This document shows positions 1-32,000 of a DNA stretch of 32,000 nucleotides, one piece after another. The notes under the pieces were generated by a model. The model was not told the origin of the DNA, searched no databases, and saw nothing but the letters and a program-made list of their open reading frames with translations. The DNA is from Candidatus Saccharimonadota bacterium (GTDB taxonomy: Bacteria > Patescibacteriota > Gracilibacteria > BD1-5 > UBA6164): contig OY782392.1 of NCBI GenBank assembly GCA_963677765.1, positions 120,001-152,000 on the forward strand. Direction: 5' to 3'. How positions within the stretch are numbered: position 1 is the first letter of the stretch; every line of letters begins with the position of its first letter. The translations under genes and the position numbers were made by a program.

Positions 1-411
1 GCAAAATTTCAAGAATTAGGTGTTGAAATATTAGCAGCTTCTACTGATACTGTTTTTTCTCATAGAGCATGGGTAAAACATGAAAAACTTATGCAAGGTT
101 TCCCTTATAAAATGCTTGCTGATCACAATACTGAAATAGCTGATTTATATAATATATTAGATGAAGAAACTGGTATTGCTGGTAGAGGTACATTTATAAT
201 TGATCCAAAAGGTATAATTAGAGGTATAGAAGTTACTAGTGGACCTTTAGGAAGAAATAGTTCTGAATTAATAAGAAAAATTGAAGCATTACAATTTATG
301 GAAGAAAATCCTGGTACTGCTTGTCCTGCAAAATGGGCAGTATGAGCAAAAACTTTGAAACCATCAATAAAAATTGCTTGAGAAGTAGGTGAAGAATTAG
401 AAAAATAAAAA
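1..411 (+). CDS. ahpC: 2-Cys peroxiredoxin, AhpC/Tsa family (5' end cut by window edge)
   Basis: Frame 1 is open from nt 1. The translation STDTVFSHRAWV...GRGTFIIDPKGIIRGIEVT...PGTACPAKW follows AhpC, including the resolving Cys. Reading TGA at 346 and 382 as Gly extends the ORF to TAA 409-411 and recreates the AhpC tail (CPAKW..G..TL.PS). Confidence 0.9.
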
Positions 412-421
412 ATAAAAAAAT

Positions 422-447
422 AGAGATTTTAAAATCTCTATTTTTTT
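422..447. terminator. bidirectional rho-independent terminator between convergent ahpC and the YtxH-like gene
   Basis: Perfect palindrome agagatttt/aaaatctct (422-439), flanked by an A-run upstream and a T-run (441-447) downstream. Confidence 0.7.
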
Positions 448-926
448 ATGTTCTTAATTTCATTTTTTAAATCATTAAATGAAGTTAATAATTTTTCTTT
501 AAGTTCTTCAACTTTAGCTGGAGCAATTCATTTTAATTCTTCTATTTCTGATAATTTTTCTTTATATAATTCTTCTAATTTTTCAGAAGTTGTATAAATA
601 TAAGATTTACCTTTAACTCTTAATTCTTCAATCAAAATATTTCATTTTTCCTTGTAAGAATCAATTATTTTTATTATTTCTTCTTTGTGTTCATTAAAAA
701 TAGCTTTATTTTTTTCACTAAGTAATTCTTTTTTTAAGTCATCAATCATATTAGCATGAGTATCTACAAAGTTATCCATTATAACCTTAAAACTTCATTT
801 ACCAGACTCTTTAGCTGATTCTAATTCTGTTTTTAATTCTTCAGGTTTTTTCTTTGAGTAAATAGAAGCTACTATTCCCCCAGCTATATATCAAGCTGCT
901 AATAAAAAAATATTTTTTTTAGACAT
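438..926 (-). CDS. small N-terminally membrane-anchored protein, YtxH-like (162 aa)
   Basis: ATG at 926 runs to TAG at 440-438 with TGA read as Gly. The N-terminus MSKKNIFLLAAGYIAGGIVASIYSKKKPEEL (Gly-rich helix, then a charged helical region) resembles the YtxH family. The frame was checked codon by codon at both ends. Confidence 0.6.
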
Positions 927-1005
927 ATCTATATAATTAAAAATTAACTAAAAAAGCATACTTAAAAAAGTCTAGTAGTTTTTAACATAAAATAAAACCT
1001 TCAAC

Positions 1006-1143
1006 TTTGTATAAAGCTTTTTTATGATATAATTAAAATAAGATACAAATAATAATTTGTATATGCTTATTAAAAGCTATATTTGATATTTTGTATTATT
1101 TTTTTATACAAAAAAGCAAAAATAGTCACTAATATTATACAAA
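1006..1143. promoter_or_regulatory. array of six TTTGTAT/ATACAAA heptamers in the ytxH-like/clpC divergent intergenic region (candidate operator cluster)
   Basis: Copies lie at 1006-1012(-), 1043-1049(+), 1056-1062(-), 1090-1096(-), 1106-1112(+) and 1137-1143(+). Copies 2 and 3 form the perfect palindrome atacaaat-aata-atttgtat. Copies 4 and 5 form TTTGTAT-N9-ATACAAA. Copy 6 sits just upstream of a TATAAT at 1148-1153. Confidence 0.45.
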
Positions 1144-1187
1144 ATATTATAATATTTGCAAAAATTAATTATTAACAAAAAAGATAA

Positions 1188-3761
1188 ATGTCATATAACA
1201 ATTTTTCTGAATGATATAGAAAAGTATTAATAAATGCAGAAAATAATGCAAAAGAAGTTTGAATTAAAGAATTAACTATAGAAGATATATTTATAGAAAT
1301 TGTAAAAAATTCTACTTGATGAATAAAAGAGATATTTAATCTATATTGAATTAATGAAAAACTAACTATAGAAATAATAAACAAAGGTATATTCAATGAA
1401 ACAATAGAAAAAAGAAAATGAGTATATTCTTGAATGAATAATAGATTAAAAAATGCAATACTATGAAGTGTCAAAATAGCTGCATCATTTGCAAAAGACA
1501 AAGCATCTATAGAGGATTTTTTACTATCTATTATAGCAAATGATTCTTGGATAAATAGCTTTTTAGATTATATCGGAATAACTCCTAGTGATGTTGAAAA
1601 AAATCTAAGGGAGTTAAATAAACTATGAGCAATTGATTGAGTTAAACCTTGATTCCCTATAGAAGATGATTCTGAAGATATAGAGTTAGAATGAGAAGAA
1701 TCTATAAATAAATTATTATGAGCTTTGACTCAAAATTTATTATGAGAAAATCAAGCTACTCCATTTGATATGAACAAAGAACAAAAATGATCAAAAAATA
1801 GTGATTCTACTACTCCAGCATTAGATTTCTTTTCTACTGATTTAACAAAAGAAGCTAGAGAATGAAAAATAGATAAAATAATATGAAGAGATATAGAAGT
1901 AGAAAGACTTATAGCAATATTAAATAGAAAAACAAAAAATAATCCTGTTTTAGTATGAGAACCTTGAGTTGGTAAAACAGCTATAGCTGAGTGATTAGCA
2001 CTTAGAATTGCAGCTTGAGATGTTCCTTTTTCAATGAAAGAAAAAAAAGTATTATCACTAGATATGTCATCATTAGTAGCAGGTACTAAATACAGATGAG
2101 AGTTTGAATCTAGAATAAAACAAGTTATAGATGAAGCATCTAAAGTAGAAAATGAAATAATTCTTTTTATAGATGAAATCCATACTATGATAGGTGCAGG
2201 TTGATGAGAATGATCACTTGATGCTTCAAATATATTAAAACCTGCAATGGGTAGATGAAAAATAAGAATTATCTGAGCAACTACCTACAACGAATACAAA
2301 AAATATATTGAAAAAGATTCAGCATTAGAAAGAAGATTTCAACAAATTACAGTTAATGAACCAGATAAAAAAACTGCAAAATTAGTTTTAGAATGAATAA
2401 AAGAATCTTTTGAAGAGTATCATAATTTAAATATAAAAGATGATGCTATAGAAGAAGCTATTGAATTATCAACTAGATATATTACTGATAGATATCTACC
2501 TGATAAAGCTATAGATTTGATAGATGAAGCTTGTAGTATAAAATCTATGAAATATAATTTTGATGAAACTGAAACAAAAAAATTAAAAGAGAAGATTGCA
2601 AAAAATAACAAAGATATAGAACAAGCTGTAATAGCTCAACAATATAAAAAAGCTTATAAATTAAAAGAAACTCAATCAGAATTAGAAAAAAAGATACAAG
2701 ATTTAAAACAAAAATTTCAAGTACCAAAAGAAAAAAGAATGAATGTTGATGCTAATGATGTACAAAAAATACTTAGTATAGCTACTTGAATACCTGTTTC
2801 TAATTTATCAAAAAATGAAACTCAAAAATTAAAAGATTTAAAGAAAAATATAAAATCTGAAATTATATGACAAGACAAAGCTATTGATGCTATAATAAAA
2901 TCAATAATGAGAAGTAAAGCAGGTATTTGAAATCCTAATAGACCTCTTTGAAGTTTCTTGTTTTTATGACCTACTTGAGTTGGTAAAACTGAGTTAGTAA
3001 AAGTATTAGCAAAATATTTTTATGATGATAAAGATGCTTTGATAAAGATAGACATGAGTGAATTTTCAGATAAGACATCTGTAAATAAACTTATTGGTTC
3101 TAGTGCTTGATATGTATGATATGAAGAATGATGATTACTTACTGAAAAAGTAAGAAAAAAACCATATAGTGTATTACTTTTTGATGAAATAGAAAAATGA
3201 GATTTTGAAGTTTATAATTTATTATTACAAATTTTAGAAGAATGAGTTCTAACAGATAATAAATGAAAAAAAATAAATTTCAAAAATACAATTATAATAA
3301 TGACAAGTAATATAGGACAAGAAGAATTCACAAATAAAGCTTCTACTATATGATTTGATATAGAAAAAAAAGAAGAAGAAAAGGTAATGGCTGATTATGA
3401 AAAAGCTGCTGAAAATATAAAAAATAACCTTACTGATTATTTTTCTCCTGAATTTATAAATAGAATAGATAAAATTCTTATATTTAATCCTCTAGATAAA
3501 AATCAAATAAAGAAAATAATTACTTTATGATTAAAAGATTTAGAAAATAGACTAGAAAAGAAATGATTAAAAATAAATTATGATAATAAAGTAATTAATT
3601 TTATTACAAAAGATGTTTATAATCCAGACTTTTGAGCAAGAGAAGTAAGAAGATACTTAGTTGATAAAATAGAAGATTTAATAGCTGAAAAAATAATTTC
3701 AGGTAAAAAACAAGATGAATTTACTATTGAAACTGAAAAAGAAAATTTACTTATAAAATAA
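1188..3761 (+). CDS. clpC: ATP-dependent Clp protease ATP-binding subunit ClpC (two-AAA+ class, 857 aa)
   Basis: ATG 1188 to TAA 3759-3761 is open only if TGA is a sense codon. It has a Clp N-domain repeat and Walker A motifs GEPGVGKT (1956-1979) and GPTGVGKT (2967-2990). It also has a short UVR-like middle motif ([18 protein letters not shown]), GYVGYEEGG, and an IGF ClpP-docking tripeptide. The short middle domain favours ClpC over ClpB. Confidence 0.92.
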
Positions 3762-3769
3762 GTACAAAA

Positions 3770-3794
3770 AAAGACTAGAAAATAGTCTTTTTTT
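3770..3794 (+). terminator. rho-independent terminator of clpC
   Basis: Stem aaagacta/tagtcttt with loop gaaaa, followed by a T-run to 3794. Confidence 0.75.
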
Positions 3795-3796
3795 GT

Positions 3797-3824
3797 TTGT
3801 AAAAGAGCATTTTTTTGATATAAT
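3797..3824 (+). promoter_or_regulatory. sigma70-like promoter for the secreted-protein pair
   Basis: TTGTAA (3797-3802), a 16-nt spacer ending in TG (extended -10), then TATAAT (3819-3824), about 30 nt upstream of ATG 3855. Confidence 0.5.
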
Positions 3825-3854
3825 ATTTTTATTAAATATAAATTAATCTTAAAT

Positions 3855-5468
3855 ATGAAAAAAAATTTCATAATTTTTTTAATCATATGAATTTCCCTTT
3901 TATGGCAAAATAATAGTTTTGCTTTTGTTTTGGACTTTAATAGTTCATGATTTTATTCAAACATATCAGAAAATATAGATTTTCTAGAGTGAAATATATA
4001 TACTATAGATTTAGAATGAAGTAATTGAACTAGACAAAAAATTAATGATTATTCAGGAATAAATTGTTTAAATGATGATTTAAATGAAAATGAAATAAGA
4101 GATATAGTTATAAATTGAAACATAGGCTTTATAACTACAAAAATAAGCGAATCATGTAAAGATGAAGAATGAAGAATAAGTGTTGGGGATACAAATAAAT
4201 TACTATCATCAATATCAAAATTTCATAATGAAACAGTTGAAAAATCTAGAGAAAAAACTAGACAATTAATAAATTTATGATCAACTTGAATATATACAGA
4301 TTGACTTGATGAAAATTCCCCTTTTGATTTAATAAAGGATTTAGAAAAAATTGATTCAATTATATTTTCTGAGCCAAGTACAGTTTATGAATGAAATGAA
4401 TTTATAGATATATTTTCAGATATAGAAGAAAAAGCTCAAGATATAAAACAAAATTTATCAGTTAATAGTAATAATCTAAATAGTATAGATAATTATTCTT
4501 ATGATAATAATGAAAATTCTCTTCCAGAGTGAGTATATCCTATATTAAATAGTGATTGAGTACCTATTTTTAGTAAAAATCATTGTACAATAACATCATG
4601 AGATTCTTGATTAAGTACAAACACAATAATAAACGTAAAGAATAATATAAATAATGAATGAGTAGATAATAATCCAAGTAATCCAAACGATAATAATAAT
4701 CAACAAAATGATAACAATAATAACGAATTAGAAAATAATAATGATGAATGAGAAAATTATTCATGAAATTATTCAAAAATAAATGATAACAGTCAATTCC
4801 CTTGTGATTCAATTTTTTGTATAGATATTGAATTTATAACTTATCAACATAATCTTCTATGATGATGATTTCAAGATATAACTATTGAGTATCTACTAAA
4901 TAGATCAAATGAGCATCTAAAAAAATTTGCAGCAACATCGCTTGTACAATCAAAAATGAGTTTAAATAATTTCGAACTTTGATTAAAAGATTTAAATCTT
5001 CCAGATATATTCCATTTATGATTTCAAGTTAGCACAAAACCTGTACCTATACTTGAACTAGTTCCTGAAGAAAAAGCAAATGAAGATTCTTGAATTTTTG
5101 AATCAGAAAATATGTTAAAGTTTTATTATGAAAGTTATTGATTAGATTATAACAGAAGAAATGATTTATCTTTGATAACTCAAATAGAGAGAGATAAACA
5201 ATCTTGACTGAATTCTCAGTTATCACCCATATCAACATTTACAAACAATATATGATGAATAAGTGATTATATGGATCAAAGACTTAAACAAAGAGAAACA
5301 ATGAGAATGGCAGTTGAAAATTTAACTCAATGATGAAATATAAGTAATTTTGAAACGCAGCTAAAAGAAATATCTACATTTAATAAATCTATAAATGATT
5401 ATGTAAATAATCTAGCTGCAATAATAAAAAATATGAATAAAATACCTCAAGATACCTGAACAAATTAA
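3855..5468 (+). CDS. secreted hypothetical protein (537 aa) with an Asn/Asp-rich low-complexity insert
   Basis: The full ORF was hand-checked under code 25 (ATG 3855 to TAA 5466-5468). It has a signal-peptide-like N-terminus MKKNFIIFLIIGISLLWQNNSFAF. I recognise no family. Confidence 0.8.
4639..4795 (+). repeat. Asn/Asp/Gln-rich low-complexity coding tract inside the 3855-5468 gene
   Basis: It translates as NNINNEGVDNNPSNPNDNNNQQNDNNNNELENNNDEGENYSGNYSKINDNSQ. It is compositional, not strictly periodic. Confidence 0.6.
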
Positions 5469-5470
5469 AA

Positions 5471-6784
5471 ATGAAAAATAAACTAATAACATTTTTTGTA
5501 ATATTTATTAGCATAAGTTTAAATACAACTTATGCTAATAATGGTGCTTGTAAAATAAAAGATTCTACTAATCAAAATATTATTGACTATATAGATAATA
5601 ATAGAAAAATAATAAAACTTATAACAGATGAAATAATATCAGGTTCATCAAATAAAGAAGAAAGATCTATAAAAAATAATTTAAAGAAAAATTACGAACA
5701 AATAAGAGGTCCTATATTAAGAATATACAATGAATCCTTTGATTTTTCTTGATATTATTCATATTTTAGGTACTATGCTGTTTACCCTATCTCAAATGAA
5801 GTACCATATGAAGTAAAAAGAGACTATAATATACTTGAAAAAGAATCTGAAGGTATAAAAATGATTATAGAAAAAGTAGCCGAGAGATGATTATCTAATA
5901 CAACTATTGCAGATGCATGTAAAAATATATGAGATGATTTTGTATGTAATATAGAAAATAATATAAATGTAGAAAAATTATTATCTATATTATTAAAAAA
6001 TAATACTAGAATTTTAGACTTATATAGAAATGTTGTTATCTGAGAATGAGCAAAAGATTATAATGATTTGATTTTAGTATCAAAAGATTTTGTAAAAATT
6101 ATAGAAACAAATTATAATCCAATTTCAAATGCAGAATGTAGTAAAGAATGATGATTTTTTGAAAGAATATCTAAAGCAATTCAAAATATATGAACACTTA
6201 ATAAAGAATGAAGAGACTGAGTTCAAAAATGGAAGGATGCTGTAGATTTATTATTACAAAAAGATATGAGTGATGAAGAATATCAAAAAATAGAAAAAGA
6301 ATTGTTAAGAAAAGAATTATCTAGACAATGAATTTCTTGAGATAGTCAACAAAATATGCTTGATGCTCTTGATAAATTCAATAAAAATAACTGAATGTCT
6401 TTGGATAATAATTTTTTGTATAATACTTTTAATAATACTTGGCAAAAATTAGAAAAAGAATTTAAACAATTTAATAAAGAAATTATTTGAGATTTCTTTG
6501 ATAAAAAAGATACTCCTGAAATTAGTATTTGAAATACAAATCTTGCAAAAAAGAATAGCCAAATAACAGCAGATGTAGAATACAGAATAAAAGAATTAAA
6601 TGAACAATTAAAAAACTTCGAATCTATTTCAGAATTTGATACTAATAATGTTGTATCAAAAATTATAGATATTCATATAGAGATAGCGAACTCCACAGAA
6701 GTATTACAAGATAGTTGTAAAGTAGCGGTACAAGTATGTGAAAAACAAGACGCTTCAAGATGAAACTGTTGAAAATGTAATTAA
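5471..6784 (+). CDS. secreted, mostly helical Cys-containing hypothetical protein (437 aa)
   Basis: ATG 5471 lies 2 nt after the previous stop, and TAA is at 6782-6784. The frame was checked line by line under code 25. It has a signal peptide MKNKLITFFVIFISISLNTTYA and a C-terminal Cys cluster CKVAVQVCEKQDASRGNCGKCN. Confidence 0.8.
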
Positions 6785-6810
6785 AATTAAATAATAACCT
6801 AAAAAAATTA

Positions 6811-7554
6811 ATGTTATCGAAAAGAGAAATTGAAATAATGAGACAAAATGCTAAAATACACAAAAAAGTTTTTGATGAAATAAGAAAAACTATAAAAGAA
6901 TGAGTAAGTGCTGTTGAAATAGATCAATTATGTTGAGATATAGCAAGAAAACATAATGTATTATGTGGTTTTAGATGAGTATATGGTTTTCCAAACAATA
7001 TATGTATAAGTGTAAATGACGAAGTTGTTCATTGAACTGCTAGAGAATGATTAATATTTAAAGATTGAGATTTAGTTACATTTGATTTTTGAATAAAAGA
7101 TAAACAAGTATGAATAAATACAGATGCTGCAATATCATTGATAGTATGATGAGATGATAAAAATCCAAAATGAGCTAGACTTATAGAAGCTAACAAAAAA
7201 GCATTATATGCTGGTATTGCAAAAGCTAAAGTATGAAATACAACATGAGATATATGACATGCTATAGAAACTGAGATAAAAAAATATGGATATAAAGTTA
7301 TAAAAGACCTAACATGACATGCTATTTGAAAAAAACTTCATGAAAAACCTTATATATATAATTTTTGAACTCCTGGAACTTGAACAAAATTAAAAGCATG
7401 AATGACTTTAGCAATAGAACCTATACTATGAGAAACTAGTTGAGAAATTGTTGATGAATGAGGATGGGAAATTTATACAAAAGACTGATGATTAGGTAGT
7501 CAATATGAACATACAATATTAATAACTGATTGAGAACCAGAAATAATAATATAA
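6811..7554 (+). CDS. map: type I methionine aminopeptidase (247 aa)
   Basis: The translation contains GFPNNICISVNDEVVHG, DLVTFDFG, TGHAIG, LAIEP and YEHTILIT. This is the MetAP-I metal-ligand pattern. Several conserved Gly are encoded by TGA. Confidence 0.9.
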
Positions 7555-7581
7555 AAACTGAAATAAAAATTCAGTTTTTTT
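7553..7581 (+). terminator. rho-independent terminator of map
   Basis: Stem aaaaactgaa/ttcagttttt with loop ataaaaa, followed by a T-run. Confidence 0.75.
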
Positions 7582-7638
7582 ATTTGATAAAAATACTAAT
7601 AAATATAAAATATAATAAGTAAAAATAAAAATATAAAT

Positions 7639-8559
7639 ATGTTACTAAAAGAAGCTCATAATAAGTTTTTAAATTACTTAGAAGTAATAAAAAATAAATC
7701 TCCTAGAACAGTAGAACAATATGATAGGCATTTAAATAAATTTAATGAATACATAAAAGAAAAAATAAATAATAATGAAAAATTCAAAGTAGAAGATATT
7801 AGTTTAGATATAGTAGAATGATTTAGAAGTTATTTATATGAAAAAAGAAGAAATATATCTATAAAAACTGCTAACGCATATATGATAACTATAAGAAGTT
7901 TTCTAAAATTTCTTGAAAGGAAATGACATAAAAGTTTATCAGCTACTTCAATAGATTTGATAAAAGCAGAAGAAAGACATGTTGAATTTTTAACACCAGA
8001 AGAACTTGAAAGATTATTTAATGCTCCAAATAAAAATAATATAACTTGATTAAGAGATCTAGCTATAATGGAATGCATATATTCTACTTGACTTAGAATA
8101 TCTGAATTAACAAGTTTAAATAAAAAAGATATAAATTTAAAAAGAAAAGAATTTGCTGTTAGATGAAAATGAAGAAAAGTAAGAGTAGTTTATCTAACAA
8201 AAAAATCTGCTGATTTAATAAATCAATACTTAGAAGCTAGAAATGATAATCTATCACCTCTTTTTATAAGACATAATATAAAAAAAGAAAATATTTTATG
8301 ATATGATGATGAAAAATTAAGACTATCGAGATTTTTTATAACTACTATGATAAAAAAATATGCTTTAAAAGCATTTATCCTAAAAGATATTTCAGCACAT
8401 ACTCTAAGACATAGTTTTGCAACAACTTTACTTAGTAATTGAGCTGATCTAAGAGCAATACAAGAAATGCTATGACATGCAAGTATAACTACTACTCAAG
8501 TATACACTCACGTAACAAACAAAAAATTAAAAGATGTGCATAATAAATTTTTTAAATAA
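7639..8559 (+). CDS. tyrosine site-specific recombinase, XerC/XerD family (306 aa)
   Basis: It has an N-terminal SAM-like core-binding domain. The catalytic pattern is GLRISEL (Arg), HTLRHSFAT (HxxR) and GHASITTTQVYTH (His and Tyr). C versus D cannot be decided from sequence. Confidence 0.88.
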
Positions 8560-8594
8560 AAAAGAATTAACTTAAAAATTAATTCTTTTTTTTT
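8560..8594. terminator. bidirectional terminator between convergent xer and the HAD gene
   Basis: An 11-bp stem aaaagaattaa/ttaattctttt with loop cttaaaaa, flanked by A- and T-runs. Confidence 0.75.
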
Positions 8595-8599
8595 ATTTT

Positions 8600-9529
8600 T
8601 TATATAAATTTTATATTATTTTTATCTATCTCAAATATAGAATCTTTTCTCTCAAAAACCAAATGATAATTTATTCAATCAATAGAAAAATTATCAAAAT
8701 TATCAATAACTTTTCTTTCTGGATTAACAAAATAAAATTCATTTCATTTATCTAATGCATAACTAATTCAAAAGTCACTTGAAGTATCTCACATTCATCA
8801 TAGTGTTTTAATTATTATATTTTTATCTTTTAATATTGTTATGAATTCTTTTTTATGTTCTCTTCACCATAATGGAGTATATTCAAGAGAGTTTAAAAAA
8901 ACATTCGATCAGAATCAAAATACATTATTTGAATATGATTCTCATATATTTTTTGAAATATATTGTTTTAATAAATCCAAATAAACATCAAAAACAAAAC
9001 TTGGAGCTCATGAAACAAATAAAAAATTTCATCAAGACAAAAGTATTTCTTTTATTTTACTAACAGAAAATCTAAAAGGAGTTATTTTTTCTTTAGTTCT
9101 AAAGCTATAAATCAAAAAATTTATATATGAATTCCAATCAATTAAATCCTTATGTTTTAATAATAGATAAATACCAGCATTTAAATACTCAAAATACTCT
9201 ATTTCTTTATTATATGCTTTTTTTTCAAGCTTTGTAAAAAACTCTAAATCTTTTAAAAAAAGATAATAATTATCAAGATTAAGTTCCAAATAATTTTGTT
9301 TTTTCAAATACTTAACAAAAGCAGTAACTGCTTCTTTTTGTAAAACTCACCTAAAAAAAGTACCATCTAAATCAGAAATAAAATAATTTCAAGAATGCAT
9401 TAAAGACATTTTTTTCAAATAATAACTTTGATTAAGATAATCTGTTCTAAAATTTATTCATAAATGTTCAAGTATATCTTTATCATTGTTATCTTGTTTA
9501 AGATAATCCAGTACTTTTTCTAAATTCAT
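8600..9529 (-). CDS. HAD-superfamily hydrolase, subfamily IB-like (309 aa)
   Basis: ATG at 9529 to TAA at 8602-8600, with the frame checked line by line. HAD motif I is SDLDGTFF, motif II is FVSGAP, and motifs III/IV are GDTSSD. Confidence 0.75.
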
Positions 9530-9645
9530 AAACAAAAGTTATAATATTAATAAGTCTATTATAACTAATAAAATAATGTTTTAAAGTTTATTTTTATGTT
9601 TTTTTAAATATAATTTTAAAGATTATTAAATAATTAAAATTTAAA

Positions 9646-10170
9646 ATGAAATTGATAGTATGATTAGGTAATCCTTGAGACAAATACAAGCAAACAAGAC
9701 ATAATATATGATTTATGTTTTTAGATTATTTAAAACAAAAAGAAAAATTTAATGAATTTAATTTTGAATCAAAGTTTAAATGAGAAATAAGCTCTTGAAT
9801 TTTAAATTGAGAAAAAACTATATTATTAAAACCTCAAACATTTATGAATCTTAGTTGAGAATCAATAAAAAAAGTATTTGATTTTTATAAATTAAGTATA
9901 GATGATTTAATAATTATATATGATGATATGAGTATGGATTTTTGAAAACTTAGATATAGAGAAAACTGAAGTGCCTGATGACATAACTGAATAAAAGATA
10001 TAATAAGATTATTTTGACAAGATTTTAAAAGAATAAAAATATGAATTTGATATGATCAAAAATATGAAGTTAGTGATTGGGTTTTATCAAAATTTATTGA
10101 AGAAGAATTAATAGATTTGGAAAACGAAATATTTAAAAAAACAAAAATTTTACTTGATGAAAAAAATTAA
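9646..10170 (+). CDS. pth: peptidyl-tRNA hydrolase (174 aa)
   Basis: The translation [23 protein letters not shown]...GSAGGHNGIKDI is the canonical Pth signature. Its Gly residues are encoded by TGA. Confidence 0.92.
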
Positions 10171-10171
10171 A

Positions 10172-11500
10172 ATGAAAAAAATATATATAATAGGAATATG
10201 ATGAATTTGAATATCGGCAATTGCTAGATATTATAATCAAAACTGATATGAAGTTTATTGAAGTGACTCTTATGATTCAGAACTTATTCAAAATTTAAAA
10301 AATGAATGAATAGATATAATAATATGAAATATACCAGAAAGGATAGATAATAATTTTGAAAAAGTTATTTATACTGAAGCAATAAGAGAGGATAACAAAG
10401 AATTAGTCAAAGCAAAAAATTTATGAATAAAAACAATTAGTTATCCTGAATCAGTTGCAGAAATTGCAAATCAAAAAAAACTAGTAGCAATATGTTGAAC
10501 ACATGGAAAATCAACAACAACATCAATGGCATCAATCTTATTAAAAAATTCAGATGAAAATTTTACTTCAATAGTTTGAACTATATTAAAAGAATTTGAT
10601 AGTAAAAATTTTTATCATAGAAATAAAATAAAAAATAATGATGAATATTTTTTATTAGAAGCTTGTGAATATAAAAGAAGTTTTTTAAAATATGAACCAA
10701 GTGTTGTTATAATAACAAATATAGAAATAGATCATTTAGATTATTATAAAAATCTTGAAGACTATATAAATGCATATAGACAATTAATAGACAATATGAA
10801 ATCATGATGATTTGTTATATTAAATTGACAAGAAAATAATTCTAGACAATTAATATGATACAGAAATGATGTCAACTATATAATAGTAGACAATGATAAA
10901 TATACTTATAATTGACAAGAATTCATAATACCAGAATTAGACATAAAAATACCTGGTAGACATATATATTATGATGCTAGTCTAGTTTATATACTAGGGG
11001 AAATGTTATGAATAAAAAAATCTAATATATTAAAATCATTGTCTATGTACAATTGAGTATGGAGAAGAATGGAAGAAGTTTGACAAACTAAAAACGGCAA
11101 TATAATACTTAGTGATTACTGACATCATCCTACTGAAATAATTCTTACACTAGAATCTATAAAAGAAAAATATAAAGACAAAAAAATAGTAACTGTCTAT
11201 CAACCTCATCAATATAATAGAACTATAGAATTATTAGATTGATTTAAAAATGTATTTAAAAAAAGTGATATCTTAATTGTTCCAAATATTTATGAATCTA
11301 GAGATAGTGAAGATGATAAAAAAAATATGAACACAGAAATATTTTTAGAAAACATAAATCATACAAATAAAATAAACTGAAATTGATTAGATAATACATT
11401 TAAAATAATTGAAAAATTTGATAATGAAAATAAAAATTTATTAATTGTTTTAATGTGAGCATGAGATGTTGATAATTTGAGATATAAATTAAAAGTATAA
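10172..11500 (+). CDS. murC: UDP-N-acetylmuramate--L-alanine ligase (442 aa)
   Basis: It starts 1 nt after the pth stop. It has IGIGGIGISAIA (Rossmann fold), the [12 protein letters not shown]-loop (TGA at 10496-10498 is the first Gly), [10 protein letters not shown] and DYGHHPTE. Confidence 0.9.
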
Positions 11501-11522
11501 AAATAATATTAAATTTAAAAAA

Positions 11523-12500
11523 ATGGATTTTATAAAAAAAATAAAAGATATATTAAAAAATAATATTCAAGTTAGCCAAACAATTGTACTAATTATGTTA
11601 TTAGTAATAGGTATAGAATTTTATTGATTAAATATAAATTATTTAAAAATTTCTGTTATATTTTTAACAGTTATGATATTTGATGCTATATTTATAAAAA
11701 TGAAATCATGAAAATGGAGTTTTCCTTATTCATGAATTAATGCATGATTTTGAATAAGTTTTTTCTTGAGAAGTGATGAATTAATAATATATTTTGTTGC
11801 TTGATTATTAGCTATAGCATGAAAAAATCTTATAAGAATTAATTGAAGACATTTTTTTAACCCATCAAATATGTGAGTACTATTAGTTTTAATATTATTT
11901 CCTCACTATACTTGGATTAATACTTTACAATGGTGAAATTATACTTGAGTTATTAATATGAAATACATATTAATAATAATTACTATATTAATATTTTGAG
12001 CATTTATTACTTATAGAGTTTATAAATTTTTTAAATATAAATATTTTATTGATTATTTATTACCATTTTTTATTTTACATATAATTTTATTTTTTACGAT
12101 TCCATATTATGAAAGCATAAATTCTGCATTATTATTTTTTAGTGTGTCATTTTTTATATTTATGTTTCATATGATAAGTGATCCAAAAACAGTACCAGAA
12201 AAATCTATATCTAGATTTATATATTCTATAAATATAGTTTTATCATTTTATGTATTACAATTTTTTATAAATGAAGCATATGCTCTAATAGCATCTTTAT
12301 TTGTAAATACAATTCAGTTACCAATAATATGGTATTACGAAAAAAATAACAAAAAAGTCAAGTGAAAATACCCATTTTATTTGGTATATCTTTTGTTAGT
12401 GAGCTTATTTATGATATTATTAATATCGTATCTAATAAATATTTTTTGAAGACCAGACCTTGTTTTTGACAATGTTTGTAATCAATTAATATGTAAGTAA
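11523..12500 (+). CDS. polytopic membrane protein, RnfD/NqrB-superfamily-like, orphan (325 aa)
   Basis: The frame was checked line by line under code 25, and multiple hydrophobic helices are present. RHFFNPSNMGVLLVLILFP resembles the RnfD motif FNPAMIGYVVLLISFP. FMFHMISDPKT resembles RnfD FFILTDPVT. The central flavinylated loop of RnfD is not evident. Confidence 0.45.
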
Positions 12501-12537
12501 GATATTATATTTATATTATATTTGTAATTTATTCTTT

Positions 12538-12852
12538 ATGAAAAAATTAAATATCTCCCCTAAAGTTTTTACTCTAGTTTGAGTATTGTTAATTTATATT
12601 TCAGCACTTGTGTTAATTGAAAACACTTCTGAAAATACTTCTTATAAAAATAAAAATGCTATACATGATGTATCTGCAGAATTAAATTTTTATCAAAGTA
12701 CAAATAATAATCCATATGAACAAGAATTATGGTCTTCTGAAAAAGCTCCATTAGAAACAGTTTATGAAAAAGTAAAAGTAACATTAACAGGTGAACCAGA
12801 ACCTGCTGATACTGGAATAACTACTGTAAATGTAACTAGACATAGTCACTAA
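12538..12852 (+). CDS. small signal-anchored or secreted hypothetical protein (104 aa)
   Basis: ATG 12538 is in frame with the ORF-track fragment 12586-12852 across one TGA. The N-terminal hydrophobic segment is VFTLVGVLLIYISALVLI. Confidence 0.65.
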
Positions 12853-12885
12853 AATAATATAATTTACTTTTAATAAATAAAAAAT

Positions 12886-14745
12886 ATGAATAAAAAAATA
12901 ATCTTAACATTATTTATTACTTTTTTTTGATTACTTAATACAAATATAGCTAGTGCAGCTGTAACAGAAATAATAGAAGATGTAACAGAGTCTGTAACTC
13001 CAATGACAGAAGAAGAATCTTGTTTTGCTTTGTTAAATGAAAAAGTATGAACAGATGCAAGATTTCAAAATATAACTGAGGTTATGCCAAATTGAGATTT
13101 AACAGAAGTTTTATTTAACGAATCTGCTTGATCAAGTCTTGATTTATCAACATATGAAACATTTCAAGATTATGTTGTAAAAAATCCTGCACATAAATGA
13201 AGTTCTAAAAAATGGCGTGAAGATAATGGTCTTACTGAATATGATTTTTTTTCTAGAAGAACAAATATTGCAACTGTTATAGCAAAAGATAGATTTGTTG
13301 TATCTCAAGTAGTATGATTTTGAAGAAACTCTAATTTTGACTTCCCTGTTACTGCTGAATTTAAATCATATGGAGATAAATATAAATTAGAATGAGATAA
13401 TTTCAAAGAATTTGTATTGTATACTCATCATAGTATAACTTGAGACTTTTTAAGTTGTGGATTATTTAGATTAATACCTTTAGAAGAAAGAACATATTGA
13501 GATGTTCCTGAAGAAGCATATTTTACAAATACACTTCAAGGTAATAACAATCAAGCTAAATTATCAAATAATAAATGTAGTTCAGGTTTTGAATGAGAAT
13601 TTTTATCAAAATGATCTAAAGATTATTATGCTATGAAAACTAATGTTTGTGCATTAGACTATGGACAAAATGATTTTGTTAAACAAGAAATATTAGCAAT
13701 AGCATATGATAATGGTTCTAATTACTTCAATGAATATGATGTTTTTCAACAACAAGTAACAGCTATGAAAGACACTGATACGACTTCAAATGGTCTAGCA
13801 GAAGTAAGAGCTAAGTTTTTACAATATTTAAAAAACAATACTAGTTTAAGTTTAATAAATGGTAACTTAGATGATGATGAAATGTCTTTTAATACTACTA
13901 AAAATTTATTATCATATATTGTAAATAAATTAATTCCTAGTGCAAATGCTGCAAGAGAATTCAATTTTGACCAAGAATATATTGACTCTACAAAATGAAT
14001 GGTAATGTTTGAAGCTTTACCTTATGAACTATATGAAAAACTAGAAAAAATTCCTAGTAAAACTTTCGTAGAGTATATAAAATTATCATTAACTCCAAAC
14101 TTTGAAGATTATATAAAATATAGAAAAGATAATAATATAGTTTTAAGTAGTTATGAAAGAGTTTTTGCAAGTTGTGGTTTGACTTATGAAGAAAGAAATA
14201 ATGTAGTTGTTGATTTATTAGAATGAATTGAGGATCCTGAAAATTTTGATCCTTCAAATGTAAAATATTCAAATAAAAAATTCGGTGATTGTATTATTCC
14301 ATATCCAGATAGTGAAAATAGAAAAACAGTTATAGAAGATTCTTTTGAATCTAATAAGTTATTAGCTCAAAAACTAAATGGTAGCTATGAAGCACCTGAA
14401 GTTGAAGTAGAAATAACAAAAATGATAGAAGAAGAAAATTCTAAAAAATTAGAATATCAACAAAATATTGATAAACTTACTAACAACTATAATGAAGGTT
14501 TGATTAACTGAGAAGAACTAGAACAAAAAGTAAATGAAGAAAAACAAAAATTAGAAGACTCACTAAAACAAATAGAAGATAAATACTCTAAAATATTCAT
14601 GGAAACATCTCCATCAGATGAATATGAAATGATAAAAAATCAAGATAAAAAAACTAATCCTTTAGTATATGTAGTAGTAGCTGTGTTATTATTACTATGA
14701 GTAGCCTTATTATTTATGGCATTTAACAAAAACAAAAACAAATAA
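12886..14745 (+). CDS. surface protein with signal peptide, C-terminal coiled coil and C-terminal membrane anchor (619 aa)
   Basis: The frame was checked line by line. The signal peptide is MNKKIILTLFITFFGLLNTNIASA. A heptad-like region (KLEYQQNIDKLTNNYNEGLINGEELEQKVNEEKQKLEDSLKQIEDK) is followed by LVYVVVAVLLLLGVALLFMAF and a basic tail NKNKNK. Confidence 0.8.
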
Positions 14746-14764
14746 TTTATTAAAATTTAATATT

Positions 14765-17587
14765 ATGAAAATAATAAAAATAATTACTTTAACTATAGCT
14801 TTATTATTATCAAATAATTATGTTTTTTCTGACTTTACAACTACTTCTACAATTGTAGATTGAGAAAAAACTTTTGATAAAATACATTGAGAAAATAGAG
14901 TTTTATATGTTCATGAAGATTATGTAGTAAACCCTTTTTCATGATCTAATATAGTTAGAAACCAAACAAATGGTGCAACTACTTCTTATACTGTTGATGG
15001 TAGAGTATTTAATTCTAGTCATCCAAAATATGCAAATAACTGAGCAACTATGCAATCATGGACTAATCATTGAGATGGTACTCAAACTATGATTCAATAT
15101 TTAGAAAATACTCATACAAAAGATGCTTCTAATATAGTAATGCCAAATCAATCAGTAACTGTAAGAAAATACTATAAAGTTGATTTTAACTATGATACTA
15201 GTTGACCAACTGGTTGAGATTTAAAACTATATAATGATGAAAATGCAACTCAAGCATTTACATATACAGCTTGAACATGGTTAAATGAACCTAAGTATTA
15301 TACGATGACATGTAATGATCCTGAAACATGATGTAAATGTGATTTTAATCTAGATAAAACATCTGAAAATTGATGGACTGATGATAATAATCATGCATGT
15401 ACTAACAGTACTGAAATAGTAAAAGTTAATGGAGTTGTAAGAACTGTTCCAAGTATTATATGACATATGACATCTCCTAAAGTTTCATTTGAAAACAATG
15501 TTAACCTTAGAACAGATGATATTACTTGAACTATGCCAGGATGAAATAAAGTTATGTATGACCAATCAAATCCTCGTGTATGATTAGGTGTAACTCAATT
15601 AGTTGATTGAGAAAATAAAACTGTTATAGATTTTAACTTATGAAATGAAGATAACAGAGATTATAGAATTAATCCAGCTACTGGAAAACAATATGACTGA
15701 GAACAAATACCTTGAAAAGTATATTTTGATTCTAAAAAAATAGTTGATATAAAAGCTAATGATGAATTAAAATTATGAGTTGTATTTACTGATCAATATA
15801 TTACTGATTCTGCAAATGGTGTTTCTTGAATTAAAAACTATAATATAAAAATTTATAAAAAAGATAATTCTTGAAACTTCCCTACTACTGCAATATATAA
15901 TTTTTCAAAAAGTTATAGTGAATATAATACAGATGGTACAATACAAGAAAGTGATGATAAATGAAAATTATTAAGTGATTTTTGAGTTTTAAAAAACTCA
16001 TGAGAATATAAAATAATATTGGAAGCTTATGATTGGGCAAATAATCATACTCAATCTACTTCTTATTTAAATATATATCCAGAATGAGTTTCAGAATCTA
16101 ATATAAGTCTAGAATATAATTCTGATTCATGAGATAAATTTGCAAATAATAATGATTATTACCAATATATATTTACTATAAGAGATAAATATAATAATCC
16201 TGTACATGATAAAAAACTAGATATAATTTGACAAGATTGTTGAGATTTAACTTCTTGATGTTTAGAACTAAAAGAAAATACAGTTGATTGATCATGAGAA
16301 TCTGCATTAATAATTTATGATATAAGTAATGATGGTATTACTGATACAAACTGACAAGTAAGATTAAAAATAAAATCTGTATCACCAGGTACTTATACAA
16401 ATAGCTTTTTAGTACAAATTAGATCTTGGAACTACAAGTATATTGATACAAGCACTATAATAGATTTTTATGTTTTCAAAGCAGAAGATACTAATTTTAT
16501 TCCACCTTTTGAAATGTCAGAAATATTAGTAAGTGATGACTGAATTAATTGGGATTCAAAACCTGAAATTTGAAAAGAACAAAAATATAAAATTGTTGTT
16601 AATAATACAGGTTCATTATCATGATATACTAATTGAGTATTAAGACTTAATCAAGAAAGTATAAAAAGTAAAGTTGATTGACATTTTTGGATAAACTTCG
16701 AATGAGTTGAAAGAAATTTCTGAAATAATATTAATAGCTTTTTAGGTTTCTCATGAACAATAGATGGTAGTGCTAATCTATTAAAATGACCAGAAGTTGA
16801 AAATGATGAATTAGAAATTACTTATGATATACCTTCTGTTGATAGAAAAGTTGTTTATAGATTAGAGTCTGTTTCTATAAAAGGTTGTGATAGAGAAACT
16901 TTATGATTAAAAGTTGAATGAAATATCCAATGAGATGGTAAATCAGATATAACATGACAAGAAGAAAATTTTTCTGACTTATCATTATCAGAAACTAGAT
17001 CTATAATAAGACAAAATGCATATCAATTAATTAGAAATATGTCTAATGGACAAGTATTAAACTGAGTTAAATATATTGAAAATCAAGATTATGTTTTAGA
17101 AGAAAATCCTAGTTTTGAAACTCTAATTGTTAGAGAATGAAATGTAATTATTAACAAAGATATAAATACTTGAAATAACAAACTATGAATAATAGTATTA
17201 AAAGATAAATATGATGTTGCAAGTGATTATAATAATGCATGAAACATATATATAGCAAACAATGTTAATAATATATCTGCTGCATTATATTCAGATGGTA
17301 CTATGAGAAGTGCTAAATCAAATTGAACTAATTATAATGATTCTGAATTATTAAATGATTTAGAAATATTCTGAACAGTATTTACAAGAAATACTATTGG
17401 TTGAGCTGTTAATTGAGGTACAAGTTATACTTTACCTGGATGACAAGAAACTACAGATTATGAATTAGCTTCATCTTATGATTTAAACTATTTAAGAAAA
17501 TCAATGAGTTGTTGAGATGATTATGCATTATTAATAAAATATAATTCTGCATTACAAGTAAATCCTCCTAAAGGTTTTTCTAAATAA
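14765..17587 (+). CDS. giant secreted or surface protein, paralogue A (940 aa), Ig-like-repeat adhesin-like with a shared C-terminal module
   Basis: The entire ORF was read codon by codon under code 25 (ATG 14765 to TAA 17585-17587). The signal peptide is MKIIKIITLTIALLLSNNYVFS. Beta-rich segments such as YQYIFTIRDKYNNPVHDKKLDII recall bacterial Ig-like (Big) domains. The C-terminal ~230 aa are homologous to the 17675-21730 product. Confidence 0.85.
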
Positions 17588-17590
17588 TAA

Positions 17591-17624
17591 AAAAGATAGA
17601 ACAAAAATGTTCTATCTTTTTTTT
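17591..17624. terminator. rho-independent terminator (first of two between the convergent giant genes)
   Basis: A 12-bp perfect stem aaaagatagaac/gttctatctttt with loop aaaaat, then a T-run to 17624. Confidence 0.8.
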
Positions 17625-17640
17625 GAAAGTTAATAAATAA

Positions 17641-17673
17641 AAAAGAAAATACTTTTAAAGTATTTTCTTTTTT
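17641..17673. terminator. rho-independent terminator (second of two, abutting the stop of the minus-strand giant gene)
   Basis: A 12-bp perfect stem aaaagaaaatac/gtattttctttt with loop ttttaaa. A/T runs lie on both sides. Confidence 0.75.
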
Positions 17674-17674
17674 G

Positions 17675-20600
17675 TTATTTAGCAAAAACCTTAGGAGGAT
17701 TTACTTGAACATTTGGGTTGTATTCAATTACAAAAGCTCAATCTCTATATTTACAAACTCAAGATCAATTAACTATACAGTTTTTAATTCATCTTCTTGT
17801 ATAGTTTAAATCATAAACCATAGCTTTGTTAAAATTAGAAGTGTTATCAGAAAGAGATGATCATCATGGTAATTTATAATCTCCTCAAACTAAGAAAGCA
17901 CCTCAAATAGTATTTCTTGTAAATAATGTTCACTTCAATAATAATTGATTACTTAATTCAGAACTTCTTTGAGTATTATCAATAACATAAGGAATTCAAG
18001 AATTATTAACACTAATAAATCAACCATCTGCATATATAACAGCATTAATTTCAGAAACATCAGGACTGACATAAACATTTCATCAGTTTCATGATAAATA
18101 GTCAGTATTTACATCATAATTATCTTTTAATACTATTATTCAAAGTTTATTTCATGAAGTATTTATATTATTATTTATCAATAAATCTCAATCCTTTAAT
18201 ATAATAGTTTCATAAGTAGGATTAGTATCCATTACATAAACTCAATTTGCAATTTGATTTCAATCAACATATTTAACTCATCAAACTATAGAGTTATGTC
18301 TCATTTTCGAAATTTGATTATAAGCATTTTTTCTAATATCTGATCTAATATCAACCATAGATATATCAGAAAAATTATCTTCTTGTAATCATGCAAAATT
18401 TGATTTACCATCTCATTGTAATAATCAAACTACTTTAGCTCAAATAAATACATCATCGCTAGAATTAATTATAGATAATGCTTCAAATGAATTATAACTT
18501 TCATTTGGAGAAATAGGAGCTATAACTCATTGTGCTCATATATAATATCAAATAAATAGAGCTGTTTGTCATCAATTTTCTATCTGAATACCTGGTGTAC
18601 CAAAATCAGTTGCATCGTCTGATGTATTAATAGTAGCATCAAAAATTGCTTCTTTAGTTGATAATCAAGATATAGTATCAGATAAACTTTGTAAAGAAGT
18701 ATTATCATAATCAACTACATCAATATAATTTCTAAAATTAATCAAATTAGTAGAAGGATTATATCAAGTTGTAGATATTATTGAAACTTTATACTTCATA
18801 TTTGTACCAAACTCTGGTAAAGCTATCCATGTTGCTCCGTCATCATCAGAAGCTGTAATATCTCAAATAAATAGTTTTTTAAAACCATTTGTTTCATATC
18901 ATGCTCTTGCTAATATAGTATAAGTATTAAGAGTAGAATTTGGAGAATAATCATCATTCCATCAATTCATTTCTAACTTAAATCTATTTGAAAATTCTCA
19001 AGGAGCAGTTGAAGAAATTTTGAAAGGTATTTCTCAATTTGTATTAGATGAGACTCAAGAATATCAAGTTTCTATTAAAGAATCAACTCATGCATCAATA
19101 TTTCAATTAATCAAATAATCATACATATTTGATCTAATAGTAGAACATCAAGAAGTTACTCATTCACAAGTTTGATTAATAGAAGTTATAGTTTTTCAAT
19201 TAATACTATTTCAATATTGATCGTTTAAAACTAATTTATAATCATAAGCTTGTGTTCAATCAGGATATTTATCTCAAGTAGTCAACGGACTTACATAACT
19301 TTGTAAAACATCTACATCTGATGGATGAACAGTTATTTGTATATCTTTTACTCTAGAGTTACCATATTCATCTGTAGCAGTAACTTTTATATTTTTAACT
19401 CATTTAGTTTCAAATATTCAAGCTAATTCAATTGTATCATTTAAATAAGAATTATTAGTTCATCATAGAGTTCCTGATCTATAAGGAGCTCAGTTTAATA
19501 ATATTTGATAATTAATTTTTGAAACACAACTACTTCATCATGCAGTAGATTCATCCATATCTATAAATAATGAGTCACTATTTGCCTTATATGAATACGA
19601 TGTATTTCATAATGCTGCAGCTCATTTTCTAAAAGATATATTTGGTGCTGATTCATCTATATGATTCATACCATAGTTATATCAAATAGTATTATATGCT
19701 CTATCTGTAGTAACAAGAGTTCATTGTGCACCATTTTGAGACTGACTAGTAAATGTTATAGTTCTTCTTATAGTAGATCATCAAACAGTCATAGTTGGTC
19801 ACCGAGTAGTCCAACATCAACTACCTCATCTATCAAAATTACAAGCAGCTGTAAAAGTAATACTTCAACTTGTACATCTAGGAACAGCAAAATCTACATT
19901 ACTTTGTTCTTTTATATAGATTTTTACAGGTCTACCATTTGAATCTAGAAGTTGTCTAGGTATTACATCTTTTAAAGTAGATCTAATTATAGGATCAGCA
20001 TAAGATGAATCATCTTGCTTATGTTTTGCTGTAATATCAAATCATGTAAAATTATATGTATTACCAGGTTCTGGTATTTTTATTTTTAGATTAATTAAAT
20101 ATGGATCTACAGGATCAGATCTAACTCAATTAAGCTGTCTATAATAATATTGACTAGAAGAGGTAGCCATAACAACTTCAGGATCAGTTCAATCTGCAAA
20201 AGTTATATCATAACCATCAATAGTGTCATAATGAGGATTACCATATGGGTCTTCTATTCTTATACTTATAGCAAAACTTGTTTCATGATTATATCAATCA
20301 GTGTTATTAACTGGTATAGAAAATGTAGGCATTTCAGCATATCATCTTCATCATTGAATATTATCATTTGGTAATACTTTTATAGGAACACTATTTACTT
20401 TTGTTAAGTCCATAACTTCCTGAGTATTGATATTTTTTGCATACAAGTATAAAGATATATCTCATATTTTTGTAGGAGTAAATCATTCATTTACAGATAT
20501 ACGAAATTGTTTTAACCTCCAACTAAGAACATCTATATCAAAGATTTGATCTATAACTTCTGGTGTTAATGTATCAGATCTAATATTAAAATCAGTATCT

Positions 20601-21730
20601 ATATATATAGTTTCTTCTGAAACATTTGCTGCTTCAGTATTAATATCTGGTATATTTTCTCAAGAGTATCTATAATAGATTTTATATTGATAAGCTGTTT
20701 CTTCTCATGAAGTATCTAAATAATCTTGAAATCAAAAATCTTCTAGATAAACAGATTCATTAGCTTTTACAGAATAACTACTAACTCTAAATCAATCATA
20801 AACCTTAAAATTTTCAGCCCTAAACTCACTACTTGGCTTTATATCTCAAGTAATAAATCTCAAAGGAAAATTAGAATCAATATAACGACCTCATGTTCTA
20901 GTTTCATCACAATATTCAACTCAATCTATAGTACCATCAGCAGTACATATATTTTTCATACTATAATAAAATCTTTCATTATTAGTATCAATCTTTAAAG
21001 TATCATCATATATAGCTGGTATATAATCACTAATTCTATTTTTCTTTTCTCACCATGGTAAACCAGAGTGCAAATCATTTATCACATCTCTAAAGTTTAA
21101 CATAAGATATTCAAATCCATTGTCATAAATATCAGAGCTTCTATATGTTTTTGGATAATAACAATAATAATCACCAGTAGTCCAATAGTCAGGAGAATAT
21201 ACACATTCTTGAGACCAAGAATCCCTTACTCTATCAACTATAATTATTTCTGTATCATAATTAAATATTTCATCTATAGTAAATTCTCTATTTTCAACAA
21301 AAAATGATTCATTTTCTTCTACTAAAACATATTCAGTATCAGTAACTGTTATAGTTCAAGATCAACTAGGATGAGGTTCTTCTCTAGTAACTTCTACTTC
21401 TTCATAATATGGTTCATGAAAATCAGGATTTTCTCTATAAACATCTTCTATAGTAAAAGTTTTATTTCCATAATAATCAGATATTTCTCATAAGATTATA
21501 TTTTGCAATAAAGTAAACATTCAAGTTTCAGAATAAGTTTCTTCAACATTTGCCATAAAATAATCATCTCTATTAACTCTCAAAGTATCATAATCTGTTT
21601 CGTAACAGTCTTGATCATTACAAACATATGGGTAAAGATATCATGATCTATCACTAGCAGAATGAGATGTTCAAAATAAAGCAAAAAATGATATAATTAT
21701 TGATAATAAAACAAATAATTTATTTCTCAT
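17675..21730 (-). CDS. giant secreted or surface protein, paralogue B (1351 aa), Cys-rich N-terminal region, Ig-like repeats and shared C-terminal module
   Basis: All 1352 codons were checked and there is no TAA or TAG in frame (ATG at 21730, TAA at 17677-17675). The signal peptide is MRNKLFVLLSIIISFFALFGTSHS. Segments such as YDYKLVLNDQYGNSINGKTI and ATDEYGNSRVKDIQITVHPS are Ig/cadherin-like. The protein ends in NPNVQVNPPKVFAK. Confidence 0.85.
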
Positions 21731-21756
21731 AATTTGTATTTTAAAATAATATAAAA

Positions 21757-21789
21757 ATATCAAAAACAGAAAAAAACTGTTTTTGATAT
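21757..21789 (-). terminator. rho-independent terminator after the small Cys-rich gene, upstream of giant paralogue B
   Basis: A 13-bp perfect stem atatcaaaaacag/ctgtttttgatat with loop aaaaaaa. A T-run follows on the minus strand. Confidence 0.75.
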
Positions 21790-21795
21790 TGTTTA

Positions 21796-22215
21796 CTAGT
21801 TAACACTTACATCAATACCACCAGTTGGATCGATTCTGTCAGTTTCAATTATTGAACATGTTGTAGTTTCATATGGATAGTCAGCAGTATGTCTTCAACT
21901 CGCTCAACCTGTATTAGCAAAAGCTCACATATTAGTATAACCAGCTTCACAAGAAGTTCTTCTATGATGGTAAGCTACTTTTGTAGTTTTTGTACCATAA
22001 CAAGTTCTAGTACCACTTTGAGTCCAAGAATCACATCTATTAATTTGACATGGTTCATTTGTAACTGATTTTACACAAATATAATCAGGATTAGCAGCTA
22101 CTTTTTCAGTACCAGCCATAAAACCAAAGTAAGATGCACCAGATATAGCTAAAACAGCAACAACTGCCATAGCAGATTTAACAGCTACATTATTGTTAGT
22201 ATTTTTTTTAGTCAT
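21796..22215 (-). CDS. small Cys-rich membrane-anchored or secreted protein (139 aa)
   Basis: The ORF-track fragment 21925-22215 continues through three TGA codons to TAG at 21798-21796. The N-terminal helix is AMAVVAVLAISGASYFGFMAG and the ectodomain has six Cys. The gene is locally GC-richer than its neighbours by eye. Confidence 0.75.
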
Positions 22216-22253
22216 AGTATAATATAATAAAAAATTAAAAAATTATAAATATA

Positions 22254-22282
22254 ATTAAACCACAAATTAAAACATATTGCAA
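22254..22282 (-). promoter_or_regulatory. candidate sigma70-like promoter of the Cys-rich gene
   Basis: On the minus strand: TTGCAA (22282-22277), a 17-nt spacer ending in TGG, then TTTAAT (22259-22254). Confidence 0.4.
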
Positions 22283-22283
22283 A

Positions 22284-23846
22284 TTATCTTATATGAAAAA
22301 AAGGTAATTCAACAGTTCATTCAGTATCAATAACTCTATGTCAGACATTTTCCCAAGCTCATTTTTCTCTATTTAGAGTCCACCGAGCTGGCCATCTAAG
22401 GAATTGATTTCAAACTAAGAAATCAAAATCTATTGGATATCATCATTGTTCTTCTGAATAATCAACAAGAAATTGCATATCCTCATCTGTTATAGCACCA
22501 TATAGATTATCAGCATTTGAATATAATTCTTCCATATGATAAACCTTGTTTTGAAGTATAACAGGATTATCTGATTTAGTATATAACTCTTTTCATGTAA
22601 TATTATCAATTATTTGAATATATGGCATTCAAAAAGTTTTCATTGTATTACCTAAATAACCATAAACAGGTCAGAAAGTATCAGAATTAAGTAGATTTGT
22701 AGTATTAGTATCTCTGTTGAATTGATATAAATAAACAGTTATATCTTTATTCTCATATTTTTCTAAAGTATCACTATAATATAATGAATCATAAGGTATA
22801 AAATATGAAGAACCATCCATTTCTAATACATAATATCTAGCATTAGTATAATCATCACTATTTTCAGAGTTAACTTTTATAATCTTATCTGCTTTATTTA
22901 ATGTAAAACTAACAGTCATATTTTTAAAGTCAACTGGTGATCAATATTGATTTAATCATATAGTTACATATCAATCAGAATATCATTCATATTTTGCTTT
23001 TAATCTAATATGAGTAAAAGGATCAAAACTTCATGAGTATTCAAATTTTCAATCTTTTGTTGTAGCTATATCTTGTCAAAAATTAAGTATTTCTATTATA
23101 GCTCAATCTATAGGAGCTCAAGATTGATCAATAACTACTCAATCTAAATTAAGTGTTATTTTTTCTATATCATCTTCTCTTAATTTATTAGCTTCATCAT
23201 AATCTCATCTTAGATCATATAAATAAGCTAATAACTCTTCTTGATTTTTTGATAAATTTGATTGATTTAAATCATCAATTACATTATTTATATTATTGTC
23301 TTGACTAAAAACATTTACAGCTAATACATCATTCAAAACTGAAGTAAGTGGATGTTGCAAATCTCTTTCAAAAGTTATTTTATGACTAGATGAAGAGTTA
23401 TATCATCAATATATTAAATTTTCTTTATAAGAAGAATATATATCTAAAATAGCTAAGTTTTTATATCATTCTTCATCAAAAATATATCATTCTGTTTTAA
23501 ATCTATAAGGTATATATGTTATATTTCAGTTAGAATCTTTTTTTCAAATGGCAAAATTTTCTTCTAATGGATCAAAATCTATACCTTCATAATCTTTTAG
23601 TTCCTCTAAGAAATCTCAAAATTTTTCATATTTTTCAGGATTAATCCCAATTTTATCATAATTTTCTTGTGATAAAGTATCTGTTATCAAAGAATCCATA
23701 TGATATTGTCATTCATATTGTTCCAAATAATCTGGCTGACTACTAAATTTTTGTTTAATATCAGATCAATTAATAGAAATAAGAAAAAATAACAAAACAG
23801 AAACTATGATAAGCGGTATTATGTAGAAAATATTATTGTTTACCAT
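22284..23846 (-). CDS. N-terminally membrane-anchored protein with a carboxypeptidase-regulatory-like beta-sandwich domain (520 aa)
   Basis: The frame was checked line by line (ATG at 23846, TAA at 22286-22284). The transmembrane segment is IFYIIPLIIVSVLLFFLISI. The segment LDGVVIDQSGAPIDGAIIEILNFGQDIATTKDGKFEYSGSF...LKAKYEGYSDGYVTI fits the CarboxypepD_reg pattern. Confidence 0.75.
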
Positions 23847-23903
23847 ATTTAAAAATTATGATTTTAAAATCTAATTATTATTATAAATAAATTTATAATA
23901 AAA

Positions 23904-23940
23904 CAAACAAAAGAGCTTTACAAGAAAGCTCTTTTGTTTG
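23904..23940 (-). terminator. rho-independent terminator of secD
   Basis: A 16-bp perfect stem caaacaaaagagcttt/aaagctcttttgtttg with loop acaag, 10 nt downstream of the secD stop. Confidence 0.8.
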
Positions 23941-23950
23941 TAAATAATTT

Positions 23951-25552
23951 TTATTTTGTTCAAATAAAAATATTTGTATTTTTTATTTTATTTGCTAAAA
24001 ATAAAATAAAAACTTTTGAAACCCACATTACAGTAAATAATGATACCAATATTCAAATTGCTAACATTAAACCAAATCATTTAATTAAATTTATTCAAAA
24101 TATAAAAAGTATTAAAGATACTATTAATCATGTTATATTTGAATCCCATATAGCTGACCAAGATTTTTCAAATCATACTTGAGTAGCTTTTACTATATCT
24201 TTTGTTTTTTGTAATTCACTTTTTACTCTTTCAAATATCAATATATTAGCATCAATAGCCATTCATATAGAAAGTATAAGACCTGCAACTGAAGCAAGAG
24301 TAAGAGTTACTCATAGTAATTTTATTACAGTTAAAACTACTAATATATATATAAATAATGAAATAGAAGCAGCTAATCAAGCTAATCTATAAACAAATAT
24401 TAAGAAAACAAATATCAAGGCAAAACCAGTTACTCATGCCATAACTAATTTAGTAAGAGAGTCTCATCAAATTTTTGAATCAATAACTCTCTCTGATGTA
24501 AGATATATAGGTGCTGGAACAACTCATGTATTGATATCTTGAGATAATTTTTTAGCTTCTTCTGGAGTATAATTACCTGTTATAACAGCTTTACCTCAAT
24601 ATATAGGTTCATTAATAACAGGAGCAGTTAAAAGCTCTCATCATACAAATATAGCCATTTGTTGACCAACTAATCTTTTTGATAATTCACCAAATATTTC
24701 AGCTCAATCAGTATTAAAAACTAATTCAATCATTGGCTTAAATGCTTCATTATATTGAACAGAAGATGTAACAAAGTATTTATCATTTAATTCTCTTCAC
24801 TTAGTATCTGTAGCATTTTTCCATTCTGATGGAGTACTAGAAACAAATAAATAAGTAGATTGATTATTTTCTATATCTTCATAAAGTAAAAATCATTCAT
24901 CTCCAGAAACTAAAGTTACATTATTTATTTTTCAACTAACTAATTCTCAAGTACTAGAAACAACATCGTTTATATTTGAAACTGTAGCTGAACTAACTTT
25001 TTCATAAGCAAGAGTGTATTTATCTACTAGAACTTGAAATAGTTCTCCTGAATTATATTCGTCTAATAAATTAGATGCAATTTGACTTCTTAAATCTAAA
25101 TCTTCTTGAGTTATAGTATTTCTAAGTTCTTTAAAACTTATTTTTACTACCCTACCTATAGCTTCTTTAGCTTTTTCAATATTTTCTGAGTTTTCCATAG
25201 AGTCATTACCTTTTAATGGTATTTGAACTATAATATGTTTTTCTCAAGCATAAGAAGCATCGTTTATTTCAGAGTCATTTATATTTAAAGATTCTATTCT
25301 TCTATCTATTATAGATTTTAATCATTCTATTATTTCTTTTTCTTTTTGACTATTATAATCTTCTTCTTTTTCTACTTCAGATAAATCAACTTTATAATCA
25401 AGCTCTATTCATCATTGTAAATCAAGACCTAATTTGTAATCCTTTCATGAAAAAGGCATTTCTATATTGTAGTTATGCCATGGAAAAACATAAACAAAAA
25501 CCATTAAAAAACCTATAAATATCAAAAATAATCTAAAAATAATATGTCTCAT
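23951..25552 (-). CDS. secD: protein translocase subunit SecD (533 aa)
   Basis: The frame was checked line by line. It has an N-terminal transmembrane segment, the hallmark LGLDLQGG, a large periplasmic domain, and a C-terminal six-helix bundle (IDANILIFERVKSEL, ITGLIVSLILFILG). Confidence 0.88.
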
Positions 25553-25621
25553 ACTCTATTTTGTGTAATATAAATATTTTAAAAATCTAGAACAATTATA
25601 TTTTTTTTGTAAAAAAGTAAA

Positions 25622-25647
25622 AAAATAATGACAAAAGCCATTATTTT
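25622..25647 (-). terminator. rho-independent terminator of rlmN
   Basis: Stem aaaataatg/cattatttt with loop acaaaagc. The sequence is T-rich downstream on the minus strand. Confidence 0.6.
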
Positions 25648-25682
25648 TACCTTTACATAATTAATTATTATTTTATAATTAA

Positions 25683-26738
25683 TTATTTATTTTGTTCTTC
25701 TTTTTTATTAGCCAATTGACCACATGCTGCATCAATATCATCTCACATAGTTGCTCTTATAGTTGATACTACTCAATAATGAGTTAATATTTTTTGGAAT
25801 TTTTCTATTATAAACTTAGGAGTTGGACTATATTCTATTCAACCCGCTCATTCTCAAGGATTATAAGGTATAAAATTAACATGAGCTAATCTTCATTCTA
25901 ATAGTTTTCATAATTCATGAGCTAATTTTATATGATCATTAACACCATTAATCATTATATATTCATAAAAAATTCTTTTATTTGTTTTTTCTACATAATC
26001 ATCTAATGAAGCCATTAAGTCTTTCAGTGGATAAGTATGGTCTACCGGCATTATTTCTCTTCTTATTTCATCATTTGGTGCATGTAAACTTATAGCCAAA
26101 CTAGTTTGAGGAAAGTCAGCAGTAAATTTTTTAATACCTGGAACTATTCAACAAGTAGATACAGTAACTCTTCTATTTGCCAAATCGAATTTTTGTTGAC
26201 TATTTGCTACATTAATAGTTTCTTTTACAACTTCATAGTTAAGCATAGGTTCTCACATACCCATATAAACTATATTTCTAAGTTTATTACCTTCATCATT
26301 AAGTAATTTAGCAGCATAATAAATTTGCTCTATAATTTCATAATTTTTTAAGTTTTTTAATAAACCTAATTTTCAAGTAGCACAAAAACTACATGCCATA
26401 GGACATCATGCTTGACAAGAAACACAAAGAGTAACTCTTCAAGTAAGATGTCTCATTATAACAGCCTCTATATACTCACCTGTTTCAGTTTTGAATAATA
26501 ATTTTGTTGTTTGTCAGTTAGAACTAGTTTTTACACTATCAACATCCATAGAGTAAAAGAAACAATTTTCTTTTAATGCATCTCTAACTTTTTTTGATAA
26601 AGTAGTCATTTCATCAAAATCAGTTATAAAGTTTTTATATATCGCATTTTCTATTTGTTTATACCTAAATGGTTTTTCTCAAATACTTTCTAATAAATCT
26701 TTTACTTTTTTTTCATCGTGTATCGAAATTTTTTGCAT
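25683..26738 (-). CDS. rlmN: 23S rRNA/tRNA adenine-C2 methyltransferase RlmN (radical SAM, 351 aa)
   Basis: The frame was checked line by line. It has the radical-SAM cluster CPMACSFCATG, preceded by CVSCQAGC, plus GMGEP, LAISLHAPNDEIR and the C-terminal AACGQL. Confidence 0.9.
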
Positions 26739-26805
26739 TTAATTAATTAATAGTTATATTTAAAATAATTGATAGTAATTTAACTTATTTTTCTTTTTTG
26801 TAAAG

Positions 26806-27453
26806 ATGAAAAAATCAAAAGTAGCAACATCTATAGCTGAAGCCATGGTAGTTTTGACTATAATAGTATTATGATTAACATGAATCTATAATATATATAA
26901 CAAATCAATGGATTTAACTATAGCAGTTGAAAATAAGATTCAAGCAATTCAAATAGCTAGAGAATGAATAGAAGCTGTAACAAATATAAGAGATACAAAT
27001 TGGCTAGTTTTTACATCTGACCCAAATAATTGTTGGAAAACCTTAAACTATGATGATAGTTGTGTTTGAGAAAGCGATCCTTTATCAAGAATAGATATAA
27101 ATGATGGTAGTTATAGAGTATATAGAAATACAGATAATAGATGGGAACTAGATTGATGATGAGCTATATCATGAGATTATAGCAATACTCCATATAGAGA
27201 GTTTTATAAAATAAGACTAGATAGTAATTGATTATATACTCAAGATTGAACATGAACAGATTTTAATCCAGTTTATACAAGAGAAATACAAGTAACAACT
27301 ATTGATGAAACATCGATAGATCCAAATACATGAAATCCTTACTATACACAAGCATTTGAATGACTTATGATTAAAAGTATAGTTTATTGGTCCGAAGAAT
27401 GAAGAATAAGAAATGTTAGCATAGAAACAATAATAACAAATTACAAAAAATAG
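26806..27453 (+). CDS. prepilin-type N-terminal domain protein (type IV minor pilin or pseudopilin-like, 215 aa)
   Basis: The frame was checked line by line (ATG 26806 to TAG 27451-27453). The N-terminus MKKSKVA-TSIAEAMVVLTIIVLGL has the charged leader, Glu at +5 and hydrophobic helix of class III signal peptides. It is followed by a PilV/GspI-like helix, AVENKIQAIQIAREGIEAV. Confidence 0.5.
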
Positions 27454-27485
27454 AAGCCTAAGAGATAGACTTCTATTTTTATTTT
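27447..27485. terminator. hairpin terminator shared by the convergent pilin-like gene and the 1228-aa gene
   Basis: A 10-bp stem aaaatagaag/cttctatttt with a 13-nt loop, then tttttatttt. It overlaps the stop of the minus-strand gene. Confidence 0.55.
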
Positions 27486-30400
27486 ATAAGATCATTTATT
27501 TTAATTTTTACTTCCTCTTCTGTTTGTCAAGGAATATCTTTTCATTTATTCATAAATGCCTTGTAGGCTTTTTCTAAATAATCTTCTTTTGAAGCGAATT
27601 TATCTTTATCATATAAACCAAATCATACTTCTTCTATCATAACATCAATAATAGGATTTCAAGCTCATTCTGATTTACTAAATCTTCATGATACTTCTTT
27701 TATATAATCAGAGAAAAATTCAAATTGTTCTTTGAAAAGCTCTTTTCTTTGTTCTTCTGTAACTCAAGTTTCATCTCAAACTTTATAGTTTCTAATAGTT
27801 TCAAAAGAATTTATGTACATGTTATACATATCTTTACTTGTAGGTCTTCATAAACCTCATGTTGGGTCAGAAGATATTTTTGAAATTCATCATTTTGTAA
27901 AAGCAATAGGATTTTTCTTATAAACTCAATAAGTTATATCATCATCTTTTACATTGAATTCTCAATCACTATGAACTCAGTTTAACATCTCATAATATTG
28001 TTTATAAACAGGTTCTTCATTTCTTCTCATTATAGTATATGGGTCTGATAAGTTTATATGGTTTATAAGTTGTTTTCAATAAGTAGTCCAGAATTTGTAT
28101 ATAGCTTTTACTTTTTTTTCAGAATCACTTTCTTGTTTTGCAGCTCTAAATTTTTTCATTGCTTCAGATTCAGCTCCTCATAATTTATCAACTATTACTT
28201 GTTCTATAAAATTGTTATACAAATTTATTCAATCACTATCTTTATTAAAAATAAGAGTAGTAAAAGGAGTTGAAAAACCTAAACCTATAAGTTTATTCAA
28301 TAAAACTTGATCCATATTTTTTGCAAAACCAGAAATAGTCAAAACAAAAGGAACTGCATTCATTTCAAAAGAACTACCATTTTTTCAAAAAATATTTTCC
28401 AAAGAACCAATAGCATTTGCATATCAAAGTTTTTCTAATTCTCATAAAAAATAACTAATTCTTCATTCCGTTGTTATTTTATTACCAGATTTCATAGCTC
28501 AATCTTCCATTTCATCTCTCATACCTCAAGCTAAAGCTCATCAAAAATCTTTATCTAATCTAGATCTAATAGTTCATCCTTTAGCTCTATCTCATAACCA
28601 AGATTCAACTAATCTTTCTTCTGTAAAAAAGATTGGTTGAGGTTTTCATTCTGGAGATTTAGCACTTGCAATTCATTCTTTGAATTTAGCTAATTTCGAT
28701 TGAGTTCATCATAATCTTTTATACCATAAAAGACTTCAAGAATATTTTCTTAATTCTTTTGGATATAAACTACCATATTTTCAAACTACTGTCATCATTG
28801 CAGCTATAACTTCGTATTCTTCTGAATTTTTATTCAAAAGAATTTTCTCTACTTGTTTTATCATATCTTTTGATCAAAGAGATTTCAAATTAGCCGATAT
28901 TTCTTCAGTAAGAGATTTTTCTTCTTGCTCAGCAGCTGATTTCATATTTAGATAAAATGTATCTGGTCATAGTTTTGCCATTTTTTGTGCAAACTTCAAA
29001 GATTTTAATTTACTTCATCTTTCTAAAGTTTTCTTTATATTCTCAGGAAAAAACTTAATTGCTCACATCAAATCAGCAAAACTCATTCTTGACATATATT
29101 TACTAAGACCTGATCATTTTAAACTTTTTTCTCAAAAAATTTCTTCTGGAGACTTTTCTTCTTCCTTTATTCCTTTTAAATAAGGAGATAATTTATATTT
29201 TTCTATATCATATAAAAATTGTGAAAAATTCTTAGCATTATATGAATTTTCTCAAGACTCAAATTTAAATCAGTCTTTTGATTCTTTAAAACTTCATTTT
29301 GTATATTCTATTTTATCTTTTCATATTTTTCTTATATATATAGCATCTCAATTTTCTCAAACAAAATATTTTACTCATGTATAAGTTTCACTTTGTGAAA
29401 GTTTTTCATCTGATTTTAGGCATATCTTGTCAGAGTTTTTTCATCATATATCAAGTGAATTAAATCAACTTAATCATAATTCTCAAGCAGTCGAAACAAA
29501 ACTATCAAAATTATTAATTTTTTTTCTTCTTTTGAATTTTGATTCTTTAAATACTTCAAAAAACTTATTAAAATCTACATTTATACTTCATCATGCTCAT
29601 TGATTTATAGTTATAGTTTTACTACTTTCATCTATAGAATCAACCAAAAAGATAAAATTTTCATCATCATTACTAGATATAACCATTTCATCAGATTTCA
29701 TTTTTATAGATTTTCATTCTGGATCAATTGCATCTATTTTATTTTTTAATTGATCTATAGTATTTATATTGTTATCTTCTACCATTTCTTTTTCTCCTAT
29801 ATCTTTTTTTTCATAAAAATTAATAGATATGTCTTTGTTATCTGGCTTAGATATATTTTTTAATAAACTATAAAAATCATCGTATAAATAATTTTCTTCT
29901 GCTCAACTAAGATCCTTTTTAAATCAATTGGGAGTAGTAACATCTTTTAGCTTTAAAACCTTTGACTCAGCTACTGATCAGTGATCAACTTTTGATATAT
30001 AATAATAAGTAAAATGAGGATTTCATTTTTTATCAAAATATTGTAGTTCTATAAAATTTTTCTCTATTAATTTATTTATAGACTCCCTAATATAAGGTGA
30101 AATACTTTTATCTTTTGAAATTTTTTCTATAAAAGATTTATGAATATTTTGTTCTTCTCATTCTATATCTAATTCTCATAAAATAGATTCTTGCATAGAA
30201 TTATTTTGTTCTATTTCACTATTATATATATCAATCAATCTAGATTTTATTTTTTCATCATTAAATAAATCTTCTATATTATTAGAGTTTTCTAAATCTT
30301 CTAAGTCTATAAAATAACTTTTTTTATCAAGTGAATCAAATATTTCTTTTATTTTTTCATCTTCTAATCATTCTATAAGATTTTTAGAGTCAGATTTAAA

Positions 30401-31165
30401 TTTTTCAAATATTTTTTCTTTTAAACTATCTGATAAAATATTATTTTTTTTCAAATCATAATAAGATATAGTTTCCAAAAAATATTTAATCAAAGCTTTT
30501 TTTGATCAATTATTTAAAGATTGAAGCAATATATCCAATCATTGTAAATCTATTTTTGAATTACTATTAAATATACTAAATAAATAAGTTATTTCTTCTT
30601 GATTTAAAGTAGATAAATTTATATTTATTTCTCTTTCAAGCATAGTTTTTATTTCTTTTTTTGCAGAAAGAGCAGTGTTTTTATCTGAAAAGATATCATT
30701 TTTAATCAAAAAATCTAATCTTTTATTTGGGTATTTCAATAAAGATATCAAAGTATTATTATCTAGTTTTGATAATGATGTATTTAAAATATTTTTTGAA
30801 TTATCATCAAGAGTATATTCAAAATTATATTTTTCATTTAATTTTTTAAAGTTTGATTTTCTAGGTAGAGTTAGTTTTAATACCTCTGATTTTAATTGTG
30901 AAGTTATAGTTTCAATTTTTGATTTTTTTAATCCACTCAGATTTAAAGATAAGTCTTTATACTCATCTCTAATGCTAACAAAAGAAAAATAATCAGTGTA
31001 AATTTTTGATATATCATATTCAGAAGAATCAAAAAAATCCATATTATCTTGAAGTTTTGATAATATAAAATCATTTTGAGATTTTGATAACAATGATGTA
31101 TCAATTGTTTTTTCTTTTTGAGAATTTTCTATAGAATTAGAACTATTTTTTCAAGAAAGAGACAT
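27479..31165 (-). CDS. large orphan hypothetical protein, apparently cytoplasmic (1228 aa)
   Basis: All lines were checked and there is no TAA or TAG in frame (ATG at 31165, TAA at 27481-27479), with an in-frame TAA four codons upstream of the ATG. It has no signal peptide, no transmembrane segment, and no P-loop or HExxH. It is rich in K, E, S and N. Confidence 0.8.
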
Positions 31166-31192
31166 AGTATTTACTTAAAAAATATTTGTTTT

Positions 31193-31221
31193 ATTATAAC
31201 ATTTTTTGAAAAAAAAAGCAA
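31193..31221 (-). promoter_or_regulatory. near-consensus sigma70-like promoter of the 1228-aa gene
   Basis: On the minus strand: TTGCTT (31221-31216), an exact 17-nt spacer, then TATAAT (31198-31193), 27 nt upstream of the ATG. Confidence 0.55.
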
Positions 31222-31307
31222 AAAATAAATAAATTAAAAATAGACTTTTAAATATTTTATATAAAATCAATACATAAAGATTAATTAAAAAATAACAATT
31301 TTTAAAA

Positions 31308-32000
31308 ATGTATATAATAATATGAATAATTGTTGCTATAGTTATGTTTTCTATAATTGTTTTGATACATGAATGGTGACATTTTGCAGCAGCAAGAAAA
31401 TTTTGAGTAAAAGTAGAAGAATTTTGATTATGAATACCCCCAAGAGCAAAAAAACTTTTTTATGATAAAAAAGGAACTCTTTTTAGTTTAAATTGGCTAC
31501 CTATATGAGGTTTTGTTAAACTAACATGAGAAACTCCTAATACTTTTAATGTATATAATAAAGAAAAAAAGCTATATAATAATTTTGATTTAGAAAAAGA
31601 CATAAAAGATTGAAAAGATATTTTTGATATAAAATGAGCTAAATTATCAAAAGTAGAAAAAGAAGAAATACTAAAATCTTTAGATGAAAACAATGCAGAA
31701 TATAATCTTGCTAATAAACCAAGTTGGCAACAAGCGATAATTATATTAGCCTGAGTATTTATGAATTTTGTATTAGCTTGGTTTATATTTTTTGTATTAT
31801 TTTTGATTTGAGTATCACCAATATGAATAAACTCAAAAATAGAAACTGATTTAGATTTAAAATTAATTCCGACTTATGAACAAGCAATAGAGAGATGATT
31901 AATCATAAAAAATCCATGATTAGTTCTATATCCTATAGAATGAAGTATAGCTGAAAAATCTTGATTAAAAGAATGAGATATTTTGTATGAAGTAGCTACT
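31308..32000 (+). CDS. rseP: site-2 (M50) zinc metalloprotease RseP family, 3' end cut by window edge
   Basis: The N-terminal transmembrane segment is followed by HEWGH (31368-31382, with TGG=Trp directly next to TGA=Gly). Then come FGVKVEEFGLG and LNWLPIGGFV, and a PDZ-like region begins (IEGSIAEKSGLKEGD). Confidence 0.88.

Follow-up and report, generated by a model that had tools for sequence, protein, structure and literature searches.

The DNA analysed here, hereafter the window, is a stretch of 32,000 nucleotides with a GC content of 23.5%, and is densely coding: once TGA is read as a sense codon, 22 genes occupy 95.5% of its length. Pfam assignments were obtained for AhpC, a ClpC-type AAA+ protein, Map (M24), an XerC/D-type integrase, Pth, MurC, SecD, RlmN and an M50/RseP protease, in agreement with the homologues of ClpC, MurC, Map, Pth, SecD, RlmN and RseP that a first-pass annotation had claimed to recognize.

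The AhpC peroxiredoxin gene, g01 (positions 1–408, forward strand), is 5'-truncated at the window edge (Pfam AhpC-TSA, 1e-18) and contains 2 TGA and 11 GGN codons. It is followed by g02 (438–926, reverse), predicted from the ORF map to encode a coiled-coil membrane protein with 4 TGA codons and no Pfam match above the cutoff, and by g03 (1188–3761, forward), a double AAA+ ATPase of the ClpC type that is supported by Pfam, aligns to Bacillus subtilis ClpC with an E-value of 7e-176 and has 45 TGA codons in frame. The ORF map then gives g04 (3855–5468, forward; 31 TGA) and g05 (5471–6784, forward; 17 TGA), whose predicted products are secreted, lineage-specific proteins that returned no match in the Pfam search and have homologues in related loci. 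The methionine aminopeptidase gene g06 (6811–7554, forward) is identified by Pfam (M24, 1e-30) and by alignment to PDB 3tb5, and 25 of its 247 codons are TGA. The tyrosine recombinase of the XerC/D type, g07 (7639–8559, forward; Pfam, aligned to PDB 1a0p), contains 9 TGA codons but lacks GGN codons entirely. No function was assigned to g08 (8600–9529, reverse; ORF map, 16 TGA), which had no accepted Pfam match.

Peptidyl-tRNA hydrolase is encoded by g09 (9646–10170, forward; 15 TGA; Pfam, 1.5e-46; aligned to PDB 4yly and 4qt4) and MurC by g10 (10157–11500, forward; 24 TGA; Pfam Mur ligase domains; aligned to PDB 9ir5 and 1gqq). The four forward-strand genes that follow are taken from the ORF map, and their Pfam matches were weak and sub-threshold only: g11 (11523–12500), a multi-pass membrane protein, g12 (12538–12852), g13 (12886–14745), and g14 (14765–17587), a 940-aa secreted protein with 56 TGA codons. 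On the reverse strand lie g15 (17675–21730; 87 TGA), a 1351-aa secreted paralogue of g14, g16 (21796–22215; 3 TGA, 9 GGN), which encodes a small Cys-rich secreted protein, g17 (22284–23846; 29 TGA), which encodes a lineage-specific protein of 520 aa, g18 (23951–25552; 26 TGA), which encodes SecD (Pfam, aligned to PDB 5xan), and g19 (25683–26738; 14 TGA), which encodes an RlmN/Cfr-type radical SAM methyltransferase (Pfam, aligned to PDB 9p0p). The remaining genes are g20 (26806–27453, forward; 14 TGA), a small protein with a hydrophobic N-terminus, g21 (27479–31165, reverse; 66 TGA), a 1228-aa protein with no assigned function, and g22 (31308–32000, forward; 17 TGA), an RseP/M50 site-2 protease that is 3'-truncated at the window edge and assigned to Pfam M50. 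With glycine substituted at TGA, Pfam searches of g08, g11, g14, g20 and g21 returned sub-threshold matches only.

The best 20 genome matches in a search with SecD were all metagenome-assembled genomes, with 50–76% identity in the scan and a GC content of 0.20–0.37. Nine of them are labelled Ca. Gracilibacteria, the rest being generic Patescibacteria, 'Peribacteria' or an unnamed bacterium, and TGA recoding was found in all 20. Matches 21–30, which include Saccharibacteria and Nealsonbacteria among others, have normal code-11 ORFs. Synteny is common to the window and the related loci. The labels and the recoding of the top matches would place the organism within the Gracilibacteria/Absconditabacteria group, and the lineage named in the first-pass annotation is right at the level given, because the nearest genomes are TGA-recoded whereas remoter Patescibacteria of the same search are not.

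TGA as a glycine codon

Under code 11 no stop-to-stop ORF in the window exceeds 203 aa, and the longest that runs from start to stop has 184 aa, the latter reproducing the figure of the first-pass annotation. When stops are limited to TAA and TAG, the longest ORFs reach 1374, 1231, 960 and 857 aa, whereas in 200 shuffles of the window the longest TAA/TAG-free ORF averaged 120 aa and never exceeded 210 aa. No long ORFs emerged when TAG or TAA was made sense instead, the longest being 203 and 299 aa, respectively, so a comparison of ORF lengths between codes yields long ORFs only with TGA read through. Of the 21 complete genes, 18 terminate at TAA and the other 3 at TAG, as had been claimed, and the protein lengths match those of homologues. 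UGA is thus a sense codon in the window, and UAA and UAG, the only terminators of code 25, terminate here.

To assign this codon, nine window proteins were aligned pairwise to solved-structure (PDB) homologues from standard-code organisms. TGA codons fell opposite glycine in 93 of 138 columns and opposite tryptophan in one; GGN codons fell opposite glycine in 37 of 50. In clade alignments comprising approximately 70 related loci, TGA occupied conserved-Gly columns in 3190 of 3638 cases and Trp columns in none, while TGG occupied conserved-Trp columns in 659 of 718. These family alignments strongly support a reading in which TGA is glycine, neither tryptophan nor a stop, and in which tryptophan is still encoded by TGG. 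TGA is also the major glycine codon, as had been proposed, accounting for 531 of the 698 glycine codons in the window (76%); among relatives, its share rises from approximately 22% to approximately 90% as GC content falls.

The individual codons that the first-pass annotation had singled out are all in frame as stated. In ClpC, the P-loop TGA codons at 1956, 1965, 2967 and 2976 (aa 257, 260, 594 and 597) lie opposite the glycines of GEPGVGKT and GPTGVGKT in B. subtilis ClpC, and the count of four TGA codons among the six P-loop glycines agrees with ours. The MurC TGA at 10496 (aa 114), within GTHGK[ST]T, aligns to AGTHGKT; in RseP, TGG at 31374 adjoins TGA at 31377 (aa 23 and 24) in an H-E-W-G-H motif that aligns to HEFGH of Escherichia coli RseP. 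In Pth, TGA falls opposite glycines of GLGN and SAGGHNG, both TGA codons of AhpC lie opposite the two tail glycines of PDB 1we0, and the SecD motif LDLQ-TGA-TGA aligns to GLDLKGG.

An assignment of TGA to tryptophan would correspond to genetic code 4, which is used by Mycoplasmatales and several insect endosymbionts. These organisms resemble the one studied here in having AT-rich genomes in which UGA has been captured as sense, low GC content together with TGA read-through being typical of them too, and a public protein collection stores such proteins translated in this way. However, standard-code homologues favour glycine over tryptophan at TGA by 93 to 1, TGA encodes the catalytic glycine of the Walker A, HExGH and GLGNPG motifs, and tryptophan would account for 5.7% of residues and glycine for 1.6%, compared with 0.5% and 6.9% when TGA is read as glycine. 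The window also encodes MurC, which functions in peptidoglycan precursor synthesis, a pathway that the wall-less Mollicutes are not known to possess. We reject code 4 on the column counts as extremely improbable, in line with the earlier judgement that it does not fit. The idea that TGA is still a stop, and that the locus is pseudogenised or mis-assembled or relies on selenocysteine or programmed read-through, finds support in nothing but the fact that TGA codons occur in frame. It would need to accommodate 531 such codons in 22 genes without in-frame TAA or TAG, frames and lengths that agree with homologues end to end, and the same pattern in approximately 70 related loci from independent assemblies; moreover, selenocysteine cannot explain 5% of all codons. 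On the strength of ORF statistics, conservation and column counts we reject pseudogenes, selenocysteine and read-through, which we regard as less probable still than code 4.

CGG codons in tryptophan columns

Apart from TGA, code 25 leaves all codons at their standard meanings, whereas in this clade CGG is found in Trp columns. The other codons examined, namely TGG, the four GGN codons, CGA, CGT, CGC, AGA and AGG, showed nothing anomalous. CGG occurs twice among the 10,167 codons of the window, and one of these codons is well aligned, that at 22383–22385 in g17 (aa 488). This codon lies in a Trp column, with tryptophan in all eight other aligned loci; among 42 database homologues, the same column holds R in 21, W in 19 and F in two. 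Where the DNA of homologues with 'R' was read, the codon was CGG in four of four, the sole CGG of each gene, the usual Arg codon of these genes being AGA. The other CGG of the window, at 19802–19804 in g15 (aa 643), is in a poorly aligned column with tyrosine in three homologues.

In related loci whose GC content does not exceed 0.28, every one of the 21 conserved-column CGG codons is in a Trp column. These codons, among them that of the window at g17 aa 488, represent eight distinct columns in five genes and not 21 independent events, because inherited codons are counted. In related loci with a GC content of 0.355–0.45, the columns that hold CGG are Arg, Lys or Ile columns; since one locus of GC 0.359 (L164) also has CGG in a Trp column, GC content alone fails to separate the two states. 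Other one-step neighbours of TGG were not found in Trp columns (AGG 0/228, GGG 0/249 and TGA, as above, 0/3638). CGA is absent from the window; in the clade it lies in Arg columns in 96 of 117 cases overall, and in nine of ten among loci that have CGG in Trp columns or a GC content of approximately 0.33 or less. CGA as arginine and CGG as tryptophan occur together in two loci, L011 and L102.

These observations can be set against plain NCBI table 25, in which TGA is glycine, CGG is still arginine, and CGG codons in Trp columns are real Trp-to-Arg substitutions. In favour of this reading, no official code other than table 25 exists for the lineage, arginine is indeed what CGG encodes in relatives of higher GC content, and the extreme rarity of CGG leaves few data within the window. 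Substitution, however, sits poorly with a codon that in low-GC relatives occurs solely in otherwise invariant Trp columns and never in Arg columns, and with the retention of the same g17 CGG across species-level divergence (the window, L081 and L001) and the presence of CGG at SecD column 129 in four loci. Furthermore, the 'R' of the g17 column is always CGG where read, and never AGA, and AGG, which likewise encodes arginine and is one step from TGG, is never found in Trp columns. We consider plain table 25 unlikely, and the alignments suggest that both CGG codons of the window most likely encode tryptophan. The claim that the window is written in code 25 thus stands with respect to TGA as glycine, but the code is probably incomplete given these two CGG codons; the working code would probably be table 25 with CGG reassigned to tryptophan.

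With a probability of roughly 0.93, we interpret the window as a normal part of the chromosome of an uncultured and very AT-rich member of the Gracilibacteria/BD1-5 group (Patescibacteria/CPR) in which UGA encodes glycine and CGG encodes tryptophan. It is likely that a low-GC subclade of Gracilibacteria has split CGA from CGG, such that CGG is a second Trp codon while CGA, which is nearly extinct, still encodes arginine. To our knowledge, tryptophan at CGG in Gracilibacteria has neither been confirmed experimentally nor been entered in an official translation table.

Decoding machinery and comparison with known codes

The window resembles code 25 (SR1/Gracilibacteria) in its use of UGA for glycine, UAA and UAG as stops and UGG for tryptophan, in its low GC content, and in the Gracilibacteria labels of its nearest relatives. 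It differs in that the table keeps CGG as arginine, and in that TGA here is no minor additional codon. Glycine at UGA is an already known phenomenon in Gracilibacteria and no discovery of ours: it has been described for Gracilibacteria and Absconditabacteria along with identity rules for tRNA-Gly(UCA) (PMC8629427), it has been validated by proteomics (PMC6851277), and prfB is missing from all BD1-5 genomes examined (PMC6851277). Tryptophan at CGG is already a published computational prediction for part of the Gracilibacteria (Shulgina and Eddy 2021, PMC8629427). The variants predicted by Codetta in that study place it atop UGA as glycine, in Absconditabacteria and 'some Gracilibacteria', and show the same split between CGG as arginine and CGG as tryptophan among Gracilibacteria as do the relatives of the window. 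The Absconditabacteria code differs in that CGA is tryptophan there as well, whereas CGA lies in Arg columns in the present clade.

From published work on the group, a tRNA-Gly(UCA) would decode UGA, release factor 2 would have been lost, and AT mutational pressure would have made TGA the dominant glycine codon. ARAGORN and Rfam scans of the window returned no RNA gene, and ARAGORN found no tRNA-Gly(UCA) with G1:C72, C2:G71, G3:C70 and U73 in the window or in 64 related loci, where tRNA-Lys(CUU), tRNA-Trp(CCA) and tRNA-Glu(CUC) were the only tRNAs detected. No tRNA that reads CGG and has tryptophan identity (G73, no A20) was detected in the window or related loci. When 4756 ORFs of the related loci were scanned for the GGQ motif, no release-factor gene of either type emerged, a result that is uninformative on the loss of release factor 2. 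Because neither such a tRNA nor a release-factor gene lies in these regions, we infer the decoding machinery rather than observe it. Low-level ambiguous decoding may exist beside the assigned meanings.

Since UGA encodes glycine and CGG very probably encodes tryptophan, standard translation tables mistranslate the window. Code-11 pipelines shatter the locus, while those that fall back on code 4 return full-length proteins with tryptophan at approximately 5% of positions, and table 25 itself probably mistranslates the rare CGG codons. The first-pass warning of mis-annotation was well founded, because the window's own g17 is stored in a large public protein collection as a code-4 translation, in which glycine is read as tryptophan at all 29 TGA codons; the four relatives that we checked are likewise stored there as code-4 translations. 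Across the whole lineage, such mistranslations introduce errors into family alignments, predicted structures and searches for homologues. The value of these findings is practical, in annotation, and not conceptual; they confirm published predictions and open no new question. If the split between CGA and CGG is true, the window would carry two departures from the standard code, and its code would be intermediate between table 25 and that of the Absconditabacteria, in which CGA and CGG are both tryptophan. The rise of TGA with falling GC content among the relatives, together with the split between CGG as arginine and CGG as tryptophan, illustrates codon capture under AT pressure.

Reading frames and the identity of TGA

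With the three standard stops in force, the window (GC 23.5%) holds no stop-to-stop frame longer than 203 aa, and its longest start-to-stop ORF is 184 aa, the same length that the first-pass annotation had given for code 11. Of the alternative stop sets compared, only TGA read-through gives long frames (1374 vs 203 aa): dropping TGA from the stops yields frames of 1374, 1231, 960, 857 aa and shorter, whereas making TAG or TAA sense instead leaves a longest frame of only 203 or 299 aa, respectively. In shuffled versions of the window (n = 200), the longest frame free of TAA and TAG had a mean length of 120 aa and a maximum of 210 aa. Reading TGA as sense resolves 22 closely spaced genes that together occupy 95.5% of the window, in which TGA occurs in frame at 52 per 1000 codons. 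Within the coding frame TAA and TAG are seen solely as terminators, ending 18 and 3 genes, which bears out the earlier claim that all genes end in one or the other.

Nine window proteins, with TGA masked, were aligned to their best solved-structure homologues, all from standard-code organisms: B. subtilis ClpC, S. aureus Pth, E. faecalis Map, MurC, Cfr/RlmN, D. radiodurans SecDF, E. coli XerD, E. coli RseP and A. xylanus AhpC. Opposite TGA, the partner residue was Gly at 93 of 138 aligned positions, followed by Asp (7), Ala (6), Glu (5) and Ser (5), with Trp found once; opposite the four standard glycine codons (GGN) it was Gly at 37 of 50. On these counts TGA behaves as a normal glycine codon. 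The first-pass annotation had read TGA as Gly and not Trp, and had proposed tabulating the residues opposite TGA in ClpC, MurC and Pth; over the nine proteins Gly predominates and that reading stands. In these alignments TGA falls at glycines of the ClpC Walker A motif, MurC GTHGK[ST]T, Pth GLGNPG and SAGGHNG, RseP HExGH, SecD LDLxGG and the AhpC tail, and each coordinate quoted earlier was verified as an in-frame codon at its position. TGA was also rightly called a major glycine codon, as 531 TGA vs 167 GGN codons give it a 76% share. If TGA is Gly, the window proteins contain 6.9% Gly and 0.5% Trp; if it is Trp, they contain 5.7% Trp and 1.6% Gly.

Two genes run counter to this 76% bias, the AhpC gene (1-408; 2 TGA and 11 GGN) and g16 (21796-22215; 3 TGA and 9 GGN), which are also the highest-GC genes of the window (0.31 and 0.32 vs 0.235). 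Their GGN excess may reflect selection for GGT under high expression, or the genes may have been acquired recently. In g07 (7639-8559), a XerC/D-type recombinase of 306 aa, all nine glycines are encoded by TGA, with zero GGN.

Recoded relatives and the CGG codon

A scan with SecD against one genome per GTDB species returned, as its best 20 matches, MAG sequences of 50-76% identity (top match JASMTS010000006.1), nine of them labelled Candidatus Gracilibacteria and others including generic Patescibacteria or 'Peribacteria'. All 20 are TGA-recoded, with GC of 0.20-0.37; the ten matches ranked next (Saccharibacteria, Nealsonbacteria and similar) have ordinary code-11 ORFs. Gene order is common to the window and its relatives. 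A metagenome scan with RlmN added approximately 55 recoded relatives, among them an 11-kb ENA contig (L081) that shares 91-98% protein identity with the window. Amongst the related loci (L001-L020 and L081-L147) the TGA share of Gly codons climbs as GC drops, from 0.22-0.26 at GC 0.365 through ~0.4-0.6 at 0.27-0.32 to 0.7-0.9 below 0.26. CGA is plentiful in higher-GC relatives (≤74 per locus) and almost extinct in low-GC ones.

A Codetta screen predicts that CGA and CGG encode Trp in Absconditabacteria, and that CGG does so in some Gracilibacteria (PMC8629427). For this reason the window proteins were aligned with orthologues from recoded loci, with TGA, CGA and CGG masked, and each codon was scored by the conserved column in which it fell. 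TGA fell in Gly columns (3190/3638), TGG in Trp columns (659/718), and AGA and CGA in Arg columns (1981/2257 and 96/117), while CGG was divided between Trp (21), Arg (14), Lys (2) and Ile (1). The 21 Trp cases are spread over eight distinct columns in g05, g17, SecD, g20 and RseP, and every one belongs either to the window or to one of 16 related loci of GC ≤0.28; the Arg, Lys and Ile cases are confined to eight loci of GC 0.355-0.45, so that the division by locus appears clean. Mutational noise could in principle place CGG, one step from TGG, in Trp columns; the other one-step neighbours were absent from the same columns (AGG 0/228, GGG 0/249, TGA 0/3638), and noise was therefore rejected. 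Two relatives, L011 and L102, each combine CGA = Arg with CGG = Trp.

The window itself contains two CGG codons and no CGA. One, at residue 488 of g17 (22383-22385, minus strand), lies within the motif LRWPA-x-WTL in a column that is Trp in 8/8 other aligned loci. Amongst 42 database homologues this column holds Arg 21 times, Trp 19 times and Phe twice; in the four Arg homologues whose DNA was fetched the codon is CGG in every case, the only CGG of its gene, and AGA is the usual Arg codon. The other, at residue 643 of g15, falls in a poorly aligned column that is Tyr in three homologues. From these codon patterns, CGG very probably encodes Trp in the window organism, and table 25, although right for TGA, is therefore very probably incomplete. 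The code 25 assignment of the first-pass annotation thus holds for TGA = Gly and probably falls short at CGG, for which table 25 has no Trp reading.

Database records and gene content

The warning that default gene callers would mis-annotate the locus was borne out. Database protein P0001 is identical to g17 (22284-23846) save that 29/29 TGA codons are rendered as Trp, meaning that g17 is stored publicly as a code-4 translation, and the entries of four fetched relatives (L161-L164) were matched under code 4 alone. P0001 is encoded on an NCBI/ENA contig of 1,048,296 bp, evidently the genome from which the window derives. At window TGA columns, the g17 homologues (P0001-P0042) carry Trp 470 times and Gly 186 times.

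A Pfam search with X at each TGA identified AhpC, a ClpC-type double AAA+ ATPase, methionine aminopeptidase (Map), a XerC/D-type recombinase, peptidyl-tRNA hydrolase (Pth), MurC, SecD, RlmN and an M50/RseP protease, recovering all seven homologues, ClpC to RseP, that had been named from sequence. The other window genes matched no Pfam family over threshold; they encode lineage-specific products, several secreted or membrane-bound. Two of these, g14 (14765-17587) and g15 (17675-21730), are convergent genes for giant secreted proteins of 940 and 1351 aa, and are paralogues (34% identity across ~590 C-terminal residues, E 2e-75). A weak Big_1 match is the sole Pfam signal in g14, the one of the pair scanned. 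Both diverge fast among relatives (27-54% identity), with the exception of near-identical L081. In L161 and L162 the g15 homologue directly adjoins opposite-strand MurC and Pth; in the window g11-g14 (11523-17587) stand between the Pth-MurC block and g15. Since homologues of g11, g12 and g13 were found in only two related loci apiece, this block looks variable or inserted. The multi-pass membrane protein g11 (11523-12500) has a below-threshold match over nearly the full NQR2/RnfD/RnfE profile (E 1.4e-5, 25.1 bits vs a cutoff of 27.7). The N-terminus of g20 (26806-27453), MKKSKVATSIAEAMVVLTIIVLG..., resembles by eye a type IV pilin/pseudopilin class III signal with a hydrophobic helix after it. 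The protein has no Pfam match, and its homologues adjoin RlmN in ~50 related loci.

Decoding machinery and standing of the recoding

The window has no tRNA gene or Rfam match, tRNA-Gly(UCA) and tRNA(CCG) were not found in the 64 related loci scanned, and no release-factor gene occurs amongst 4756 ORFs of those loci. Given these results, the decoding mechanism of this organism would rest on the BD1-5 literature, which describes tRNA-Gly(UCA), RF2 loss and proteomic validation of UGA = Gly (PMC8629427; PMC6851277).

The earlier finding was accurate and its interpretation supported, the single refinement being a probable Trp reading of CGG. Recoding of UGA to Gly has been published since 2013. 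That of CGG to Trp was predicted in 2021 (PMC8629427). Close relatives of the window sequence are already present in public databases. The TGA = Gly call is correct and a useful flag for annotation, not a novel type of system.

What the first reader, a model, noticed from the sequence alone, without database searches (positions are those of the whole stretch)
12538..23846. ~11 kb island of six consecutive envelope or secreted proteins with no enzymatic signature: candidate host or prey attachment apparatus
Six genes in a row all carry a signal peptide or membrane anchor, and none has a recognisable catalytic motif. They are the 104-aa signal-anchored protein, the 619-aa tail-anchored coiled-coil protein, giant paralogue A, giant paralogue B, the 139-aa Cys-rich anchored protein, and the 520-aa anchored protein with a carboxypeptidase-regulatory-like domain.

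They are arranged as two convergent arms meeting at a double terminator. Code-25 lineages are small-genome organisms for which episymbiotic or predatory lifestyles have been reported. Devoting this much sequence to adhesin-like architecture suggests a cell-cell interaction system. The mix of fibre-like giants, a small abundant-looking subunit and membrane anchors is what an assembled surface structure would need.
Basis: inference. Interest (0 to 1): 0.72.

Follow-up and report, generated by a model that had tools for sequence, protein, structure and literature searches.

The report
Two surface-protein cassettes in Gracilibacteria
The "six-gene island" is real, but it is two separately inherited gene cassettes in a tiny UGA-recoded bacterium; each pairs a giant secreted protein from a large, undescribed family with its own membrane-anchored partners, probably building cell-surface structures whose exact role (host contact or envelope layer) is unproven.

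Summary
Under genetic code 25 (UGA = Gly, confirmed) six consecutive genes at 12538-23846 encode exported or membrane-anchored proteins. None has an enzymatic signature. They form two convergent arms separated by two strong bidirectional hairpins.

The single-apparatus interpretation is only partly right. Synteny in about 10 related genomes resolves two independent cassettes:
- Module R: the 520-aa, 139-aa and 1351-aa (giant B) proteins.
Each cassette occurs alone, in other genomic contexts.

Both giants end in a strictly C-terminal module. It defines a large family (2,210 50%-identity clusters) almost confined to code-25 lineages. It has no Pfam, NCBIfam or PDB-sequence match. A confident AlphaFold model (pLDDT 86.6) has no Foldseek match.

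The module's subtypes do not track the cassettes, so it probably does a generic job such as anchoring or display. The cassette-specific, fast-evolving N-terminal regions probably pair with the partners.

Best reading: envelope-anchored surface assemblies. A host or prey adhesion role is plausible but untested, and a two-component S-layer-like role is a serious rival.

The parts
11523..12500 (+). mem325: 325-aa polytopic membrane protein and first gene of Module F. It is a divergent RnfD/NqrB-superfamily protein without the FMN-attachment motif.
   Evidence: Pfam NQR2_RnfD_RnfE matches at E 1.4e-5 (25.1 bits, cut-off 27.7) across nearly the whole profile. It has no [ST]GAT motif but keeps NPS and DPKT motifs. 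It stays with the 104/619/940 genes in the rearranged loci L004 and L014. It evolves at a housekeeping rate.
12538..12852 (+). G1: 104-aa signal-anchored (type II) small protein with the invariant motifs 'VSAELNFYQST' and a C-terminal 'N[VI]TRHSH'.
   Evidence: It has no family hits. It is syntenic in L001, L003, L004, L014 and L020.
12886..14745 (+). G2: 619-aa protein. It has a cleavable signal peptide, a conserved globular region of about 450 aa with 6 Cys, a helical coiled-coil-like stretch of about 70 aa, a C-terminal TM helix and a KNKNK tail. It is a tail-anchored stalk candidate.
   Evidence: The PDB profile search gives only coiled-coil noise at residues 485-566.
14765..17587 (+). Giant A (940 aa): signal peptide, a cassette-specific N-terminal region, beta-sandwich domains, and the family C-terminal module at residues 701-939 (16865-17581).
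   Evidence: The AF2 model of the 87% orthologue has C-terminal pLDDT of 86-95. Foldseek matches MG/Ig arrays. The family HMM matches at E 2e-51.
17589..17676 (.). Two bidirectional terminator hairpins (17589-17622 and 17636-17676) between the convergent giants.
   Evidence: -33 and -31.6 kcal/mol on the two strands, z -9.2 and -9.5.
17675..21730 (-). Giant B (1351 aa): signal peptide, a hypervariable N-terminal region of about 300 aa, beta-rich middle, and the family C-terminal module at residues 1074-1350 (17681-18511).
   Evidence: The family HMM matches at E 9e-53.
21756..21790 (-). Hairpin with a T-run between G5 and giant B, a candidate terminator or attenuator.
   Evidence: z -5.4. Analogous hairpins with different sequences occur in L001, L013 and L021. 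They are absent in L012 and L023.
21796..22215 (-). G5: 139-aa precursor of a small, basic (pI 8.2), Cys-rich secreted protein with 6 Cys. It is the fastest-evolving member.
   Evidence: It has a conserved 'xA|NPDYIC' cleavage site. It avoids UGA-Gly in 3 of 5 lineages. It has no PDB sequence hit.
22284..23846 (-). G6: 520-aa N-terminally anchored protein and first gene of Module R. It has a CarboxypepD_reg-like beta-sandwich at residues 234-300 and a highly conserved C-terminal domain ('GYPIDFDFL..N.FLRWPA.W').
   Evidence: It has 41 homologue clusters, all 500-550 aa.
23903..23941 (.). 17-bp-stem bidirectional hairpin that separates secD from Module R.
   Evidence: z -8.7.

Best explanation
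The locus holds two independent, convergently juxtaposed cassettes of a Gracilibacteria (order BD1-5, code 25) genome. Each probably builds an envelope-anchored surface assembly.

Shown:
- Each cassette encodes one Sec-exported giant made largely of tandem beta-sandwich domains.
- Each giant ends in a lineage-specific C-terminal module. The same module terminates thousands of otherwise different secreted proteins in these bacteria.
- Each cassette also encodes cassette-specific membrane-anchored or secreted partners. Module F has mem325, G1 and tail-anchored G2. Module R has N-anchored G6 and small secreted Cys-rich G5.

Inferred mechanism:
- All components are exported by Sec.
- The interchangeable C-terminal module does a generic job common to the whole family. 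The most likely job is retention or display on the cell envelope, or self-assembly.
- The cassette-specific N-terminal parts of A and B dock onto, or are decorated by, their own partners.
- The most exposed parts diversify fastest: B's first ~300 residues, A's residues 510-690, and G5.
- The resulting structures are surface fibres or a lattice that mediates contact with other cells or with the environment.
- Host or prey adhesion is the most plausible single role, given the episymbiotic or predatory biology reported for code-25 relatives. It is not demonstrated.
For: Export and anchoring. No catalytic family was found.

Cassette independence.
- Module F occurs alone in L004 and L014 between Xer and Map.
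- Module R occurs alone in L012 and L023 next to SecD. It also occurs alone in L013 and L021, with unrelated flanks.
- L023 has the same neighbourhood as the window but lacks Module F at the MurC|B junction.

Family of the C-terminal module.
- It has 2,210 representatives at E<=1e-3 and 939 at E<=1e-30.
- It ends within 10 residues of the C-terminus in 200 of 203 members.
- 134 of 161 full-length members have a signal-peptide-like N-terminus.
- 176 of 208 fetched proteins have more than 3% W, meaning UGA was mistranslated, so they come from code-25 lineages.

Fold.
- The P0011 model has pLDDT 86.6.
- Its best Foldseek E-values are 0.24 against PDB and 0.15 against BFVD.
- The giant's middle region matches MG/Ig arrays, invasin and the SbsB S-layer protein.

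Interchangeable module. The two C-terminal subtypes do not follow cassette type.

Evolutionary rates.
- Against L001, B is 55% and G5 49% identical, versus 81-93% for housekeeping genes.
- mem325 and G1 evolve at housekeeping rates.
- B's N-terminus is 30-40% identical with indels, while its C-terminal module is 70-87% identical.

Transcription. Terminators bracket both cassettes, and a hairpin follows G5.

Literature. Giant membrane or surface proteins are proposed to mediate host recognition in Vampirococcus (PMC8080830). Large extracellular proteins are anticipated in a Gracilibacterium (PMC6851277).
Against: - There is no direct evidence of surface localisation, abundance, assembly or binding.
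- There is no evidence of partner-giant interaction beyond conserved synteny.
- The C-terminal module has no known anchoring motif: no LPXTG, SLH, CWB2 or LysM. Its conserved polar residues (N, T, D, R) could equally mark a binding or catalytic site.
- Many family members, such as the ~470-aa proteins (L018), have no such partners, so partners are not needed for the module's function.
- The N-terminal third of the giant's model is unreliable. Its pLDDT is below 50, and the model was built from a code-4 (W for G) translation.
- mem325 could be an unrelated membrane protein that is merely linked to the cassette.
Confidence: 0.6

Rival explanations
1. Two-component S-layer-like envelope. The giants form an outer canopy or lattice. 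The membrane-anchored partners are the stalks that hold it above the membrane: G2 with its coiled coil and C-terminal TM helix, and G6 with its N-terminal TM helix. The archaeal SlaA/SlaB pair works this way. The role would be structural or protective rather than host attachment.
For: - G2 has the same topology as SlaB: signal peptide, globular domain, helical coiled-coil-like stretch, C-terminal TM helix (SlaB described in PMC10903991).
- The giants are beta-rich, about 0.9-1.4 kaa, acidic (pI 4.5-4.7), and more variable than their anchors, as is SlaA (PMC10903991).
- Foldseek lists the SbsB S-layer protein among the hits.
- G6's beta-sandwich weakly matches a SlaB domain (8qox_B, E 0.021).
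- A periodic surface layer was anticipated for a Gracilibacterium (PMC6851277).
Against: - The SlaB match is not significant and concerns a generic beta-sandwich.
- Each cassette can be absent from its syntenic site in relatives. L023 lacks F and L014 lacks R at those sites, which is unusual for an essential envelope layer. The cassettes could lie elsewhere in those genomes.
- The giants contain 8-14 Cys, and B has a hypervariable tip, which is more typical of adhesins.
- No expression or lattice data exist.
Confidence: 0.2
2. Alpha-2-macroglobulin/complement-like protease traps. The giants would be defensive protease inhibitors of the bacterial A2M type, held at the membrane by their partners.
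For: The best Foldseek matches of the giant's model are MG-domain arrays of complement C3/C5, cobra venom factor, A2M and CD109, at E 7e-5 to 1e-3. A2M-like giants are noted in Vampirococcus (PMC8080830), and one lies near Module R in L021.
Against: - Neither A nor B has a thioester motif C[GLSA]EQ.
- Pfam finds no A2M, MG2, TED or bait-region domains, whereas the true A2M-like protein in L021 shows them all.
- TM-scores are about 0.1 with rmsd about 30 A, which is similarity between generic tandem beta-sandwiches.
- The giants are far shorter than bacterial A2Ms.
Confidence: 0.03
3. Fortuitous neighbourhood. The genes are unrelated secreted proteins that are adjacent only because close relatives are collinear, and they form no functional unit.
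For: In the closest relatives (L001, L003, L006-L009) the housekeeping flanks are just as collinear as the six genes. The two arms are indeed unrelated to each other in inheritance.
Against: - Within each arm, the genes stay together, in the same order and strand, when the flanks change completely. Module R does so in L013 and L021, and Module F in L004 and L014.
- This holds at 24-60% protein identity.
- The genes are tightly spaced, at 19-68 nt, and bracketed by terminators.
Confidence: 0.07
4. Secreted effector delivery. G5, a small, basic, Cys-rich, fast-evolving and probably abundant secreted protein, would be a toxin or effector acting on host or prey membranes. G6 and B would present or deliver it.
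For: G5 has a conserved signal-peptidase site, 6 conserved Cys and pI 8.2, against acidic partners. It shows the fastest divergence in the locus. A terminator-like hairpin follows it in 4 of 6 lineages. It avoids UGA-Gly in the same way as a ribosomal protein gene.
Against: G5 matches no toxin or bacteriocin family. The same properties fit a small structural subunit or cap. UGA avoidance is absent in L023, and the calibration rests on a single ribosomal gene.
Confidence: 0.1

Closest known systems
Giant membrane and surface proteins of Absconditabacteria and Gracilibacteria (Vampirococcus lugosii, PMC8080830; Gracilibacterium BD02T64, PMC6851277)
   Same: Both belong to the same code-25 clade. 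Both are large exported beta-rich proteins proposed, by inference, to form a fibrous surface and mediate host contact.
   Different: The published giants are described through known domains (PKD, DUF11, integrin, fibronectin, A2M, PTD repeats). These proteins carry none of them. They are defined by an unannotated C-terminal module, and they come in conserved cassettes with dedicated partners. Neither feature is described in the papers I could read.
Sulfolobus two-component S-layer SlaA/SlaB (PDB 8QOX; PMC10903991)
   Same: In both, a large beta-rich outer protein that varies more than its anchor is paired with a stalk protein. The stalk has a signal peptide, a globular or beta domain, a coiled coil and a C-terminal TM helix. 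G2 has this topology.
   Different: There is no significant sequence or fold homology. The only match is E 0.021, to a generic beta-sandwich, and in G6 rather than G2. The system here is bacterial, not archaeal. There are extra partners (mem325, G1, G5). Lattice formation is unknown.
Conserved anchoring or sorting modules on variable surface proteins (CWB2 of Clostridioides difficile cell-wall proteins, SLH domains, the T9SS C-terminal domain). This comparison rests on my own knowledge.
   Same: In all of these, one conserved terminal module is shared by many paralogues with otherwise unrelated 'cargo' regions. All the proteins are exported. The module is interchangeable between proteins.
   Different: There is no sequence match to any of these Pfam families. 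The module here is about 240-320 aa, strictly C-terminal, and confined to code-25 Patescibacteria. Its binding target or sorting machinery is unknown.
Inverse autotransporters (invasin/intimin) with Big_1 arrays
   Same: There is a weak Big_1 match in A (E 2.4e-4) and a Foldseek hit to invasin 1cwv (E 3e-3). Both kinds of protein are rod-like Ig arrays.
   Different: These proteins have no N-terminal beta-barrel or LysM domain and no C-type-lectin tip. The organism is not expected to have an outer membrane.

Membership tests
Code-25 (UGA = Gly) Gracilibacteria/BD1-5 genome | UGA is read as sense and aligns with conserved Gly. The relatives are Gracilibacteria MAGs. | tested here: met
.
New C-terminal-module family (unnamed) | A match to the family HMM ending at the extreme C-terminus of a secreted protein. 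| tested here: met
   A residues 701-939 match at E 2e-51 and B residues 1074-1350 at E 9e-53.
CarboxypepD_reg-like domain proteins (PF13620), for G6 | A Pfam match at or above the gathering score. | tested here: inconclusive
   The window protein scores 27 bits against a cut-off of 32.3. Several orthologues carry precomputed PF13620 hits and the corresponding NCBI name. This is a beta-sandwich module only and says nothing about function.
RnfD/NqrB (PF03116), for mem325 | A profile match above the cut-off. | tested here: inconclusive
   25.1 bits against 27.7, with near-full-length coverage. There is no NCBIfam hit.
RnfD/NqrB (PF03116), for mem325 | A covalent-FMN threonine motif ([ST]GAT) and neighbouring Rnf/Nqr subunit genes. 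| tested here: not met
   None of the 4 orthologues has the motif. There are no Rnf/Nqr genes in the window or in related loci.
Alpha-2-macroglobulin/complement family | A thioester CxEQ motif and A2M, MG2 and TED domains. | tested here: not met
   The only similarity is a generic MG-like fold.
Sortase-anchored (LPXTG) surface proteins and pili | A C-terminal LPXTG motif followed by a hydrophobic stretch and a basic tail. | tested here: not met
   Neither A nor B has LPXTG. G2 has the hydrophobic stretch and basic tail but no LPXTG.
Type IV pilins | A class III signal peptide, G|(F/M)xxxE, followed by a hydrophobic helix. | tested here: not met
   The N-termini of G1 and G5 lack a conserved Gly at -1 and Glu at +5 across orthologues. 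Only the unrelated gene at 26806-27453 looks pilin-like.
Inverse autotransporters (intimin/invasin) | An N-terminal beta-barrel, Big_1 repeats and a lectin-like tip. | tested here: not met
   There is only one sub-threshold Big_1 hit and no barrel domain.
SlaA/SlaB-type two-component S-layer | A stalk protein with a signal peptide, a coiled coil and a C-terminal TM helix, encoded next to a large beta-rich canopy protein. | tested here: met
   The architecture of G2 and A fits. This is architectural similarity only.
SlaA/SlaB-type two-component S-layer | Sequence or fold homology to SlaA or SlaB, and formation of a 2D lattice. | tested here: not met
   Homology was not found: profile searches give E 0.021 at best, and that is for G6 rather than G2. 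Lattice formation cannot be tested with these tools.
Phage or anti-phage defence genes | A match to PHROGs or PADLOC, or presence on viral contigs. | tested here: not met

The most novel reading that the evidence does not exclude
The C-terminal module would be the universal surface-display and anchoring (or self-assembly) device of code-25 Patescibacteria. It would be a lineage-specific counterpart of SLH, CWB2 or the T9SS C-terminal domain, with a fold unrelated to any solved structure. Modules F and R would be two dedicated multi-protein surface machines built on it. Module F would include a repurposed, non-redox RnfD-like membrane platform. Together they would form the host-contact or envelope structures that these unculturable episymbionts depend on.
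Probability: 0.25. Interest if true: 0.75.

Novelty: new variant of a known kind. Interest (0 to 1): 0.58.

Why it matters
Gracilibacteria and Absconditabacteria are almost uncultured, have tiny genomes, and are thought to live on other cells. How they hold on to those cells, and what their envelope is made of, is unknown.

This analysis provides three things:
- Two concrete, conserved gene cassettes.
- A very large, unannotated protein family (more than 2,000 clusters) with a confidently predicted but unmatched fold, as candidate building blocks of that surface.
- Testable predictions. The conserved C-terminal module is the generic anchor or display element. The variable N-termini and G5 are the exposed, diversifying parts. 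G2 and G6 are membrane stalks.

It also flags a practical problem. Public protein sets translate these genomes with code 4 (W at UGA), which hides such families from annotation and from structure prediction.

Tried and rejected
I used a code-4 orthologue (P0001) and a correctly translated family member (P0011) instead.
- Profile searches against PDB sequences gave nothing significant for the C-terminal module, G2, G6, mem325 or G5.
- Foldseek of the confident P0011 model against PDB and BFVD gave no match.
- A Pfam scan of all 74 family members found no recurrent family. Ten correctly translated long members gave only one Big_13 hit.
- NCBIfam, PADLOC and PHROGs gave nothing.
- The viral-contig scan for the module found nothing.
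- The metagenome scan for G2 returned only one near-identical fragment, L020.
- The small genes next to a 491-aa family member in L018 are unrelated to G1 and G5.
- A search for invertible or mobile-element repeats around the cassettes found only the A/B paralogy. I ran it because of the adjacent Xer recombinase.
- The metaproteomics supplement of PMC11452946 could not be mapped to the L017 giant.
- The Absconditicoccus paper is not held.
- The context look-up for the 94% G6 homologue failed.
- I rejected the A2M-like trap (no thioester or A2M domains), sortase pili (no LPXTG), pilins (no class III signal) and a redox role for RnfD (no FMN site, no partner subunits).
Full report
**Genetic code and gene map**

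The window is 23% G+C. With the standard bacterial code it has almost no long ORFs (7 kb in ORFs of at least 100 aa). With UGA read as sense it is densely coding (41 kb). UGA falls on the invariant glycines of both ClpC Walker A motifs, and on conserved Gly positions in Map and Pth. UGA therefore means Gly (code 25), not Trp.

The code-25 gene map is as follows:
- ClpC
- two secreted proteins (537 and 437 aa)
- Map
- Xer
- a 309-aa protein
- Pth
- MurC
- a 325-aa polytopic membrane protein ('mem325', 11523-12500+)
- the six genes of the finding
- SecD(F)
- RlmN
- a pilin-like gene
- a 1228-aa protein
- an RseP-like gene

**Check of the observation**

| Gene | Size | Window position |
|---|---|---|
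| G1 | 104 aa | 12538-12852+ |
| G2 | 619 aa | 12886-14745+ |
| giant A | 940 aa | 14765-17587+ |
| giant B | 1351 aa | 17675-21730- |
| G5 | 139 aa | 21796-22215- |
| G6 | 520 aa | 22284-23846- |

All six proteins have an N-terminal hydrophobic segment. G2 also has a C-terminal TM helix and a basic tail. A residues 407-940 and B residues 771-1351 are 34% identical, E 1e-74.

Pfam and NCBIfam find no enzyme family. The only hits are sub-threshold: Big_1 in A and CarboxypepD_reg in G6. PADLOC and PHROGs find nothing.

Two strong, bidirectional hairpins (17589-17622 and 17636-17676; z about -9) lie between the convergent giants.

One detail changes. G5 has a conserved signal-peptidase-I site, '(V/S)xA|NPDYIC', in six orthologues. 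It is probably secreted, not anchored.

**Synteny: two cassettes, not one island**

Close relatives are fully collinear with the window, housekeeping flanks included, so they are uninformative. Their giant A orthologues are 87%, 67% and 53% identical to the window's giant A.

More distant genomes are decisive. I called genes with code 25 and compared them with the window's proteins.

- L004 and L014 (A 40% identical). The block mem325-G1-G2-A sits between Xer and Map, both on the opposite strand. B, G5 and G6 are not nearby. In L014, SecD is followed directly by MurC.
- L012 and L023. The block G6-G5-giant follows SecD, and the giant is followed directly by MurC or Pth. This is the same neighbourhood as the window but without mem325-G1-G2-A.
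- L013 and L021 (G6 49% and 38% identical). The same G6-G5-giant triad lies among entirely unrelated genes.

The 'island' is therefore two independently inherited cassettes:
- Module R: G6-G5-B.

They happen to abut, convergently, in this lineage. Terminator-like hairpins bracket them. One lies after secD (23903-23941). The double hairpin lies between A and B. A third follows G5 (21756-21790). Hairpins in that last position, with different sequences, occur in L001, L013 and L021 but not in L012 or L023.

**The giants and their C-terminal module**

A search with A found only five full-length homologues. A profile of the last 300 residues of 14 giants found 74 proteins.

An exhaustive profile search then found 2,210 50%-identity cluster representatives at E<=1e-3, of which 939 had E<=1e-30.

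Properties of the family:
- The module ends within 10 residues of the C-terminus in 200 of 203 members examined.
- Family members range from about 450 to 1,780 aa.
- 134 of 161 full-length members have a signal-peptide-like N-terminus.
- 176 of 208 fetched proteins have more than 3% Trp. This is the signature of UGA mistranslated as W, so the family is essentially confined to code-25 lineages.

In the window, only A (residues 701-939) and B (residues 1074-1350) carry the module.

No Pfam family recurs among 74 members. The N-terminal 'cargo' regions of ten correctly translated long members are also unannotated, apart from one Big_13 hit. No viral contig carries the module.

**Structure**

I therefore modelled two database proteins.

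- P0011 is a correctly translated 480-aa family member. Its model has mean pLDDT 86.6 and pTM 0.79, with the C-terminal module above 90. It has no significant Foldseek match in the PDB (best E 0.24, TM about 0.1) or in BFVD (best E 0.15). A sequence profile of the module finds nothing in the PDB either.
- P0001 is the 87% orthologue of A, translated with W for G. Its model is only partly reliable, with mean pLDDT 63.5. The C-terminal module reaches 86-95, some central beta-sandwiches reach 75-87, and the N-terminal third is below 50.

P0001's Foldseek hits are tandem beta-sandwich arrays at E 7e-5 to 3e-3: complement C3/C5 MG domains, A2M, invasin, nectin and the SbsB S-layer protein. TM-scores are low. 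This points to a generic rod or sheet of Ig/MG-like domains, not to a specific family. Neither giant has a thioester, LPXTG or RGD motif.

**Which parts are generic and which are specific**

The C-terminal module comes in two subtypes: a short-loop type ending '...NPPKGF', and a Cys-loop type, '...NC....C.Y.DGA...PPK[LV]F'. In genomes with both cassettes, A has the first subtype and B the second. However, the Module F giant of L014 has the B-like subtype, and the Module R giants of L012 and L023 have the A-like subtype.

The module is therefore interchangeable between cassettes and cannot be what recognises the cassette-specific partners. Many family members also have no such partners at all (L015-L018).

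I infer that the module performs a generic function, and that the cassette-specific N-terminal regions are what pair with G1/G2/mem325 or with G5/G6.

**Evolutionary rates**

| Gene | Identity to L001 |
|---|---|
| housekeeping genes | 77-93% |
| mem325 | 82% |
| G1 | 77% |
| G6 | 74% |
| G2 | 73% |
| A | 73% |
| B | 55% |
| G5 | 49% |

Along B, the first ~300 residues are 30-40% identical and contain indels, whereas the C-terminal module is 70-87% identical. In A, residues 510-690 become the most divergent part at greater evolutionary depth.

This is the pattern expected for a conserved membrane-proximal base carrying exposed, diversifying distal parts.

**Hints about stoichiometry**

G5 is followed by a terminator-like hairpin in 4 of 6 lineages. 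It uses UGA for Gly far less often than background in three of five lineages:
- window, 3 of 12
- L001, P 4e-3
- L013, P 9e-4

The one ribosomal protein gene available (L25 in L018) avoids UGA completely (0 of 13, P 1e-4). The calibration rests on a single gene, and L023 is an exception.

**Partner proteins**

- G2 has a cleavable signal peptide, a conserved Cys-containing globular region, a helical coiled-coil-like stretch, a TM helix and a KNKNK tail. It is a tail-anchored stalk.
- G6 has an N-terminal anchor, a CarboxypepD_reg-like beta-sandwich and a very conserved C-terminal domain. Its 41 homologue clusters are all 500-550 aa.
- G6's beta-sandwich weakly matches a domain of 8qox_B (E 0.021). 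That chain is SlaB, the membrane stalk of the Sulfolobus two-component S-layer (PMC10903991). The match is not significant.
- The SlaA/SlaB architecture is nevertheless the closest known analogue of G2 plus A: a large variable beta-rich canopy, plus a stalk with a signal peptide, a coiled coil and a C-terminal TM helix.
- mem325 is a divergent RnfD/NqrB-superfamily protein, just below the Pfam cut-off. It lacks the FMN-attachment motif, and no partner Rnf or Nqr subunits are present. A redox role is unlikely. Its function in Module F is unknown.

**Interpretation**

The best-supported reading (confidence about 0.6) is that each cassette builds an envelope-anchored surface assembly from a giant of this family and its dedicated partners.

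The adhesin reading is consistent with what is proposed for Vampirococcus (PMC8080830) and with the hypervariable tip of B.

I rejected these alternatives:
- an A2M-like protease trap
- sortase pili
- type IV pilins
- phage or defence genes

A fortuitous gene neighbourhood is unlikely within each cassette, but it is the correct description of the relation between the two cassettes.

**Novelty**

The literature I could search speaks only generically of giant or large extracellular proteins in these lineages (PMC8080830, PMC6851277, PMC11452946). I found no description of this C-terminal module, of its family, or of the two cassettes.

I rate the finding a new variant of a known kind: surface giants with membrane anchors. 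It comes with a sizeable, structurally unmatched, lineage-restricted domain family attached.

Noticed in passing
window 3855-6784 (+): Two adjacent secreted proteins (537 and 437 aa, 5 and 8 Cys, no Pfam hit) lie between ClpC and Map. The pair keeps this position in every relative examined (L001, L003, L012, L014, L017) and evolves fast (27-40% identity at depth). It looks like another conserved surface or secreted pair.
   Followed up: partly
window 26806-27453 (+): This 215-aa protein has a type IV pilin-like N-terminus ('MKKSKVA|TSIAEAMVVL', Glu at +5). It stays next to RlmN in L001, L012 and L023. It matches no Pfam or NCBIfam family.
   Followed up: partly
window 27479-31165 (-): This 1228-aa protein has no TM segment and no Pfam hit. 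A 1383-aa homologue (29% identity over 450 aa) sits at the same position in L023.
   Followed up: no
L018 6785-7438; window 21796-22215: UGA-Gly codon avoidance may track expression in code-25 genomes. Ribosomal protein L25 uses UGA for 0 of 13 Gly codons against a background of 0.5. G5 shows similar avoidance in 3 of 5 lineages.
   Followed up: partly
public protein collections (P0001-P0249): Most database proteins from these lineages are translated with code 4, giving Trp at UGA instead of Gly. Family members therefore have 4-9% Trp. This degrades homology detection and structure prediction. The structure tool also refuses correct code-25 translations of the window.
   Followed up: yes
window 12538-12852 (G1): G1 ends in a strictly invariant 'N[VI]TRHSH' and contains an invariant 'VSAELNFYQST' across orthologues at 58-97% identity. 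This could be a docking or metal-binding motif. It is unexplained.
   Followed up: no
window 17075-17230 versus 18098-18253, and 16910-17505 versus 17787-18436: The 3' coding regions of the convergent giants form long, imperfect inverted repeats (73-87% complementary) around the terminators. The two C-terminal-module subtypes are distributed mosaically between cassettes in other genomes. This suggests past exchange of 3' halves.
   Followed up: partly
family members P0091-P0208; L016 and L017 giants: Many giants of the family begin, right after the signal peptide, with a conserved 'xWYGNH(A/P)V' motif (19 of 203 by a strict pattern). A and B lack it. It probably marks a separate N-terminal domain subfamily.
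   Followed up: no
L022 7028-9627 (PJEL010001471.1, GC 39%, standard code): A distant G6 homologue (28-30% identity) occurs in a genome with the standard code. It lies inside a ribosomal-protein cluster and is followed by a 347-aa TM-anchored Cys-containing protein, with no giant. G6-like proteins therefore extend beyond code-25 lineages.
   Followed up: no
window 10157-10170: The predicted MurC start overlaps the end of pth by 14 nt. The orthologues in L001 and L003 are called about 5-20 codons shorter, so the true MurC start is probably one of the downstream ATGs.
   Followed up: no

Follow-up and report, generated by a model that had tools for sequence, protein, structure and literature searches.

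Two large convergent genes in the window, the 32,000-nucleotide stretch of DNA analysed here, encode surface proteins whose N-terminal parts differ and whose C-terminal parts are alike. A sequence-only reading had likened the shared end to secretion, sorting and cell-wall-anchoring signals, which raises the question of what it does. Gracilibacteria and Absconditabacteria, most of them uncultivated, have recoded genomes and live as epibionts or predators. PMC8080830 and PMC6851277 ascribe their attachment to hosts to pili and “giant surface proteins”, of which almost none is annotated. The shared end is probably what holds the proteins to the cell; should it turn out to be a new envelope-anchoring or sorting device, it would add something new to the cell-surface biology of the candidate phyla radiation.

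A recoded pair of paralogous genes

Gene calling with translation table 11 is unsuitable for this recoded genome and found no long open reading frames in the region of both genes; the ORF coverage rises from 7 kb to 41 kb once TGA is read as sense. Judged from the alignment, TGA is Gly (code 25) and not Trp in the genome of the window, because four standard-code homologues show G in 64 of the 127 non-gap cells, and W in none, at the TGA columns of A or B. TGA supplies 56 of the 79 Gly codons of gene A and 87 of the 111 of gene B. With code 25, gene A (14765..17587, plus strand, stop included) encodes a secreted surface protein of 940 aa and gene B (17675..21730, minus strand, stop included) one of 1351 aa, exactly as the sequence-only reading had it. 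The signal peptides proposed for both proteins are likewise supported by inspection of the translations, which begin with signal-peptide-like N-termini in A (MKIIKIITLTIALLLSNNYVFS, aa 1-22; 14765..14830, plus strand) and in B (MRNKLFVLLSIIISFFALFGTSHSA, aa 1-25; 21656..21730, minus strand).

The presumed paralogy of A and B was borne out by BLASTP, which aligned A407-940 with B771-1351 in 594 columns at 34% identity (E=2e-75). All motifs that had been listed are present in the alignment, namely QGDGKS..NFSD, R.NAY, GVKY, NKLGIIVLKD.YDV..DY, FTRNTIGGA, LPGG, YDLNY.R and the ends QVNPPKGFSK and QVNPPKVFAK, and the final ~230 aa are ~50% identical. The shared C-terminal region is hence real, but its extent had been underestimated at ~230 aa, as the colinear homology covers ~530 aa and includes an Ig-like stalk upstream.

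The architecture of both proteins can be mapped as follows. The subfamily-specific head of A (aa 23-406; 14831..15982, plus strand) has no homology to B, is homologous only to the heads of members linked to the upstream gene f619 and is 72% identical to its orthologue in L004, a related metagenome-assembled genome (MAG). The Cys-containing head of B (aa 26-770; 19421..21655, minus strand) is homologous only to the heads of members linked to f520 and f139. The Ig-like stalk of A (aa 407-723; 15983..16933, plus strand) aligns with that of B (aa 771-1106; 18413..19420, minus strand); both were mapped from the model of the homologue P0123, and about three beta-sandwich domains are predicted for A, the second of them Big_1-like. 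The terminal module of A (aa 724-940; 16934..17584, plus strand) was delimited by profile matches and by the mapped secondary structure of the P0123 model, which places a helix at 741-755, strand rungs at 768-873 and then a cap with the end QVNPPKGFSK. The module of B (aa 1107-1351; 17678..18412, minus strand) follows from the A-B alignment and the profile, contains a two-Cys loop and ends in QVNPPKVFAK.

The genomic context of the gene pair consists of housekeeping genes. Just 3' of the stop of A, the terminator scan detected a perfect, A/T-flanked hairpin of 15 pairs (17589..17622, no strand assigned), which is terminator-like and could act bidirectionally. A second, AT-rich inverted repeat (17640..17672, no strand assigned) just 3' of the stop of B was recognised by eye; it is terminator-like and too AT-rich for the G+C criterion of the scan. 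The convergent pair is kept in L004 (JASMTS010000006.1), with 73% identity for gene A and 56% for gene B. Gene B is moreover near-identical to the cluster P0120/P0166, and P0166 is located on a 1.05-Mb contig.

The comparison of the window with L004 also provides rates of divergence. The terminal modules are 82% (A) and 73% (B) identical, and the housekeeping genes range from 76 to 93%. The stalk of B is 55% identical and its head 52%, with 36-45% over the first 300 aa, while the upstream gene f520 reaches 74%. On these sequence identities, the module evolves near the housekeeping rate and the heads drift.

Structure of the stalk and the terminal module

The second of two models, an AF2 prediction for P0123 (pLDDT 91.6, pTM 0.84), stands in for A and B. 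It comprises tandem Ig-like domains followed by a terminal domain with a long helix and strand rungs, and the C-terminal PPKGF stretch is ordered (pLDDT ~80-89). The significant Foldseek matches in the PDB are Ig-rod proteins only, led by FdeC (E=1e-7), InvE, intimin, invasin and the S-layer protein SbsC; the matches to the invasin, intimin and FdeC type of rod have a probability of 1.0 and E-values of 1e-7 (4e9l), 2e-7 (5n40), 7e-6 (1f00) and 2e-5 (1cwv). The Foldseek output gives no aligned query region, and the assignment of these matches to the stalk is therefore indirect: the alignments span ~260-295 columns, and the first ~320 residues of the model are all-beta. By the structural similarity of the model, the stalk is an invasin/intimin/FdeC-like rod. 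In terms of sequence, Big_1 (PF02369) matches A454-545 with E=2.4e-4 and 21.6 bits, and the best score among the family members scanned is 27.8 bits, both below the gathering cut-off of 34.9; Invasin_D3 also gave weak Pfam matches below its gathering cut-off.

The terminal module proved to be undescribed, as had been suspected: it matches no PDB sequence, belongs to no family in Pfam, NCBIfam or PHROGs, and no fold match can be ascribed to it. The first model, of the P0005 module alone, was built from an 18-sequence alignment, had a mediocre pLDDT of 70.6 and retrieved no PDB match with Foldseek. The P0123 model retrieved Ig-like proteins only from the PDB and BFVD and no match attributable to the terminal module, which is consistent with a dominance of the stalk in the Foldseek matches. 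A hint of a fold is the MinC C-terminal beta-helix (PF03775), whose best E-values of 0.012 in NCBIfam (two of five members) and 1.2 in Pfam are far below the cut-offs. The designation of the rungs as beta-helix-like is accordingly a suggestion from the predicted secondary structure and this sub-threshold hint, and not from inspected coordinates. The predicted end domain is a globular unit of ~230 aa. A single long helix is followed by short strands in about four rungs and then by a cap, whose end, I-x-Y-[ND]-x-x-[IV]-Q-x-[ND]-P-P-K-[GL]-F plus 0-5 residues, is folded back onto the domain. A phage origin was considered and rejected: one of five module members matches a baseplate PHROG at E=0.004, the BFVD matches are Ig-like only, and the genomic context is one of housekeeping genes.

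A large lineage-specific family

A search with the terminal-module profile retrieved at least 1,400 protein clusters (1,402 at E<=1e-3, 259 at E<=1e-30). The predictions of a strictly C-terminal position, several copies per genome and lineage specificity all hold. In 160 of 160 sequences (18 matches of the first search plus the best 150 profile matches), no more than 0-6 residues separate the end of the module envelope from the C-terminus. Members were found in Gracilibacteria, Absconditabacteria, Peribacteria and Peregrinibacteria, and at least two copies are present in the window, in L004, in L021 and in the PHN31 MAG. In the 97-sequence alignment, Phe561 is conserved in all sequences and Pro558 in 96. 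The distance from the conserved Phe to the C-terminus has a mode of two residues in the recoded lineages and amounts to 0-5 in nearly all sequences and to seven in one. Five distant loci (L015-L020) also end in the module, and four of them are confirmed to use the standard code without in-frame TGA. Their proteins carry ...DPP..LPGF (four loci) or PPPGF (L015) near the C-terminus; 9-12 residues follow LPGF in four standard-code homologues and nine follow PPPGF in L015, so that Phe does not keep a set distance from the end across the class. The standard-code homologues also retain the Ser, Asn-Thr, Asp and Arg residues that are invariant in the module (97-140 sequences). An N-terminal [DN]Y[IV]C motif was discarded as a family-wide feature, since it is present in only 6 of 125 sequences.

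Every named member is annotated as “hypothetical protein”. The family is hard to see because most public translations are wrong at TGA: 138 of the 160 sequences carry Trp at TGA=Gly positions. Large surface proteins are mentioned in PMC8080830, PMC11452946 and PMC6851277, the accessible parts of which make no mention of the terminal domain. In the 47 members scanned, the recognisable cargo consists of adhesin-type beta-sandwich repeats only and never of enzymes. The idea of a tag on otherwise different cargo is weakened by this result, since the module looks like the common end of one adhesin superfamily and not like a cargo-agnostic tag.

Upstream partner genes

Most of the loci examined contain membrane-anchored or TPR partner genes upstream of the module gene; L022 and L023 have no adjacent partner. 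The partner of A-type genes is f619 (12886..14745, plus strand), which ends 19 bp before A and encodes a 619-aa protein with a signal peptide, a large ectodomain, a coiled-coil-like stretch, a C-terminal TM helix and a basic tail; it has no Pfam domain. Its homologues occur in six loci, directly upstream of A-type genes in the window, L004, L005, L012 and L014 and ~6.5 kb upstream in L010. B-type genes are preceded by f520 (22284..23846, minus strand), an N-terminally anchored protein of 520 aa with a weak CarboxypepD_reg-like segment (Pfam E=5.7e-6, below cut-off) and the conserved C-terminus FLRWPARW...VELPF, which is present in the window, L001, L004, L006, L007, L011 and L026. Between f520 and B lies f139 (21796..22215, minus strand), which encodes a small, N-terminally anchored, Cys-rich protein of 139 aa and is equally placed in the window, L004, L006, L007, L011 and L026. 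The terminator scan detected a hairpin of 14 pairs between f139 and B (21756..21790, minus strand) that is terminator- or attenuator-like.

The partner family follows the homology of the head and not the similarity of the module; the modules of L006, L007 and L026 are nearer to that of A despite B-type heads and partners. A co-occurring protease or membrane protein, which had been envisaged as a sorting enzyme, is not recovered as a universal neighbour of the module genes across the loci examined, and the recurrent upstream partners vary by subfamily. Docking of the module onto an operon-encoded partner is weakened, as hhalign finds no relationship among the three families of partners (probability <6%), which track the head. 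Further candidates were dismissed. An M50 peptidase is neither a recurrent neighbour nor the sorting protease, because the RseP-like gene of the window is not homologous to M50B in L001 and L023; M50 peptidases occur near three loci, none homologous to that of the window. The ~770-aa protein encoded upstream in Peregrinibacteria is no partner but a housekeeping enzyme, DNA topoisomerase I, and the adjacency of SecDF reflects synteny common to close relatives and is absent in L001 and L026. Type IV pilin-like genes are located near some loci (window 26806-27453; L025).

The function of the terminal module

A and B are members of a large lineage-specific superfamily of Sec-exported, fibre-like adhesins. 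Each protein consists of a putative cleavable signal peptide, a subfamily-specific head that evolves fast, a common stalk built from about three invasin/intimin-type (Big_1) Ig-like domains and the common end domain of ~230 aa, which seems to have one generic job across all family members. We infer an anchoring role as the best explanation and regard the module, with a probability of roughly 0.45, as a generic non-covalent envelope-tethering base. The end domain would hold the fibre non-covalently at the envelope of the producer, where it would bind peptidoglycan, some polymer of the wall or a surface component that does not vary. The pocket for this would be formed by the invariant Ser, Asn-Thr, Asp and Arg residues together with conserved Tyr residues. 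The stalk would project the variable head outward to prey or host, and f619 (for A), f520 and f139 (for B) and TPR proteins elsewhere would work together with each head type as subunits or help to assemble it, and would not be receptors of the module. No other tether is visible on A and B, given that they contain no TM segment, lipobox or hydrophobic tail. Peptidoglycan synthesis and a fibrous surface rich in large proteins are reported for the lineage in PMC8080830 and PMC6851277.

Three points speak against a tethering base. The module resembles no known wall-binding domain, as the SLH, CWB2, WxL, LysM, GW and SH3b Pfam models found no match in A, B, five module sequences and 47 members. By analogy, the closest structural relatives of the stalk, invasin and intimin, suggest the opposite polarity with a C-terminal tip, and the membrane-anchored partners track the head, so that the head rather than the module could be at the membrane. 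The main rival, which we consider doubtful, builds on this: the head would be held at the producer membrane by its partner, and the Ig stalk would carry the conserved end domain outward as a distal tip. The ligand of this tip would be one that many prey or hosts have in common, for instance peptidoglycan or some other component found on all bacterial surfaces. In invasin, intimin, FdeC and InvE, which lead the structural matches of the stalk, the C-terminal domain is indeed the adhesive tip; f619, f520 and f139 are bitopic membrane proteins whose family tracks the head type, and the invariant polar and aromatic residues of the module may form a ligand pocket. However, a tip in contact with hosts is expected to diversify, whereas the module is the slowest part (82% and 73% versus 52-55% for head and stalk of B) and remains conserved among candidate phyla whose hosts presumably differ. 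Moreover, the head of B has diverged far more (52% identity) than f520 (74%), which would be its anchor, and L022 and L023 lack an adjacent partner.

The remaining readings are less probable. It is improbable that the module, with its invariant ...PPK-G-F tail, is the recognition domain of a new surface-display route in the outer-membrane-less lineage of Gracilibacteria, Absconditabacteria and Peregrinibacteria; this route would be dedicated to anchoring or sorting, would be unrelated to sortase, T9SS and exosortase, and would position all the adhesins with which these episymbionts or predators seize their hosts. Very unlikely is a true sorting or export signal, in which PPK-G-F plus ~2 residues would be recognised, and perhaps cleaved or covalently attached, by an undiscovered lineage-specific sorting enzyme in the manner of T9SS CTD/PorU, sortase or exosortase. 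The strict C-terminal placement, with a spacing between Phe and the end that hardly varies in the recoded lineages, several paralogues per genome and a sortase encoded by Gracilibacteria (PMC6851277) are in line with such a signal. Yet the motif is not followed by a hydrophobic helix and basic tail, the tail is ordered in the model and predicted to belong to the 230-aa fold, 9-12 residues follow LPGF and nine follow PPPGF, the cargo is adhesin-like without enzymes, and neither a universal neighbour nor the non-homologous M50 genes supply the enzyme. The short signals of the T9SS-CTD, sortase or exosortase type invoked by the sequence-only reading are thus contradicted by a folded domain in which PPKGF is ordered. 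Where an outer membrane is absent, export needs no more than a Sec signal peptide. It is also very improbable that the end domain oligomerises, nucleates the folding of the fibre or mediates lateral packing of a surface layer, as the fibritin foldon, the adenovirus fibre knob and the C-terminal domains of phage tailspikes would suggest. The rung-like strands with a weak hint to the dimerising MinC beta-helix (E 0.012-1.2), SbsC among the stalk matches and the strong constraint on the module fit this idea, but the monomer is modelled confidently without partners (pLDDT 91.6), tandem Ig rods are typically monomeric, and PHROGs and BFVD contain no match to phage fibre assembly domains. Hardly credible, finally, is a small beta-helix-type hydrolase or lyase that acts on envelope polymers of the prey or the producer and is targeted by variable heads. 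Polysaccharide lyases often have beta-helix folds, and Ser, Asn-Thr, Asp and Arg are invariant up to the standard-code homologues; about four rungs are nevertheless very small for such enzymes, no enzyme family matches in sequence or structure, and a variable N-terminus with a conserved C-terminus and an Ig stalk is typical of adhesins, not enzymes.

The profile of the end domain brings at least 1,400 protein clusters together in one adhesin superfamily and delimits variable head, stalk and conserved end. It exposes head-specific partner operons (f619-A, f520-f139-B, TPR-module) and provides concrete targets for studies of localisation, binding and host range in the few cultivated systems. The terminal domain would merit a new Pfam/InterPro entry.

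Comparison with known systems

The CTD of the T9SS, a beta-sandwich of ~80-100 aa, undergoes cleavage by PorU in the diderm Bacteroidota and occurs on enzymes and adhesins. The module resembles it as a lineage-restricted domain at the extreme C-terminus of many Sec-signal proteins, but it comprises ~230 aa, has another secondary-structure pattern and recognisable cargo that is adhesin-like only, and Por_Secre_tail/TIGR04183 gave no match even at E<=10 (Pfam, NCBIfam). A T9SS-type secretion is made still less likely by the reported lack of an outer-membrane secretin, and the proteins carry Sec signal peptides; PilQ is reported to be absent from a closed Gracilibacteria genome, consistent with the lack of an outer membrane (PMC6851277). 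PGF-CTERM/archaeosortase, LPXTG/sortase and PEP-CTERM/exosortase signals share a short Pro-(x)-Gly-Phe-type motif near the C-terminus (PPKGF or LPGF). They are tripartite, with motif, hydrophobic helix and basic tail, whereas here 0-12 polar residues follow a motif that is predicted to lie inside a folded domain. A hydropathy scan found no C-terminal TM segment in the module proteins checked; f619 in the window does have such a tail. PilY1/PilC adhesins likewise join a signal peptide and a variable N-terminal region to a C-terminal domain that is conserved, and pilin-like genes lie near some loci, but there is no Neisseria_PilC Pfam match and no beta-propeller pattern in the model, and pilin genes are not consistently adjacent.

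Inverse autotransporters (invasin, intimin, FdeC, InvE), the lead Foldseek matches of the stalk (E 1e-7 to 2e-5), likewise possess a Big_1-type Ig rod that ends in a C-terminal globular domain. They differ by an N-terminal beta-barrel or LysM anchor, which is lacking here in organisms reported to be without an outer membrane. Furthermore, no C-type-lectin-like tip is among the matches listed (aligned query region not reported), the Pfam scores are below the gathering cut-off, and the variable part is the N-terminus.

CWB2 (Clostridioides difficile Cwp), SLH and WxL (enterococcal and lactobacillal Csc clusters) are non-covalent wall-anchoring modules of monoderm paralogues. The module here differs from them in the lack of sequence similarity (Pfam and NCBIfam negative), in its predicted fold of a helix and strand rungs, in its constant association with an Ig stalk and in a recognisable cargo of adhesin-like repeats only, and its wall binding is putative. 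The likeness lies in one conserved module on many paralogues with different functional regions, several copies per genome and neither a TM segment nor a covalent-sorting signal. WxL/Csc clusters place their genes beside those of membrane-anchored partners, of which CscA has a C-terminal TM anchor; the module genes adjoin membrane-anchored partner genes as well, and f619 carries its TM anchor at the C-terminus as CscA does.

Genetic code and the convergent gene pair

The window has a G+C content of ~24%, and translation table 11 provides no long ORF in the region of its two giant paralogues A and B. Once TGA is read as a sense codon, ORFs of >=100 aa add up to 41 kb instead of 7 kb. As judged from the alignment, TGA stands for Gly and not for Trp: of the 127 non-gap cells in columns with TGA in A or B, 64 contain Gly and none Trp, the comparators being four standard-code homologues from Peregrinibacteria-type loci without in-frame TGA. 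The codon is moreover the main one for Gly in both genes (56/79 in A, 87/111 in B). Under code 25, gene A (14765-17587, + strand) encodes 940 aa and gene B (17675-21730, - strand) 1351 aa, exactly as the sequence-only reading had it; both N-termini resemble signal peptides by inspection. The 87 bp between the two stop codons harbor two A/T-flanked hairpins, one found by scan (17589-17622) and one seen by eye (~17640-17672).

In-frame TGA codons are also present in the module genes of two loci with a G+C content of 57-59%, namely, six in L008 (8303-10753) and three in L025 (8405-10876). Four TGA sites of L008 are located in the aligned C-terminal region, and since two of them correspond to Gly in at least three of the four standard-code homologues, the recoding seems to persist in GC-rich members, with TGA as a rare Gly codon.

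Common architecture and evolutionary rates

The BLASTP alignment of A407-940 with B771-1351 comprises 594 columns at 34% identity (E=2e-75), rising to ~50% across the last ~230 aa. On sequence grounds this similarity is far beyond chance; the proposed sharing of a C-terminal module thus stands, and all motifs originally named are found in the common region, but the length of ~230 aa has to be revised, the homology extending over ~530 aa. Part boundaries mapped from a structure model of the homologue P0123 divide the proteins into a signal peptide (A 1-22, B 1-25), a head (A 23-406, B 26-770), an Ig stalk (A 407-723, B 771-1106) and the terminal module (A 724-940, B 1107-1351).

The same convergent pair is present in a related MAG (L004, JASMTS010000006.1). 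Its modules are 82% (A; 76% in the tblastn match, compared with 82% in the global alignment) and 73% (B) identical to those of the window, and housekeeping genes range from 76 to 93%. Head and stalk show 72% and 70% identity in A and 52% and 55% in B, with 36-45% in the first 300 aa of the latter. The module is accordingly constrained nearly like core genes, while the remainder of the same polypeptide drifts.

Distribution and C-terminal position of the module

Counted in cluster representatives (50% identity), an exhaustive profile search retrieved 1,402 matches at E<=1e-3, of which 953 reach E<=1e-10 and 259 reach E<=1e-30. In 160 of 160 sequences (18 matches of the first search plus the top 150 profile matches), 0-6 residues lie between the end of the module envelope and the C-terminus of the protein; in 117 the two coincide. 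The claim that one lineage-specific, strictly C-terminal module is joined to different cargo is supported. Protein lengths vary between 145 and 2,789 aa, and the short entries are N-terminally truncated fragments. A 294-aa ORF of L023 (9761-10642) consists of the module alone, without head or stalk, and may represent a truncated gene or a stand-alone form.

The conservation of the tail is conspicuous. Among 97 sequences (P0123 numbering) it comprises Ile547 (92%), Tyr549 (95%), Gln554 (81%), Pro557 (91%), Pro558 (99%), Lys559 (86%), Gly (64%, mistranslated Trp included) or Leu (33%) at position 560, and an invariant Phe561 (100%). Nearly all sequences have 0-5 residues after this Phe (mode 2, one case of 7). 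The four standard-code homologues possess the complete module, enlarged in an internal loop, and terminate in ...DPP..LPGF plus 9-12 residues; in the distant locus L015, whose code is not settled, it ends in ...PPPGF plus 9 residues.

The genome matches are annotated as Gracilibacteria, Peribacteria, Peregrinibacteria and "Patescibacteria group", and one protein as Absconditabacteria; NCBI treats Gracilibacteria (now Candidatus Altimarinota) and Peregrinibacteria as separate candidate phyla. In GTDB all four groups fall into one class. At least two copies per genome were found in four cases, i.e., the window, L004, a tandem pair in L021 and the PHN31 MAG, where they are located on different contigs. 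Trp makes up more than 4% of 138 of the 160 sequences, a trace of TGA=Gly genomes having been translated with code 4, and this mistranslation helped to hide the family.

The module also proved to be undescribed, as presumed. Scans of A, B, five sequences of the module alone and 47 family members yielded no Pfam or NCBIfam model for it; its profile had no match among PDB sequences up to E=10; a structure model centred on the module (pLDDT 70.6) found no PDB fold (best E 3.6); a BFVD search returned Ig-like matches only, and PHROGs nothing consistent. All named members are annotated as "hypothetical protein". The passages covered from PMC8080830, PMC11452946 and PMC6851277 deal with the large surface proteins, the pili and the peptidoglycan of these organisms, without any mention of the module.

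Predicted structure

The AlphaFold2 model of P0123 (562 aa, correctly translated, 97-sequence alignment) has a mean pLDDT of 91.6 and a pTM of 0.84. It predicts about three all-beta sandwich domains (~18-320), a 15-residue helix (343-357), about four rungs of short strands with small helices (370-480) and a strand-helix-coil tail. Given the pLDDT of ~80-89 for this tail, the terminal ...PPKGF stretch is predicted to be part of the fold instead of a floppy tag. All significant PDB matches are Ig-like proteins with rod adhesins on top (Foldseek: FdeC 4e9l, 1e-7; InvE 5n40; intimin 1f00; invasin 1cwv; S-layer protein SbsC), and weak, sub-threshold Pfam matches to Big_1 and Invasin_D3 agree with them. 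The sole recurrent faint match of the module is MinC or its C-terminal domain (E 0.012-1.2), which is a small right-handed beta-helix. Such a helix would agree with the rung-like pattern of the sequence (GNVII / LGIIVLKD / GNIYI / INAIIYADG / LFTRNTIGGA), a hint that concerns the type of fold only.

Partner genes and neighborhood

ORFs were clustered from 18 loci fetched at first and six later. B-type genes are preceded by f520 and f139 in the window, L004, L006, L007, L011 and L026, and by f520 only in L001; A-type genes are preceded by f619 in the window, L004, L005, L012 and L014. The f520 product (~520 aa) has an N-terminal TM, the Cys-rich f139 product (~140 aa) is N-terminally anchored, and f619 combines a signal peptide, a ~590-aa ectodomain, a C-terminal TM and a basic tail. 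Between window and L004 they are 74% (f619), 74% (f520) and 60% (f139) identical. The three families are mutually unrelated (hhalign probability <6%) and obtained no Pfam assignment above threshold. Other members follow TPR proteins of ~410-460 aa (twice in L021, once in L025, there with an N-terminal TM helix), and L022 and L023 have no co-directional partner gene. The linkage exceeds shared synteny, because the units of L001 and L026 reside in unrelated chromosomal contexts.

The partner family tracks head homology, f619 occurring with A-head and f520 plus f139 with B-head homologues. Module similarity splits differently, those of L006, L007 and L026 being nearer to A's than to B's, which suggests that the module does a generic job and that the partners belong to the heads. 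A co-occurring sorting enzyme, as envisaged from the sequence, did not emerge: no universal neighbor fit for this role was found among the fetched loci, and M50 peptidases were rejected as recurrent neighbors, the window gene not being homologous to those of other loci.

Several further features were recorded. In L021 (GCA_010119095.1, SAAG01000031.1; 3963-12339) a two-gene unit is duplicated in tandem, in the order TPR (~410 aa), module protein (977 aa), TPR (410 aa), module protein (940 aa), the last with DUF4215 Cys-rich repeats. The f139 gene (21796-22215, -) encodes ANPDYIC directly after its membrane anchor, and a comparable [DN]Y[IV]C stretch rich in Cys opens the mature B-type proteins (YPYVCNDQDC in B, about 21560-21655; ANPDYIC in P0060). 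This possible common disulfide or assembly motif is limited to the B-type subfamily (6/125 sequences). A strong palindromic hairpin with a 17-bp stem (23903-23941) between SecDF and f520 looks like a terminator on both strands that parts the f520-f139(-B) unit from SecDF.

Upstream of the f619-A unit, a polytopic membrane protein (11523-12500, +) with a near-threshold NQR2/RnfD/RnfE-family match (E=1.4e-5) is kept in L004, L005 and L014. The N-terminus of a 215-aa protein (26806-27453, +) without a Pfam match resembles that of type IV pilins (KVA|TSIAEAMVVLTIIVLGL, Glu at +5); its gene occupies the same syntenic place after RlmN in L004, L005 and L006. In the GC-rich L025, two proteins whose N-termini are of the classical prepilin type (GFTLAELIVV, GFSLAELIVV) are encoded on either side of the TPR-module pair (6270-7241, 11168-12754). 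Two adjoining secreted proteins of unassigned function (3855-5468 and 5471-6784, both +), the second with a Cys-rich end and conserved in L005, L006 and L013, and a 1228-aa protein without signal peptide (27479-31165, -) lack any meaningful Pfam match.

Function of the module

Our analysis shows that A and B belong to a large superfamily of secreted, fibre-like proteins that is restricted to one lineage and unannotated. Its features are a common Ig stalk, a novel, highly constrained and strictly C-terminal end domain, head-specific partner operons and several copies per genome. The best candidate function of the module is cell-wall or surface anchoring. We propose, with a probability of roughly 0.45, that it tethers the fibre non-covalently to the envelope of its own producer, so that the stalk would display the variable head. 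This proposal is based on the lack of any other tether in A and B, the C-terminal and generic nature of the conserved part, the location of the fast-evolving part in the head, and the peptidoglycan and fibrous surfaces reported for these organisms in passages of PMC8080830 and PMC6851277.

The main rival is the polarity of invasin, where the membrane-anchored partner would hold the head and the module would be the distal tip for a ubiquitous ligand. In its favor are the structural relatives of the stalk and the linkage between heads and partners, yet we consider this arrangement rather unlikely in view of the slow evolution of the module across candidate phyla. A sorting signal, either cleaved or covalent, is still less probable, and so, to about the same degree, are an assembly nucleus and an enzyme. 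An export tag, as the sequence-only reading had suggested, is unlikely as well, because the proteins are Sec-exported and the cells are reported to lack an outer membrane.

The family helps to annotate and study adhesion in the candidate phyla radiation, and a dedicated anchoring pathway, if found, would raise the weight of the finding. The parallel to T9SS, sortase or exosortase signals that was drawn initially does not hold for any of the features tested. T9SS CTD and SLH are cargo-agnostic tags, whereas the heads joined to the module contain Big_13, PKD, Big_1, Big_3_x, DUF11, DUF7617, DUF7507 or DUF4215 repeats, or nothing recognisable, and no enzyme domain was present among the 47 members scanned. 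This difference in cargo speaks for a single superfamily of adhesins whose members share stalk plus module as their C-terminal unit, the module being a new domain family that carries out a known logic.
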